From: Gammaproteobacteria bacterium
GTDB lineage: Bacteria > Pseudomonadota > Gammaproteobacteria > Ga0077536
Length of the DNA stretch: 64,000 bases
Direction of reading: 5' to 3'
Assembly: GCA_963662545.2 (NCBI GenBank)
Contig: CAXXLL010000003.1
Coordinates: 2,656,001-2,720,000 of the forward strand
The stretch's first letter is position 1. Every line of letters starts with the position of its first letter. Below the pieces are notes generated by a model. The model saw nothing but the letters and a program-made list of their open reading frames with translations. It was not told the DNA's origin and made no database searches. The translations under genes and the position numbers were made by a program. Positions 1 through 64,000 of the stretch are shown piece by piece.

Positions 1-1510
1 GCCTGGCCAGGACACCGACGTGCCCCACGTGTGCCTGTTTGATACCGGCGTCAATCATGGGCACCCGCTCATTGCAGCTGGCCTGGCCACCCCGGATTTG
101 CATACCGTGGAGCCTGGCTGGGGAACGAATGATGGCGATGGCCACGGGACGGAAATGGCCGGACTCGCCCTGGCCGGCAATCTGACTGAGGCGCTCGCCT
201 CGCAAGAGCCACTAGACGTTGCGCATCGGCTCGAGTCGGTCAAGCTGTTGCCCGCGGACGGCGCCAACGGCAACGATGCCAGGCATCACGGTTATCTCAC
301 TACCGAGGCAGTCGCGCGTCCGGAGATAACGACGCCGCAACGCCGCCGCCTGTTCAGCATGGCCGTGACCGCCCGTGACAACCGCGATCGCGGCCGACCT
401 TCCGCCTGGTCGGCGGCGATCGATCGGCTTGCTGCGGATTCGGAAGGACAGGGTGAGATGCCACGGCTCTTTGTCGTGGCCGCCGGGAACGTGAAAGACC
501 CCAATGCCTGGTCAGAATATCCGGCGAGCAACACGACTGATGGCATTCATGATCCCGGGCAAAGCTGGAACGCGCTAACCGTGGGTGCTGCGACCCAGCT
601 TGTGCAGATTACCGAACCCGATGCCGGGGGCTATCAACCCATCGCGCCGGTCGGCGGCCTCAGCCCGTTCAGCACCACTTCGGCGACCTGGCAGGCTAAT
701 TGGCCGCTGAAACCAGATATCGTCCTCGAAGGCGGCAATGCCGCCAAGGATGCCCTGGGCGCAGTATGGATGCCGAGTCTGAGCCTCCTCACCTCGAATT
801 CGAAACCCGAAGAGCGCTTGTTCACCACCACGAACGCGACCAGCTCCGCGTCGGCAATGGCCGCACGGATGGCGGCCCAGTTGATGGCGGAGTACCCGGG
901 ACTCTGGCCCGAGACCATTCGCGCGTTGATCGTACATTCTGCAGAGTGGTCGGACGCGATGCGTCAGGCGTTCCTGCCCGCCAACGACCAGCCGACAAAG
1001 ATGGAAATCGCCAACCTCGTGCGCCACTGTGGGTTTGGCGTCCCCGATCTGGATCGAGCTATGTGGAGCGTGGAGAACTCGCTCACCATGGTCTGCGAGG
1101 AACAGCTGCATCCGTTCAGGCGACACGGCCGCAAGGAACCGACCTTGCGGGACATGAACCTGCATCGGCTGCCCTGGCCTCTGGAAGAACTGGAGGCGCT
1201 CGGCGAGACGCCGGTCTCGATGCGGGTGACGCTGTCCTATTTCATAGAACCCAACCCATCTGAGCGCGGGTTCTCCGGACGATACCGCTACGAATCACAC
1301 GGCCTGAGGTTCGACGCGAAGCGACCCGCAGAATCAGAGGCGGACTTCAGAGCGCGAATCAATGCGGCCGCACGCGATGAGGAGGAGCGGACGCGGAGCG
1401 GTGGCGATGATCCCGGCTGGGTAGTTGGCAAGCAGAACCGGCACAAGGGATCCCTGCATTCTGACAATTGGCTGGGAAGCGCCGCGGACCTTGCCAGTCG
1501 AGGCGTGTGA
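1..1510 (+). pseudogene. S8 (subtilisin-like) serine peptidase, Y4bN/IetS-like; N-terminus outside window, C-terminus cut by IS21
   Basis: Catalytic motifs FDTG (Asp), HGTEMAG (His), NATSSA (Ser) and LKPDIVLEGGN; the stop codon TGA (1508-1510) is the first three bases of the IS21 left end. Confidence 0.85.
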
Positions 1511-1621
1511 GAACGGCGGTGACAAATTAGTCCACGGAAGCGGCGGGATTTCCCAGCCGCGGGCGGAGTAAAACTCTGCCACCTGTAGCCTTCGATCTTT
1601 TTTGAGATGGAAGGCGGGAGG

Positions 1622-3120
1622 ATGTACACCGTGGACCTATATCTGCGCGTTCGGCTGGCCTGCCATGTTGATGGTCTGAGCCAGCGAGAGGCGGCAAGTC
1701 GGTTTGGCATTGCGCGCGAGACGGTGAGGAAGATGCTGCGGCATTCGGAACCGCCGGGATATCGGCGACGCCAGCCACCGAAACGCCCGAAACGGGCCCC
1801 CTTCACGGATATCATCGACCGTATTCTGGAGGAGGACCGAACGGTTCACCGTAAGCAGCACCACACGGCGAAGCGTATATTCGAGCGCCTTCGCGACGAA
1901 CATGGCTTCACGGGCAAAGAGACCATCGTGAAGGATTACGTTCGGGAACGGCGCCTTCGTCGGCGTGAGATGTTTGTGCCGTTGTCACATCCTCCGGGCC
2001 ATGCTCAAGCGGACTTTGGCGAGGCGGATGCGATCATCGCCGGCGTCAAGTATCGGGCGCATTTTTTCGTCATGACACTTCCCCACAGCGATGCCTGCTT
2101 CGTTGCGGCCTACCCGTCAGCGACGACGGAGGCCTGGCTGGACGGGCACAACAGAACCTTCGCCTTCTTCGGCGGTGTTCCCCGATCGATTCTCTACGAC
2201 AACGACAAGTGCCTGGTGTCGCGCATCTTGCCGGATGGCACGCGACAACGAACGCGAGCGTTCAGCGGACTGCAGTCCCATTACCTCTTCGAGGACCGTT
2301 ACGGCCGTCCCGGCAAGGGCAACGACAAAGGCAATGTTGAGGGGGTGGTTGGCTACGCCCGACGGAACTTCATGACGCCGCTTCCCCGGTTCGCGAGCTG
2401 GGACGCCTTCAACGCTTACCTGGAGGAACAATGCCGCAAACGGCAAGACGACGTCCTGCGCGGCCACCGCGAGAGCATCGGCGAACGGTTTGTGCGTGAC
2501 CGCGAAGCGTTGAAGAGGCCACTGCCGGCACCGTTCGACGCGTGCGACAAGCAGGGCACGCGGGTCAACTCGCTGTCCCTGGTGCGCTACCGGACGAATG
2601 ACTATTCCGTGCCCGTCGCCTACGGCCATCAGGAAGTCTGGATCCGTGGCTATGTCCACGAGGTGGTTATCGGTTGCGGCGCCGGGATCATTGCCCACAC
2701 CCCCGTTCCTACGACCGGGAAGATAGGGTCTTCGATCCGATCCACTACCTGCCTTTGCTGGAGCACAAGATCGGTGCCCTGGATCAGGCCGCGCCGCTAG
2801 CCGGATGGGAACTGCCTGATGCCTTCCCAACCCTGCGCCGTCTCCTGGAGGCGCGCATGGGCAAGGCCGGCAAGCGGGAATACGTCCAGGTCCTTCGGCT
2901 TCTGGAGACCTTCGATCTCGAGGTGCTTCACGGCGCGGTGAAGGACGCCCTGCGCCTGGGCGCGATCGGCTACGACGCCGTCAAACACCTTGTGCTGTGC
3001 CGTATCGAGCGACGCCCGCCCAAACTCGACCTGGATATCTATCCCTACCTGCCTCGGGCCAACGTGGCGACCACGGCCGCCGCCAGTTATATGAGCTTGT
3101 TGGGTGGAGGCGCGTCATGA
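1622..3120 (+). pseudogene. istA: IstA DDE transposase, frameshifted by a 1-bp deletion near 2697
   Basis: ATTGCCCACACC here versus ATTGCCCGACACC in intact copy 2; split into ORFs 1607-2800 and 2674-3120. Confidence 0.9.
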
Positions 3121-3887
3121 CCGATACGCCGCAAGTGTTGCTGGCCCATCACCTCAAGACCCTGAAACTGCCGACGTTCCTGCGCGAATACGACAAGCTG
3201 GCCCGCCAATGCGCCACCGAGGGCGCCGACCCTGTGCGGTATCTTGTCCGTCTGACCGAGTTGGAACTGATCGACCGTGAGCGCCGCATGGTCGAGCGGC
3301 GGATCAGACAGGCCAGGTTCCCCGCCGTCAAAAGCCTCGACAGCTTCGACTTCAAGGCCATCGCCTCGCTCAACAAGATGCTGGTTCTGGAGTTGGCGCG
3401 ATGCGAATACGTAGAGCGTCGTGAGAATATCATCGCGCTCGGCAACAGCGGAACCGGCAAGACCCATATCGCCCTCGGTCTCGGTCTGGCGGCCTGCCAA
3501 AAGGGGCTCTCCGTCGGCTTCATCACGGCCGCCGCCCTGGTTCATGAACTGATGGAGGCCAGGGATGAAAAACGCCTGTTGCGCCTGCAGAAGCAACTGG
3601 CAAAGTATCACCTTCTGATCATCGACGAACTCGGCTTCGTGCCGCTCTCGAAGACCGGCGCCGAGCTGCTGTTCGAAGTCTTCAGCCAGCGCTACGAGCG
3701 GGGCTCGATCATGGTGACCTCCAACTTGCCGTTCGATGAGTGGACGGAGATATTCGGCTCGGAACGTCTGACCGGGGCTTTGCTGGACCGCCTGACCCAC
3801 CCTGTCCATATCCTGGAAATGAACGGCGAGAGCTATCGTCTCAACCAAAGCCAAAAACGGCGGAAATCCCCAAATACGCCTGCTTGA
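3117..3887 (+). CDS. istB: IstB AAA+ helper ATPase
   Basis: Walker A GNSGTGKT, Walker B LLIIDELG, TSN and LLDRL motifs; ATGA overlap with istA stop. Confidence 0.95.
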   Translation: MTDTPQVLLAHHLKTLKLPTFLREYDKLARQCATEGADPVRYLVRLTELELIDRERRMVERRIRQARFPAVKSLDSFDFKAIASLNKMLVLELARCEYVERRENIIALGNSGTGKTHIALGLGLAACQKGLSVGFITAAALVHELMEARDEKRLLRLQKQLAKYHLLIIDELGFVPLSKTGAELLFEVFSQRYERGSIMVTSNLPFDEWTEIFGSERLTGALLDRLTHPVHILEMNGESYRLNQSQKRRKSPNTPA

Positions 3888-4087
3888 CCACCGAACTCAA
3901 GGTTGACCCGGTGGGTCCACAGGAACCTCCCACGCTGCTTCGCTCCGCGTAACGCAAGCGCTACACGAAGCAGCGCGGGTCCCTCCTATGGACTACCGGG
4001 ACAACCCCCCAACACTGCGTACCGCATAACGTTAAGTGGACTAGTTTTGCTCCGCCCGGGTGGACTAATTTTGCTCCGCCGTTGACA

Positions 4088-6288
4088 CTCGTCACCGTGC
4101 GCAGCGGTTCCTGCAGGTCGTGGGAGGCCACGTAGGCGAACTGGCCGAGCTCCTGATTGGAGCGTTCGATTTCGGCGCTCTTTTCGACGAGCCGGCGTTG
4201 CGCTTGCGTGCGTTCGGAGACCTCGCTTTCAAGCTCGGCCGTGCGCGTCTCGATCTGATTGATCATGTCGCTGAGGGCACGCGCTACGACGCCGATTTCA
4301 TCGCTCGCGGCAACCGGTAGGTCAGTTCGCCCGGATCCCTTTCCGTAGGCGGCCGATACCTGCGCGATGTGCCGCAATGGGCCGATGAGCGCACGACCGA
4401 ACCACCAGCCGATGAGAAGCGCGACACCCGTAACGATGGCGGCTGCCGTCAGTGCCTGGCGGCCGCTGGCGTGGGCACCGATCAGTGTCGATGCGGGATC
4501 TGCCGCCAGTAACAGGTGCAAGGAACCGCGACCGTTTGCAGATTCAAGTTCCACGCGGCGTTCATGCACGACCGTCGTCCGGCCATCGGCCAAATGGCGC
4601 CGTTCCGTGCTGGACGCATTGCTCGATGCGGTCTCGGTGCCGGTATGCGCCAATTGTCGAATCAATGTCGTAAGCTCGCTTTTTGACTTCGGCATGTCCA
4701 AAGGCGCCAGCAGCGCACCGTGCGCATCAAGCAGTACCATTACCACATCCGGTTGCTCGAACTGCGCGAGTTCGGCGAGCATGCGTGCGAAATCGAGTTC
4801 GATCACAATAAGCCCGGCCCAGGTCGTCGCCGCGACTTTAACCGGCAACGCGACATAGAACGCCGCCGGCGCACCCGCGGTCGGCGCGATAATGCGGAGC
4901 TCGCGCGCACCAGCCATGCTCATGTCGTCCGCCACCGCCGCCCAACGCCGCACGCTCGTGCCGCTTCCTAGCGAGCGCGTGCCGTCGGGCGATCGCGCCA
5001 CGGTCGTGAGGTTCGCCCATTCACCGTCGATTCGGCTGAACACCCGGATACTCCGGTACAAAGGGTAGACATCGAGAACGTTACGCAGCAGATCCCCAAG
5101 CAGCGTGACCTGGCGTCGCGTTTCAACGCTCGGGTATTCATCGTTCGACGCTGCCGAGACGAGATATTGGACGGGCGGCGCCGCGCCGAAATAGCGCGCC
5201 GTCGCGGTCGCTTGACCACTGACCGTCTGCAGCTCCTGGGCCACGATTCTTCCCTGCCATTCGAGTGAATGTGCGGTGTCGTTGTACAAGGCAGTACGCA
5301 AATGCACCCACACGATGGATGTCGTCACGGCCACCGCACCTACCACGATCAGCGAGATCATGAGCACGATCTGCCGGCTAATGCCGAACGAAACGTCCGC
5401 GAGCACCGCACCCTTATTCGGCGTTCCGCCAATAACGCTTGCAGGCTGCCGTCGATCGCCGCCCTGCAGGTGGCTCCATACCAGCTCGCACAGCACGCAC
5501 AAATAGCTCACCTTCTTCAGCATGTGCGCGGCGTCGAACTCGAAATCGAACAACCGCCCCGAAAAGGACATGAACACCACCTGCGCGACCAGATTGATGA
5601 TCAGTGCCAGCACCAGCCAGTGCTCGAAGACGTCGTGGCGCCAGTCGCCCTTGCGAAGGTAGCCCGACAGTGCGATGCCAAAGAAAATCGCCGGGACGAA
5701 TTCCTCGGGGCGATGAAAGAGTATTTCGGGGTAATAAGCCGGCGGCAGCGGCACCAGGGAGAAGAACAGAAAGCTGAGCAGGGTCAACGCGATGCAGCCG
5801 AGGAAAATGGTGTCGGTATCGACGCGCCCGGCGGCGCCCAGGCGCTGCTCGCGCCGCCATACCGCGATGCTCATTAACAGCAGCAATGAGAGATAGAGCC
5901 GCGAGGCGATCCAACTCCACGGGATCAACGAGGCCAGGTCGGACGGCAGGTAGTGTTTCAACGCCGCCGAGGTCACCAGTGCGTGGTAACCGTCGAGGAA
6001 TCCGGTGCCGATGAATCCGACGCCGAGGATGAGCGGCAGCGAGCCGCCGACACGGCGCCAGCGACGTAACAGTAGTAGCCCTACCGATAGGGCGAGGATG
6101 GTCGCTGCTGTTTCCATGCCCGTGTGCAAATTTGCAGTGCCCTGCCAGGTGGCGCCTCGCAGAACGGCGTATACCACCGATAGCCCTACGGCGGTCAGCC
6201 AATAGCTCAGGATCCGCCGGTGCGCGCGGGCATGGGGATTCGGGCTCGTACTGCGCGTCGCAAAGACATCCATCGCTGCGGTATTCAC
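4088..6288 (-). pseudogene. Membrane sensor histidine kinase (multi-TM N-terminus, HAMP), truncated just after the H-box by IS21
   Basis: TM helices, HAMP-like DEIGVVARALSDM, H-box FAYVASHDLQEPLR; then reads into the IS end, so the HATPase domain is absent. Confidence 0.85.
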
Positions 6289-6291
6289 GAT

Positions 6292-8064
6292 TTATCCCCG
6301 CGCCTGAGCACCGACACTGACGATAGTTGGGCCCGTCGCGTCGGCATACCCGTTAGTTGGCAGGGGATCGAACGGCCCTGCCACAAGCCGGCGTTCCATC
6401 GCCTCCGGCGGCAGCGCGCGGCTGAACAGCCAGCCCTGCATCACGCGACAACCGTTATCGAGCAGGAAAGCGGCCTGCGCTTCGGTTTCAACACCTTCGG
6501 CCACGACATCGAGACCGAGGTTCTGCGTTAGACCGATAATCGCCTTGACGATGGTTTCACTTTGTTCGTCGATGCCGATGTCCTTGACAAAGGAATAGTC
6601 GATCTTGAGCGCCCGGATTGGCAGCCGGTTGAGATAGGTGAGCGAGGAATAACCGGTACCGAAATCATCCGTCACGATTATCACGCCCAATCGATCGAGC
6701 TGCTCCAGCACGGCGACCGCGTTATCTGGATCGTCCATCACCGCCGTTTCGGTCAATTCGAGTTCGAGTACATGCGCGGGCAGGCCGCTTGCCGCAAGCG
6801 CCTTCGATACGCTTTCAATTAAGCTGTCACCCTTGAGTTGTACCGCCGAGACGTTGACCGCTAGACGCGCGTCCACACCCACCAATCCTGACTGCCACCA
6901 ACGGCTGAAGTGCGTGCACGCACGCCGCAGCAGTCGATCGCCCAGCGGGATGATCAGACCGGAGCGTTCGGCTGCGGGAATGAATATTGATGGCGGATGT
7001 CGCCCCCACCGCGCCAGCGCTTCCATCCCCACAATGATGCCCGTAGCGGCATCGACTTGCGGTTGAAAATGAATCGCGAACTGGTCCTTAGCAACGTCCT
7101 CAGCAAGCGCCGCTACGAGGTCGACTGCTACCCGTGCAGCCTGCTGCATCGACGGGGCGAAAAAGCGATACGTGTTGCGTCCCTGGTGCTTGGCCTCGTA
7201 CATCGCCGTATCGGCGGCCTTGATCAATTCGGCGCTATCGCTGACGCCGTTAGGATAAAGCGCGATACCGATACTCGTCTGGGCGTGAATTTCGTGCCCG
7301 GCGATTTCGCATGGCTGCTTCAGCGCCTCGACGATATTCCGCGCGACTCGCGCCGCGTTATCCGTCGTACCGATATCATCGAGAACGATTGCGAATTCGT
7401 CACCGCCGAGTCGCGCGACCAGATCACCCGTGCGCACACAGGCCTTCAGGCGCTCGGCAACCGCGGCCAGCAATGCGTCGCCTGTCAGGTGGCCGAAGGT
7501 GTCATTGATGTATTTGAAGTGGTCTAGATCCAGAAACAGTAGTGCCAAGGGGCGCTTGCCGCGGTCTGCGCGCGCCATCGCACCGTCCAGAAAATCCTGG
7601 AACAGCACGCGGCTGGCGAGACCGGTGAGGGCGTCGTATTTCGCTAAACGCACGAGTTCGGCGCGCAAGCGGTGACGTTCCGTCGCATAGCGGACCGCCC
7701 GTTCCAGAATATTGGGACTGAGTTGATCGTTAACCAGAAAATCCGCAGCACCTGCTTCCATGGCGGCTTCATCGACCTGCCGGTCGGCCACACCGGTCAA
7801 GATAATGATCGGTAAGGCCGCGACGGCACCACCACACGCGTCGAGCAGATCGAGACCGCTGCGCCCACCGAGTCGATTATCGAGCAGACACACGTCGTGC
7901 GCAGCCGAACGAATGGCCTTGAGTCCGTCGTCGTAATCGCGTGCCCAATCGATCTCGTAGTGAACACCGGATACGTCATCGAGCATGGCGCAGGTCAACT
8001 CGTAATCGGCCTCATCATCCTCGATCAGCAGGATTCTGGTCATCTGTTCCGGCGCGGCCTGCAT
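6292..8064 (-). CDS. REC-GGDEF-EAL c-di-GMP signalling protein
   Basis: ILLIEDD and LLD receiver motifs, RLGGDEF, EALARW, DDFGTGYSS, EGVET; 3 bp upstream of the kinase gene. Confidence 0.92.
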   Translation of the reverse strand: MQAAPEQMTRILLIEDDEADYELTCAMLDDVSGVHYEIDWARDYDDGLKAIRSAAHDVCLLDNRLGGRSGLDLLDACGGAVAALPIIILTGVADRQVDEAAMEAGAADFLVNDQLSPNILERAVRYATERHRLRAELVRLAKYDALTGLASRVLFQDFLDGAMARADRGKRPLALLFLDLDHFKYINDTFGHLTGDALLAAVAERLKACVRTGDLVARLGGDEFAIVLDDIGTTDNAARVARNIVEALKQPCEIAGHEIHAQTSIGIALYPNGVSDSAELIKAADTAMYEAKHQGRNTYRFFAPSMQQAARVAVDLVAALAEDVAKDQFAIHFQPQVDAATGIIVGMEALARWGRHPPSIFIPAAERSGLIIPLGDRLLRRACTHFSRWWQSGLVGVDARLAVNVSAVQLKGDSLIESVSKALAASGLPAHVLELELTETAVMDDPDNAVAVLEQLDRLGVIIVTDDFGTGYSSLTYLNRLPIRALKIDYSFVKDIGIDEQSETIVKAIIGLTQNLGLDVVAEGVETEAQAAFLLDNGCRVMQGWLFSRALPPEAMERRLVAGPFDPLPTNGYADATGPTIVSVGAQARG

Positions 8065-8333
8065 AGGGGGCGATCCTTGGGTTCTTTTGCCTTTTTCGTG
8101 GCTCTTAGGGGGCTCGGCGCCGAAATCCAAGGTCTGCCGGAGACATCTGCTGCATAGCTTCGCGAGGCGCACGAACCCTGTTGCTGGTTATCGGGCGGGG
8201 ACAGCATTTCTTTAGAAAATGCCCGGCCTGGCGGGCGCCGAAAATTCCGGGACAGCTAACTTTCGGGGGCGGCTAAATCGTTGTTAACGCAGCGAATTTA
8301 CTCAAACAGAGGGGGTAAATCGACGGACGCGGC

Positions 8334-10787
8334 TTAAGACTTGGTACGCTCGCTCTTCGGATCGTACATCGGCTTCAACGAGGCTTTCGCCGTGTACGTG
8401 CGGTTGGCCTGTTCGAGCGTATAGGTTCCATCGGCGACGAAGGCATCCGTCACGCCGTCCTCGTGATTGACATAGCCCATCGCCGCGCAGGCGCCGAGGG
8501 TGTGTGCATAGCCTGCCGAGGTCGTATACCCGACGCGCTCGCGATCGCGCAGGATGGGCTCGTTGTGCACCAGCATCGGTTCGGGATCGTCCAACAGGAA
8601 TTGCACCAGCCGCCGTTTGAGCGGGTTCGCTTCGCGCTCGGCGATCAATGCTTCACGCCCGATGAACCCGCCGGGCTTGTCCCAGGCGCAGGTAAACCCA
8701 AGACCGGCTTCGAGCAGGGTCTCCAGCGGTCCCATGTCATGCGCCCACTCGCGATAGGCTTTCTCGATGCGCAGGGTGTTGAGGGTGTGGTAGCCGCAAT
8801 GCTTGAGGCCCAGATCGGCACCCGCTTCGATCAGGCGGTCGTATACGGGTAACGCCATCTCAGTCGGAATGTAGAGCTCCCAGCCGAGTTCGCCCGTATA
8901 GGAGAGTCGCACAGCCATCGCCGACTGGTAGCCGATCTCAATGTGCTGCATGGTGCCGAAGGGAAATGCTTGCGCGGTGAAATCGGCACTCGAGATCTGC
9001 GACAGGAGCGCGCGAGAATTTGGGCCCTGCACGTTCAACATCGCGTAGGCGCCCGTGACGTCGGTGGTCACGCAGGCGGCATCGTCCGGAATATTCTCCC
9101 GGATCCAGGCATGGACCTGGGTGCAGGTGAACGCGGCCGTCACGACCAGGTAGCGGTCCTCGGCCAGACGCGTAATAGTCAGATCGGCCTCGACCCCGCC
9201 GCGCACGTTTAAGAACTGCGTGTAGGCGACCTTGCCGAGCGGCATCGCCATGTCGGCGGTTGCGATGCGGTTCAAAACGCGTTCAGCATCCCTTCCCTGC
9301 ACGAGGATCTTGGCGAAGGAGGTCTGCTCGAAGATGCCCACCGCTTCACGCACGGCGCGGTGTTCCTCGGCATTGTTCTCGAACCAGTTCTGGCGGCCGA
9401 AGTCGTATTCGTATGCCGGCTTCTGACCTGGTTTGGCGTACCAGTTCGGCCGCTCCCACCCGGCAGATTCCCCGAAACAGGCGCCGGCGGCCGCGAGGCG
9501 GTCGTGCAGGATAGATAACTTGATGTTGCGCCCGGTCTCCCACTGGCGGTTCGGCCAGTGCATCTGGTAGGCGATCCCGAGCGACTCCACCACGCGATCC
9601 ACCACAAAGGGCTTATTGTTATGGCAGGGCTGGATGCGCCGGATGTCGACGTCCCAGATATCCATCGGCTGTACGCCGTCGTTGATCCAATTCGCCACGA
9701 CGTAGCCCGCGCCGCCACCCGAGAGGATCCCCAGCGAATTAAAGCCGCAGGCGACGAAGAGCCGGTCGACGTACGGCGCACGGCCCATGAGGTAGTTGTG
9801 ATCCGGCGTAAAGGATTCGGGACCGCAGAAAAACTGGCGGATACCGGTGTCGAACAGAACGGGTAAGCGCTGCATGCCGCGTTCGATGTGCGGCTCCATG
9901 CGTTCCCAATCGGGCTGGATCTCGTCGAAGCAGAAATGCTCGGGGATCCCGTCGACGCCCCAGGGCGCGGCGACGGGTTCGAAGAAACCCAGCAGAATCT
10001 TGCCGGCTTCCTCGCGCGCGTAAACGCAGCGGCCCGGGTCGCGCAAGATCGGCAGCCGATTGTGCACGCCGTCGATGGGCTCCGATATAAGGTAGTAATG
10101 CTCGGCCGCCTGCAGCGGGATGTCGACGCCCGCCATCAAGCCGACCTCGCGGCCCCACATGCCGGGGCACAGCACGACGACCTCGGCGCGGACCTCGCCC
10201 TTGTCCGTTCGCACGCCGACGGCACGGCCGTTTTCGACGAGCAAGCCGGTCACCGGCGTATCCTCGATGATGTTGACGCCGTTCTGGCGCGCGCCCTTGG
10301 CGAGCGCCTGCCCTACATCGGCCGGATTGACCCGTCCGTCATCCGGAAAATAAAAGCCGGTCAAGAGATCGTCGACGTAGACCAGTGGAAAGAGTTCCTT
10401 GATCTGCCCGGGTGAGATCTCTTCGTTCTCGACGCCGAAAATGCGCGCCATCGCACAGCCGCGGCGCATCTCCTCGGCTTTCTCGGCCGTCGCCGCGAGT
10501 TGGATGGAGCCGCACTTGATGAACCCGGTCGCCTGACCGGTTTCCGCTTCCAAATCCTCGTAGAGCTTGAGCGAATACTGCGCCAGCCGGGTCTGACTCT
10601 CACTGTCCCGCAGCGTGGTGACGAGTCCGGCGGCGTGCCAGGTCGTGCCCGAACTCACCTGCTTGCGCTCGAGCACGATCACGTCGGTCCAGCCGAGCTT
10701 GGCGAGATGGTAGGCCGTCGAACAGCCAATGACGCCGCCACCGACGACGACGGCACGGGCGTGGGCCGGGACGCTGCTCGTGTTCAT
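8334..10787 (-). CDS. GcvT-family FAD-dependent oxidoreductase (dimethylglycine/sarcosine dehydrogenase-like)
   Basis: GGGVIG, GTTWHAAG, GPESFTPD, GWERPNW, SYTGELGWE, LRIEKAY; 817 aa. Confidence 0.92.
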   Translation of the reverse strand: MNTSSVPAHARAVVVGGGVIGCSTAYHLAKLGWTDVIVLERKQVSSGTTWHAAGLVTTLRDSESQTRLAQYSLKLYEDLEAETGQATGFIKCGSIQLAATAEKAEEMRRGCAMARIFGVENEEISPGQIKELFPLVYVDDLLTGFYFPDDGRVNPADVGQALAKGARQNGVNIIEDTPVTGLLVENGRAVGVRTDKGEVRAEVVVLCPGMWGREVGLMAGVDIPLQAAEHYYLISEPIDGVHNRLPILRDPGRCVYAREEAGKILLGFFEPVAAPWGVDGIPEHFCFDEIQPDWERMEPHIERGMQRLPVLFDTGIRQFFCGPESFTPDHNYLMGRAPYVDRLFVACGFNSLGILSGGGAGYVVANWINDGVQPMDIWDVDIRRIQPCHNNKPFVVDRVVESLGIAYQMHWPNRQWETGRNIKLSILHDRLAAAGACFGESAGWERPNWYAKPGQKPAYEYDFGRQNWFENNAEEHRAVREAVGIFEQTSFAKILVQGRDAERVLNRIATADMAMPLGKVAYTQFLNVRGGVEADLTITRLAEDRYLVVTAAFTCTQVHAWIRENIPDDAACVTTDVTGAYAMLNVQGPNSRALLSQISSADFTAQAFPFGTMQHIEIGYQSAMAVRLSYTGELGWELYIPTEMALPVYDRLIEAGADLGLKHCGYHTLNTLRIEKAYREWAHDMGPLETLLEAGLGFTCAWDKPGGFIGREALIAEREANPLKRRLVQFLLDDPEPMLVHNEPILRDRERVGYTTSAGYAHTLGACAAMGYVNHEDGVTDAFVADGTYTLEQANRTYTAKASLKPMYDPKSERTKS

Positions 10788-11238
10788 TGCAACCCTTAGC
10801 TCTGGTGACGGTGAATCATTTTACGATACGGCTGCGGCATATCTACTTTTCGTTGATTCGACCTTGTTCCCAGTCAGGCACCGATCCAATACACGGCCGT
10901 ATAACGATCGAAAAGCAAATGCGTCACCCGCCCATCCTTCTGCGCTGCGTAGAGGGTTGTATTCGGTGCGCGCACAATGCGATTTTTCCGACGCATGCGA
11001 CCGATACGGGCCAGCTCGAAAAGCTTCTCGTATATGAGATTACTGCGTGTGATTGCTTATGGTAGGACTAGCTGGCGCGCATTGTAAGCGCAGCTTAAGT
11101 CCACCAGCTGGAGCCGGATGACTGGACCGGAAATCTTCCGTTGCAAGTCATCGTCTTCGACACCGCCCGATACGAGTGACACCGGAAACGGGTGCGTTCT
11201 GCCGTGAGAATGCGGAGCCATCACCGCCACCGAGATGT

Positions 11239-11272
11239 GCCGGCTCCGGCAGGTCGCCCTACCGGAGCCGGT
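11239..11272. terminator. GC-rich hairpin downstream of the DUF1329 gene
   Basis: GCCGGCTCCGG...CCGGAGCCGGT inverted repeat; no clear U-tract. Confidence 0.35.
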
Positions 11273-11315
11273 GTGAAACCATCTATCTTCGATAGACGTA
11301 AAGCGTGATCGTTGA

Positions 11316-12692
11316 CTAACGTCCTTCCGTCAACCGGTTCACGTCATGGGTTCGCTTAATGGTCTTGAATTCGACGCGCGGATAGCTCAAACCGCGGCAC
11401 GGAATAATCGTTGCACGCCAGTTCTGCAGGTTCACCACCTGGATCCCCTGAAACGCGCTCATCCGCGTGCCCTCCGGCGTTTCGCCAGCCCCGGCTTTAT
11501 CCTTGGCTTTGAACCAGGGATCTTCGGTCCAGACTTTCGGGATCTTCCACACCTTCCACAACTTGCCGCCTACGTCGTACGCTTCTGAATAGTAAGGCGT
11601 ACCACTCATCGCGCTAGTCATCACGATCTTGCTCGAATAGGGATGGCCCGGCGCCAAATGCGGAATGCCCTTGATGACATCCATTTCCATCAAGGCGTAA
11701 TCGTCCACCTCCTGCCAGCCGTCCGGACCACCAAAGTGCGTGTTGAGGTCCCGCGACCTCGAGATTGACAGCGTCTTGACCGTGCCCAGGAACACCCAGT
11801 CCCACTCGACGGGGCGGCCCGCAAACCCGTAAAAGTCTTCAAGCGTATCCTCTGTTCCCAACAAGACATCCGATTTAACCTCAACCGATATGCGGCGCAC
11901 GCGGCGCAAGCTCGGAATGTAGGCCCAGGAATGATCAGCTTTATGGGGATCCATGTAGCGCAGAATGAGGAAAGCCGTACCGGCGATATCGAACGGTGAG
12001 GTGAAACCCGTGTATTCCCGGAACTCCGTGTTATCGGCCCAGCGGCCGGGGATCCGGTAGCCGGTATCGGCCCGGTGTGCTAGACCATTCATGATCACTT
12101 TTTGGTACGGGCCGTACATAACGCGGCTGAACTTGCCGCCGCCACCATAGTACTTGCCGGTCCAACGCTTCATGAGTTCATGGTCGTCGTGCGTGCCGCC
12201 GCGTTCGACCCAGACCCATTCCACTTCCTCGATGCGCAGGCCATCGTGCTGCCAGCGCCAGTTGTAATTCCAAATCGCCTTATAGCCATCTTCCGTACTG
12301 CCGGGCGTAAACTTCGTCCGATCGAAGGGGCGTCCCGCGGTGTAATTCTGAAGACCACCTTTATCATCCAGCGTGGCCTGGCCCGCGAATTTCTCCGTCG
12401 CGTCCTTATAGGCCTGCGGTGGGGTGAGATCGCCCGGATCCTTGATCCGGTACTCCATGCCTTCGAAACAGAAACCGGCCTGGATCCAGCCCGGTGGGAC
12501 GAACGGCTTCAGCTCTTCGCAGTCTTCGTAGTGAATCAGATCGCCGTCGACGAATTGGAAATTGGCGTCTTGATTGGCTTTAAGCCATCCTTCGAATTCT
12601 TCGACACCAGCTGCTCTAGCCCGCTCTGAATGCACGCTTGCAATGAGGACACTACAAAAGGCGAGCGCGGCTAACCGATTAAATAGGTTCAT
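11316..12692 (-). CDS. DUF1329-family exported protein
   Basis: Signal peptide; NYTAGRPF, WAYIPSLRRVRR, YDxxGKLWK motifs; RBS GGAGGG. Confidence 0.8.
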   Translation of the reverse strand: MNLFNRLAALAFCSVLIASVHSERARAAGVEEFEGWLKANQDANFQFVDGDLIHYEDCEELKPFVPPGWIQAGFCFEGMEYRIKDPGDLTPPQAYKDATEKFAGQATLDDKGGLQNYTAGRPFDRTKFTPGSTEDGYKAIWNYNWRWQHDGLRIEEVEWVWVERGGTHDDHELMKRWTGKYYGGGGKFSRVMYGPYQKVIMNGLAHRADTGYRIPGRWADNTEFREYTGFTSPFDIAGTAFLILRYMDPHKADHSWAYIPSLRRVRRISVEVKSDVLLGTEDTLEDFYGFAGRPVEWDWVFLGTVKTLSISRSRDLNTHFGGPDGWQEVDDYALMEMDVIKGIPHLAPGHPYSSKIVMTSAMSGTPYYSEAYDVGGKLWKVWKIPKVWTEDPWFKAKDKAGAGETPEGTRMSAFQGIQVVNLQNWRATIIPCRGLSYPRVEFKTIKRTHDVNRLTEGR

Positions 12693-13049
12693 TGAATTCC
12701 CTCCATCAGGACGCGAATCGCGACCATAACATCGAATTATAAACAAATTAGTTAAGATGGAAGGACTTTTATTTTGTCCATTTTTAAGAATTTTCCGGAA
12801 CGCTACCGTGCCCGAAAAGGCACGGAACCGGCCCACCTCAGTCCGAATCTGGCCGCTTGAATCCGGGTCCCACGAGTGAAACTCTATGAATTCATTTGGT
12901 TTACGAGCTTCGATAATTCCCGTGGCAATTGGATCCTGGCACGTCGACGATTATGATCCTAAATTGCTTGTCGTGAAATTTATGTGAAATCCGACAGGCA
13001 CCTGCGGAACCTTTACCTGCGCGAAGCATGACCGATAAGAGGAAATAAT

Positions 13050-15113
13050 ATGCACTACGTACTGGGTGTCGATATCGGCGGCACCTTCACCGATTTCTCC
13101 CTGCTCGACAAAGACGGTCACATTGCGCTGTGGAAAGAGGCGACGACGCCTAAAGATCCCGCAGAAGCGATCCAGCGGGGGATTCGCGCTCTGGCCGAAC
13201 AGGCCGAGATGAGCCTCGACAAATTCCTCGATCGCCTCGATTTGTTCGTCCACGGTTCGACCATTGCGACCAATACGGTAATCCAACGTAACGGACCTAA
13301 GACCGCACTGTTATGCACCGAGGGATTCCGCGACGTCATTCACTTTCGCGATGGCTTCAAACCCGACCGCTACAACATCCAACTGCAACCGCCGGAAGAT
13401 TTCATTCCGCGCTACCTGCGCATTCCGATCAAGGAGCGCGTGAACTACACCGGTGAGGTCGTAGCACCGCTCGAGGAAGATTCGGTGCATGCCGCCGCCG
13501 CGAAGCTCAAAAATGCTGGTGTCGAATCCGTGGCAGTCGCCTTTTTGTGGTCGATCATGAACGCCGATCACGAGCGGCGCGTTAAAGCGATCATCGAAGA
13601 GAAACTGCCGGGCGTGCCGGTGGTGTTGAGTTCCGATGTGCTGCCGATGATCCGCGAATGGGAGCGCACGACCTGCGCGGTGTTGAGCGCCTACGTGATC
13701 CCGGGCATTGCACGCTACATGGTGGAACTCGAAGAGTTCCTGCACGGTAACGGTTTTCGTCATCCGCTCTTGATCATGCAGCTCAATGGCGGCAGCTCGA
13801 CGGTCAACAAGATTCTGCATCGGCCGATTTACACGCTGGCCTCCGGTCCGGCGGCGGCACCCATAGCCGGGCTCCATTGTTCCCAACGAGTCGGGATGGA
13901 GAATGTGATCACGATCGACATGGGCGGTACCAGTTTCGATGTCTCGATGGTGACCGACGGCACGCCGACTTTGACGCGCGAGCTTCGCGTGCACGACCTG
14001 CCGGTCGGCGTCGCCGCAGTCGACGTGCATTCCGTAGGGGCCGGCGGCGGCAGCATCGCCTGGATTGACAAGGGCGGCGCACTGCAGGTCGGTCCGCAGA
14101 GCGCGGGCGCCGAACCGGGACCGGCGTGTTACGCGCAGGGCGGCACCGATCCCACATGCACCGATGCGAACGTCGTCCTGGGTTATATCAATCCGGATTA
14201 TTTTCTCGGCGGGCGGCGCGAGATTAATGTTGAGCTCTCCGAACGTGCGATTGAGAACCTTATTGCAAAGCCGCTCGGTTTGACGGTGCCCGAAGCGGCG
14301 CACGGCATATTCCGGATCATCAACAACAACATGGTGGATGCGATCCGCGTGGTCTCGATCGAGCGTGGGATCGATCCGCGCCATTACTCGCTCGTGGTCG
14401 GGGGCGGGGCGGGCGCTATCCACGCCGGCATGCTCGGCCGCACGCTCGGCATGAAAACTGCGATTATTCCGCGCTACAGTGGCGTGTTCTGCTCCGTCGG
14501 CATGATCGTCAGCGACGTACGTCATGATTACATGCAGGCCTTCGCGACCAACACCAAGCGCTTCGATCTGGAAGGCGCGAATAAAGTCATCGCCGATCTG
14601 GAACGCAAGGCGCTCGACGATATGATCGAGGAGGGTTTTCCCGAGGGCGAGGTAACCCTCACGCGCTTCGCGGATGCCAAGTATCCGGCGCAGATCCACG
14701 AGCTGACGGTGCCGCTCAAGGCCGACGGGCCGTTGACCGAGGCGCATATCGATGAAATGGCCGAGGCGTTCCACGATCTGCACGAACGCATGTTCAGTTA
14801 CAGCGTGCGCGAGAGTTCGGTCGACTTCTTCCACTGGCGCGTGATCGCGCACCGGGCCGTGCAGTCGCCACAAACTCCCGAGCTGCCGGAGACCGGCGAA
14901 CCCGTCACCAAGGTCCAGAAAGGGACGCGTCGGGTCTATTTCGGCGATATCGACGACTATCGCGACACCAAAATTTACGACGGAGATCGGCTCAATCGCG
15001 GTATGATGATCACCGGTCCCGCCGTCGTGGAGCAGCAGAACACGACCATCGTGGTCTTTCCGGGCCAGAAGCTTGAAGTGAATGAGTACGGTGATTTCGT
15101 CCTAGAGCTCTGA
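13050..15113 (+). CDS. Hydantoinase/oxoprolinase subunit A (HyuA/CapA-like)
   Basis: GVDIGGTFTD, HGSTIATN, SGPAAA, DMGGTSFD, GAGGGSIA, PTCTDAN. Confidence 0.93.
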   Translation: MHYVLGVDIGGTFTDFSLLDKDGHIALWKEATTPKDPAEAIQRGIRALAEQAEMSLDKFLDRLDLFVHGSTIATNTVIQRNGPKTALLCTEGFRDVIHFRDGFKPDRYNIQLQPPEDFIPRYLRIPIKERVNYTGEVVAPLEEDSVHAAAAKLKNAGVESVAVAFLWSIMNADHERRVKAIIEEKLPGVPVVLSSDVLPMIREWERTTCAVLSAYVIPGIARYMVELEEFLHGNGFRHPLLIMQLNGGSSTVNKILHRPIYTLASGPAAAPIAGLHCSQRVGMENVITIDMGGTSFDVSMVTDGTPTLTRELRVHDLPVGVAAVDVHSVGAGGGSIAWIDKGGALQVGPQSAGAEPGPACYAQGGTDPTCTDANVVLGYINPDYFLGGRREINVELSERAIENLIAKPLGLTVPEAAHGIFRIINNNMVDAIRVVSIERGIDPRHYSLVVGGGAGAIHAGMLGRTLGMKTAIIPRYSGVFCSVGMIVSDVRHDYMQAFATNTKRFDLEGANKVIADLERKALDDMIEEGFPEGEVTLTRFADAKYPAQIHELTVPLKADGPLTEAHIDEMAEAFHDLHERMFSYSVRESSVDFFHWRVIAHRAVQSPQTPELPETGEPVTKVQKGTRRVYFGDIDDYRDTKIYDGDRLNRGMMITGPAVVEQQNTTIVVFPGQKLEVNEYGDFVLEL

Positions 15114-15147
15114 AATGGGGCGTAGAGAGTAAACAGGAGGATTCCTG

Positions 15148-17061
15148 ATGAGTACTGTACAACCGGTTAAGGATTTCGATTCCCAGCACGACAAGATCCC
15201 GCTGTTGGCCGATGAAAACATCGACCCGATCACGTTTTCCGTGATTTTGAACCGCTTCAATACCATTGCGAGGGAGATGACCTTGACCTTGGAGTACACG
15301 GCATGGACGTCGATCCTGGCGCTGGCGCGCGACTTCTCCTGTGCCATCTACGACGCCAAGGCGCGACAGGTGTGCATGATGGATGCACTGCCTATCCATA
15401 CCAATTCGCTGCACGTGATTCTGCACTCCATGGTCAATGCCTTCGAGGGCAAGGTCTACGACGGCGACGTCATCGTCAGCAACGACCCCTACAGCGGTAA
15501 CACCCACGTCGGCGATTTCGTCACCGCCTGCCCCGTGTTCTACAAGGGCGAACACCTGTTCTGGGCCGTGACCAAGGGGCACCAGCTCGACTGCGGCGCC
15601 TACGAGGCAACCAGCGTCGCGCCGAGCGCCAAGAACGTGTGGCAGGAAGCGCTGCAACTGCCGCCGATCAAGTTCTACGAAAAAGGCGAGCCGCGTACCG
15701 ATGTGATCAACATGTATCTCGCCAACGTGCGTTATCGCGACCTGCTGTACGGCGATCTGATGGCGCAGCTCGGCTCCATCTGGACCGGCAAGCGGCGGAT
15801 GGTGGAACTCGTCGATGAATACGGTCCCGAAGAGCTGACCCATTACATCGACGCGATTCTCGACTACGCCGACCGGCGCACCAGCGAAGAGATCCACAAC
15901 ATACCCGACGGCAGCTATTTCGCGGAATCGTGGATCGACTCCGACGGCATGGGCAACACCAACCTCAAGGTGTGCGCCGAAGTCAAAGTCCAAGGCGATC
16001 ATATCCACGTCGATTTTGCGGGCAGCTCGCCCCAGGGCGCGGGCGGCACCAACGGCACGCAGGGCGTGATGGAGGCCTCGGCCGGAATCCCGGTGCTGTG
16101 CGCCATCGATCCCAACATTCCGCATAACGAAGGCTGCTTGAGACATATCAGTTGCGACGCCCCGGAAGGCTCGATCGTTAAAGCCAAATACCCGGCGGCA
16201 ACCGCCATGGCGACGCTGTGTCCTGCCGCTCAGGAACAGGAGGTGGTGTGGAAAGCGCTGGCGCAGGCAGTTCCGGAACGATCGTCCGCGGGTTACGGCG
16301 GATTCCACTGCGTCCCTTCAATCTCGGGCGTCGACGAGCGCGGCGACGAACCGGTGGACTGGGCTGCGATGTTCTTCAACGGGGGCTCCGGCGGCGGCGC
16401 TTCGAAAAATGCCGACGGCTGGCCCTTGATCATGCTTTCGTCTGGTCTCGGCGGCCTCAAGATCCTGAGCACCGAGATGAGCGAACTGCTCTACCCGCTC
16501 ATGATCGATAAGCATGAAATCGAGACCGATTCCATGGGTCATGGCAACACCATGGGGGGTGCCGGCATCAATATCGTCGTGCGGCCTTATGGCACGCCCA
16601 TGGATTGCCATGTGACGGGCGACGGCGCGTCGAACCCGCCCTTTGGTTTGTTCGGGGGCACGCCCGGCATCGGCGGCGGCAACTACCGCGAAAATCTGGA
16701 AGCCGGGCACCGCGATTACTGCTCGAGCAAGGGCTACATGAAAATCGAGCCCGGTGAGGTCTGGGTGGGTGTCTCTTCGGGCGGGGGCGGTTACGGTGAC
16801 CCGCTAGCTCGCCCGGCGGAAAAAGTGTGTGAACACGTGCGCGACGAGATCATCAGCTTCAAGACGGCTCGGGACAACTACGGCGTCGTAATGGATCCGG
16901 AGACCTTCCAGCTGGACGAGATCGCCACTGCAAAGCTTCGCGCCAAGATCACAGCCACAAGAGGCGAGGTACCGATGCTGCAACCGACCGAAGCCGGCGC
17001 CGCTACGTGGCTCAAAGAAAATATGCGCGAGGGCGACAGCTACCTGCTCGACCCGCAATAG
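15148..17061 (+). CDS. Hydantoinase B/oxoprolinase subunit B
   Basis: ARDFSCAI, NDPYSGNTH, GGGGYGDP; adjacent to subunit A with RBS AGGAGG. Confidence 0.93.
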   Translation: MSTVQPVKDFDSQHDKIPLLADENIDPITFSVILNRFNTIAREMTLTLEYTAWTSILALARDFSCAIYDAKARQVCMMDALPIHTNSLHVILHSMVNAFEGKVYDGDVIVSNDPYSGNTHVGDFVTACPVFYKGEHLFWAVTKGHQLDCGAYEATSVAPSAKNVWQEALQLPPIKFYEKGEPRTDVINMYLANVRYRDLLYGDLMAQLGSIWTGKRRMVELVDEYGPEELTHYIDAILDYADRRTSEEIHNIPDGSYFAESWIDSDGMGNTNLKVCAEVKVQGDHIHVDFAGSSPQGAGGTNGTQGVMEASAGIPVLCAIDPNIPHNEGCLRHISCDAPEGSIVKAKYPAATAMATLCPAAQEQEVVWKALAQAVPERSSAGYGGFHCVPSISGVDERGDEPVDWAAMFFNGGSGGGASKNADGWPLIMLSSGLGGLKILSTEMSELLYPLMIDKHEIETDSMGHGNTMGGAGINIVVRPYGTPMDCHVTGDGASNPPFGLFGGTPGIGGGNYRENLEAGHRDYCSSKGYMKIEPGEVWVGVSSGGGGYGDPLARPAEKVCEHVRDEIISFKTARDNYGVVMDPETFQLDEIATAKLRAKITATRGEVPMLQPTEAGAATWLKENMREGDSYLLDPQ

Positions 17062-17081
17062 TCGGGCAAGTCCGGATCTTT

Positions 17082-17133
17082 GGGGTCAGGTCGTTCATTG
17101 CCGTATGGTTGCGGCAATGAACGACCTGACCCC
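17082..17133. repeat. Perfect 22-bp-arm palindrome between convergent genes
   Basis: GGGGTCAGGTCGTTCATTGCCG-N8-CGGCAATGAACGACCTGACCCC. Confidence 0.85.
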
Positions 17134-17138
17134 CTCAC

Positions 17139-17453
17139 CTACATATCAAACGCTTCCGCAAGTTCGACCGAACCGCCCGCGCCAAGAATAGGGCACCCTT
17201 GCGCTTTTGTAACCGCGTCATCGACATCCGAAGCTTCGATTAAGCTAAAGCCACTGACAGGATTGGAACCCCCGTTATCAACAACCGAACCGTTGCTCTG
17301 CACTGTCGATGACTTGCCGACCGGATTGCCACCATCGACAACGGCACTACCCAGCGATCCAAACCACTGCCCCCAGGCGTCCATTACTTTTGCTTGATCT
17401 TCCTTCGTTTCTGGAACGCTGCCGCCGTGATACACAAATAGATATTTCGACAT
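17139..17453 (-). CDS. YCII-related small protein
   Basis: KYLFVYHGG...WGQWF...VSGFSLIEA...A..CP...GSVEL pattern. Confidence 0.75.
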   Translation of the reverse strand: MSKYLFVYHGGSVPETKEDQAKVMDAWGQWFGSLGSAVVDGGNPVGKSSTVQSNGSVVDNGGSNPVSGFSLIEASDVDDAVTKAQGCPILGAGGSVELAEAFDM

Positions 17454-17651
17454 TTTTCGGATCTCCGATTTAACGAGTTGGAATGACTATCGGCCCGGCT
17501 GTTGAAACGCAGCCTTCCGGCTACTGCGGCATGACGCCTTACAGTTGCATAGGCTGATAAAACTAGAGACTATCATCAGCAGAACCCCCTGACAGTGGGT
17601 AAAGTGCTGATAAATAGCACTGCTAAATGTGTAAAGTGCACAATGAGGCCA

Positions 17652-18935
17652 ATGTCCGATTATCATACCAAGGCCCTCAATGAAGCACTGCGGAAGCTCA
17701 GCCGCAACCCACTCCTGCCGGCCGCCGCCAGGCATCTAGCTGATAATTCCGCGGCCATCAATGCCGAACAAAGCGAAGCAATCCTAGCCGCGATACCGGC
17801 ATTCTCTGAATCCAGGAACCCCGATGACCTGCCTGATCTCGCTCGGCATACGAGTGAAATGCTACATTTGCTTGGCGGCGGTCCTGTAGATACCTTCGAT
17901 TTCGTGCGCGAGCATGCCTGGCGGCTCGCTGAGCACCGTTTTTCATTGGAGGCGACGCTGCACGCGTACCGCTGCAGTCACAAGGTCTTTTCGCGCTGGG
18001 TCCGTGAGGCGATACTGGCGTTGGTATCGTCCCCGAAAGAAGCGCAGCAACTTGCCGCTGCTACTTTGGATTTCACGGTCGAATATACCGATGCGATCAC
18101 TTCGATCGCTGCGGGCGCCTATTTGTCCCAAACGCGTTTGCTCGCCGATGTCGCTGGGGACCGGCGCGCGGAGTTGCTCACCATTTTGCTCGATGGCTAC
18201 GATGAGTCGGACGGGCGCGTGGCGAAGGTATTACGCGAAGCCGGCTATCTCGACAAACGCCAGTCGTTTTGTGTGGCAATGGTGCAGCCTGTAGATCCTT
18301 CAGAAATGATCAATCTTGATCGCGCACGTCGATTGGTCGATTCAATCGATAAGATTTTGCAGAGATCACCGTCGCGTCGCCTCATCGATTTACGTCACGA
18401 CAAGGTCGCCATCGTATTTTCTGATACCTGCCGACTGTCCGGTTGGACGGCGCCGCACACAGCGCTCGGCAGACGGGTAAGGTCTGGGCTATCGATGGTC
18501 GGCAACGCGGTCCTAATCGGCCTCAGCAATGACGTGCCATCAACTTCGCAGATTCCGACAGCCTATAGAGAGGCACTGCTCGCCCTCGAACTCGCCGAGG
18601 TAACTCACCGGGTCGTACATATCGCCGAAGTACCGGCGCGGCGTCTGATGTTACATTTGGCTGGCGATGAATTGCAGCGAGTATTGCCGGCTTGGACGCG
18701 TGAGTTCTTTCTGGCTGATGACAAGCTTGGCGGCTCTCTGGTCGCGACCTTACGCGCATACGCGAACGCGGATATGAATGTATTGAAAGCCGCGCAGAGG
18801 CTGTCGGTGCACCCCAATACGATCTATTCGCGGTTGCAAAAAATCCTCAGTATCACGGGTTTGCAGGCACGGTCTTATCACGCATTGACGGAGTTGCTCA
18901 TTGTTGCCGATTGCAGGCGTCGTTCGCTCGAATAA
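17652..18935 (+). CDS. PucR/CdaR-family transcriptional regulator
   Basis: C-terminal HTH TLRAY...AAQRLSVHPNTIYSRLQKI. Confidence 0.85.
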   Translation: MSDYHTKALNEALRKLSRNPLLPAAARHLADNSAAINAEQSEAILAAIPAFSESRNPDDLPDLARHTSEMLHLLGGGPVDTFDFVREHAWRLAEHRFSLEATLHAYRCSHKVFSRWVREAILALVSSPKEAQQLAAATLDFTVEYTDAITSIAAGAYLSQTRLLADVAGDRRAELLTILLDGYDESDGRVAKVLREAGYLDKRQSFCVAMVQPVDPSEMINLDRARRLVDSIDKILQRSPSRRLIDLRHDKVAIVFSDTCRLSGWTAPHTALGRRVRSGLSMVGNAVLIGLSNDVPSTSQIPTAYREALLALELAEVTHRVVHIAEVPARRLMLHLAGDELQRVLPAWTREFFLADDKLGGSLVATLRAYANADMNVLKAAQRLSVHPNTIYSRLQKILSITGLQARSYHALTELLIVADCRRRSLE

Positions 18936-19054
18936 TAATTGCGGCTGATGCGGGAATCGTTTAGCGATCCGAATTCGGGCGAACCAGGGTAGCGAGGCGC
19001 TTCATCGTAAATGGGTAAGCTATCTCCTCTTTACCGAGCGTATAAGCCTGACCA

Positions 19055-19306
19055 CTACAGGCAGGACAGATTGGCTTGTTCGGCCAGCACGGAGACTTCG
19101 TCCAGACCGAGTTCGCGGCGCACGATGTTCGCGCCGCGAACCAGTGAGACCATCTTGTAGAACGCGTGCTTGCGGCTGAGCCCCTGGCGGCCGAAGCCGC
19201 AGTCGCTGCTCAGGATCAAGCGCCCGGCGTCGATGAGTTCGAGCACCCTGCGGATGTCATCGGCGACTTCTTCCGGCGTCTCGACCTGCAGGCTGCGGTG
19301 CGAGAT
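19055..19306 (-). pseudogene. C-terminal fragment of a cobalamin-independent methionine synthase (MetE)-like protein, cut by IS21
   Basis: ISHRSLQVETPEEVA...RLILSSDCGFGRQ. Confidence 0.8.
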
Positions 19307-19420
19307 TGAGAACGGCGGTGACAAATTAGTCCACGGAAGCGGCGGGATTTCCCAGCCGCGGGCGGAGTAAAACTCTGCCACCTGTAGCCTTCGATCTTTT
19401 TTGAGATGGAAGGCGGGAGG

Positions 19421-20920
19421 ATGTACACCGTGGACCTATATCTGCGCGTTCGGCTGGCCTGCCATGTTGATGGTCTGAGCCAGCGAGAGGCGGCAAGTCG
19501 GTTTGGCATTGCGCGCGAGACGGTGAGGAAGATGCTGCGGCATTCGGAACCGCCGGGATATCGGCGACGCCAGCCACCGAAACGCCCGAAACGGGCCCCC
19601 TTCACGGATATCATCGACCGTATTCTGGAGGAGGACCGAACGGTTCACCGTAAGCAGCACCACACGGCGAAGCGTATATTCGAGCGCCTTCGCGACGAAC
19701 ATGGCTTCACGGGCAAAGAGACCATCGTGAAGGATTACGTTCGGGAACGGCGCCTTCGTCGGCGTGAGATGTTTGTGCCGTTGTCACATCCTCCGGGCCA
19801 TGCTCAAGCGGACTTTGGCGAGGCGGATGCGATCATCGCCGGCGTCAAGTATCGGGCGCATTTTTTCGTCATGACACTTCCCCACAGCGATGCCTGCTTC
19901 GTTGCGGCCTACCCGTCAGCGACGACGGAGGCCTGGCTGGACGGGCACAACAGAACCTTCGCCTTCTTCGGCGGTGTTCCCCGATCGATTCTCTACGACA
20001 ACGACAAGTGCCTGGTGTCGCGCATCTTGCCGGATGGCACGCGACAACGAACGCGAGCGTTCAGCGGACTGCAGTCCCATTACCTCTTCGAGGACCGTTA
20101 CGGCCGTCCCGGCAAGGGCAACGACAAAGGCAATGTTGAGGGGGTGGTTGGCTACGCCCGACGGAACTTCATGACGCCGCTTCCCCGGTTCGCGAGCTGG
20201 GACGCCTTCAACGCTTACCTGGAGGAACAATGCCGCAAACGGCAAGACGACGTCCTGCGCGGCCACCGCGAGAGCATCGGCGAACGGTTTGTGCGTGACC
20301 GCGAAGCGTTGAAGAGGCCACTGCCGGCACCGTTCGACGCGTGCGACAAGCAGGGCACGCGGGTCAACTCGCTGTCCCTGGTGCGCTACCGGACGAATGA
20401 CTATTCCGTGCCCGTCGCCTACGGCCATCAGGAAGTCTGGATCCGTGGCTATGTCCACGAGGTGGTTATCGGTTGCGGCGCCGGGATCATTGCCCGACAC
20501 CCCCGTTCCTACGACCGGGAAGATAGGGTCTTCGATCCGATCCACTACCTGCCTTTGCTGGAGCACAAGATCGGTGCCCTGGATCAGGCCGCGCCGCTAG
20601 CCGGATGGGAACTGCCTGATGCCTTCCCAACCCTGCGCCGTCTCCTGGAGGCGCGCATGGGCAAGGCCGGCAAGCGGGAATACGTCCAGGTCCTTCGGCT
20701 TCTGGAGACCTTCGATCTCGAGGTGCTTCACGGCGCGGTGAAGGACGCCCTGCGCCTGGGCGCGATCGGCTACGACGCCGTCAAACACCTTGTGCTGTGC
20801 CGTATCGAGCGACGCCCGCCCAAACTCGACCTGGATATCTATCCCTACCTGCCTCGGGCCAACGTGGCGACCACGGCCGCCGCCAGTTATATGAGCTTGT
20901 TGGGTGGAGGCGCGTCATGA
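19421..20920 (+). CDS. istA: IstA DDE transposase
   Basis: AQADFGE, LYDND, KGNVEGVV motifs. Confidence 0.95.
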   Translation: MYTVDLYLRVRLACHVDGLSQREAASRFGIARETVRKMLRHSEPPGYRRRQPPKRPKRAPFTDIIDRILEEDRTVHRKQHHTAKRIFERLRDEHGFTGKETIVKDYVRERRLRRREMFVPLSHPPGHAQADFGEADAIIAGVKYRAHFFVMTLPHSDACFVAAYPSATTEAWLDGHNRTFAFFGGVPRSILYDNDKCLVSRILPDGTRQRTRAFSGLQSHYLFEDRYGRPGKGNDKGNVEGVVGYARRNFMTPLPRFASWDAFNAYLEEQCRKRQDDVLRGHRESIGERFVRDREALKRPLPAPFDACDKQGTRVNSLSLVRYRTNDYSVPVAYGHQEVWIRGYVHEVVIGCGAGIIARHPRSYDREDRVFDPIHYLPLLEHKIGALDQAAPLAGWELPDAFPTLRRLLEARMGKAGKREYVQVLRLLETFDLEVLHGAVKDALRLGAIGYDAVKHLVLCRIERRPPKLDLDIYPYLPRANVATTAAASYMSLLGGGAS

Positions 20921-21687
20921 CCGATACGCCGCAAGTGTTGCTGGCCCATCACCTCAAGACCCTGAAACTGCCGACGTTCCTGCGCGAATACGACAAGCTG
21001 GCCCGCCAATGCGCCACCGAGGGCGCCGACCCTGTGCGGTATCTTGTCCGTCTGACCGAGTTGGAACTGATCGACCGTGAGCGCCGCATGGTCGAGCGGC
21101 GGATCAGACAGGCCAGGTTCCCCGCCGTCAAAAGCCTCGACAGCTTCGACTTCAAGGCCATCGCCTCGCTCAACAAGATGCTGGTTCTGGAGTTGGCGCG
21201 ATGCGAATACGTAGAGCGTCGTGAGAATATCATCGCGCTCGGCAACAGCGGAACCGGCAAGACCCATATCGCCCTCGGTCTCGGTCTGGCGGCCTGCCAA
21301 AAGGGGCTCTCCGTCGGCTTCATCACGGCCGCCGCCCTGGTTCATGAACTGATGGAGGCCAGGGATGAAAAACGCCTGTTGCGCCTGCAGAAGCAACTGG
21401 CAAAGTATCACCTTCTGATCATCGACGAACTCGGCTTCGTGCCGCTCTCGAAGACCGGCGCCGAGCTGCTGTTCGAAGTCTTCAGCCAGCGCTACGAGCG
21501 GGGCTCGATCATGGTGACCTCCAACTTGCCGTTCGATGAGTGGACGGAGATATTCGGCTCGGAACGTCTGACCGGGGCTTTGCTGGACCGCCTGACCCAC
21601 CCTGTCCATATCCTGGAAATGAACGGCGAGAGCTATCGTCTCAACCAAAGCCAAAAACGGCGGAAATCCCCAAATACGCCTGCTTGA
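20917..21687 (+). CDS. istB: IstB helper ATPase
   Basis: Same protein as 3117-3887. Confidence 0.95.
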   Translation: MTDTPQVLLAHHLKTLKLPTFLREYDKLARQCATEGADPVRYLVRLTELELIDRERRMVERRIRQARFPAVKSLDSFDFKAIASLNKMLVLELARCEYVERRENIIALGNSGTGKTHIALGLGLAACQKGLSVGFITAAALVHELMEARDEKRLLRLQKQLAKYHLLIIDELGFVPLSKTGAELLFEVFSQRYERGSIMVTSNLPFDEWTEIFGSERLTGALLDRLTHPVHILEMNGESYRLNQSQKRRKSPNTPA

Positions 21688-23210
21688 CCACCGAACTCAA
21701 GGTTGACCCGGTGGGTCCACAGGAACCTCCCACGCTGCTTCGCTCCGCGTAACGCAAGCGCTACACGAAGCAGCGCGGGTCCCTCCTATGGACTACCGGG
21801 ACAACCCCCCAACACTGCGTACCGCATAACGTTAAGTGGACTAGTTTTGCTCCGCCCGGGTGGACTAATTTTGCTCCGCCGTTGACATCCGCCCGTCAAT
21901 ACAAGGTCGTCATGCCCGTACGCTAACCAGCCGGAGGCTTGGGCAGTACGGAAGCGTCAGGGTGTCAAAACCTCGGCGCCTCGCGCGCAGGCCCCAACAA
22001 GTGAGACACCGAGACCCATAGGTACTTAAGCCAAACGCCGACGTGGTTGGAGGACCCCCCTGGTGCTTCAAGCCAAAGGGTCCCATCGGCGACTCTTTCC
22101 ACATGCGCGATAAACTTAATTATCGCGTATCGGGAACCTGGTTCAGCCATGATGTGAGCGTCCGGGACGTGAGCCGGGGCCCGCGTCGACCGAGACCGAC
22201 AGGGGCCAGCAATACTGCGCACAGGGTGTCATCGAAGGGTCATGAGATTCTGCGCGCCAGGGTCGCCCGGGCCATCGCATGGGGCTATCGCCCCGCGGCC
22301 ACCGGCACGCCTTGCTCGCGGATCACGCGCTATCGCCGTCCGCTGCGAGGGCGGCTACTCGTCAAGGCGGCGCGGGAATTGCGGGGCCGTCTAGCTATGA
22401 CGGCTTTCAGCGAAGGGGTGTTGTCCGGCGTGTGCATCGACGCGCCGTTGAGTGAGCATGCACGACGGGGCGAGTATCCTGGTGGCTGGGCAGCTTCACG
22501 ACCTAAAGCATGCTCACGCATTGACCGGCTCCACTGGGGGGAGGCGGTTTGGCTGTCAATTTCAGGGCCTAAAACATTGTTAGAAGAGCTGCAACGTGGA
22601 GCCAAAACGGCGCTCACAGCCCAAACGGCGCCGATGAAAGACGCAATGGGCGCAATGGGCGCAATTTTGCAGGCCTTTTCAGGGAGACAAGATAAAAGGC
22701 CTGTCAGCCGCGGTGAAGCATCATGCCCGGGCGTTGTGCCCCACGCCGCTCACGCTCTCAACCAGGATCGCATCGCAAGACTTGGCTCATCACGCCGGAC
22801 CTGCCCGCTGCCCAGCGCTCCTGGCGCGTCGGCACCCGTTGCGCAAACGCAGGCTTCAAACCCTGCCCGCACCGGCGGCAACGGTCATGCCGTTCGACAT
22901 CGCGCAGCGTCCATAGTACCGACCTCGTTGGGCACCTCAATTGCATCATCGCCCAGGGCCCGAGCGCACTGCGTCCGGGCCGCGGTACAATCCACCGCGT
23001 GCAGAAACTGCTGTCTCGCCGGGTTCCGCACCGAACGGGGTCGTCCCGATCTCGGCCCGTTGAGACATGACGCTGTGTTACCTGCGCCGTCCCCCTCAGA
23101 ATTTCGGCGACGGGGTGATACATTGGTGATACAAAATTTCTAGATTAACGAAGTTCGTCTCACAACTGATTGAATAATAATTTTTTTTGATACGAAATCG
23201 AATTATAAAT

Positions 23211-23564
23211 TCACTGATTATGAAACGGTTTGTAGCGCACCGTGGTCGAGCACAGGGCATTGAAAGCCCGTTGAATATCGGCAATGCAACCCGCCGAGTG
23301 CCCGCCGAAGCTTTCGATCAGGCTCACCGCTAAACGGAACGGCGTAATCTCCCGTTCACGCCGACAGAACCGCGTTGCACGCCCCAAATCGTTGAGCGTG
23401 CGCTCGCCTAGCGTGCGTTTTAACTGACGACTCACCGTGCTAATTTGTTTGTGCTCCATCCGATACTCCCAGATCATGATGTTGATTGATGTTGATTTCA
23501 TGATCTGATCGGGTGGAGCGCTTTTGGTTCCCTCTTTTCAACGGGTTATAAGATCCGACCTATG
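23211..23564 (-). mobile_element. IS4-family remnant: left end plus transposase N-terminus
   Basis: Minus-strand end CATAGGTCGGATCTTATAA; ORF ...FCRREREITP...IADIQRAFN...YKPFHNQ stops abruptly. Confidence 0.7.
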
Positions 23565-23572
23565 ATGGACGG

Positions 23573-24886
23573 CTAACTTCCCGGAGACGCATCCTTGCCC
23601 GGAGCTCTGCGTGCTCCGCCCGCGTCGGGCAACACGTAACGGACCTCGACATCCGGGGTCCTCACGGGCTTGCCATTGTCGATGCGCGGCCTGAATAAAG
23701 TTGCGGCCACGTGTTTGCGGGCTTTTCGCGCAATATCCTTTGAGCTGGCGGGCCTGGTTTTCACAATTTTGATGTTACGCGCTCGTCCTTTGCTGTCGAC
23801 ATCAAAGCGCGCGAGCGCATAGTTGCCCATGTTATCGAGTGTCATCAGCTTGGTCGTGGTGTCGGCGGCAGGGGTGAACTCGGGCAGCGCACGCGGCTGC
23901 AAAAATAGCGCGCTGGCAGGCTCCGCGCCGTCGGCGCGGAGCAAACGCTGCGCCTCCGCATACCGCTTTGCCGCTGTTTGAGGCCTGCTGAAGAGGAAGT
24001 GCCAGTCACCAAGCAGCGCTGCCGCGTGTGCCTCACCGCGCACATCACCAGCGCTGCGTTGTATCTCCATGGCCTCTTCCAAGGCGACGCGTCCGTCAAT
24101 GAAGCTGTGAATGAAGTGGTTCCGGCTCGAGATCGCGGCGTCGTTCTGGCGTTCGATAAATTCGCTCGTAGCCAGTTCTAAAGATGTGTTTATTCGTTGT
24201 GGCGTGCGGTTAACCATCCCATCGCTGGCGCCCGTCGATACGTATCGCACCATGTCGTAGGCGAGCGCAGCGCGCAAATTCAACATTTCCACCAGGCGTT
24301 GGTCACGTTCGCCGTAGGCCGAGGCGGCAACAACAAGTGCGTGTTCTGTGGCCTCCCAGCCCAACACGAGGTGGTCGTAGGGCGGCTGCGATGTCGGTAA
24401 CCGATGTGCTTCGCGCTTCCAGCGTGCGTAGCGCATCCAGATCTCAACCAACTGTTCGGCCATGTCGCGGGATTCGGGCGGATGCACCGACGCCAGAAGC
24501 TTGAAGTGCGCGTCAACCTGCTCCCAATTCCCCTGCGCACGGTGGCTTTCTATCAACAGGTCGATGATCGGTATCTGGCCGGGGTCATGAAGACCGAGGT
24601 GTGTGCGGCGGATCTGCAGCGCGTTCGAGAAGCTGTCTACGGCGCCGCCGTGATCGCTGGCGTTCCGTTGGGCGAGTCCGAGATCAAGCCAGTGCTCGGC
24701 GAGCGCGAAGCCGTCTCTACCGTGCTCGCCTTCGAGCTCGGCGATGTGAGCCTGATAGTCGGTGATCGAGGTGCGCGGCGCGGTATCGGACGCAATTGCC
24801 TTCCCATACGGCAACGGTTCGGCACTGGCATGCGCGGCGGCGATCAGGATGAGGAATACGGCTATTCGCGAACTCTGCTTGGACAT
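23573..24886 (-). CDS. Exported TPR-like protein with C-terminal TonB domain
   Basis: Signal peptide, helical repeats, LGDWHFLF, C-terminal RFDVDSKGRARNIKIV...FRPRIDNGKPV. Confidence 0.75.
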   Translation of the reverse strand: MSKQSSRIAVFLILIAAAHASAEPLPYGKAIASDTAPRTSITDYQAHIAELEGEHGRDGFALAEHWLDLGLAQRNASDHGGAVDSFSNALQIRRTHLGLHDPGQIPIIDLLIESHRAQGNWEQVDAHFKLLASVHPPESRDMAEQLVEIWMRYARWKREAHRLPTSQPPYDHLVLGWEATEHALVVAASAYGERDQRLVEMLNLRAALAYDMVRYVSTGASDGMVNRTPQRINTSLELATSEFIERQNDAAISSRNHFIHSFIDGRVALEEAMEIQRSAGDVRGEAHAAALLGDWHFLFSRPQTAAKRYAEAQRLLRADGAEPASALFLQPRALPEFTPAADTTTKLMTLDNMGNYALARFDVDSKGRARNIKIVKTRPASSKDIARKARKHVAATLFRPRIDNGKPVRTPDVEVRYVLPDAGGARRAPGKDASPGS

Positions 24887-24923
24887 CGCGAGTGATTCTC
24901 TGTGTGCCTCAATTTTGACTGCT

Positions 24924-27347
24924 TCAACTACCGATCGTTCGTGTCTCGGCTTGTTCCGGTCCGAACGGCTGGAAGGTCATGATCAATACGGGCAACAGAA
25001 ACAGGTCGGCGATCAAGGCCGCGAGCACCGCGCCCGATAACAACAATCCGAAGCTGGCGAGGACGGCGAGGTCCGACCACAGATAGGTCAAAAACGCCAC
25101 GATGAGAATGATCGTGGTCGTGATCAAGGCCGGGCCGACACCCATCAATGCGCGTTTGAGTGAAACGCGGTAGTCGCCGTTGCGAGCGAATTCGACCTTA
25201 TAGCGATTGAGTAGATGAATGGTGTCGTCGACGGCAATGCCGATGGCGATGGTCGCCAACAGCAAGCGAAAAGAATCCAAGTTGATGCTCGCCAGGCCCA
25301 TGCAACCCAAGATGAAGATTATCGGTGTGAGATTGGCGATCATGGCCAGCACCCCGATCTTCACGCTGCCGTAGACCATGCAAATGAAACCGAAGATCAA
25401 AAGGAAAACCATGCTATAGCCTTGTATCTGGGACGTGCGGACATATTCGAAGATCCGCACCCACAGCACGCCTATGCCCGTCTTCTTGACTTCGACCCCG
25501 GCTACCGGACGCGCTTCGAGATAGGCGTCCAAATCGTCGAGTAATTCCCGCAGCACGCTCGAATCCGACCCTCTAATGCGTAGCTGTACGACCGTTTGCG
25601 ACGCATCGAAGTTGATGTAGTCGTTGATCTCCTCGCCGCCCGACAGCTGGTACAGGAACAAAAGCTGTGCCATCGCTTCGTGGTCGTCGGGCAGTCGGTA
25701 CCACGCGGGATCATCTTCGTGCAAAGCCTGGTTGAGGTCTCGGATAATTTCGACGATGTGCTGGCTTTTCTTCACGAGAGGTTTCGACTCGGCGTAGTCG
25801 GTAAAGTCCTCGATCAGCCGCAGCATCTGGGCGTTATTGATGCCGTCTGCCTTGCCCGTGTCAAAGATGTACACGGCGCTGATCCACCCACCCATGATCT
25901 CGTCCGCTTTCTCGATATTGCGCCGCATCTCCACGTGCGGCTTGAAATCTTCGAGCATATTGAAGTCCACGCTCAGCCGCGAGATGCCGATCAGCGAAAA
26001 GACCAAGATCAAGCACGACACCACAATCACGCCCTTGGGGTGCTCGAGATTAACTGCCACGACTTTCTCAAGGGCGCGCTCAATGACACGCACCGCGGGT
26101 TTGCTCTGCGGACTGGCGGCATCCAGGCTTCCCGGTTTTGTCAGCGCCGAATAACTGACCATCAAAGTCACGCTCAGCACGAAGGCGACGAGGACGCCGA
26201 ATCCGGCATAGATAGCCATCTCCGAGATGCCCTGCAACGATGACGTCGTCATCCCCAGCAGGCCGATGGCGGTCGTCAGCGCCGCTAGCAGGCACGGCGT
26301 ACCGACCTCCTCGATGGCCATGCGCGCGGCGGCGCTGGCGAGGTCTACGCGCCGGCGTGCGCGTTGATAAGCCAGCATGACGTGCACCGTTTGCGACACG
26401 CCAATCGCGCAGATCAAGGTGGGCACCATCATGAACATCATGCCCAGCGACCAACCCATCAAGCCGATGAACCCCACCGTCACCGCTATCGTGATCAGTA
26501 CGACCGTCAGCGGCGCGATCAAACCCGACAACGGGGTAGGGAACAGTAAGACGGCGACGAGCGCGATCAGCACGAGGGTGCCGAACGTTATGATCGGCGT
26601 ATCGAAGACGATGCGCTCGTTGTAGAGCGCATTGAACGGCACGTCGCCCGATATGTAGAACTTGATGTTGCTGTATTCGGGCCGCGCCATGATCTCATTG
26701 AGGACGTTATTCGCCGCCTGCGGATAAAGATTGTCCAGCCCGTCGCCGCCTAGTGGGTCGAGGCGGATGTCCTCCATCACGTCGGTGCTGGTCTTGGTCA
26801 TGTCGGCGATGATCGCGCCGTACTCGCCGTCGCGGCTGATCAAATTCCCGACGAACATCGGTTTTGAAAGGGCGATGTTGCGGAGCTTCACCAGCTCGTC
26901 CTGGTGCTCCGGGAAGCCGTAGAAGAGGTCGTGGATCTCGAGCAGGTCACCCGTCACTTCTATGAACTCCGTGTTGGCGAGGCTCGTAACTTTTCTCACG
27001 AACGGGACTTCGAGTTCGATGGCTTCGGTCAGCTTCGCGATCGTGCGCATCACCTCGATATCGAAGGGACCGTATTCGGTGTCGGGCGCGTGATAGAGGA
27101 TATAGATGGTTTCGTCCGAATAGAATTCTCGTTGGTACTCCATGTAGAACTGGTAAGTCGGATCGTCGTCGTTGAAAAACGAGTTCAATCCGTTATCGGC
27201 ATGCGTTTTAGACGCAAAGTAGACGCCGCCGCACGCCAGCACCACGGTCAACAGCAAGACGATCCTTTGATGCGTCGCCGACCAGGCCGCGATGTGCCCG
27301 AACTGTGTGTCGAGCCAGGTCAGGAAAGTGGTTTTTTGGTTCCGCAT
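24924..27347 (-). CDS. MMPL/RND-family membrane transporter
   Basis: 807 aa, two TM bundles, IAIGIAVDDTIH, LTTAIG. Confidence 0.9.
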   Translation of the reverse strand: MRNQKTTFLTWLDTQFGHIAAWSATHQRIVLLLTVVLACGGVYFASKTHADNGLNSFFNDDDPTYQFYMEYQREFYSDETIYILYHAPDTEYGPFDIEVMRTIAKLTEAIELEVPFVRKVTSLANTEFIEVTGDLLEIHDLFYGFPEHQDELVKLRNIALSKPMFVGNLISRDGEYGAIIADMTKTSTDVMEDIRLDPLGGDGLDNLYPQAANNVLNEIMARPEYSNIKFYISGDVPFNALYNERIVFDTPIITFGTLVLIALVAVLLFPTPLSGLIAPLTVVLITIAVTVGFIGLMGWSLGMMFMMVPTLICAIGVSQTVHVMLAYQRARRRVDLASAAARMAIEEVGTPCLLAALTTAIGLLGMTTSSLQGISEMAIYAGFGVLVAFVLSVTLMVSYSALTKPGSLDAASPQSKPAVRVIERALEKVVAVNLEHPKGVIVVSCLILVFSLIGISRLSVDFNMLEDFKPHVEMRRNIEKADEIMGGWISAVYIFDTGKADGINNAQMLRLIEDFTDYAESKPLVKKSQHIVEIIRDLNQALHEDDPAWYRLPDDHEAMAQLLFLYQLSGGEEINDYINFDASQTVVQLRIRGSDSSVLRELLDDLDAYLEARPVAGVEVKKTGIGVLWVRIFEYVRTSQIQGYSMVFLLIFGFICMVYGSVKIGVLAMIANLTPIIFILGCMGLASINLDSFRLLLATIAIGIAVDDTIHLLNRYKVEFARNGDYRVSLKRALMGVGPALITTTIILIVAFLTYLWSDLAVLASFGLLLSGAVLAALIADLFLLPVLIMTFQPFGPEQAETRTIGS

Positions 27348-27952
27348 TGAGCCCCCGGAACGGGAGCGTAGCGGAATCCGGGATCAAAATGCACGCAGAG
27401 GAGCGTTACTCGGTGATGTCGATGGGGATGCGAGTCACCGTAACGTCGAAAGCGATCGCTGCGTGATCTAGACGTAATGCCCGCTGGCCACCCAATTAAT
27501 TGGGCGGGTTAGAGGGTGTGGCGTAATCCGCTGTCAGGGGATCCCTTCGTCCCGGCCTGTTCGCGATGTTCCGATTGCGATCAGACGTCGAGCACCTCGG
27601 TCGGCGCGCACTTTGCAGACAATCGGTACCAAAGCGCATCGAGCGGGACATCTCGAGCGATTGGATCCATGACGATTCCTTAGATTGAAGTCTCCACCAC
27701 CCGGCGATGATACTTCGATGGTGGATTTGACCGCAGTTTTGACTGCAACCAAGAGCGATTCAGGCGTGTTTCGTGTTGTTCAAGTCAGCGTAAGGTTCTG
27801 ATTTCTAACGGTAGTGATCATTGGTGAACGCACGTGACATAATTAGAAAACCGACGATCACTGTCCCCACGCTTCGACATCGCTTCTCTCCGCGATCCGC
27901 ACCCACGGCACCAGGCTCACTACACTGACGACACCACCAAAAGGAGACCGGG

Positions 27953-29122
27953 ATGGCACTCGAGTTCGCGAGCCCCAAGGAACTTGGATTTGACGGAAGC
28001 CGCCTCGCGCTTGTCGAGGAGGCGATCGAACGCGATCTCGATGGCGAGGTTTACGACGGCGCCGCGTTGGCCGTTGGACGGCGGGGTCGCCTCGCGCTCT
28101 TCTCGGTGCAGGGCTATGCCCACCGGGAGTCTGGGCGCCGGCTGAAGGAAGACGATGTCTTTGTCTCCTTTTCCTCGGGCAAACAGTTCACCGTCGCCGC
28201 GGTCTTGGCCTTTGTGGAGCGGGGCCTGCTGCAACTCCATCAGCCGGTGGCGGACCTCCTTCCCGAATTTGCGATCAACGGAAAGCGGTCGATCTCGCTC
28301 TTCCACCTCCTCACCCACACGAGCGGGATCCCTCCGTTTCCGCCCCCGCTTCCGGGTGCCGACGCCACTCGTCTCGAAACGGTGGTGGCCGCGATCTGTC
28401 CGTGTATCCCCGAAACGCGGCCCGGTGAGGCGGTGAAGTACTCGATCCTCACCGCCCACGCACTCATGGCGGAGATGGTGCGCCGCGTCGATGGAGGCCG
28501 GCGGCGTTTTGGCGAGATTGTCCGGGAGGAGGTGTTTGCCCCGCTCGGGATGGAGGACACCGCACTCGGGATGCCCGACGCGCTGCGCGATCGCCTTTGC
28601 CCGGTGGTGGTGCGCGATCGCAGCCCGGGGCTCCTCGACCCGGATCTCGTCGAGGGCCTTGGCAACACCCTCGGTGCCGACAGTGAAGTGCCGGCCGGTG
28701 GCTATGTCACCACGCTCCGCGACTTCGCCCGGTTCGCCGAGGCGCTCCGTGGCGGTGGCGCAATCGATGGCCAGCGCATCCTCTCGCCGGCCACGCTCGA
28801 ACTCGCCACCCGCAACTGGACGGGCGCGATGCCCAATGACCTCTGGCACTACGCGGTCGATTCCAGAGGATGGCCCGTATTCCCGGCCTATCTCGGGCTC
28901 GGCTTCTTCCTGCGCGGTGAGGGCATCTTCCCCACACCCTTTGGCTCGCTGGCGACACCGCGCACGTTCGGCGGAGTGGGTGCCGGCTCGACCACCTTCT
29001 TTGTGGATCCCGTGCGCGATCTCTTCTACGCGTTCCTCTCGACGGGGCTCATCGAAGAGAGTCGCTCGATGGAACGCCACCAACGCCTGGCGGATCTGGT
29101 CCACGCCGCCGTGGTCAACTGA
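27953..29122 (+). CDS. Serine hydrolase, beta-lactamase class C-like esterase family
   Basis: SxxK (FSSGK), LLTHTSG, PGEAVKYS, PLGMEDT; no signal peptide. Confidence 0.88.
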   Translation: MALEFASPKELGFDGSRLALVEEAIERDLDGEVYDGAALAVGRRGRLALFSVQGYAHRESGRRLKEDDVFVSFSSGKQFTVAAVLAFVERGLLQLHQPVADLLPEFAINGKRSISLFHLLTHTSGIPPFPPPLPGADATRLETVVAAICPCIPETRPGEAVKYSILTAHALMAEMVRRVDGGRRRFGEIVREEVFAPLGMEDTALGMPDALRDRLCPVVVRDRSPGLLDPDLVEGLGNTLGADSEVPAGGYVTTLRDFARFAEALRGGGAIDGQRILSPATLELATRNWTGAMPNDLWHYAVDSRGWPVFPAYLGLGFFLRGEGIFPTPFGSLATPRTFGGVGAGSTTFFVDPVRDLFYAFLSTGLIEESRSMERHQRLADLVHAAVVN

Positions 29123-29213
29123 GCGCGCGCCCGCGAGGCCGCGCCTGGAAGCGAGTAAGACGGTCCGCTTCGCTAGAGGGCGGAGAGCCTCATCCAAGAG
29201 CCAGCGCGATGCC

Positions 29214-29462
29214 TTAGGCGTGGACGCGGCGGCGCGAGGCGATGGCGGTGAGGCCGAGCCCCAGCAATATGGCGGTTGAAGGCTCCGGCACCACTTTGGG
29301 TGTGCCAAAGACGTCGGCTTTGCCGTCGTGGTACTCGCCGAAGCGCAGATCGACCGAGAAGGCCCCTTGGTCGGGCTGGGCCTGGGCAAAAACGACCCAG
29401 ACCATCGTCCATTCAAAGAGCAGGTCGGCCGCGACGGAGAGGTTGGTCGGCTCGTATATTTT
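29214..29462 (-). pseudogene. C-terminal remnant of a PEP-CTERM protein
   Basis: VPEPSTAILLGLGLTAIASRRR; frame closed upstream by a stop and no signal peptide. Confidence 0.7.
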
Positions 29463-29670
29463 TCACGCCGTCCATCGGCTTGCGGTCGGCTGTCGGTGGG
29501 ACTAGCGAATAGCGCCCGAACAGTATCGCGGCTTCCGGATCCACACACGCCATGGGTTCATGGCGCACCTGTCGCCGCGCGCCCGGCGCGGCGGCTGAGG
29601 GATTCGGTTTGGCCGGTGTGCGCGACAAGATTGCGCGCCGACCGGGTCAGCGGGTCGGAAGGCGCCGGTC

Positions 29671-30009
29671 TCAGGGCACCGGGCCGGGGGGGCGCGGATT
29701 CCACTCGGGGAAGCCCACCGTATCGTAGCCGTTCGGGGTCGGTACCTGACCGTAGCGTTCAATGGGAAACGATGCCTCAGTGAGCATCAGCAACAACTCG
29801 AGCAGCGTGCGATCGGACTGTGCCAAATCGTCGAGTTTCTTCGTGGCCAAATAGGCGAGCGCGCGCTCCGCGTGTTGCATCAGCTGGTCGTAGAACGACT
29901 GCAGCTCCGCCATGCTGCTTGCGTAGCGCTTCGCGTTTCTCTCAGGCCAGGTGCCGAGCGCCCAGCCCTCTTCGACCAGCGCCTCGAGCGCCGCGAAGCC
30001 GTCGGGCAA
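29671..30009 (-). CDS. Small conserved protein accompanying the Rieske oxygenase
   Basis: LPxGFxxLE...W...ER..KR..SSMxELQxFYD pattern; directly downstream of the oxygenase. Confidence 0.65.
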   Translation of the reverse strand: MPDGFAALEALVEEGWALGTWPERNAKRYASSMAELQSFYDQLMQHAERALAYLATKKLDDLAQSDRTLLELLLMLTEASFPIERYGQVPTPNGYDTVGFPEWNPRPPGPVP

Positions 30010-30040
30010 GCGCGCGGTTTCCGTTTTCTGCCCGGCCAGC

Positions 30041-31255
30041 TCAGTTCCCCTGCGTCGTAGACATCATGCGGTCCACGTGGTCATCGACCGTTTTCAGGTG
30101 ATGACGGATGCATATCTCGGAATCGCTGAGATGGATCTGGTTCACGACCGCGGTCTCGAGCCCCTTCTGCACCTGTTCGATCGCCTTTATATCCTCGATT
30201 AAGAATTCGCGCATCCACACGCGGCTGAGTTCGTTGGCAAATCGGTGGGCTGCGTTCTCAGCGGGGCGATAGTAGTTGCGGTATTCCCAGAGCGTCGTGC
30301 GGTGCGACAGCGGCCAGAAGTTGTAGGTGAAATAGGATCCACTGAAGACATCCACGAAAAAATTCGGAAAACAAATGTTGATATCGAGCGACCAGAGTTC
30401 TTCGTCCGAGGGGTTCACACCGGGGCACGCGCCGGCCCCTTCCGCGAAGGACGGCCCGTATTTGTACGAGAGTCCCTCGACCGCGCTCGGCTTGTGGTCG
30501 GGATTGTTGTACGTCGACAGCGTTCCGTGGCGTTCGCCGAGCTCGACCCAGACCGGACGGCCGAAATGGTTCTCTTTGCCGGTGATCAACGTTCCGCCGG
30601 TTTTCGGATGCACGAAGCTAAGGTGATAGACCTCGTTAAAGGCATACATCCCGGTCTTCCAGTTGGCGTTGAGCACACAGCGGTGCGAATAGTTCTCGGA
30701 CATCTCTGCAAACGGATAGTCGTCAAGCCGATCGCCGATTTCGCCTAGATATTCCCGCAGGCTCTGCGCGGGTTCGGGCATCAAGTTGATAAAGATGAAA
30801 CCATTCCAGTCGTCGACGTGGACCGCGATCAGGCCGTTGGCATCCTTGTCGACATCGTAAAACCGGCCCTCGTCCGGAACGAACTTGAGCTTACCGTCGA
30901 TCCCGTAGCTCCAGCCGTGGTTTTTGCACTTGAACGTTTGGCAGCTGCCTTGTTCGTCCCACGCGAGCTTGGTTGCGCGATGCCGGCAGACATTGTGAAA
31001 TGCCCTCAATGCGCCGTCATTCCCGCGTACGACGATGATGGACGCATTGCAGACCGCGAGATCTTTCGTAATGTAGTCCCCCGGTTCCGGGATATCCTCG
31101 ACGCGGCCGACGTTGAGCCAGCAGCGCCGGAAAACGGCGTCGCGCTCGCGCTCGAAATACGCTTCTGAGGTAAAAGCCTCCGTGCTGACCGGCCCCGTGC
31201 CAAGTTCGGGGTAATCGAGAGTCCACTTGTGCGAATACCTTTCAGGATTATTCAT
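30041..31255 (-). CDS. Rieske ring-hydroxylating oxygenase alpha subunit
   Basis: NVCRHR...CKNHGW Rieske motif; NWK...EVYHLSFVH mononuclear-Fe motif. Confidence 0.93.
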   Translation of the reverse strand: MNNPERYSHKWTLDYPELGTGPVSTEAFTSEAYFERERDAVFRRCWLNVGRVEDIPEPGDYITKDLAVCNASIIVVRGNDGALRAFHNVCRHRATKLAWDEQGSCQTFKCKNHGWSYGIDGKLKFVPDEGRFYDVDKDANGLIAVHVDDWNGFIFINLMPEPAQSLREYLGEIGDRLDDYPFAEMSENYSHRCVLNANWKTGMYAFNEVYHLSFVHPKTGGTLITGKENHFGRPVWVELGERHGTLSTYNNPDHKPSAVEGLSYKYGPSFAEGAGACPGVNPSDEELWSLDINICFPNFFVDVFSGSYFTYNFWPLSHRTTLWEYRNYYRPAENAAHRFANELSRVWMREFLIEDIKAIEQVQKGLETAVVNQIHLSDSEICIRHHLKTVDDHVDRMMSTTQGN

Positions 31256-31527
31256 GCCGTTTAAGGGTCGGTTTGATGGAGCGTAGATGGTATCGCGAGC
31301 ACGGACTGCTCCGCAACGGTCAGGAATGCGACGCGATTGACCGAGCGCGCATCTGACCCGGCGCGTCTCGGCTTCCAGCGTAACGGATTCGTGTTGCCTC
31401 GTGTGCGCGGGAATCGAATAAAGATACATTTCATGCGGGCAGATTCGAATCGAATGGAACCAACTGTAAGACAGAGTCGGAATATGTAGGCGGAGGTTGG
31501 CAGTTCAAATATAACGCGGAAATCCAA

Positions 31528-31628
31528 TGCCAACGCTCAACGCGCTAAACTCGGCCGAGACCGAGCGTCTGGGCGACTCAAACTCGGCCTTCGCCATATT
31601 TATGCCGTCGCTTAAGAACTAACCTATG
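31528..31628 (+). mobile_element. IS4-family remnant: transposase C-terminal tail plus right end
   Basis: NAQRAKLGRDRASGRLKLGL...*; ends CTTAAGAACTAACCTATG, related to the 23564 end. Confidence 0.6.
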
Positions 31629-31813
31629 AAAGGAGATTCGACATAGCGCGTTCAAAAAAAACATTAACTAAAATCGTTTTCTATGAACCCGAAAATGATG
31701 CGGAGTTCTACAAATTATGCGGTGGGGGCATTAGCTTCCCCGCAGCAGAATCCGAATCCACCGAATACAGGGTTTATACTTCACTATACGCACTGGAACC
31801 AGGAGGATTTGCG

Positions 31814-33253
31814 ATGAACTACGTCCCTGCAAAACAAGAAGTCCAGCTCAACTATCCCAAGTACAAGACCCATTTCTCGGAGTTCATTGGGGTCGGCGCC
31901 AACGGCAACCTGTGGGTCGACGGCTGCGATTGCGAGGAGCTTGCAGAAAAGTTCGGAACGCCGCTTTTCGTGCTTAGCGAAGGCCAGTTCCGCCACAACT
32001 TTCGCCACTTCCGCGATGCCTTCCGGGCAGCTTACCCGGACGTGGAGGTCCTGTTCGCCAACAAGAGCGCCAACCAGCTCGCAGTGCGCCATATCCTCAA
32101 CCAGGAAGGAGCTGGCGGCGACGCCTTCGGCCTCCAGGAGATGTACTATTCGCTGCTCACCGGCGCGGACACCTCCAAGATGGTGCTGAACGGCAGCAAC
32201 AAGGAGGACGACGAGCTCGAGATGGCGGTCGCCAACAAGGTGTGCATCAACATCGACGCCATGGACGAGCTGGACCGCATCGACGCCGCTGCCAAGCGCC
32301 TGGGCGTGACCGACGTGCCGCTCGGCATTCGCGTCAAGTTGATCCTCGATGATCTCAAGGATCGCTACGGCATACCGATCCACGGGTCGGGAAGCTTGCA
32401 AGAGCAAGCGGCCGCACACAAGTGGGGCATGACCATGGACGAGACGGTGGAGCTGATCGGGCGCATCGACAAGATGCCCGACATGAACCTGGTCGAGCTC
32501 CACTACCACCTGAGCCGCATGGACAACAAGGCGTCCGACTTCGCGGCGATGGCACGCGAAATGATCGTCTGGACAGACGAGATCCGCAAAAAGACCGGCT
32601 GGACGGCGCCCTCCATCGACATCGGTGGCGGCTGGTCATTCGGCCGCCCGGGCGGTACCGGCCCCGAACGCCGGGACGACGAGAATGTGGCCACGTTCGA
32701 GGACTACGGGACGGAAGTCTGCGAAGCGATCAAGGACGAGTGCAAGAAGCGGGACTTTCCACTGCCCAAACTCAAGATGGAGCCGGGGCACTCAATCTCG
32801 GGCAGCGCCGGCGTCGCCATCGCCCGCATCGGCACCATCAAGAAGCATCCGACGAAGACGTGGATCAACTGCGACCTCAGCGCCAACATCATCAGCTTTG
32901 TCAACTTCTGCCACTGGTACTTCCCGATCTATCCGGTCAAGAACGCCGAGGCGAAGCCAACCCAGGTGGCGGACCTCGTCGGTCCGTTGTGCATCTCCGA
33001 CGAGCTCGGAGTGGAGCGCGAGTTCCCGGAGCTCAAGCGCGGCGATTACGTCGCGATGCTGGATTGCGGCGGCTACACCGAATCGACGATGTCCCAGTTC
33101 AATGCCCAGCTTTGGCCAGCGACCGTGCTCGTCAACGGCACCCACGTCGACGTCATCACCGATCGCCAGCGACTGAGCGACGTGATGGGGCGCTCCAAGG
33201 TGCCGCCGCGGCTCCTCGACGGCAGCTACGGGCGGCTGCGCGAAAGCGGATAG
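31814..33253 (+). CDS. PLP fold-III decarboxylase (diaminopimelate decarboxylase-like)
   Basis: FGTPLFV, FANKSA (PLP Lys), IDIGGG, EPG, VGPLC..D, GGY. Confidence 0.85.
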   Translation: MNYVPAKQEVQLNYPKYKTHFSEFIGVGANGNLWVDGCDCEELAEKFGTPLFVLSEGQFRHNFRHFRDAFRAAYPDVEVLFANKSANQLAVRHILNQEGAGGDAFGLQEMYYSLLTGADTSKMVLNGSNKEDDELEMAVANKVCINIDAMDELDRIDAAAKRLGVTDVPLGIRVKLILDDLKDRYGIPIHGSGSLQEQAAAHKWGMTMDETVELIGRIDKMPDMNLVELHYHLSRMDNKASDFAAMAREMIVWTDEIRKKTGWTAPSIDIGGGWSFGRPGGTGPERRDDENVATFEDYGTEVCEAIKDECKKRDFPLPKLKMEPGHSISGSAGVAIARIGTIKKHPTKTWINCDLSANIISFVNFCHWYFPIYPVKNAEAKPTQVADLVGPLCISDELGVEREFPELKRGDYVAMLDCGGYTESTMSQFNAQLWPATVLVNGTHVDVITDRQRLSDVMGRSKVPPRLLDGSYGRLRESG

Positions 33254-33334
33254 GCGCGCCGGCGCCGCGACTCCGCGAGCCGGCGTTCCTTGCGATCACG
33301 GCGGCGTTTGGTCCGCGGGCGTCGCCGTTTCTCT

Positions 33335-33580
33335 TTAGCTGCGCGGCGCGCCGGCGATCTTGCGTTGGCGGTGCTCGATCGCGCCGACTCCGAGCGAGAG
33401 GATCGTCATGATGGCGGCCGCGACCGTCATCAACCCGACGGCGCCCTCCCAGTTTCCCGCGGCCGTCACAACCGCCGCCAGCGCCGGGAGCCCGGCGACG
33501 TTGCCGAGGTTGAAACCCTGGACCAAGAGCCCGTTCGTCGTCCCCACCTGGGCCGCCGTGGCGGCAAGGATCATGTCATC
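33335..33580 (-). pseudogene. MFS transporter C-terminal fragment
   Basis: GTTNGLLVQGFNLGNVAGLP...W TM pattern; no N-terminus. Confidence 0.55.
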
Positions 33581-33784
33581 GTGTTGATGCCACCCTTCAA
33601 ACTTGAAACGATCGATACGGCTCCGGTTGCAATGCGATTCATCGGGGCCGGCGCGATATGCAACGAAGGAGAATGAACATGTACTCGCAACACCAGAGGC
33701 TGATCTTTCTCCCGTAATCCGATCCACTTTGTGTGAGGGATTTTCCTAATAATTATCATTGAACGGTCTTTTTTGCTTCATTAT

Positions 33785-36205
33785 TCATCGTTTTTCCTGA
33801 GCCGTCGGAACAGAAAGCGATTTGTCAGAAACGAAGCGCTTCAACACATTCTCGGTTATTTTCGATACGGCGTTTTCGTAGTTATTATAAGAAAGGCTTC
33901 CACACCAACTGATTGAACTCGCGGAAAATACCGCACCGTCGTTCGGCGTTTCAAAATAAACCATGTCGGCTTTCACCCATGTTCGGCCCGCCTCGCCCTG
34001 AGGCACGTTCGCGGCATCATTTATCATAACTTCCTCGATAGCATGTTGGTAGACGTTCGAGAAATCCTTAGCGGTTGCGAGCAGTAGCGCATGTGGTGGC
34101 GTACCCAGTACCCGATCAAAACGGTCGACTTCCATACCTGCGGCACCGTACTCGAACACGAGCGATGGATTGTCACCAATGCTTTCGTCTGGCCCGATCC
34201 CTTCGAAGATCCAAGCCGCGCGCGGGTCGAAGCTGTCCGATTGCCGATGAAACGGTCGCCCAGGACCAGCCCCCATTGCCGTAAACCCCACGCCGACCAA
34301 GGAGTTCGGTGGCCTCCCTCGGACCCGCCATAAACCGCCGGGCTCACCCGTCGTACTATGGTAATACTCGCCGGGCGCCGCTTCCCAGGTCTGACCCCCG
34401 CCATGGCGTCGTACTTCGACCGTGTGCCTTTGTTCGAGATCCATCGAGGTGACCCAATAGAAACCGTTGCCACCCAGATACATGAGACGACCGCCGCCTT
34501 GCAGATACGCCCTGAGTCCCTCCAGCATCTGACCCGACACGTATTCGGGATGGGTGCCGGTCAAGATGACATTGTATGGCTCCAGTAAAGCCTCGCCTTC
34601 CCAATGCAGGTCTCCGTCCGTAATCACGTCGTGGTCAAACGCTTTCTGTTCCAACCAGCCCACCAGATGCAGATCGGCGGTGAGTTGGTGTGGATACGCA
34701 ATCTCGTTCCAAACATCGACTAGCTTCGGTCGCATGTTCAGGATCGGCCTAAGCCGCGAGGAGTATGCCACGCCGCTGCCGTCAGAGTGCTTATCGTACA
34801 GGCTCAGAAGAGTCTTGTGCTCAATATCGGAATTGGCAGTTTGGCTAGATTCTAGAAAATTGGCATAGGCTAGATAACTAAAGGTGGGGATCAGTAATGC
34901 AATCTTCGAGGTAGCCGCGCCTTTCGTCGGTCGCACAAAGAAGGGAATGTAATCTTCGGTCTTTCCCGCGCGCAGGCGTGCCGCATAAACGCCGCTCTTC
35001 AGGTCGGCCGGTACGCGCAGCTCAAAGTCGGCCTCCCAGCTGGCATCATCCAAATCATCGTCATGAAAATAAATGGCACCGTATTCCGTCGGCGCATGTT
35101 TGAAATTCAATTCATTTCCTGACCACAAATGACCTGTCGCAGCCCGCATCGGCATCTGAACAGTGCGGCCATGTAAGTGATTCGGTCCTGTATCCGTCAC
35201 CTTGCGTGATGCAAAATCCAGGGAGAAATCCCAGGTCGCAACAGGATCGGTAGCGGGATCGCCCTGCCTCAGTGCGCCAATCTCAGAGGGAGACAGGGAT
35301 CGGCTAAAGATGCGCGGGCTTTCGATTTTCCCGTTGAAGTGACCGACCACTTGGCGTCGACTGGAAGATTCCGCCTGCCATGATCCGGCAATGAGCAGTG
35401 GCGCCTCATTGCGACCAATCGACCTTAACGGAGTAGTCTTGGTCACCAGGGCTTGTGTCGTGTCTCCGGGCCATTCTTGAAATGGCTCCTGATAGAGTCT
35501 TACCGTGCCGTTGGTCGCATCGAAGGTTGCAGCGACGAAGTACCAAGTTGTCGTTTGGACCATCTGCTGCCCGCCTAGGGATTGGTTCGCCGGCGTCCAT
35601 GCACGGAGGGGTTTACCTGTCCGGATCTTTACCGCCCGGCCGTTCTTATCGCCGATCCACAGCGCTAGACTGCCGTCCTCGTCAATGAAGAGCCCGTATC
35701 CTGTCTGCTCCGAAACAGACCATTTGGTGAGAATGCCCTGCACGCCCTTGAGCGGAGTGGTCGGTGCGATCCACGCTTGCAGCGTCAGATTACCTGTTGC
35801 ACGCAAGACAGGATGATCTATTACTTCAACGTAGGAGCCGTTGGGCAGGTCTTGATACCGCCCGGGGTATTCCTGATTGAGAGGTGAGTCAATAACGATT
35901 TCCTTGAACCCGGGACCGATGGGATTGTCATCCCCTTGGATCAGCCGGACCAGATCGGCCTGGTAACGGGGCAACTTGGAACTGACCATGAACTGGATTG
36001 TTTCCCCCGGCTGCACACTGAGACGATCGGCGTAACCGATCAGTTGCAGCTTGTCGGGGTTTTGAGCCACGCGGTTTTGAGCCACGCTGGTTGTTGTCTG
36101 GACTAAAAGAGCGATAAGCAAACAAACGACCACCCGGCCAATGTTCGATCTGGCATGGGACACCCTACGCTTTCTGATACCCGGTAAGACATAATCAAGC
36201 ATCAC
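33785..36205 (-). CDS. N,N-dimethylformamidase large(beta)-subunit family protein with LamG-like domain and predicted signal peptide
   Basis: GYADRLSVQPGE, HDDDLDDA, SGVYAARL, YLAYAN, SLYDKHSDGSG, GTHPEY, YLGGNGFYW. Confidence 0.9.
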   Translation of the reverse strand: MMLDYVLPGIRKRRVSHARSNIGRVVVCLLIALLVQTTTSVAQNRVAQNPDKLQLIGYADRLSVQPGETIQFMVSSKLPRYQADLVRLIQGDDNPIGPGFKEIVIDSPLNQEYPGRYQDLPNGSYVEVIDHPVLRATGNLTLQAWIAPTTPLKGVQGILTKWSVSEQTGYGLFIDEDGSLALWIGDKNGRAVKIRTGKPLRAWTPANQSLGGQQMVQTTTWYFVAATFDATNGTVRLYQEPFQEWPGDTTQALVTKTTPLRSIGRNEAPLLIAGSWQAESSSRRQVVGHFNGKIESPRIFSRSLSPSEIGALRQGDPATDPVATWDFSLDFASRKVTDTGPNHLHGRTVQMPMRAATGHLWSGNELNFKHAPTEYGAIYFHDDDLDDASWEADFELRVPADLKSGVYAARLRAGKTEDYIPFFVRPTKGAATSKIALLIPTFSYLAYANFLESSQTANSDIEHKTLLSLYDKHSDGSGVAYSSRLRPILNMRPKLVDVWNEIAYPHQLTADLHLVGWLEQKAFDHDVITDGDLHWEGEALLEPYNVILTGTHPEYVSGQMLEGLRAYLQGGGRLMYLGGNGFYWVTSMDLEQRHTVEVRRHGGGQTWEAAPGEYYHSTTGEPGGLWRVRGRPPNSLVGVGFTAMGAGPGRPFHRQSDSFDPRAAWIFEGIGPDESIGDNPSLVFEYGAAGMEVDRFDRVLGTPPHALLLATAKDFSNVYQHAIEEVMINDAANVPQGEAGRTWVKADMVYFETPNDGAVFSASSISWCGSLSYNNYENAVSKITENVLKRFVSDKSLSVPTAQEKR

Positions 36206-36280
36206 TTTTATCCTCGGTTGTTTGTTTTAGTTTGGCGTCGAGTGTTTCGACAATTCATAAATTGGAGAAAAGGTGACAGG

Positions 36281-37620
36281 CTGAGGAATCCCCATAAAAC
36301 CCCAACGAAATACAAAGCGATAGATTGATTTGTGGGTTCGTGGAACCTGCATGGCTCGAGTTGATCTCAGTTGTTGCAAGACAATCTGTGAACGACGAGG
36401 TGAGCCATGCAGGTATTGAAATTGTTACATGAAATGAGCAGCGAAGCGCTATACGGTGTGCATTTGGGTCGTCGACTCTCGGTTTGGGCGGCGGTCGGCG
36501 GTTTACTTCGGGGCCGACGTTTGTGGCTGACGCATATCGGTCGGAGCATAGACAGTGGCACGAGCGAGAAACACGCGATTAAGCGCGTCGATCGCTTGCT
36601 GGGTAATCGTCAGCTCGGTGGTGAGCGTTTGCAGTGGTATCAATGGATAGCTCGGTTATTGGTATCGGACTGTGCGCATCCGGTGGTGTTGGTGGATTGG
36701 TCTAATCTGGATCAACGTCAAGAGCTCTATGTATTGCGGGCGGCCTTAGCGGTCGGTGGTCGAGCCATCCCCGTGTATGAAGAAGTCGAACACCATTACG
36801 CGAGTGTCAAAGCGGAGAAACGCTTTCTGAAGCGACTGAAGGCCATTCTGCCTGCGGGCTGTTGTCCGATCTTGGTCAGTGATGCAGGATTTCGGACGCC
36901 CTGGTTGAGTCTTGTGGCCTCAATGGGATGGTATTACGTGGGTCGCATCCGTCATCGTCACCTCGTGCGAGGTATGGATGAGGCGGCATGGCATTCGAAC
37001 AAAGTGCTCTACGGCCAAGCCAATGCTCGTCCGAAGTCACTGGGTCGTTTTTTGATCACGAAAAGTAATCCGCTGGACACCCATTTATTCGTTTACAAAG
37101 GTAAGAAACGCGGGCGTGTCTGCTATACGGCTTACGGCAAACCGGCGCGGGCTCGCAATACCGAGAAACCGTCGGCAGCGGCGCGTGAGCCGTGGTTATT
37201 GGCCAGCAATCTGCCGGACAACCTTCGTAGTGCGCATCGGGTAGTTGCCGTGTATCGTCGCCGCATGCAGATTGAAGAGAGCTTCCGCGACATGAAGTCG
37301 CCCCGTTACGGCTTTGCACTTAGAGAAAACATGGGACGTGATCCCGAGAGAGTGGCGAACTTACTCTTGCTGTGCGCATTGGCCACACTGGCCCAATGGT
37401 TGGTCGGCTTGGTCGGTTACCAAACAGGTTTAGTGAAAGGTTTACAGGCCAATACCGAAAGACGTAAGCCCGTCCTATCCGTGGTATTCGTTGGTGCTCG
37501 CCTCATTGCCAAGCAACTTCAAATCCGGCGCTCAACTTTATTACAGGCGCTCCGGGATCTACAGGCACGCGCCATTGTGCAACTTGAATTTTGCTAGTCG
37601 AATTTGTGGGGATCCCTCAG
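36281..37620 (+). mobile_element. IS4-family (IS10 group) element, 1340 bp, 9-bp DR GGTGACAGG
   Basis: Ends CTGAGGAATCCCC and GGGGATCCCTCAG; DR at 36272-36280 and 37621-37629. Confidence 0.95.
36407..37597 (+). CDS. IS10-like DDE transposase
   Basis: KHAIKRVDRLLGN, LVDWS, DAGF, YRRRMQIEESFRDMK. Confidence 0.93.
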   Translation: MQVLKLLHEMSSEALYGVHLGRRLSVWAAVGGLLRGRRLWLTHIGRSIDSGTSEKHAIKRVDRLLGNRQLGGERLQWYQWIARLLVSDCAHPVVLVDWSNLDQRQELYVLRAALAVGGRAIPVYEEVEHHYASVKAEKRFLKRLKAILPAGCCPILVSDAGFRTPWLSLVASMGWYYVGRIRHRHLVRGMDEAAWHSNKVLYGQANARPKSLGRFLITKSNPLDTHLFVYKGKKRGRVCYTAYGKPARARNTEKPSAAAREPWLLASNLPDNLRSAHRVVAVYRRRMQIEESFRDMKSPRYGFALRENMGRDPERVANLLLLCALATLAQWLVGLVGYQTGLVKGLQANTERRKPVLSVVFVGARLIAKQLQIRRSTLLQALRDLQARAIVQLEFC

Positions 37621-37634
37621 GGTGACAGGTTTAT

Positions 37635-37895
37635 TTGAGTGAACCATATCTCCAAAGTGACCCGGTGGGGCTTGCCGGTGGTATTAATACCTATGCCTAT
37701 GCCAACAGCAACCCCTTACGTTGGATAGATTTATATGGGTTAACTGCGACTTGTCCTCTAATTCCGCCTGGTTTAGGCGATTCGATGTGGACATCCGACC
37801 GCGGTTCACGCTTCTTTCATTGTGGCTTACGAGTTTTTAGGGAGAATCGCAAACCCACACCGTGCGACCCCACCGCAGAATGTGTTTATGACTGA
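37635..37895 (+). pseudogene. RHS core C-terminal fragment (also at 45254-45514)
   Basis: [32 protein letters not shown]. Confidence 0.8.
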
Positions 37896-38236
37896 CCCTG
37901 TCCGGCGCTGAACTCAAGGCCATCCTCGAAGACGTCGCTGATAACCTGTTCAATCCCGACCCGTATTTTCAGCAGGGCGGTGACATGGTGCGCACCGCCG
38001 GGATCGGTTATCGCCTGCGTGCACACGCGCAAGCCGGGGAGCGCATCGAGAATCTGACTAAGCTGCCAGGCCGCGATCCGATTGAAGCGTCGCGACAATA
38101 TGTGCTCACAGCTTGGGCCTCGGTCAACGAAAATGTCGAGGGCCCGGCGGTCTACGACGTCGTCAGCGAGCATATCGAGAACCTCGATGATGACGTCCAT
38201 GTAGCGCCGAACACCGCCGTGCAGTTCGTCGTCTAA
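37895..38236 (+). pseudogene. soxB: Thiosulfohydrolase SoxB C-terminal fragment (also at 45514-45855)
   Basis: ELKAILEDVADNLFNPDPYFQQGGDMVR...WASVNE. Confidence 0.85.
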
Positions 38237-38422
38237 TCAGGTCGCAAAGCCCCTGAATACGGTCAGTAGCGCGCGGATCTCCTGCACGAGATCGGGAGGC
38301 AGGTCATCGGCAGCCATCTCGAACGTCAGGGCCTGCTGGTCCGCGACCTCGATCACAGCTACCTCGCCCGCGAGCCGCACGATGACGATGGCCTGGCCCA
38401 GGTCCTCGGTCGTTCGATTACC

Positions 38423-38469
38423 TCGGCAACTGCTCCTGCGCTGCTCTACCTCCTGCATCCATGCAGTCG
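38423..38469 (-). mobile_element. 47-bp hairpin mini-insertion (filled allele)
   Basis: Absent from the duplicate at 46007/46008; same family as 46646-46692 and 54309-54355. Confidence 0.85.
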
Positions 38470-38826
38470 TACCGCATCGCCTTCGGCCCCCGCCAGGGAC
38501 ACAAGGCCTTCATGCTACAAACGCGCCCCGCGCAAGATGAACACACACCTACCAGCGAGCGCTTGGCCAAGGCCGCGGGCTTCTCCCTACACGCGGGCGT
38601 GGCGGCCGAACCCTGGGAGCGCAACAAACTCCAACGTCTCGCCCGTTACCTCACTCGCCCCGCGATCGCAGAGCAACGCCTCGCGCTAACTGCACAAGGC
38701 CTCGTCAGGTACGAACTCAAAACCCCTTATCGCGACGCCACCACCCACGTGTTCTTCGAGCCCCTGGACCTCATGGCCCGCCTCGCCGCACTCATCCTCA
38801 AACCGCGCGTCAATCTGATCCGATTT

Positions 38827-38898
38827 GATGGGGAACATCCCTGTTCCCCACCCTTCGGGCAACCTTCGGTTGTCCAAATTTATTCCCGATAAATTTGT
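38827..38898. repeat. 72-bp three-hairpin insertion in the ISCR transposase (also 46365-46436, 54028-54099)
   Basis: Interrupts the IRF|HGVFAPN motif and adds an in-frame TAA. Confidence 0.8.
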
Positions 38899-39017
38899 CA
38901 CGGTGTCTTTGCCCCGAATAGCCCGCATCGCGCCGCCGTCACGCCCGCCCGACGCGGCCGCAAGCAATCCGATGCAAAGCCCGACAAAACACCCGCCCAA
39001 CAACGCGCCGCCATATT

Positions 39018-39284
39018 GTGTACCGACGGGCTTTATTCATACTGGTTCTGGTATGGCAGATCGCAGCGGTCGTTGCCGCGGACGAGCGTACGCTGGCCAT
39101 CCTGCTGACGAACGACGACGGCTACGATTCCGCGGGGCTAAGCACATTGCGCGACGCATTGCTCGCGGACGGTCACCGGGTCACGGTGGTCGCGCCGCTG
39201 GCGCAACAAAGCGGCAGCGGCGTGAAAGTCACCCTGGGCACGTATAAGAAAAACAAAGCCCACGTGTCGATTAATCAGTTGTGA
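39018..39284 (+). pseudogene. surE: SurE 5'/3'-nucleotidase N-terminal fragment with signal peptide
   Basis: ILLTNDDG...VVAPLAQQSGSG, then truncated. Confidence 0.8.
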
Positions 39285-39321
39285 AGCGAAGGCCTGGGAC
39301 GAAGCTGGAAGAGAGGTTGTC

Positions 39322-40050
39322 GTGGGTCAGGTGCCGGCAATAGTTCGCACGCCGAAAGCATCGGTACGGGCAGAAAAAGTCGTATTGGTGATGAGCGCCT
39401 GGTCGGTACGCTGGGCCGCAATCCGCAAGGCGGTGGCGGTCGTCAGCGGCGACATCATCATGACGCCCCCCATCCCCAATGAACTCGAACAAATGGGCTG
39501 GACGGATGGCCTCGGCGTCTCCGACGGGCGCGCCCTCGGCATTACGCTCGTGGTCGCCGGTGCCGAGACGACGACCTTCCTGCTCGCGAACCTGCTATAC
39601 AACCTCGCCGTTATGCCCGCGGAGCGGATGGCGCTGTGCCGAGACCCGGCATTGATTCCTGCATTCATAGACGAGAGCTTGCGGCACTCGGGGCCGCCGC
39701 AGCGCCTGTTCCGGATCGCCACCCGGGATGTCGAGGTCGGCGGGTGCCTAATCAAAGCCGGCGAATGGGTGGCCCTGTTCTTCGGCGCCGCAAATCATGA
39801 CGCGGACGTGTTTCCGGAGCCGGCGCGCTTCGAGATGGCCCGCGAGAACGCGAATCGCCACCTGTCGATGGGTCTCGGTATCCACCACTGCCTCGGCTTC
39901 GCCGTCGCGAAGCTTGAGGCGGGCGCGCTTATCGAAGCGGTGCTCGGGCGATTTCCGGAGCTGCGACTCGGCGAAACCCTGCCGGTCCCGCAACGGACGA
40001 GCCTGCTGACGAATAGCTTCGAGGCGCTGACGATCAACTTCGACGGCTGA
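39322..40050 (+). pseudogene. Chimeric ORF: FAD-oxidoreductase-like fragment fused in frame to a cytochrome P450 C-terminal half
   Basis: [15 protein letters not shown]...GVSDGR, then [23 protein letters not shown]. Confidence 0.75.
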
Positions 40051-40067
40051 TCCGGGAGATTGAGCAT

Positions 40068-40475
40068 ATGACGCAAAACAGCAACATCGAGATTACCCAG
40101 CAAATTTTCGCGGCGTTTGGTGCAGCCGATATTCCGGCCATACTCGCGCTGTTGACCGACGATGTCGTGATCGAGTTCTAGGGCCCCTCGACGATTCCCT
40201 ATGCCGGGACCTACCGTGGTAAAGCGGAGGCAACGCGTTTCTTTGACACCGTGCTAGCGTTCGTCGACGTCAACCAGTTCGAACCAAAGGAATTCCTCGC
40301 CGATGGCGACAAGGTCGTCGTGACCGGGCACCTCAACCTCAACGCGAAGTCGAACGGCGGCGAAATCGACTCCGATTTCGTGCATGTCATCACGTTGAGA
40401 GACCGTAAGTGGGCGCGCTTTCGCGATTTCATGGATACCGCCGCTGCCGTAAACGCATTCAGTGGCGAAGCCTGA
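40068..40475 (+). pseudogene. SnoaL/NTF2-like protein with internal TAG (40179-40181)
   Basis: F...DIPAILALLTDDV, PYAGTYRG, GDKVVVTG, RFRDFMDT. Confidence 0.8.
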
Positions 40476-40568
40476 TAATGCTAAAAAGGATTACGACCAC
40501 ATTCGTCCGAAAAATGGCAAATTCGGTGTAAGATTGAGAGACAAAGGCACCCCTAAGGAGCGTTTACC

Positions 40569-41900
40569 ATGGTCGCATCAGTTAAGGCCGCATCCCTCGG
40601 GCTCGCGGTGTACGAACAAACCCGGTCACGTGAGCTATTTGAACGTGCCGAACGGGTCATCCCGGGGCAAAAGTACGGCGGTGCGGTGATCTGTCCGGCT
40701 GGAATGTGCGGTCATTACAGCCTGAACGCGATGGCTCCCGGGTACCCGATCTACTTCTCCGAGGCCCGCGGTGCACGATTCTGGGACGTCGATGGCAATG
40801 AATACGTGGATTACATGTGTGCCTACGGCCCGATGGTTCTCGGCTACAAAAACCCGGTGATCGACGAGGCCGTCCGCAAGCAGAACGAGAAATCCAACAC
40901 CGTCACCTTGGCTGCACCACTGATGGTAGAGCTCGCGGAATACCTGGTGGATCTGGTGCCGATCGCGGACTGGGCGTTCTTCTCCAAGAACGGCGGCGAC
41001 GCGACTGCCCAGTCTGTGATGGTGGCGAGGGCCGCCACGGGCCGCAAGAAGATCGTGACCGTCGCAGACGGCTATCACGGGGTAGCGGCGTGGATGCAGG
41101 GGCCGGGGGCCCCCGGAACCGTTGAGGAAGACTACCGGAACATCGTTACCGTGGACTGGAACGACGTGAAAGGTCTGGAGAACGTGGTGGCGGAGAACCC
41201 GGGAGAAATCGCCGCTTTTATATCGAGTCCGTATCACCACCCCCTGTTCATAGACAATGAGCTGCCCGCACCCGGGTACTGGGCCAATGTCGAGCGGATC
41301 TGCCGCAAGGAGGGCATCGTTATCATCGCCGACGATGTCCGTGCGGGCTTCCGTGCGCACATGGGGGGAAGCTGCGAGTACTTCGGATTCAAGCCGGACC
41401 TGATCTGCTTCGGCAAGGCCCTCGGCAACGGCGAGCCGATTGCCGCGCTGGTCGGGACCGATGCCATGCGCGATGCTGTAGCGAGTGTGTTCTACACCGG
41501 TACCCAGTTCTACAATGCAAGCCCGATGGCTGCCTCGCTCGCCACCCTGCGAGAACTGCAACGGATCGACGGACCGAACGTGATGCTGCAAACCGGTAAA
41601 AAGTTGACGGACGGCATGGTAGAGATCGCGAAGAACCACGGATTCGATCTCAAGGTGAGCGGGATGCCGAGCATGCCCTATCTGCGGCTCACCGACGAGG
41701 ATTCCCCGATCTGGACCGAGGGACTGGAAGCCATGCACACCGGTCTGCACGCGACATGGATCTCAGAATGCACCAGGCGGGGCGCGTTCTTTTCCTCGGT
41801 CCACAACCACTTCGTCTCGACGGCGCACGACCAGGCAGATCTGGAGCGAACCTGGGAGATCGTGGACGAGGCGTTCAAGGTAGTGAAGAACGCGAGGTAG
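40569..41900 (+). CDS. Class III aminotransferase (glutamate-1-semialdehyde aminomutase-like)
   Basis: WDVDGNEYVDY, KNGGDAT, YHG, DDVRAGFR, FGKALGNG. Confidence 0.88.
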   Translation: MVASVKAASLGLAVYEQTRSRELFERAERVIPGQKYGGAVICPAGMCGHYSLNAMAPGYPIYFSEARGARFWDVDGNEYVDYMCAYGPMVLGYKNPVIDEAVRKQNEKSNTVTLAAPLMVELAEYLVDLVPIADWAFFSKNGGDATAQSVMVARAATGRKKIVTVADGYHGVAAWMQGPGAPGTVEEDYRNIVTVDWNDVKGLENVVAENPGEIAAFISSPYHHPLFIDNELPAPGYWANVERICRKEGIVIIADDVRAGFRAHMGGSCEYFGFKPDLICFGKALGNGEPIAALVGTDAMRDAVASVFYTGTQFYNASPMAASLATLRELQRIDGPNVMLQTGKKLTDGMVEIAKNHGFDLKVSGMPSMPYLRLTDEDSPIWTEGLEAMHTGLHATWISECTRRGAFFSSVHNHFVSTAHDQADLERTWEIVDEAFKVVKNAR

Positions 41901-42053
41901 CAGTAAACGGGCACGACGACCGCGAGTCTCGCGGAGCGATCCGCCGAAGAACCGCAGGATTCTGACGGATCCCTGAAAGCTATAAGCCTTAGCGAAAAAA
42001 AATTTCAATCCGGAGAAACGTCCCAGCACTAGTGGCGAGAAACAACCAACAAG

Positions 42054-42077
42054 AAACCCCGCACACGGCGGGGCTTT
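42054..42077. terminator. Putative bidirectional intrinsic terminator
   Basis: AAACCCCGC-ACACG-GCGGGGCTTT. Confidence 0.5.
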
Positions 42078-42517
42078 GTATTCTGAAATAGCCTGGTAGC
42101 GTTAAGCTGCTTTACGCCTTTGGAAACCCAATCCCGCGAGCGCAAATCCCATGAGGGTGAGGGTGGCGGGTTCAGGGGTGGAGAAAAGGTGACAGGCTGA
42201 GGAATCCCCATAAAACCCCAACGAAATACAAAGCGATAGATTGATTTGTGGGTTCGTGGAACCTGCATGGCTCGAGTTGATCTCAGTTGTTGCAAGACAA
42301 TCTGTGAACGACGAGGTGAGCCATGCAGGTATTGAAATTGTTACATGAAATGAGCAGCGAAGCGCTATACGGTGTGCATTTGGGTCGTCGACTCTCGGTT
42401 TGGGCGGCGGTCGGCGGTTTACTTCGGGGCCGACGTTTGTGGCTGACGCATATCGGTCGGAGCATAGACAGTGGCACGAGCGAGAAACACGCGATTAAGC
42501 GCGTCGATCGCTTGCTA

Positions 42518-44214
42518 GTGTGCATCCCTAAACGCGATGCGGTTGAAATAAAAAGGAAAATTTGTCGCTTAAGGGATCGAAACCTCCGGTGGGTCGTGAT
42601 CTAATGGAACTTCAAACCTCTGATTTTCCACACAATCATCGACACCACAGGAGGGGGAATGCGTCAGAAACGCACGGCCCAAGCGAGTATATACGAGCTG
42701 TTTGCTGACCATGACCTGGGGCGAGAGCTGCAGGGCATGTCCGAGTGGCTCGATGCTCACCCCAAGGTCCTCACGCCGGTCATGAACGATCTGTGTCGGC
42801 GGGGTTTGAAGCCCACCGGTCGACGCGGACTGTCGGCGGAGTCGGTGCTGCGCTGCGCGGTGCTCAAGCAGCACCGGCAATTGAGTTACGAGGAGCTGGC
42901 CTTTCACCTGCAGGACTCGGCGAGCTTTCAGGCCTTCGCCCGGTTGCCGGGTAATGAACGTCCGAAGAAGTCTGCCTTACAGCGGGTGGTCTCGGCGATC
43001 CAGGTATCGACGTGGGAGTCTATTCATCGCGCCCTGCTGGCGACGGCGAAAGAGACGCGCATTGAGCCGGCACAGCGTGTACGGATTGATAGCACGGTAA
43101 CGGACAGTGCCATCCACGCGCCGAGCGACAGTCATCTGCTGTGGGATGGCGTGCGTGTTGTGGTTCGTCTGCTCGCACAGGCGCGCGAGTTGCCTGGCGC
43201 GCCGGAGTTGTGCTTCGTGAACCACACTCGATTGGCGAAGAAGCGTGCGCGGGCGCTGTGGTATGCGCGTGGTGCGAAGCAACGCCAACGTCTGTATCGC
43301 GATTTGATTGGGGCGACGCGTTCAACCTTGGAAGCGGTAGCGAGGGTACGTGAGCAGCTGCTGAGCCCGGGCGTCACCGGCGTTGAACTGCCGGACTGGC
43401 TAGCGCAGGTAGCGCACTACGAAACACTTGTTCTGCAGGTGATTTCGCAAACTGAGCGGCGGGTGTTCGGCGGTGAGAAGGTCCCCGCGAGCGAGAAGTG
43501 CGTGAGCTTGTTCGAGCCGCATACCGACATCATCATAAAGGGTGCGCGCGACGTTCAGTACGGACACAAAATCAATCTGGCTTCGGGGCGCAGTGGCCTC
43601 ATCCTCGACGTGGTCATCGAGCGAGGCAATCCGGTCGATAGTCAGCGCTTCATGCCGATGCTCGAACGGCATCGAACACACTACGGGACGATGCCACGAC
43701 AGGTCGCCGCCGATGGCGGCTATGCGAGCCTCGACAATCTCCGGGCGGCGAAAGCAGAAGGCATCGAAGACGTTGCCTTCCACAAGAAGCGCGGGCTCGC
43801 GATCGCCGACATGGTCAAGAGTCAGTGGGTCTATCGACGCTTGCGCAACTTCCGCGCCGGCATCGAGGCCGGTATCTCCTGCCTGAAGCGTGCATACGGA
43901 TTGGCACGTTGCACCTGGAAGAGCCTGCCGCACTTCGAAGCCTACGTGTGGTCTTCTGTGGTCGCCTACAACCTCAGCCTGCTCGCGCGCTATCAACTCG
44001 AATAGCGACGTTCACTCGCACTAACTGACCTCCTCGATATCGTCGAACGGGCGACTTTGGGTTGCAGCGCTCTGCGGCCGGCGAACGTACTCACAATTAC
44101 GCTCGAAGAGCCCTTCGACCCCCACCGAACCGCCGCTACCGCTCCAACAACCTACTTTCAACACCTCGATTTCTCCGTGCCCATCGAAGAAAATGCCTGT
44201 TTATGGACGGACAC
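42518..44214 (+). mobile_element. ISNCY-like element copy 1 (1697 bp), 6-bp DR TTGCTA
   Basis: Ends GTGTGCATCCCTAAAC and GTTTATGGACGGACAC; DR at 42512-42517 and 44215-44220. Confidence 0.9.
42659..44005 (+). CDS. ISNCY-family DDE transposase
   Basis: RIDSTV, SLFEPHTDII, ADGGY, FRAGIEAGIS. Confidence 0.9.
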   Translation: MRQKRTAQASIYELFADHDLGRELQGMSEWLDAHPKVLTPVMNDLCRRGLKPTGRRGLSAESVLRCAVLKQHRQLSYEELAFHLQDSASFQAFARLPGNERPKKSALQRVVSAIQVSTWESIHRALLATAKETRIEPAQRVRIDSTVTDSAIHAPSDSHLLWDGVRVVVRLLAQARELPGAPELCFVNHTRLAKKRARALWYARGAKQRQRLYRDLIGATRSTLEAVARVREQLLSPGVTGVELPDWLAQVAHYETLVLQVISQTERRVFGGEKVPASEKCVSLFEPHTDIIIKGARDVQYGHKINLASGRSGLILDVVIERGNPVDSQRFMPMLERHRTHYGTMPRQVAADGGYASLDNLRAAKAEGIEDVAFHKKRGLAIADMVKSQWVYRRLRNFRAGIEAGISCLKRAYGLARCTWKSLPHFEAYVWSSVVAYNLSLLARYQLE

Positions 44215-46645
44215 TTGCTAGGTAATCGTCAGCTCGGTGGTGAGCGTTTGCAGTGGTATCAATGGATAGCTCGGTTATTGGTATCGGACTGTGCGCATCC
44301 GGTGGTGTTGGTGGATTGGTCTAATCTGGATCAACGTCAAGAGCTCTATGTATTGCGGGCGGCCTTAGCGGTCGGTGGTCGAGCCATCCCCGTGTATGAA
44401 GAAGTCGAACACCATTACGCGAGTGTCAAAGCGGAGAAACGCTTTCTGAAGCGACTGAAGGCCATTCTGCCTGCGGGCTGTTGTCCGATCTTGGTCAGTG
44501 ATGCAGGATTTCGGACGCCCTGGTTGAGTCTTGTGGCCTCAATGGGATGGTATTACGTGGGTCGCATCCGTCATCGTCACCTCGTGCGAGGTATGGATGA
44601 GGCGGCATGGCATTCGAACAAAGTGCTCTACGGCCAAGCCAATGCTCGTCCGAAGTCACTGGGTCGTTTTTTGATCACGAAAAGTAATCCGCTGGACACC
44701 CATTTATTCGTTTACAAAGGTAAGAAACGCGGGCGTGTCTGCTATACGGCTTACGGCAAACCGGCGCGGGCTCGCAATACCGAGAAACCGTCGGCAGCGG
44801 CGCGTGAGCCGTGGTTATTGGCCAGCAATCTGCCGGACAACCTTCGTAGTGCGCATCGGGTAGTTGCCGTGTATCGTCGCCGCATGCAGATTGAAGAGAG
44901 CTTCCGCGACATGAAGTCGCCCCGTTACGGCTTTGCACTTAGAGAAAACATGGGACGTGATCCCGAGAGAGTGGCGAACTTACTCTTGCTGTGCGCATTG
45001 GCCACACTGGCCCAATGGTTGGTCGGCTTGGTCGGTTACCAAACAGGTTTAGTGAAAGGTTTACAGGCCAATACCGAAAGACGTAAACCCGTCCTATCAG
45101 TGGTGTTCGTTGGTGCGCGCCTCATTGCCAAGCAACTTCAAATCCGGCGCTCAACTTTATTACAGGCGCTCCGGGATCTACAGGCACGCGCCATTGTGCA
45201 ACTTGAATTTTGCTAGTCGAATTTGTGGGGATCCCTCAGGGTGACAGGTTTATTTGAGTGAACCATATCTCCAAAGTGACCCGGTGGGGCTTGCCGGTGG
45301 TATTAATACCTATGCCTACGCCAACAGCAACCCCTTACGTTGGATAGATTTATATGGGTTAACTGCGACTTGTCCTCTAATTCCGCCTGGTTTAGGCGAT
45401 TCGATGTGGACATCCGACCGCGGTTCACGCTTCTTTCATTGTGGCTTACGAGTTTTTAGGGAGAATCGCAAACCCACACCGTGCGACCCCACCGCAGAAT
45501 GTGTTTATGACTGACCCTGTCCGGCGCTGAACTCAAGGCCATCCTCGAAGACGTCGCTGATAACCTGTTCAATCCCGACCCGTATTTTCAGCAGGGCGGT
45601 GACATGGTGCGCACCGCCGGGATCGGTTATCGCCTGCGTGCACACGCGCAAGCCGGGGAGCGCATCGAGAATCTGACTAAGCTGCCAGGCCGCGATCCGA
45701 TTGAAGCGTCGCGACAATATGTGCTCACAGGTTGGGCCTCGGTCAACGAAAATGTCGAGGGCCCGGCAGTTTACGACGTCGTCAGCGAGCATATCGAGAA
45801 CCTCGATGATGACGTCCATGTAGCGCCGAACACCGCCGTGCAGTTCGTCGTCTAATCAGGTCGCAAAGCCCCTGAATACGGTCGGTAGCGCGCGGATCTC
45901 CTGCACGAGATCGGGAGGCAGGTCATCGGCGGCCATCTCGAACGTCAGGGCCCCTCGAGCCGCACGATGACGATGGCCTGGCCCAGGTCCTCGGTAGTTC
46001 GATTACCTACCGCATCGCCTTCGGCCCCCGCCAGGGACACAAGGCCTTCATGCTACAAACGCGCCCCGCGCAAGATGAACACACACCTACCAGCGAGCGC
46101 TTGGCCAAGGCCGCGGGCTTCTCCCTACACGCGGGCGTGGCGGCCGAACCCTGGGAGCGCAACAAACTCCAACGTCTCGCCCGTTACCTCACTCGCCCCG
46201 CGATCGCAGAGCAACGCCTCGCGCTAACTGCACAAGGCCTCGTCAGGTACGAACTCAAAACCCCTTATCGCGACGGCACCACCCACGTGTTCTTCGAGCC
46301 CCTGGACCTCATGGCCCGCCTCGCCGCACTCATCCTCAAACCGCGCGTCAATCTGATCCGATTTGATGGGGAACATCCCTGTTCCCCACCCTTCGGGCAA
46401 CCTTCGGTTGTCCAAATTTATTCCCGATAAATTTGTCACGGTGTCTTTGCCCCGAATAGCCCGCATCGCGCCGCCGTCACGCCCGCCCGACGCGGCCGCA
46501 AGCAATCCGATGCAAAGCCCGACAAAACACCCGCCCAACAACGCGCCACCATGAGCCTTAAGCACAAAGACTCAAACGTGTGTTCAATATCGATATCGAG
46601 ACCTGTGAGGCCTGCGGGGGGCATGTCAAGATCATCGCCTGCATC

Positions 46646-46692
46646 CGACTGCAGGGATGCAGGAGGTAGAGCAATGCAGGAGCAATTGCCGA
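46646..46692 (+). mobile_element. 47-bp hairpin mini-insertion
   Basis: CGACTGCAGGGATGCAGGAGGTAGAGCAATGCAGGAGCAATTGCCGA between codons ATC and GAA. Confidence 0.85.
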
Positions 46693-47027
46693 GAAGACCC
46701 CGACCTTATCCAACGCATCCTCGACCATCTCGACCGTCATACCGAACCGACCCGAGCTGTCAACGCGCATCCCGCCCGCGCGCCGCCGCAACTGCCCCTG
46801 CTCGGACTCAACGATTGAGCCCAACAGCCACACGCAGCACGGATGCCAGGCCTCGCCAGCGACGGTCTCCGCGACACTCGACCGCAAGGCTAATCCGTCG
46901 ACTTCACGCCCCGCTCAGCCGTTCAGTGACACGCGATAACCCGATTTCACACGCCTGACCCCTACGTCTGCCCCACTTCCGCCTTCGTCAACCGCGCTCC
47001 AACCCGCGCGTCAGCGCATGAATGCGG

Positions 47028-47049
47028 GCGTTGTACTTCCTATTCTCCC
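47028..47049 (+). other. Putative oriIS (also 54691-54712)
   Basis: Resembles ISCR oriIS GCGTTTGAACTTCCTATACxC; similarity between copies B and C ends exactly here. Confidence 0.75.
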
Positions 47050-47200
47050 GCAGATGTACTTTTTCGAAGATCGTGCGTTGGTGTTCTGGAGTCTTGTCCT
47101 GCCCGGCTCGGATCGTGAGGTCGACGGCGTCGACGTGATGACCTTTACGGATGACGAACGTATCGCAGTAAAGGATGCCTACTGCAAGGCCTTTAGCTAG
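47050..47200 (+). pseudogene. SnoaL-like C-terminal fragment
   Basis: VDGVDVMTF...I..KDAYCK. Confidence 0.55.
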
Positions 47201-48896
47201 TGTGCATCCCTAAACGCGATGCGGTTGAAATAAAAAGGAAAATTTGTCGCTTAAGGGATCGAAACCTCCGGTGGGTCGTGATCTAATGGAACTTCAAACC
47301 TCTGATTTTCCACACAATCATCGACACCACAGGAGGGGGAATGCGTCAGAAACGCACGGCCCAAGCGAGTATATACGAGCTGTTTGCTGACCATGACCTG
47401 GGGCGAGAGCTGCAGGGCATGTCCGAGTGGCTCGATGCTCACCCCAAGGTCCTCACGCCGGTCATGAACGATCTGTGTCGGCGGGGTTTGAAGCCCACCG
47501 GTCGACGCGGACTGTCGGCGGAGTCGGTGCTGCGCTGCGCGGTGCTCAAGCAGCACCGGCAATTGAGTTACGAGGAGCTGGCCTTTCACCTGCAGGACTC
47601 GGCGAGCTTTCAGGCCTTCGCCCGGTTGCCGGGTAATGAACGTCCGAAGAAGTCTGCCTTACAGCGGGTGGTCTCGGCGATCCAGGTATCGACGTGGGAG
47701 TCTATTCATCGCGCCCTGCTGGCGACGGCGAAAGAGACGCGCATTGAGCCGGCACAGCGTGTACGGATTGATAGCACGGTAACGGACAGTGCCATCCACG
47801 CGCCGAGCGACAGTCATCTGCTGTGGGATGGCGTGCGTGTTGTGGTTCGTCTGCTCGCACAGGCGCGCGAGTTGCCTGGCGCGCCGGAGTTGTGCTTCGT
47901 GAACCACACTCGATTGGCGAAGAAGCGTGCGCGGGCGCTGTGGTATGCGCGTGGTGCGAAGCAACGCCAACGTCTGTATCGCGATTTGATTGGGGCGACG
48001 CGTTCAACCTTGGAAGCGGTAGCGAGGGTACGTGAGCAGCTGCTGAGCCCGGGCGTCACCGGCGTTGAACTGCCGGACTGGCTAGCGCAGGTAGCGCACT
48101 ACGAAACACTTGTTCTGCAGGTGATTTCGCAAACTGAGCGGCGGGTGTTCGGCGGTGAGAAGGTCCCCGCGAGCGAGAAGTGCGTGAGCTTGTTCGAGCC
48201 GCATACCGACATCATCATAAAGGGTGCGCGCGACGTTCAGTACGGACACAAAATCAATCTGGCTTCGGGGCGCAGTGGCCTCATCCTCGACGTGGTCATC
48301 GAGCGAGGCAATCCGGTCGATAGTCAGCGCTTCATGCCGATGCTCGAACGGCATCGAACACACTACGGGACGATGCCACGACAGGTCGCCGCCGATGGCG
48401 GCTATGCGAGCCTCGACAATCTCCGGGCGGCGAAAGCAGAAGGCATCGAAGACGTTGCCTTCCACAAGAAGCGCGGGCTCGCGATCGCCGACATGGTCAA
48501 GAGTCAGTGGGTCTATCGACGCTTGCGCAACTTCCGCGCCGGCATCGAGGCCGGTATCTCCTGCCTGAAGCGTGCATACGGATTGGCACGTTGCACCTGG
48601 AAGAGCCTGCCGCACTTCGAAGCCTACGTGTGGTCTTCTGTGGTCGCCTACAACCTCAGCCTGCTCGCGCGCTATCAACTCGAATAGCGACGTTCACTCG
48701 CACTAACTGACCTCCTCGATATCGTCGAACGGGCGACTTTGGGTTGCAGCGCTCTGCGGCCGGCGAACGTACTCACAATTACGCTCGAAGAGCCCTTCGA
48801 CCCCCACCGAACCGCCGCTACCGCTCCAACAACCTACTTTCAACACCTCGATTTCTCCGTGCCCATCGAAGAAAATGCCTGTTTATGGACGGACAC
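47200..48896 (+). mobile_element. ISNCY-like element copy 2
   Basis: Matches 42518-44214; flanks TAGCTA and TTGCTA (imperfect DR). Confidence 0.9.
47341..48687 (+). CDS. ISNCY-family transposase
   Basis: Same protein as 42659-44005. Confidence 0.9.
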   Translation: MRQKRTAQASIYELFADHDLGRELQGMSEWLDAHPKVLTPVMNDLCRRGLKPTGRRGLSAESVLRCAVLKQHRQLSYEELAFHLQDSASFQAFARLPGNERPKKSALQRVVSAIQVSTWESIHRALLATAKETRIEPAQRVRIDSTVTDSAIHAPSDSHLLWDGVRVVVRLLAQARELPGAPELCFVNHTRLAKKRARALWYARGAKQRQRLYRDLIGATRSTLEAVARVREQLLSPGVTGVELPDWLAQVAHYETLVLQVISQTERRVFGGEKVPASEKCVSLFEPHTDIIIKGARDVQYGHKINLASGRSGLILDVVIERGNPVDSQRFMPMLERHRTHYGTMPRQVAADGGYASLDNLRAAKAEGIEDVAFHKKRGLAIADMVKSQWVYRRLRNFRAGIEAGISCLKRAYGLARCTWKSLPHFEAYVWSSVVAYNLSLLARYQLE

Positions 48897-48910
48897 TTGC
48901 TAGGCGCCTG

Positions 48911-48985
48911 TTCGCCGACAAGTCGGCTCCTACGGTGGCTATCGCTCAGAACGGAGACACCTGTAGGAGCCGGCTTGCCGGCGAA
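48911..48985. repeat. Inverted pair of GTAG-type REP sequences (REPIN-like)
   Basis: TTCGCCGACAAGTCGGCTCCTAC ... GTAGGAGCCGGCTTGCCGGCGAA. Confidence 0.8.
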
Positions 48986-50137
48986 TCACTCAAACAAACC
49001 TTCAAACCAAGGCAGAATCAGTTCCTGATTGATCGAATACGTATACGCATGCCCCCACTCTGGAAGCTCTTTATACGTCACCTCCGCGAATCCATTTTCC
49101 ACGAGCGTGGCGTTCGCCATACGCGCGCCCCGTACGGGAAAGATAAAGTCCTGCCCGCCATGAATAATGAGAAACGGCAATGCTTTGGCTTTTTGCAGGT
49201 CCAGCCACGGCGCTAAAACGGCGGCGATGGGGGCAACTGCTGCAAAAAGATCCGGACGGCTCGTAGCTAACGCATACGAAAACGTCCCACCGTCCGATAA
49301 GCCAGAGACAAGAATTCGATCCGAATCAATGGCGTATTGTTCACCTACAGTCGTCAGCATCGCGGTAATGGACAAAACATCCGCGTCGGGATTGTCGACA
49401 GCCCAGGTGGGGCCGAGCGATTTCGGTGACAGAATAAAATATCCGTTGCTTTTTGCCGCTCGTAGCCACGTGAGCAGATACTCGTCATTCGCCCCGCTAC
49501 CGCCGTGCAGGGCGATAATCAATGGCCAATGTCGCTCGGGCACATAGTTCTCTGGCACATAGAGCGAATAGGCTCCATGTTCACTTGACCGTTGGTGATG
49601 CAGAATGCCGACCTCATGTTCGCTGGCGGCGACGCTCTCTTCCAGCGCGGGAAGATCGGCGACCACATCCGGAAGAACCCAATACTGCTGGAGGGTCGGC
49701 GTGTAATGGCGGATGTCGTACAAAAGAAATCGCGCTCGGGCGAACGTGTCGCGACTTTGTATAAAGACACCGATAAAATTGGAATCTTTTCGTACAAAAA
49801 TGCCATACGTCGTATAGAGCAGGCCGACGGCGTCAAACCAGGTCTCATGGAAGGCTTTACGTTCCGGTGGTGGCGTCAGTTTTTCAAATTCCGACCGAAT
49901 ATGGGCAAACTGATCACCGACTGCCTGGCTGAGTTCGGCTTGGAGTTGCGTAAACTTCGCGGGATGAAGCTGTTCCTGCAGGGTTTCAAATGTGCGCAGA
50001 AAGTAAAGCACCTGTTCTTCTTGGCGCGCAATGACTGAGTAGTAGTCTCCGTCGGCCAAAGCTGGTAAAGAAAAGAGCGTAATAGGAGCGGGTGTAAGAA
50101 CGTAAAAAAATAGGGCTGTCAGCCGAGTGCGAAGCAT
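48986..50137 (-). CDS. Exported alpha/beta hydrolase (esterase/PHB depolymerase-like)
   Basis: Signal peptide, PLIIALHG, GLSDGG nucleophile elbow, HGGQD, GH. Confidence 0.8.
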   Translation of the reverse strand: MLRTRLTALFFYVLTPAPITLFSLPALADGDYYSVIARQEEQVLYFLRTFETLQEQLHPAKFTQLQAELSQAVGDQFAHIRSEFEKLTPPPERKAFHETWFDAVGLLYTTYGIFVRKDSNFIGVFIQSRDTFARARFLLYDIRHYTPTLQQYWVLPDVVADLPALEESVAASEHEVGILHHQRSSEHGAYSLYVPENYVPERHWPLIIALHGGSGANDEYLLTWLRAAKSNGYFILSPKSLGPTWAVDNPDADVLSITAMLTTVGEQYAIDSDRILVSGLSDGGTFSYALATSRPDLFAAVAPIAAVLAPWLDLQKAKALPFLIIHGGQDFIFPVRGARMANATLVENGFAEVTYKELPEWGHAYTYSINQELILPWFEGLFE

Positions 50138-50243
50138 GCCGGGAGATTGTATCAATCTAGCCAAGGGACGGGCTAATAACTTTCGGACACCATTGCCAAA
50201 CACCGCTGTCCTTTGAGACATTCCGCGACCATGTCGAGATATA

Positions 50244-51599
50244 GTGCCAAGTAAATCTATACCTTTTCGTCCTCGTGCCTGGCGCTCGCATACGGCGCCC
50301 GCCATCTGTCTCGGCTTTGTCGGCACGATATCGGCGATGAGCGCGTCCGCCTTCGAGCCCGTCACATACGGCCCGCTCGAAGCAGCATTCGGTATCACCG
50401 CCATCGCGAGCGCGCAGCAGGGTAGCGGGGTTAATTTCGGTTTCGGCGCTTTCGACCACCCGGGCGATGCCGCGCGTACCGTGGTGTCGGCCTCGATCGA
50501 ACCGCGCCTCGGATTGACGTGGGCGCTCGATCGGTCGACGTTATACGGGGCCGCCTCGGTCGTCGCGGCCGGCACCTTTTTCGACGGTGAGATCGCCGGC
50601 CAATTCGGCCGCTCGGGCGACGACGCATTCGACAACGACGAAGCGCATCTCGGCTGGCGTAATGACCTGTTCGACGTCTCGGTCGGGGCGCAGGAATTCA
50701 TCGTCGGCGACGGTTTGTTGATCGGCGATGGTAATTTCGACACCGGCGCCGACGACGGTCAGTACTGGCTGCTGCCGTTCACCGCGTGGCGTAACTCGGT
50801 GATCGCGAAACTCACCCACGAGCACCTGCGCGGGCAGCTGTTCTGGCTACGCAGCGATCGGGATTTCGGCGACGCCTATGTCGCCGGAATCAACCTCGAA
50901 AGCGAATTCGGAGCGGAATACGGCACGCTCGGGTTCATGTATGCCGAAGTGTTGCAGGGCAATCAATTCAATTACGACGGCATCGAGGTATGGAACGTGC
51001 GGGGCGCCGAAATCCGGCATCCCTTGATCCCGAACCTGACGCTGTTCGGTGAATACGTGGCCGAGCGCGGGCGTGACGACGACGGCGCGGGCGCCGACAA
51101 CGAGGCGAGCGGCTGGTATATCGAGGCGCGATACGCCATGCCCGGACTGCCATGGTCGCCCGCGGTTCACTACCGCTACATGCATCTGTCCGGCGACGAA
51201 CTCGACACGCCGGAGAATGAGGAATTCCGCGGGCTCTTCTTCACCACCGGCACGCGCGGCTGGGATACCTGGTATCAAGGTGAGATCGCGAGCCAGTACC
51301 ACCTGTTCAACCAGAACCAAGTGACGCAGATGGTCAAGGTGACCGCCTCACCGGCGCAGCGCTGGACCGTGTCGCTCTACTACTACCGCTTCGACTTGGA
51401 AGAGCCGCAGTTCCTCGGCACGCCGGTTTCGAGCACCGACTGGGCCGACGAATATAACCTGATGCTTGAATACGCTTTGGGCGAACGGTTGTACGTCTTT
51501 ACTGCGCTGTCCTGGTCACCGCCCGGCAACGCGGTGAAGCAACTCTTCGGCGACGACGACTTCACGGTGTTGGAGACGTTTTTCGTGTACACGTTTTGA
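50244..51599 (+). CDS. Outer-membrane beta-barrel (alginate-export/porin-like)
   Basis: Signal peptide, SVGAQEFIVGDGLLI, SGD, amphipathic strands, terminal YTF. Confidence 0.7.
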   Translation: MPSKSIPFRPRAWRSHTAPAICLGFVGTISAMSASAFEPVTYGPLEAAFGITAIASAQQGSGVNFGFGAFDHPGDAARTVVSASIEPRLGLTWALDRSTLYGAASVVAAGTFFDGEIAGQFGRSGDDAFDNDEAHLGWRNDLFDVSVGAQEFIVGDGLLIGDGNFDTGADDGQYWLLPFTAWRNSVIAKLTHEHLRGQLFWLRSDRDFGDAYVAGINLESEFGAEYGTLGFMYAEVLQGNQFNYDGIEVWNVRGAEIRHPLIPNLTLFGEYVAERGRDDDGAGADNEASGWYIEARYAMPGLPWSPAVHYRYMHLSGDELDTPENEEFRGLFFTTGTRGWDTWYQGEIASQYHLFNQNQVTQMVKVTASPAQRWTVSLYYYRFDLEEPQFLGTPVSSTDWADEYNLMLEYALGERLYVFTALSWSPPGNAVKQLFGDDDFTVLETFFVYTF

Positions 51600-51632
51600 A
51601 CACGCAACAGGACGACGCCAGCGTTATAGCCC

Positions 51633-52217
51633 CTATTCGATCATCCCTATCGTCGCCGCGCGGAGATCCTTGCCGGGAGCGGCAACGGCGGCTGAGGATT
51701 GGTCCTCGCGGGCCCGTTCGTCGAAGAGGATCTCCTCGATCGATGCGTCTACGAGTGAGTTGTCGTAGGCGATATCCACCACCACTTGACGGCCCGGAAA
51801 CTCGAGGGTGAGCGAGCCGAGAGCGATCGGCTCGGCCGTGCTGACCTGGGTTGTGATGAGGATCGGCGTTCGGTCCTCCGCGTTATTCGCCGCCAGCACT
51901 TGGAAAAGCGTCTGCGCGAACATGCGTACCGCCTCGCCCTCGAAGGCGCCGACATCCCGGCTGGCCCACACGAGTTCGTCGTCTTTGAATTTCACGATTC
52001 CGACGGTGTTCGCTGACGGATTTCCCGCGTGTATCACATAGGTTTCGGCGAGCAACTCCAGAACTTTGTACTCCGTGCGAAGCGACTCGAGCAGCGTTTC
52101 TTTGTCGTCACCGAGCGAGGCTTGAACCTCCCCGATGTCGATCGGCTCGGACGCGGCGACCGGGAGCGAACCGCCCCAGATGAAGAGAGCCAGTAAAACG
52201 GAGGATATGATTCTCAT
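51633..52217 (-). CDS. Hypothetical exported protein
   Basis: RBS AGGAGA, signal peptide, coding-like composition. Confidence 0.65.
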   Translation of the reverse strand: MRIISSVLLALFIWGGSLPVAASEPIDIGEVQASLGDDKETLLESLRTEYKVLELLAETYVIHAGNPSANTVGIVKFKDDELVWASRDVGAFEGEAVRMFAQTLFQVLAANNAEDRTPILITTQVSTAEPIALGSLTLEFPGRQVVVDIAYDNSLVDASIEEILFDERAREDQSSAAVAAPGKDLRAATIGMIE

Positions 52218-52437
52218 CGGTTGTCTCCTGTAAGTGGGCGGCGCCTGCGGGAATATAAGACAAACAAAGCCTGTTTTTGGTGTGTGCGAAACTAAAGGAC
52301 ACGGTGGATCCTTTTGCACCGCCAGCCCCGTTCGAATGTAATCCCCCTGCCTATGCCGGACGACGGGGGAACCTCGTGATACTACATCCAGGCGAATCGG
52401 AGTCGGTTAGCGGAGGGTAATCAGCCATAATGTCCTG

Positions 52438-52488
52438 CGGCACAATCGGCACAATCGGCACAATCGGCACAATCGGCACAATCGGCAC
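52438..52488. repeat. Tandem repeat (CGGCACAAT) x5.7
   Basis: Directly visible; intergenic. Confidence 0.95.
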
Positions 52489-52608
52489 TTCGATTCGTGC
52501 GCGCACTGCCGGAACCAAGACGGTTACGCTAACGCTGGATGTCAGAAACGCGATTCACGGCCTAGAAGTGTGACCGTTTGGCTAGTCGCTGCGTTCTAAT
52601 ACTAGAAC

Positions 52609-52953
52609 TTACTGTTTTGCCTTATACGCCCGCAGGGCCAGGTTAAACTGGTTGGCTACCGCTTCCATGTTGTCAACCATCTGATTGTGGCTTTCGATCA
52701 TTGCGGCTTTCATCGCCAGTGCTTCTTCGTCATCGCCGAGCGTGCCTCCGGCTTCGGTCAAGCATTCCAGGTAAGCATTCGCCGCATCCATGTAGGTCTT
52801 GACCGCTTTCTGCGCGCCGATCAGATCCTCTTCGGTCGCTTTTTCTCCGTCGGGAATACCGGGTTCGGCAGGGGTGCTACACCTCTTGGCCGCGAGCGCC
52901 GGCTGCGCCGCGAGCAGGGCGATGGTCAACAAGGTCGTCGTAAGTAATTTCAT
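52609..52953 (-). CDS. Small exported helical protein with a Cys pair
   Basis: Signal peptide; C..P..P.IPDG..AT...YLECL; RBS GGAGG. Confidence 0.75.
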   Translation of the reverse strand: MKLLTTTLLTIALLAAQPALAAKRCSTPAEPGIPDGEKATEEDLIGAQKAVKTYMDAANAYLECLTEAGGTLGDDEEALAMKAAMIESHNQMVDNMEAVANQFNLALRAYKAKQ

Positions 52954-53289
52954 TGTTCGCCTCCAAGCGATGAATCCTAACTCAAGGTAGCCGGCCGGTC
53001 ATCTTGCAGCAGTTCACGCAGGACTGGTTCTAATACTTCGATGCATTCATCTGCGAACGCGGAAAAGAGTACAAGGGGTCACTTCAGTGCGTCTCCTTTT
53101 CCGCGCCGTTTCCGCACTTGAAATCACTAAGAAACAGTTTCCGGAGATGTGTGTGGATCTGATTTTTTCGAGAATTTAGAGATTACAACACCGTGAAATA
53201 ACTCACGCCAAAGGCCAGCAGCAATTGCACGAAAAAGATGAGTCGCAGAAAATATTTTGCCGTCCATTTTGGCTGTACACGCTGTGGCA

Positions 53290-53440
53290 GGCGCTTGTAA
53301 GGCGCCAACAGCAAACAGCCATATCGACCACGTCCCCAGCGTCTGGGTAAGCATATTGCTCAAGGCAGTAATGGTATCGGCGCCCTGTGGTGTTTCACCC
53401 ATTGCATACAGCACACCGGCGTCGGTGATTGAGTCGGTGT
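53290..53440 (-). pseudogene. Nramp-like membrane transporter fragment
   Basis: AGVLY..GETPQG...LSNMLTQTLGTWSIWLFAVGA. Confidence 0.45.
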
Positions 53441-53699
53441 TGGCCACGCGTTGTTCTTGTATTTAGACGACCGAAACTTGGCAACTTAAGTGTCGAATTG
53501 AAGTTGACTTGACAATAGCGGCTTTAGCCCTTGGTCCAGGCCGCGGCGCGCGGGCGCCGTCTCGGCCAGCCTGCGACGATCCGGCCGCGGCCTTGAGGGA
53601 GCTCCGGCCGGTGATCCGCCGCCGAGATCCGGGACCCCAGCGCATGGAAGACTTCGAACGAGCGGCGGATGAGCGCGGGGGACACGCCGTCCAGCACGA

Positions 53700-54712
53700 A
53701 CACAAGGCCTTCATGCTACAAACGCGCCCCGCGCAAGATGAACACACGCCTACCAGCGAGCGCTTGGCCAAGGCCGCGGGCTTCTCCCTACACGCGGGCG
53801 TGGCGGCCGAACCCTGGGAGCGCAACAAACTCCAACGTCTCGCCCGTTACCTCACTCGCCCCGCGATCGCAGAGCAACGCCTCGCGCTAACTGCACAAGG
53901 CCTCGTCAGGTACGAACTCAAAACCCCTTATCGCGACGGCACCACCCACGTGTTCTTCGAGCCCCTGGACCTCATGGCCCGCCTCGCCGCACTCATCCCC
54001 AAACCGCGCGTCAATCTGATCCGATTTGATGGGGAACATCCCTGTTCCCCACCCTTCGGGCAACCTTCGGTTGTCCAAATTTATTCCCGATAAATTTGTC
54101 ACGGTGTCTTTGCCCCGAATAGCCCGCATCGCGCCGCCGTCACGCCCGCCCGACGCGGCCGCAAGCAATCCGATGCAAAGCCCGACAAAACACCCGCCCA
54201 ACAACGCGCCACCATGAGCCTTAAGCACAAAGACTCAAACGTGTGTTCAATATCGATATCGAGACCTGTGAGGCCTGCGGGGGGCATGTCAAGATCATCG
54301 CCTGCATCCGACTGCAGGGATGCAGGAGGTAGAGCAATGCAGGAGCAATTGCCGAGAAGACCCCGACCTTATCCAACGCATCCTCGACCATCTCGACCGT
54401 CATACCGAACCGACCCGAGCTGTCAACGCGCATCCCGCCCGCGCGCCGCCGCAACTGCCCCTGCTCGGACTCAACGATTGAGCCCAACAGCCACACGCAG
54501 CACGGATGCCAGGCCTCGCCAGCGACGGTCTCCGCGACACTCGACCGCAAGGCTAATCCGTCGACTTCACGCCCCGCTCAGCCGTTCAGTGACACGCGAT
54601 AACCCGATTTCACACGCCTGACCCCTACGTCTGCCCCACTTCCGCCTTCGTCAACCGCGCTCCAACCCGCGCGTCAGCGCATGAATGCGGGCGTTATACT
54701 TCCTATTCTCCC
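53700..54712 (+). mobile_element. IS91/ISCR-like remnant C with oriIS
   Basis: Near-identical to 46037-47049; carries both mini-insertions. Confidence 0.88.
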
Positions 54713-55339
54713 AGGGCCGAAGACTTGATCATTGACGATGGCAGGATCTCGGTCGCCGGGACGCCGTCGCGGTCCATGACGATGCAAGAGGTCGCCTTCG
54801 CAGCGTATTGGGACGGTAACGTGCGTGACGACGAGGCTGGCGGAAGCCACCAACCACTGTTGTCGTCTACCCGTTTTTACGATCCGCCCGCCACGTATGC
54901 GAACGGCTGCGTTGTGGTGCTCGCCGAGGTCGACACCGACACCGGCGTCGTCAAGTTGGATCGCGTCGTCGTGGTGGAGGACTGCGGGACGGTCATCAAT
55001 CCCATGATCGTTGAAGGACAGGTGCACGGTGCGATCGCCCAGGGGATCGGCGGCGCGATGCTCGAGTATCTAATCTACAGCGAGGATGGTCAGCCGCTGA
55101 CGACGACTTATATGGACTACCTGGTTCCCACCGCCACGGTTGTGCCCAACATCGAGGTGCTCCATCTCGAATCGCCGTCGCCATTCAGTATCGGTGGCAT
55201 TTAGGGGATGGGCGAAGGCGGACAGATTGCCGCGCCGGCAGCAGTGGCCAACGCGGTCGCCGACGCGCTCGCGCCGTTCGGCGCCCGCGTAACGCGTCTG
55301 CCACTGACACCCGACAATGTCCTGCGGATGATCGGCTGA
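54713..55339 (+). pseudogene. Xanthine dehydrogenase/CoxL-family molybdoprotein C-terminal fragment with premature TAG (55202)
   Basis: DCGTVINP..VEGQVHG...GI*GMGE...ANAVADAL. Confidence 0.85.
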
Positions 55340-55440
55340 TCACAATCGCCAATTCGATTTGGGAAATGTCGGATTCCGACGAGCCTGCCAAGCCTCTGCC
55401 ATGATGCCAGCGTGATCCGCCGTCCAGTTGACGGGGTTGT

Positions 55441-56583
55441 TCAGCTCGAGGGGTACGGTCCGCTCAGAGCGGCGACTTGCCCTTTATGCTTGGCCGATGT
55501 AATGAGAAACAATCCGCGGGTAACCAGGGGCAACATGTAGAATATGATGAAACCCCAGGCGACCGTACCGTAGCCTTTGGCAACGAGCGCTATAACGCCG
55601 AAGGTTGCCAGAACAGAGCAAAGCACGAACGCCGAACCCGCTATCAGCGCATGAGCCAAGCGGCTGAGACCTTGACCCCTGATCTCTATGAAGAAAGCAT
55701 CCAGCCGTTCATTAACGCCGTGCAGCAGACCGACTCCCGTCTGCACCATCATCACAAATAGTACGATCGTGAAGACACTGTAAAAGACTGGCATTCCCAA
55801 ATGCTGGACCATCCAGTATGTGGGCAGAGCTTCCTCAATCACCGCGGGAAATCCCGCGAGAAACGTGAAATGAAACACGATGGCTGGCAAGCTGCCAGAC
55901 ACCGCGGCGAACGCTGCCGCAATTAGCACTTCATGCCGGGTCTCAAACTCTCTTGCGACAAAGAGCAGCGCCGGAACGACGCAACAGTTGTATACGGCGA
56001 ATCGGAAGCCGTTCAAGGCCCACCCCGATTCTGCGGTACCGGTTCGAAATACTTCGGCTATGCGGTCGCCCTGCCCCCAAGCAACGATCGCAAGATAGGA
56101 TATAAGTACTGCGGAAAATGCGATCATGCCACAAGTCAGTGTTAACTCGACCAGGTGGCGTCCGTAATAGGTCGTTACAACGATGCCCAACAGCACCAAC
56201 ACGGCGCCGACCATGTAGGGAATCTGAAACGCATCCAGAAGAATCGTGCCGGCCGCCGAAGTGGTTACCGCCAACACAAGTATGATTGTGGCAATGAACA
56301 GGGCTTCGTAGATTACCCACGCGCGGCCCAAAAGTTTCTTGAAGAATCGTCGATAGTCGTAAACTCGGAACAGTCTTCCAATTTCAAACGTGAGCGCCAG
56401 TATGACGAACATGGTTGCAACAACCACCGGCAACGCCAACGCGCCGCCAACCGCCCCGTACTGGGTGATAAATTCCATTACCTCGCGGCCCGATCCATAA
56501 CCCGGACCGACGAGAACGGCCTGAAATACCGCCGCCGGCATCAGGATGACGCGAACAAAACGATTCGCAAGTATGTCTCTCAT
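55441..56583 (-). CDS. YkvI-like membrane protein (amino-acid permease-like)
   Basis: VGPGYGSGREVMEF, about 10 TM, LVAKGYG. Confidence 0.8.
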   Translation of the reverse strand: MRDILANRFVRVILMPAAVFQAVLVGPGYGSGREVMEFITQYGAVGGALALPVVVATMFVILALTFEIGRLFRVYDYRRFFKKLLGRAWVIYEALFIATIILVLAVTTSAAGTILLDAFQIPYMVGAVLVLLGIVVTTYYGRHLVELTLTCGMIAFSAVLISYLAIVAWGQGDRIAEVFRTGTAESGWALNGFRFAVYNCCVVPALLFVAREFETRHEVLIAAAFAAVSGSLPAIVFHFTFLAGFPAVIEEALPTYWMVQHLGMPVFYSVFTIVLFVMMVQTGVGLLHGVNERLDAFFIEIRGQGLSRLAHALIAGSAFVLCSVLATFGVIALVAKGYGTVAWGFIIFYMLPLVTRGLFLITSAKHKGQVAALSGPYPSS

Positions 56584-56795
56584 GTAGCGCCGGTTTCGAA
56601 AGCAATTTCAGTTACACCGATTCATAGGGTGACCTGCGTGCCGTCGGGACTTGCCTCTACAGTCGTCCTGCAAACGCGGCGGCTTCTACCCGCGCAGCGG
56701 GGGGCGACGTATGGCCGAAGCTTATGAGGAGATGCCTGAGGAGCATGACCTCTTTGGGAAAAAGTTTCGCGGAAGGCGCTTGAACGTTCTCTGGT

Positions 56796-57932
56796 CTACG
56801 AGTCCAACCGATAGAACCGAGCGGCAGCGTCCCCCAGCACTTGGCGTCGGGCTGAATCATCAATCGTCTGCATATTCTGCCACTTCGCCACCTCCCCAAA
56901 CGACGTGATCGAATCCCCATAGTGGGGATAGTCCGAGGCATACATGAAATGCTCCGCCCCCATCTCCTCGAACACCGCGGGCAAGACGACTTCCTCGCTT
57001 TCCACATGGTAGTACACCTGCTCGCCCTTCATATGTTCCCTCACACCCTTCTTCATCCCCGGAAACTCATAGCCGATCTCGCTGTACTCTCCGTGCTGCT
57101 CCAAGCGGCTCATCCAGTACGGCACCCAGCTACAGCCAGACTCCAGAAAGGCCACCCGCAGTCTCGGAAAGCGATCCAGCACGCCTCCAAAGATGATCGC
57201 CCCACACGCCAGCATGTTGTCGTGCGGAAAACAGCAGGCCTGTATCAAAGGAAACCGCCGATCGAACTGCGCCACCGGGATGTCCCGCGTGGCAAGCGCA
57301 TGATTGTGAATGCCCAGGGGCACATCCAACTCTTGCATCTCCTCATAAAGAGGATAGAAATCGGGGTGATCAAGCATCTTGCCCCACACAATCGGAGGCA
57401 TTTTCACTCCCACAAATCCCAAATCCTTTACCGCCCGCCGCAGCTCTTTACATGACTCTTCGATGTCCACCAGGGGCAGGTTAGCTACCCCTATGAGCCG
57501 CTTGGGATCTGCCTGGCAGTAGTCCGCCAGCCAGTTGTTGTAGGCCCGGTTCATTGCGGCGTTGAACTGCACATCGTCCGTCAGGAGTTCCAACCAGAGG
57601 TACATCGTGGGATAGAGCACAGAAATGTCGATCCCTTCCTCATCCATGTCCTTGAGCCGGAGATGCGGGTCATAACCTCCCGGCCGCAGGATATGATCGT
57701 ACATGCCAAAGTACTTACCGAATTCTTGCTCGTCGGGGATCATCTTTCCCTCAAACAGAAAATTCTCATGTCCCCAGTTGTCGACGACGATGCGGGGCCG
57801 GCGATCTCGATACTTCTCCTCCAGGTACTCTTTCCAACAATCGTTGCCCTCCACGTACTTCCCGTTTTCATCTTTGGTGAAGCTGAACTCCACCACATGC
57901 CCATCGCTGTCAATGACTTTCGTGGGTTCCAT
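56796..57932 (-). CDS. Amidohydrolase_2-family metal-dependent hydrolase/decarboxylase
   Basis: IDSDGH, YNNWL, FLESGCSW, ASDYPH. Confidence 0.9.
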   Translation of the reverse strand: MEPTKVIDSDGHVVEFSFTKDENGKYVEGNDCWKEYLEEKYRDRRPRIVVDNWGHENFLFEGKMIPDEQEFGKYFGMYDHILRPGGYDPHLRLKDMDEEGIDISVLYPTMYLWLELLTDDVQFNAAMNRAYNNWLADYCQADPKRLIGVANLPLVDIEESCKELRRAVKDLGFVGVKMPPIVWGKMLDHPDFYPLYEEMQELDVPLGIHNHALATRDIPVAQFDRRFPLIQACCFPHDNMLACGAIIFGGVLDRFPRLRVAFLESGCSWVPYWMSRLEQHGEYSEIGYEFPGMKKGVREHMKGEQVYYHVESEEVVLPAVFEEMGAEHFMYASDYPHYGDSITSFGEVAKWQNMQTIDDSARRQVLGDAAARFYRLDS

Positions 57933-57948
57933 CGCGCTGTCCTCCGGG

Positions 57949-59307
57949 TTAGACCGCTTCCTCTACTTTATTTTTCTTCACGTGCGCGCCTACCCCGGTC
58001 GTGGAGCTAGCGTGCGTTTCCTCCCGAATCGCCTCTTCCATAATCGCCACTGCCCTGTCTATCTCCTCATAGGAGCTCGTGAGAGGCGGCGCAATTCTAA
58101 ACACGCTGTTTTTACCCTTGAGTTGGACGATGTTCATTAGCAAGCCCTTGTCTAAACACTTCTGGTTAATGCTTGCCCCTTCTTCTCCGGCAGGCTCTTT
58201 GGTCTCACGGTCCCGGACGAGCTCTATGCCTATAAGGAGGCCTTTGCCCCGCACATCACCGATGATCTCATAACGCTCAGCCAGCTCTTCAAGCCGTTTT
58301 TTCAAATACGCACCCTTCTCTTTCGCTTGGCTGACCAGGTCTTCCTCCGCAACAATCTCCAACACCGCCAGGCCTACGCGGGCGGGAAGGGGATCGGCAG
58401 TATGTGAAGTTGCGTGCAGAAAACCTTTATCAAAAATCGCCCCTTCAATCTCTCCACTGACCGATGTCGTGGAAAGCGGGGTACCGCCTCCAAAGGATTT
58501 GGATAAGCACAGGATATCCGGAACAGTGTCCAGTTCTTCAAAACCGAACATGCAACCTAATCGTCCCAGCCCGGTAATAGCCTCATCGAAAATCAGCAGC
58601 ATCCCGCGTTCTTCATTCATCTTTTTGAGCTTGGCGAAATAGCCCGGAGGCGGGTCAATGATGCCACCGGCGCTTAGGATAGGTTCCACGATCGTGGCGG
58701 CTAAGGCCCCCACCGACTCTTTGTCGATGAGTTCAAAGCTGACGTCCATACAGGCAAATTCACAGCTCTCGGGTTTGAGCTTGAGCGGACAGCGATAGCA
58801 GTACGGGGTCAGAATGGCATACGCCCCTGGCGCCGCTGGACCATAGCCACTATGGCCCATGGAGAAGGTGGAGGCGCCACTGCCGCTTGTGAGGCCATGA
58901 AATCCGGCGGTAAAACTCAGGATCTCAAATCCACCCGTATACATCTTGGCCATTTTGATAGCGACTTCGGTAGATTCACTACCCGTACTGAGCTGAATGG
59001 TTTTGGAGAGAGAGTCCGGTAAATAGCTTGCCAACTTGACCGCCAGATTGATGGTATCGACCGTCTGTCTCCAGGTGTTCGCGTGCAGGATATCGCGACA
59101 GGCACCCTCAATGGCTTCGATGACTTTAGGATGGTTGTGTCCCACGGCAGCACAGATCTGACCTGAGGTGAAGTCTATAAACTCTGTTCCGTTGACGTCC
59201 TTAACAAGGGAGCCTTTGCCGCTGGCAAGAATAGGGGGCGCCCAGTCCTCTCGCACACTCCGGACGATGTGTTTATTGGCCTGGCTGACCAGCTCTTTCT
59301 CGTTCAT
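57949..59307 (-). CDS. Class III PLP enzyme, 2,2-dialkylglycine decarboxylase-like
   Basis: DFTSGQ, LSTGSES, EPILSAGGII, DEA.TG, SKSFGGG. Confidence 0.85.
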   Translation of the reverse strand: MNEKELVSQANKHIVRSVREDWAPPILASGKGSLVKDVNGTEFIDFTSGQICAAVGHNHPKVIEAIEGACRDILHANTWRQTVDTINLAVKLASYLPDSLSKTIQLSTGSESTEVAIKMAKMYTGGFEILSFTAGFHGLTSGSGASTFSMGHSGYGPAAPGAYAILTPYCYRCPLKLKPESCEFACMDVSFELIDKESVGALAATIVEPILSAGGIIDPPPGYFAKLKKMNEERGMLLIFDEAITGLGRLGCMFGFEELDTVPDILCLSKSFGGGTPLSTTSVSGEIEGAIFDKGFLHATSHTADPLPARVGLAVLEIVAEEDLVSQAKEKGAYLKKRLEELAERYEIIGDVRGKGLLIGIELVRDRETKEPAGEEGASINQKCLDKGLLMNIVQLKGKNSVFRIAPPLTSSYEEIDRAVAIMEEAIREETHASSTTGVGAHVKKNKVEEAV

Positions 59308-59579
59308 GGTTTATCACCTCACCTAATTCGAGATCCGTTTACCGTCGTCACACTTTTCTATCTGCGTGTGGCCGCACCACATTTTCCCTGGTGCGCACGT
59401 TCTGTATTGCAGAATACTAGACGAACAAAGCGTGTTAATCGAACATGCGGTCCCAAGACGTGAATTTGGGTCGATTGTGGCGTGGTTGTCGCCTCGACCG
59501 AATTATCGAATGAAGTCGACAACATACCGCCTTCAGTGGGAAAAATTCGGTTGGCCAAACGAATGAATGTACCTCGCAA

Positions 59580-61001
59580 ATGAAAACCGTACCGACAATC
59601 ACAACGGCTTTATTGCTCTTCTTACTGGCCACGCCGTCCGTGATTGCGAAGAGCCCTCGAGATGAATTTTGTAGTCGCATTAATGAGTGGGACCCCCATA
59701 TGCAGACCGAACAGATCGGGAGCATACCCATCGAAAGCGAATACATCATCTTCATCATCGACACTTCGGGCAGCATGATCCGCTATGCCTGGCCAAAGGT
59801 GATCGAGCAGCTCTTAAAAACCCTCACCGTCTACCCGAAATTGAAGGGGATCCAGATCATGAATGACATGGGTACCTACATGTTCCCGAATACCCGGGGG
59901 CAGTGGATCCCGGATATGCCGGAACGCCGGCGGGCGATCATCGATCGCCTGTGCACCTGGAGAGCGAGTTCAAACGGCAGCCCGGTCGAGGGCATTACGG
60001 CCGCGATTCGTTCATTTTATTCGGCCGACAAGAAGATCAGCCTTTACTTCTACGGTGACGAGTTCACGCGGGATTCGATCCGCAAGGCCATCGTACACGT
60101 GGACTCTATCAACCCTAAGGATGCCGAAGGCAATCCGCTCGTTCGTATCCACGCGAGCGGGTTTCCGGTTCAGTTCGCCAATCCACCCGAGCTGCAGGCC
60201 ACGGGGATCAAGTTCGCGGCGCTCATGCGTGAACTGACGGGCAGGAACGGCGGCACCTTCGTCGGCCTGAATTCGTTTAAGCCCGTGGAAATCGACCGCA
60301 ACAACGTACGGGCGCGAAATTATGAACAATCACGCGATGTACCCACGTTCGTCGGCAAAGGTAACCGCGAATATCTCACCGGGATCCGGCTTGGCGGCCG
60401 CCGCATCCTGATCCTGCTCGATGCCTCAGCGAGCATGCTGGACGAGACCATAGTCAATGTGAGCCGGCGGCGTAACATGGATGACGCGGCCAAACGCCGC
60501 TCCGCCAAATGGCGGCAAGCTTTGGCTACCGTAGATTGGATCAGCGCCCGCTTCCCGCAGCAAAGTCAATATCAGATCTACACCTTCAACACCAACGCGA
60601 GCCCGGTGCTATCAGACACCCGCGGGCATTGGCTGCCGGTATCCAATATCAACGAGCTCAAACGAGCGATCGATGAAGTGAAGCAAGAGATACCCGAAGG
60701 CGGCTCTAATCTGGATAGTGCACTTCACGTCATCACTCAGCTCAATCCACGCCCGGATAATGTCTACCTCATCACTGATGGCCTACCAACACTGGGGCGC
60801 ACGCCGCCGAGCAGTACTACGGTCTTCCCGAGGGAACGGCTACGACACTTCGAGGAGGCGGTGACGCGGATCCCATTTGGCATTCCGGTCAACGTCATCC
60901 TGTTACCCATGAAAGGCGACCTCATGGCGGCGTCCGCCTTCTGGAACCTTGCGTTATACACGCAAGGCTGGTTTCTCACCCCGGCGGTAGATTGGCCGTG
61001 A
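59580..61001 (+). CDS. Exported protein with two tandem VWA domains
   Basis: Signal peptide; MIDAS motifs DTSGSM and DASASM; TDGLP; ends in DWP. Confidence 0.85.
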   Translation: MKTVPTITTALLLFLLATPSVIAKSPRDEFCSRINEWDPHMQTEQIGSIPIESEYIIFIIDTSGSMIRYAWPKVIEQLLKTLTVYPKLKGIQIMNDMGTYMFPNTRGQWIPDMPERRRAIIDRLCTWRASSNGSPVEGITAAIRSFYSADKKISLYFYGDEFTRDSIRKAIVHVDSINPKDAEGNPLVRIHASGFPVQFANPPELQATGIKFAALMRELTGRNGGTFVGLNSFKPVEIDRNNVRARNYEQSRDVPTFVGKGNREYLTGIRLGGRRILILLDASASMLDETIVNVSRRRNMDDAAKRRSAKWRQALATVDWISARFPQQSQYQIYTFNTNASPVLSDTRGHWLPVSNINELKRAIDEVKQEIPEGGSNLDSALHVITQLNPRPDNVYLITDGLPTLGRTPPSSTTVFPRERLRHFEEAVTRIPFGIPVNVILLPMKGDLMAASAFWNLALYTQGWFLTPAVDWP

Positions 61002-61029
61002 AGATCCATCGTCGGTTTTCCTATTCGGC

Positions 61030-61425
61030 TCAGGCGACGGCCGTCCCTTCAATCTCGATCATGATGCTTGGGTCGAAGAGGCGTGTCACCCCGAGGAGCG
61101 TGGCCGCAGGCCCGCACCCATCCGCCGCGACTAGCCCGAAAATTTCACCGGCCGCCTCCATGAAACCATCTACATCAGTCGTGTACATGGTCAAACGAAT
61201 GACGTTGGCCGGCGTCATATCAGCCTCTGCAAGCGCGTCCTTCAAGTTGGCCCAGGCGAGCGTGAACTGTGCGACGAGATCGCCCGGATGCATTGGCGTT
61301 CCATCGGCGCTAGTTGAAGTTTGGCCGGAGAGGTAGAGCGTGCGCTGGCCGTCGGTCACCTCAACACCGTGGTTGACGTTGAAAGCCTGAAGCCAGGGTG
61401 TGGGATTGATAGTACGGGTTTGCAT
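61030..61425 (-). CDS. RidA/YjgF-family protein
   Basis: LYLSGQT, NL...L, IEIEGTA; RBS GGAGG. Confidence 0.88.
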   Translation of the reverse strand: MQTRTINPTPWLQAFNVNHGVEVTDGQRTLYLSGQTSTSADGTPMHPGDLVAQFTLAWANLKDALAEADMTPANVIRLTMYTTDVDGFMEAAGEIFGLVAADGCGPAATLLGVTRLFDPSIMIEIEGTAVA

Positions 61426-61607
61426 GCGGGGCCTCCTTAGATGGTATTGGGCGAAACGCGCCTCGGCGAGGCGAAACGGCTGCTCTAATGCAGCAGGCCA
61501 AGCCGGCACGGGTTTCCAGTGTACGCACCCCAGGGCGCGTATAAAATGACTGTGCAGCGCTGTGGTCGCGCGTTATCTAGGGCCGGAACGTCAATTCATC
61601 GGACGGA

Positions 61608-63353
61608 CTAGCGTCGAAGGCTCCTTGATTTCTCCCGCAACGCGAACACCCACAACACCCCACCCTGTGGCACGACGGTTTTATGCGGCATGGCGTTATC
61701 GAACATGACCTGCATGGTTGCTGCATCGACGCCCCATCCGGCCTGAACTGCAATGTACTGAATCCCGTCCAGCATGTATGACGCAGGCACCGCGGTAATG
61801 CCAGAATTAAGCCGCATCTGCCAGAGCTTCTCGCCCGTTTCAGCGTCCAGGGCGCGGAATACGCGGTCGTTGCTGCCACCCGAGATAACCAGATTGCCCG
61901 CGGTGGTCAAGATCGAACCCCAGTTCATCTCCTTGATGTTGAACGTCCAAACTTCTTTACCCTGAGAGATATCCCAGGCTTGTATCTCACCTATGTGTGG
62001 ATCAATTCCGTTCAACGCATCAGGGTGTAGCCGCATACTCCCCAACAACTGCGGAATGGAGTACCCCATGTAGATCTCGCCTTTCCGGTATTCGGGTTTG
62101 AAGCCCCGCATCACCGAGCACAGGTTTTCATTGGCCGGGATGTACAGCAGCTTGGTATTTGGGTTGTAGGCCTCGGGTGGCCAGCCCTTGCCGCCAAAGA
62201 ACGATGGGCAGAAATCCGCCGTCTTATCGATACCGGGGATCTTGTCCGGGTTATAGCTGGGGCGTCCGGTGTCCGGATCAATGGCGGTGAAAACATCCTG
62301 ACGGACATAGGGTTCAGCATCGACGAAGCGGATCGAATCCTTGCCACGTTCCAATAACCATAAATAGCCGTTGCGCCCGGCGTGCACCAGTGCCTTGAAC
62401 TGCTTACCGTCGCGTTCGACGTCGATGAGCACCGGCGGCGAGGTCTCGTCCCAGTCCCAGGCGCCATTCCAATGGTATTGGTGGAAATCCTTGATAGCGC
62501 CCGTGTCCGGGTCTATCGCTAACACTGAATTCGTGTACAAATTGTCGCCAGGGCGCACTTCCGGGATCCAGGGTCCGGGATTACCGGTTCCCATGAACAG
62601 CAAATCGAGATCTGGATCGTAGGTCGCCGTGCTCCAGATAGAACCACCACCGTGCTCCCAGGTATCCTCCGGCCAGGTGTCGCCGCCGGGTTCATCCGGC
62701 TCAGGAATCGTGTAAGTGCGCCAAATTTCTTTACCGGTTTCGGCGTCCAGCGCGACCGCGAAACAGCGCGCGCCGAATTCCGCACCTGACACGCCCATAA
62801 TGATCTTGCCGCGGATCGGCAACGGCGCCAGCGTCATATGAAAACCGGCCTCCCAGTCGGCAACGCAGGTCTCCCAGATTTCCTCGCCCGTGGCCGCATC
62901 CAACGCCACGGCGCACGCATCGGTCGCGGTGACGAAGACTTTGTCGCCATACAGCGCGACGCCGCGATTGGTCGGGTGCATTTGCACCAACTCCTCGGGG
63001 ACTTCCTTGCGATAGCGCCAAATTTCATTGCCGGTCCTGCCATCCAAGGCAATGACCTCATGAGCTGGCGTCGTAATGAACATGTAGCCGTCGTTTACGA
63101 TGGGCGGAGATTCGTGCCCCTCGAGCGAACCGGTCGAATACGTCCATACCGGCGTGAGTTCGGAAACATTCTGCGTATTGATCTGATCGAGCGGACTGTA
63201 GGTCCAGCCCGCATAGTTGCCGCGCCACTGCAACCAGTTTTCAGGCTCAGGATTCAACAATCGCTCGTCGGTGACGGGTGAATACGCAGGGGGCTCTGCG
63301 AGCGCGGTTGGCATGACCAGCATGAGCAAAATAACCGACAGCCTTGGGTTCAT
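61608..63353 (-). CDS. PQQ-dependent dehydrogenase (methanol/ethanol-type propeller)
   Basis: Signal peptide, YSPLDQIN, NRGVA, GGGSIW, GTGNPGPW, WDWDE, GRNG. Confidence 0.92.
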   Translation of the reverse strand: MNPRLSVILLMLVMPTALAEPPAYSPVTDERLLNPEPENWLQWRGNYAGWTYSPLDQINTQNVSELTPVWTYSTGSLEGHESPPIVNDGYMFITTPAHEVIALDGRTGNEIWRYRKEVPEELVQMHPTNRGVALYGDKVFVTATDACAVALDAATGEEIWETCVADWEAGFHMTLAPLPIRGKIIMGVSGAEFGARCFAVALDAETGKEIWRTYTIPEPDEPGGDTWPEDTWEHGGGSIWSTATYDPDLDLLFMGTGNPGPWIPEVRPGDNLYTNSVLAIDPDTGAIKDFHQYHWNGAWDWDETSPPVLIDVERDGKQFKALVHAGRNGYLWLLERGKDSIRFVDAEPYVRQDVFTAIDPDTGRPSYNPDKIPGIDKTADFCPSFFGGKGWPPEAYNPNTKLLYIPANENLCSVMRGFKPEYRKGEIYMGYSIPQLLGSMRLHPDALNGIDPHIGEIQAWDISQGKEVWTFNIKEMNWGSILTTAGNLVISGGSNDRVFRALDAETGEKLWQMRLNSGITAVPASYMLDGIQYIAVQAGWGVDAATMQVMFDNAMPHKTVVPQGGVLWVFALREKSRSLRR

Positions 63354-63370
63354 TACCGTCCCCGTTTGCC

Positions 63371-63964
63371 TTATCTTCTTGCAGGGCCAGGACGCTTACT
63401 AAACGGTCCGGCGACAACTATCCTGCCTTGCTCGACCCGTATCGGCAGCATCGGTAACTTGCGGGTAGCCGGGCCGCCGCCAACTTTACCGAACTTATAG
63501 GGATTGAAGCGTGACAAATGACACTCGCACAATAACTGTTTCTGTTGTTCCAGCCAGGCGGAGACATCGCAGGCTTCGTGGGTGCAAATTGCTGAATACA
63601 CAGCGATGCCCTCGGCCGCGTGAGGCGCAGTGCGATGATCCAACGCGGCAGTCTGCAGACGCATGATTAACACTTTATTGAATCTCGACCGCGAGCGGAT
63701 CAGCCCGCTGCCTGGATCTTGCGGAAAGGCAACGACGGGACTGGACTCCAATTCGACTGCATCGGCGGTGATCGGCAATCCCTCGTCCGGACCAAGGCCA
63801 TGCACGAGGATATCGCCCGTCTGCGGACGCCATCTTGCCGGATCTGCTTTGCTAGGCGCCGCGGTACCGGGCTGTGCTACACCCACACCGGCAGCTATCG
63901 CGGCCATGCGCCAGAGCAGTGCGCGGCGCTTCAACGAAACGCGATTCTCCAAGAACCCCTCCAA
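63371..63964 (-). CDS. Tat-exported Rieske [2Fe-2S] protein (QcrA/AioB-like)
   Basis: KRRALL twin-Arg, SAICTHEAC, CECHLSRF, GGPATRKLP. Confidence 0.88.
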   Translation of the reverse strand: MEGFLENRVSLKRRALLWRMAAIAAGVGVAQPGTAAPSKADPARWRPQTGDILVHGLGPDEGLPITADAVELESSPVVAFPQDPGSGLIRSRSRFNKVLIMRLQTAALDHRTAPHAAEGIAVYSAICTHEACDVSAWLEQQKQLLCECHLSRFNPYKFGKVGGGPATRKLPMLPIRVEQGRIVVAGPFSKRPGPARR

Positions 63965-64000
63965 TCGAATTGCAGGTAAGGTATTTTGCTAGCGGCGAGA

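Follow-up and report, generated by a model that had tools for sequence, protein, structure and literature searches.

Three truncated transposase genes lying among pieces of unrelated genes raise the question of whether a rolling-circle element gathered these pieces, as the preliminary description of this DNA proposed by analogy with Helitrons, or whether the elements and the gene pieces alike are debris. Our results lead us to favor, at roughly even confidence, a reading in which the remnants (A, B, and C) belong to a dead ISCR clade Ia lineage, one or both of B and C were moved in trans, and the surroundings are mainly wreckage left by insertion sequences (IS) and deletions. All coordinates (Table 1) refer to the window, meaning the whole 64-kb stretch of DNA that was analyzed.

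Table 1. Features of the mosaic region, in order of position
Feature	Position	Strand	Details
IS4-family IS, copy 1, 1393 bp	36263..37655	+	transposase 36407-37597 intact
RHS core tip and short C-terminal tail (rhs 3' fragment)	37656..37895	+	copy B 45275-45514
SoxB (thiosulfohydrolase) C-terminal fragment	37892..38236	+	stop codon 38234-38236; copy B 45511-45855
ISCR remnant A	38240..39014	+	transposase ~aa 212-234 to ~aa 430; both ends truncated; without oriIS
47-nt mini-element in A, inverted	38423-38469		
72-nt insertion in A	38826-38897		
SurE N-terminus, FAD-dependent oxidoreductase internal piece, cytochrome P450 C-terminal part	39015..40050	+	abutting
SnoaL-like gene, then class-III aminotransferase	40017..41900	+	in-frame stop 40179-40181 in the SnoaL-like gene
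PEP-CTERM sorting tail	42105..42178	-	last remains of gene cut by left end of IS4 copy 2
IS4-family element, copy 2	42179..45274	+	split by ISNCY-family IS; self-alignment
ISNCY-family IS, copy 1	42515-44221		inside IS4 copy 2; range includes 4-bp CTAG direct repeats on both sides
ISCR remnant B	45859..47049	+	transposase ~aa 212 to stop 46816-46818, then 231-nt 3' non-coding end with oriIS-type terminus
72-nt insertion in B	46364-46435		
TGG-to-CTTAA change in B	46557-46561		
47-nt mini-element in B	46646-46692		
Right flank of B, 49-codon ORF tail, possibly SnoaL/NTF2-like C-terminus	47050..47200	+	cut by ISNCY copy 2
ISNCY-family IS, copy 2	47197..48903	+	100% identical to copy 1, CTAG on flanks
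ISCR remnant C	53700..54712	+	transposase ~aa 282-290 to stop, then oriIS-type terminus
Mo-hydroxylase (XDH / aerobic CODH family) large subunit, C-terminal third	54713..55204	+	starts at first base after C terminus
Possible relic, 27 codons, N-terminal zinc-finger region of IS91/ISCR transposase	56639..56719	+	weak tblastn match

The three remnants, which lie in direct orientation inside 19 kb together with two pairs of other IS copies, match the Pfam Y2_Tnp profile (E 1e-18 to 3e-19) and the 509-position NCBIfam model ISCR_clade_Ia NF052416 (A, positions 280-398, E 2e-37; B, 266-398, E 6e-42; C, 290-398, E 3e-36), and thus the earlier identification of three Y2/ISCR transposase remnants is borne out. 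They share 66.9% identity over 118 aa with ISCR1-family transposases of plasmids (at least 5000 plasmid records) and 64-78% identity with proteins of about 500 aa carrying Zn_Tnp_IS91 and Y2_Tnp domains. Judged by these matches, they are members of ISCR clade Ia (IS91-like, of the HUH/Y2 rolling-circle type), a known kind of element; in contrast to IS91 proper, their transposase falls in the ISCR clade, and NF033538 is matched at E values of only 1e-4 to 6e-4. Remnant A, delimited by tblastn with full-length relatives, by its NF052416 match, and by self-alignment with B, has lost its oriIS and is cut at 39010-39014, with microhomology of up to 4 nt at the breakpoint. What had been taken for a short minus-strand gene tail at about 38240-38423 is in fact plus-strand transposase, aligning with a 501-aa relative at about aa 234-272.

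The N-terminal 210-290 residues are missing from all three transposase remnants, and a stop-bearing 72-nt insertion is common to A, B, and C. B and C additionally share a +2 frameshift (TGG-to-CTTAA) and a 47-nt insertion, with the same three internal lesions in C as in B. The missing residues and shared disabling lesions support the non-autonomous state claimed before. The closest relatives inspected (P0004-P0007 and P0012) likewise look degenerate, and a candidate relic of the N-terminal region gave a weak signal (E 0.006-0.04 when the window was searched by tblastn using three full-length relatives as queries), with 13 of its 27 residues identical to the SCK..GF.P..G.RRMAE stretch. Other genomes, too, carry the 47-nt and 72-nt hairpin elements and the TGG-to-CTTAA change in ISCR-like genes, at identical codon positions.

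B (at 47049) and C (at 54712) both terminate at ...TACTTCCTATTCTCCC and are 99.7% identical across 1013 bp by self-alignment. With up to one mismatch, the 12-mer core of this terminus occurs twice in the window, against 0.12 occurrences expected, and the terminus shows homology to the oriIS (3') end found in ISCR2-type elements. A fuzzy 20-mer search found 20 matches in 19 of 79 related loci, 18 of these matches sharing the core (A/G/T)(C/T)TTC(C/T)TAT(A/C)C, and when 14 loci were aligned to an ISCR2-type reference locus (L002), the right end lay at 5967/5968 in 12, the left ends ranging from 1632 to 4640 with several at contig ends. On these grounds of homology, the terminus of B and C is a genuine ISCR 3' end, as had been claimed for their shared oriIS-like end.

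The right flanks of B and C diverge from the first base past the terminus, and the bases that follow it (GCAG and AGGG) do not match IS91-type target tetranucleotides. That the two copies run into different genes was only partly confirmed: after C, the Mo-hydroxylase piece is well defined (MoCoBD_2 positions 143-283 of 283, E 8e-42; CODH large subunit NF040766, about positions 572-743 of 785), but the SnoaL-like assignment after B is weak (SnoaL_2 positions 64-100, E 0.086), and an NCBIfam search of that flank gave no match. The left flank of C is not the remainder of this Mo-hydroxylase gene, so extra rearrangements are needed and transposition alone is insufficient for C.

Because disabling lesions are common to all copies, the copies would have been made after the gene had died. 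For B and C, which share their lesions and end at a precise terminus in different flanks, the simplest reading is copying after inactivation by a transposase supplied in trans. The earlier proposal of mobilization in trans from oriIS may therefore stand for this pair, but no intact Y2 or clade Ia transposase was found within the 64-kb window.

Upstream of A and B lies the same string, as previously described: an IS4-family element (NF033591 in copy 1, E 2e-93), an RHS core tip (TIGR03696 Rhs_assc_core positions 45-76 of 76, E 6e-9, above cut-off; 83% DNA identity with plasmid RHS genes), and a SoxB C-terminus (TIGR04486 positions 447-551 of 556, E 1.6e-36; Pfam 5_nucleotid_C, E 7e-7). On the left, the A/B repeat begins with the tip of IS4 copy 1; the terminal inverted repeats of this copy lie at 36262-36298 and 37603-37655, and homology to plasmid RHS genes begins exactly at 37656, directly after it. 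Neither IS4 copy has a target duplication, and a search for IS4 ends in the window returned the 4 expected ones plus 3 matches with two mismatches, where chance predicts 2.35. Between the two units there are 11 SNPs in 1739 bp and 2 SNPs in 545 bp, a 34-nt deletion in B, a 47-nt insertion in A, and a 1.7-kb ISNCY-family IS inside the IS4 copy of B only, so that the reported SNPs and indels between copies amount to 13 SNPs and three indels. This ISNCY element (NF033593, E 5e-142) is bounded by CTAG at 42515-18 and 44218-21, and the empty site in copy A reads CTGG.

Among the other nearby pieces reported, SurE (to about 39245; positions 2-48 of 252, with a Pfam SurE match), the FAD enzyme (about 39330-39535; TIGR03329 positions 212-281 of 460, E 2e-14), and P450 (about 39535-40050; several P450 models, about 214-396, with a Pfam p450 match) were recovered by profile, but the Nramp match was weak and fell short of the curated cut-off (E 0.0025). 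The SnoaL-like gene downstream of A is no fragment, since almost its entire length is present, interrupted by an in-frame stop (SnoaL_2 positions 2-27, E 0.007, and 29-101, E 4e-11, both in a single frame), and the class-III aminotransferase after it (40569-41900; matching 3-427 of 429) is apparently intact. The PEP-CTERM tail matches PF07589 (E 8e-7), TIGR02595, and PEP-CTERM family models. None of the SurE, FAD, and P450 junctions contains an ISCR end, and most fragment junctions of the mosaic make no contact with one.

If ter-less defective ISCR copies had moved in trans from oriIS and read through into upstream DNA, successive rounds could have stacked gene pieces much as Helitrons do. The constant right end and variable left extent (1013 bp in C, at least as far as 42179 in the B unit) are consistent with such shuffling, as is the placement of the fragment string 5' of the remnant, the side on which read-through should pick up cargo. 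The left junction of C also overlaps GAAC (GGAC in the donor-like B), tetranucleotides that bound one-ended products of IS801, and in an experiment IS801 captured 290-1431 nt from the oxidoreductase gene next to it, both according to parts of PMC3189936. However, the A/B unit stops exactly at the outer IS4 inverted-repeat end and not at a GAAC-like site, reading of the soxB/transposase and RHS/soxB junctions revealed no such tetranucleotide, and the right-hand fragments of A (SurE, FAD, and P450) adjoin a copy without oriIS. One of three inspected left junctions fits, with a chance of about 10% per junction as a rough estimate, and there are three copies only, all within one window. A duplication boundary coinciding with another IS, named beforehand as evidence against shuffling, is thus what the outer IS4 end provides; Helitron-like shuffling found no support here, and we consider it unlikely. 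A purely passive origin, by duplication, unequal recombination between IS copies, deletion, and gene conversion, with no ISCR transposition after inactivation, accords with the clustering of direct copies amid other IS pairs, with the A/B boundary at an IS4 end, and with the private indels of A and B, which mean that neither copy is the parent of the other. The retrospective conclusion in part of the IS801 study likewise favors reorganizations (PMC3189936). Even so, a breakpoint would have to fall exactly on the conserved terminus in both B and C, and C has no duplicated flank on either side, so that this origin appears doubtful to us. Collapsed or mis-joined repeats might be suspected in a region so rich in repeats, but an assembly chimera is highly improbable, given that the IS4/RHS/SoxB/transposase junctions are present twice, 13 SNPs and three indels apart, that 4-bp repeats correctly flank the ISNCY insertions and copy A retains the unoccupied site, and that another public record (P0124) holds a 94%-identical ORF with the same 47-nt and 72-nt insertions.

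In the reading that we prefer, a dead lineage with limited movement in trans, all three remnants would descend from one already-inactivated clade Ia element, and the 19-kb stretch would have been struck repeatedly by other IS (of the IS4 and ISNCY families) and by deletions. A defective copy bearing oriIS, transposed by an enzyme from elsewhere as mini-IS91 and right-end fragments of IS801 are, probably gave rise to B, C, or both, and C could be either an early-terminated (one-ended) product or the result of a later 5' deletion. Most of the mosaic of gene pieces would be what insertions, deletions, and recombination among the repeats left behind, including the A/B breakpoint that falls right on the IS4 terminus; ISCR would not have assembled the pieces as cargo. 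The IS4 terminus at the A/B left edge, the simple ISNCY insertions with CTAG repeats, and the SurE/FAD/P450 junctions lacking an ISCR end all argue for wreckage, and IS-driven rearrangement explains as much of the mosaic as shuffling does. Against this, the A/B duplication starts exactly at the IS4 end yet retains the right flank, and members of the IS4 family generally transpose by a cut-and-paste route. We also count against the preferred reading that gene conversion could have spread the lesions between two independently inserted copies.

The resemblance to Helitrons, whose Rep is related to IS91-type transposases, is one of idea only (a rolling-circle HUH transposase, non-autonomous copies, and gene-fragment capture), whereas the present elements have no Rep/helicase protein and no Helitron termini and reside in a bacterial host. 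Closer parallels are ISCR1 and ISCR2, to which the remnants are tied by their transposase identity and NF052416 match, and ISCR2-type loci in particular, with a conserved 3' terminus of type TTTATACTTCCTATACCC, a constant right end, and variable upstream extent; CR copies that have lost their 5' part and adjoin variable DNA belong to the same known group. The remnants differ in that no resistance genes adjoin them, in that all three are dead and 5'-truncated, and in their host, which appears from its gene content and from relatives to be an environmental gammaproteobacterium. ISCR rolling-circle movement has had no experimental demonstration so far, according to the portion of PMC9376610 consulted. 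IS91 and IS801 offer variable-length right-end (ori) fragments, defective copies able to use transposase in trans, and capture of pieces of the upstream gene, as described in parts of PMC3189936 and PMC13181058: a mini-IS91 of 89 bp terIS and 82 bp oriIS moves with TnpA in trans, and one-ended transposition of IS91 co-mobilizes adjoining DNA (PMC13181058), while IS801 right-end fragments of 229, 360, and 679 nt, as well as captured pieces of a neighboring gene, were trapped in experiments, although most genomic IS801 fragments were ascribed to reorganizations and not to one-ended transposition (PMC3189936). Such behavior is experimental there and inferred here, and the ori-adjacent tetranucleotide rule of those elements (GAAC / CAAG on this strand) is not followed by the remnants. 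As far as the sections consulted go, ISCR8 occurs in multiple copies on environmental plasmids, so that environmental ISCR elements are already known (PMC13393415), and for IS91 and IS801 both one-ended transposition and miniatures of the ori end are on record (PMC13181058, PMC3189936).

Self-alignment of the window revealed three related stretches in direct orientation, each containing one broken ISCR-type transposase remnant (A, B, or C). As the preliminary description had it, the IS element, RHS tip, and soxB C-terminus shared by A and B are present in the same order in both. That account proved mostly right, apart from a minus-strand gene tail, an Nramp fragment whose match falls below threshold, and a SnoaL-like gene after B for which the match is weak. 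The right boundary of the IS4-family element is fixed independently by plasmid RHS-gene homology, which starts exactly at 37656. ORFs scanned outside 36-55 kb give whole or near-whole profile matches and look like ordinary genes. The two IS21-family copies of the window are 99.96% identical with one indel, and their long ORF measures 397 aa in the first versus 504 aa in the second. Among the flanking genes, a SnoaL-like gene downstream of A is split by an in-frame stop and is either a pseudogene or read through. Two long ORFs, one esterase/PHA-depolymerase-like and the other a weak Alginate_exp-like match, overlap by about 500 bp on opposite strands, and probably at least one of the two is spurious or damaged.

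Coordinates of repeat units, inserted elements, and neighboring pieces (window positions unless a comparison locus from another genome, L, or a relative protein, P, is named)
Feature	Position	Detail
Unit A	36263-39014	self-alignment
Unit B	42179-47049	broken at 42515-44221 by a 1.7-kb IS (ISNCY family)
1.7-kb IS, second occurrence	47197-48903	100% identical to the one inside B
Unit C	53700-54712	corresponds to B 46037-47049, 99.7% identity
A/B piece 1, IS4-family element	36263-37655	transposase NF033591, E 2e-93; terminal inverted repeats
A/B piece 2, RHS core		last 32 positions plus short tail; TIGR03696, E 6e-9
A/B piece 3, SoxB C-terminus		about 105 residues; TIGR04486 positions 447-551 of 556, E 2e-36
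A/B piece 4, transposase remnant		
72-nt insertion, window	38826-38897, 46364-46435, 54027-54098	
72-nt insertion, elsewhere	L064 5351-5422; L043 3801-3872 (-); L078 473-546; L039 9399-9470, 9650-9730	
47-nt element, window	38423-38469 (-), 46646-46692 (+), 54309-54355 (+)	
47/48-nt element, elsewhere	L055 4197-4244, L034 3294-3341, L066 1601-1648, L080 2501-2548, L081 2501-2535	
TGG-to-CTTAA change	46557-46561, 54220-54224; L064 about 5552-5556; P0005	implied from protein in P0005
Right flank of C	directly after terminus	C-terminal third of Mo-hydroxylase large subunit
Right flank of B		49-codon ORF tail; weak SnoaL_2, E 0.086; cut by second ISNCY copy
After A, abutting		SurE-like gene start; FAD oxidoreductase internal piece (TIGR03329 positions 212-281); P450 C-terminus
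After P450 piece		SnoaL-like gene with in-frame stop; intact aminotransferase; PEP-CTERM tail cut by IS4 copy 2
SnoaL-like gene	40017-40475	two Pfam-matching halves in one frame; stop at 40179-40181 between them
Possible zinc-finger relic	56639-56719 (+)	27 codons; tblastn E 0.006-0.04
IS21-family copies	1508-4087, 19307-21887	IstA-like rve/Mu-transposase ORF plus IstB
Overlapping long ORFs	48986-50743 (-), 50244-51599 (+)	esterase/PHA-depolymerase-like; Alginate_exp-like

Pfam labels the remnants Y2_Tnp, and their proposed identity as ISCR-like transposase is borne out by NF052416, the NCBIfam model of ISCR clade Ia (509 positions), which covers positions 280-398 in A, 266-398 in B, and 290-398 in C, with later pieces up to 474. 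The E values on the three remnants (2e-37, 6e-42, and 3e-36) come from partial matches that lie below the full-length cut-off of 925 bits; the IS91 model reaches only 1e-4 to 6e-4. A 118-residue piece of the remnant shares 66.9% identity with an annotated ISCR1-family transposase, matches at least 5000 plasmid records, and shows 64-78% identity to longer proteins (2735 of 3743 candidates at E 0.001). Because the A remnant aligns leftward with full-length relatives, to about 38306 and probably about 38240, the supposed minus-strand gene tail is transposase sequence. The first residue preserved is at about aa 212-234 in A and B and at about aa 282-290 in C, of about 500, and a complete translatable gene with zinc finger, HUH motif, catalytic Tyr region, and C-terminal part is absent in all three. 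The 5' boundary, terIS, is missing from each copy together with its 5' part; ISCR2-type loci yielded variable left ends only and no terIS consensus.

All of the 76-78% identical relatives that we read (proteins P0004-P0007 and P0012) look frameshifted or truncated, and the nearest intact-looking relative, P0015, has 501 aa and 72% identity. The whole subclade of the remnant's closest relatives may be largely non-autonomous. Relatives at 76-94% identity were seen as proteins, and the comparison set consists of 79 related loci from a protein-profile scan of genome contigs, with identity of at most 68%. A possible relic of the IS91/ISCR N-terminal zinc-finger region is located 1.9 kb downstream from C, with a minus-strand gene on each side.

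Units B and C both end in ...GTT(G/A)TACTTCCTATTCTCCC, and their likeness stops after TACTTCCTATTCTCCC; A, which breaks at 39010-39014, lacks this end. The claim that B and C stop at the same oriIS-like motif (oriIS is the 3' end of the element) and then run into different DNA is upheld by the sequence and by the related loci. The placement of a Mo-hydroxylase piece after C also holds. In a fuzzy search of the 79 related loci with the last 20 nt, we found 20 matches in 19 loci. Of the 20 matches, 18 share the core of ISCR2-type elements, TTTATACTTCCTATACCC, and several of these follow the transposase C-terminus at a distance of a few hundred bases. Similarity to the ISCR2-type locus L002 is lost at 5967/5968, the terminus motif, in 12 of 14 loci aligned to it, and on the left, their similarity ends anywhere between 1632 and 4640, in several cases because the contig stops there. 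The B/C terminus is a bona fide 3' (oriIS-type) family end. An exact-pattern scan for the 26-nt terminus gave 0 matches in a genome contig collection that holds neither the source genome nor its close kin. The bases next to oriIS are GCAG in B and AGGG in C, not the GTTC/CTTG-type target tetranucleotide of the IS91 rule as stated in PMC13181058, and no such tetranucleotide stands beside the ori end of ISCR2-type loci either.

The remnants share lesions. In A, B, and C, a 72-nt insertion with a stop codon sits inside the codon before HGVFAPNS; in B and C, the Trp codon at AMSW|AQRLKRVF has become CTTAA, a +2 frameshift, and a 47-nt element is inserted between IIACI and EDPDLI. Copy A is cut before both of the latter sites. 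The copies probably arose after gene death. An inverted copy of the 47-nt element is private to A, and the loss of 34 nt near the left part of the remnant and the ISNCY insertion are private to B; therefore, no one of the three gave rise directly to another. CTAG stands on either side of each ISNCY copy, and the empty site in copy A reads CTGG.

A chance duplication breakpoint falling at the element terminus twice, in B and in C, is unlikely, and gene conversion between two old insertions offers an alternative route by which the B/C lesions could have spread. Since B and C share lesions and both stop at the terminus, with unlike sequence from the following base on, the simplest account is trans transposition, in which a defective ori-bearing copy would have been moved by a transposase from elsewhere. 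We regard such trans-copying of a dead ISCR element as a plausible explanation for B and C, as had been proposed from the outset, although the 64-kb window contains no intact clade-Ia transposase. PMC13181058 reports that mini-IS91 (89 bp of terIS plus 82 bp of oriIS) moves with TnpA in trans and that termination failure of IS91 co-mobilizes adjacent DNA. For IS801, PMC3189936 describes trapped right-end fragments of 229, 360, and 679 nt together with pieces of a neighboring oxidoreductase gene; its authors ascribe most genomic IS801 fragments to reorganizations. According to PMC9376610, rolling-circle movement of CR elements has had no experimental demonstration yet. B and C match the one-ended products of IS801 and IS91 in how they are bounded on the right but differ in the IS91 target tetranucleotide. 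The left-end tetranucleotides given for IS801 in PMC3189936 are GAAC, GGAC, CAAG, CGAC, and GCAC; the left junction of C overlaps GAAC (GGAC in B), at this one junction only. At the start of the A/B unit stands TGGAG, the IS4 tip, and by reading, the other junctions lack an IS801-type tetranucleotide.

The further proposal of Helitron-like shuffling is unsupported by the testable evidence, namely the edge of the A/B unit and fragment junctions without an ISCR end. This unit has its left edge, to the base, where the IS4 inverted repeat ends on the outer side, and the DNA further left is not the same in the two copies; a duplication boundary set by another IS is an outcome that the preliminary description itself had counted against its proposal. 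The surE, FAD enzyme, and P450 fragments that it reported nearby were found after A, and their junctions adjoin this copy, which has no oriIS; the left flank of C does not supply the other half of the Mo-hydroxylase gene. Helitrons are defined by a Rep/helicase protein and Helitron termini, and the remnants differ from them in both respects; Pfam-scanned ORFs of 36-56 kb contain no helicase domain, only Y2_Tnp/ISCR matches.

The IS4 features, a DDE transposase of the IS4 type and terminal inverted repeats, are present, and neither IS4 copy has the target duplication expected for the family. None of three simple mechanisms tried accounts for a duplication at the IS4 tip. IS4-mediated transposition of the A unit was rejected because 36263-39014 is not flanked by a 9-bp repeat, the sequence near 39014 and 47049 contains nothing like an IS4 end, and no IS4 ends turned up beyond the 4 expected; a composite IS4 transposon spanning 36263-45274 has mismatched flanks; and unequal crossing-over between the IS4 copies should have left a third IS4 copy, with 39015-42178 repeated after B, but both are missing. 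Extra rearrangements are needed under any model. The locus is a decayed new example of an already known kind of element, and ISCR elements outside resistance settings, such as ISCR8, are already on record (PMC13393415).

The 72-nt insertion forms three hairpins and recurs in other genomes. In L064, it occupies the identical nucleotide of an otherwise open ISCR-like gene; in these diverged genes, the codon hit is the one at NL.R(Y/F)|HGVFAPN. The window and L064 inserts are identical at 45 of 72 positions; of the 24 stem pairs, 8 differ at both bases, and pairing is kept in 47 of 48 cells, a level that 0 of 500 shuffles and no slid register reach. This comparison of two sequences is suggestive of stems conserved through compensatory changes. 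A covariance model finds a copy at the same codon of an inverted remnant (L043), one at another codon of a third gene (L078), and copies outside ISCR-like transposase genes (L039 and L058); of the independent matches (E up to 0.013), 4 of 7 lie in Y2 coding sequence. The protein P0006 shows an insertion at the same site plus a second one inside the HUH motif. The two 72-mers had no match in the plasmid collection.

The 47-nt element has a similar distribution. ISCR-like elements in three other genomes (L055, L034, and L066) contain copies 90-96% identical to the one at 46646-46692, at differing sites, and in all, the 47/48-nt element occupies five sites of ISCR-like elements across four genomes. 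Further copies were found between genes in 7 Pseudoalteromonas records, and two plasmids have 35 nt of the element within pglX, in frame. Y2-like coding sequence makes up 16.8% of the 630 kb examined and holds 4 of the 5 independent sites. No target duplication flanks the element, and the site used in copy A is empty in B, even though B is 99.4% identical to A. The protein P0124 (94% identical, from a cluster of 8 sequences) and P0126 begin with or read QS|YRIA, which points to an insertion site identical to that of copy A; in P0126, a second copy follows ARLAAL. As single-stranded DNA, the element folds into two hairpins, with z of -3.3 and -3.8 in 2 of 5 copies folded and -0.9 to -1.6 in the other 3, and one compensatory stem change is seen among copies. 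That change and the 4-10% difference between copies led us to reject a sequencing adapter. A literature search by one 19-nt string of the 47-mer matched no paper. A search of 36000-57000 against Rfam gave no match at E up to 0.1, so neither the 47-nt nor the 72-nt element belongs to a known RNA family.

The third recurrent lesion, TGG-to-CTTAA with its +2 frameshift, is found in three diverged ISCR-like genes and, among related loci, in 1 of 69 sites examined (L064). A programmed frameshift was set aside, as by reading, a TAA stands immediately upstream in the -1 frame and there is no slippery heptamer. In a tree of the 118-aa region, resting on 118 columns and with many forks open, the window copies group with P0005, P0006, P0007, P0012, and P0015 (support 97/84), and L064 is placed apart from them, next to L041 and L060, neither of which has the 72-nt or the CTTAA lesion. 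Recurrent lesions in separate lineages could possibly reflect site-specific insertion and excision, or an unrecognized function. A more far-reaching picture, which we consider improbable at present, would be that ISCR-like transposons of environmental gammaproteobacteria are colonized at fixed codons by the 47-nt and 72-nt hairpin elements, with no target duplication, the same sites used in separate clades and genomes, and the recurrent CTTAA change. The hairpins would then be miniatures of an HUH or IS91-type ori end, or a conserved control module, that insert into single-stranded ISCR transposition intermediates, and dead carriers such as A, B, and C would still spread from oriIS in trans.

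As it stands, the locus is mainly an example of how gene fragments build up in IS-rich regions, and it cautions that a mosaic beside a rolling-circle element is not always captured cargo. If trans-mobilization is true, it would be a natural example, away from resistance plasmids, of dead ISCR copies spreading from oriIS, for a group whose movement, according to PMC9376610, still lacks direct demonstration. A less ordinary lead comes from the hairpin elements and the CTTAA change, which ISCR-like genes from different genomes share at identical positions. If the hairpin elements are true site-specific parasites or regulators of rolling-circle transposons, they would represent a new layer of interaction between mobile elements.
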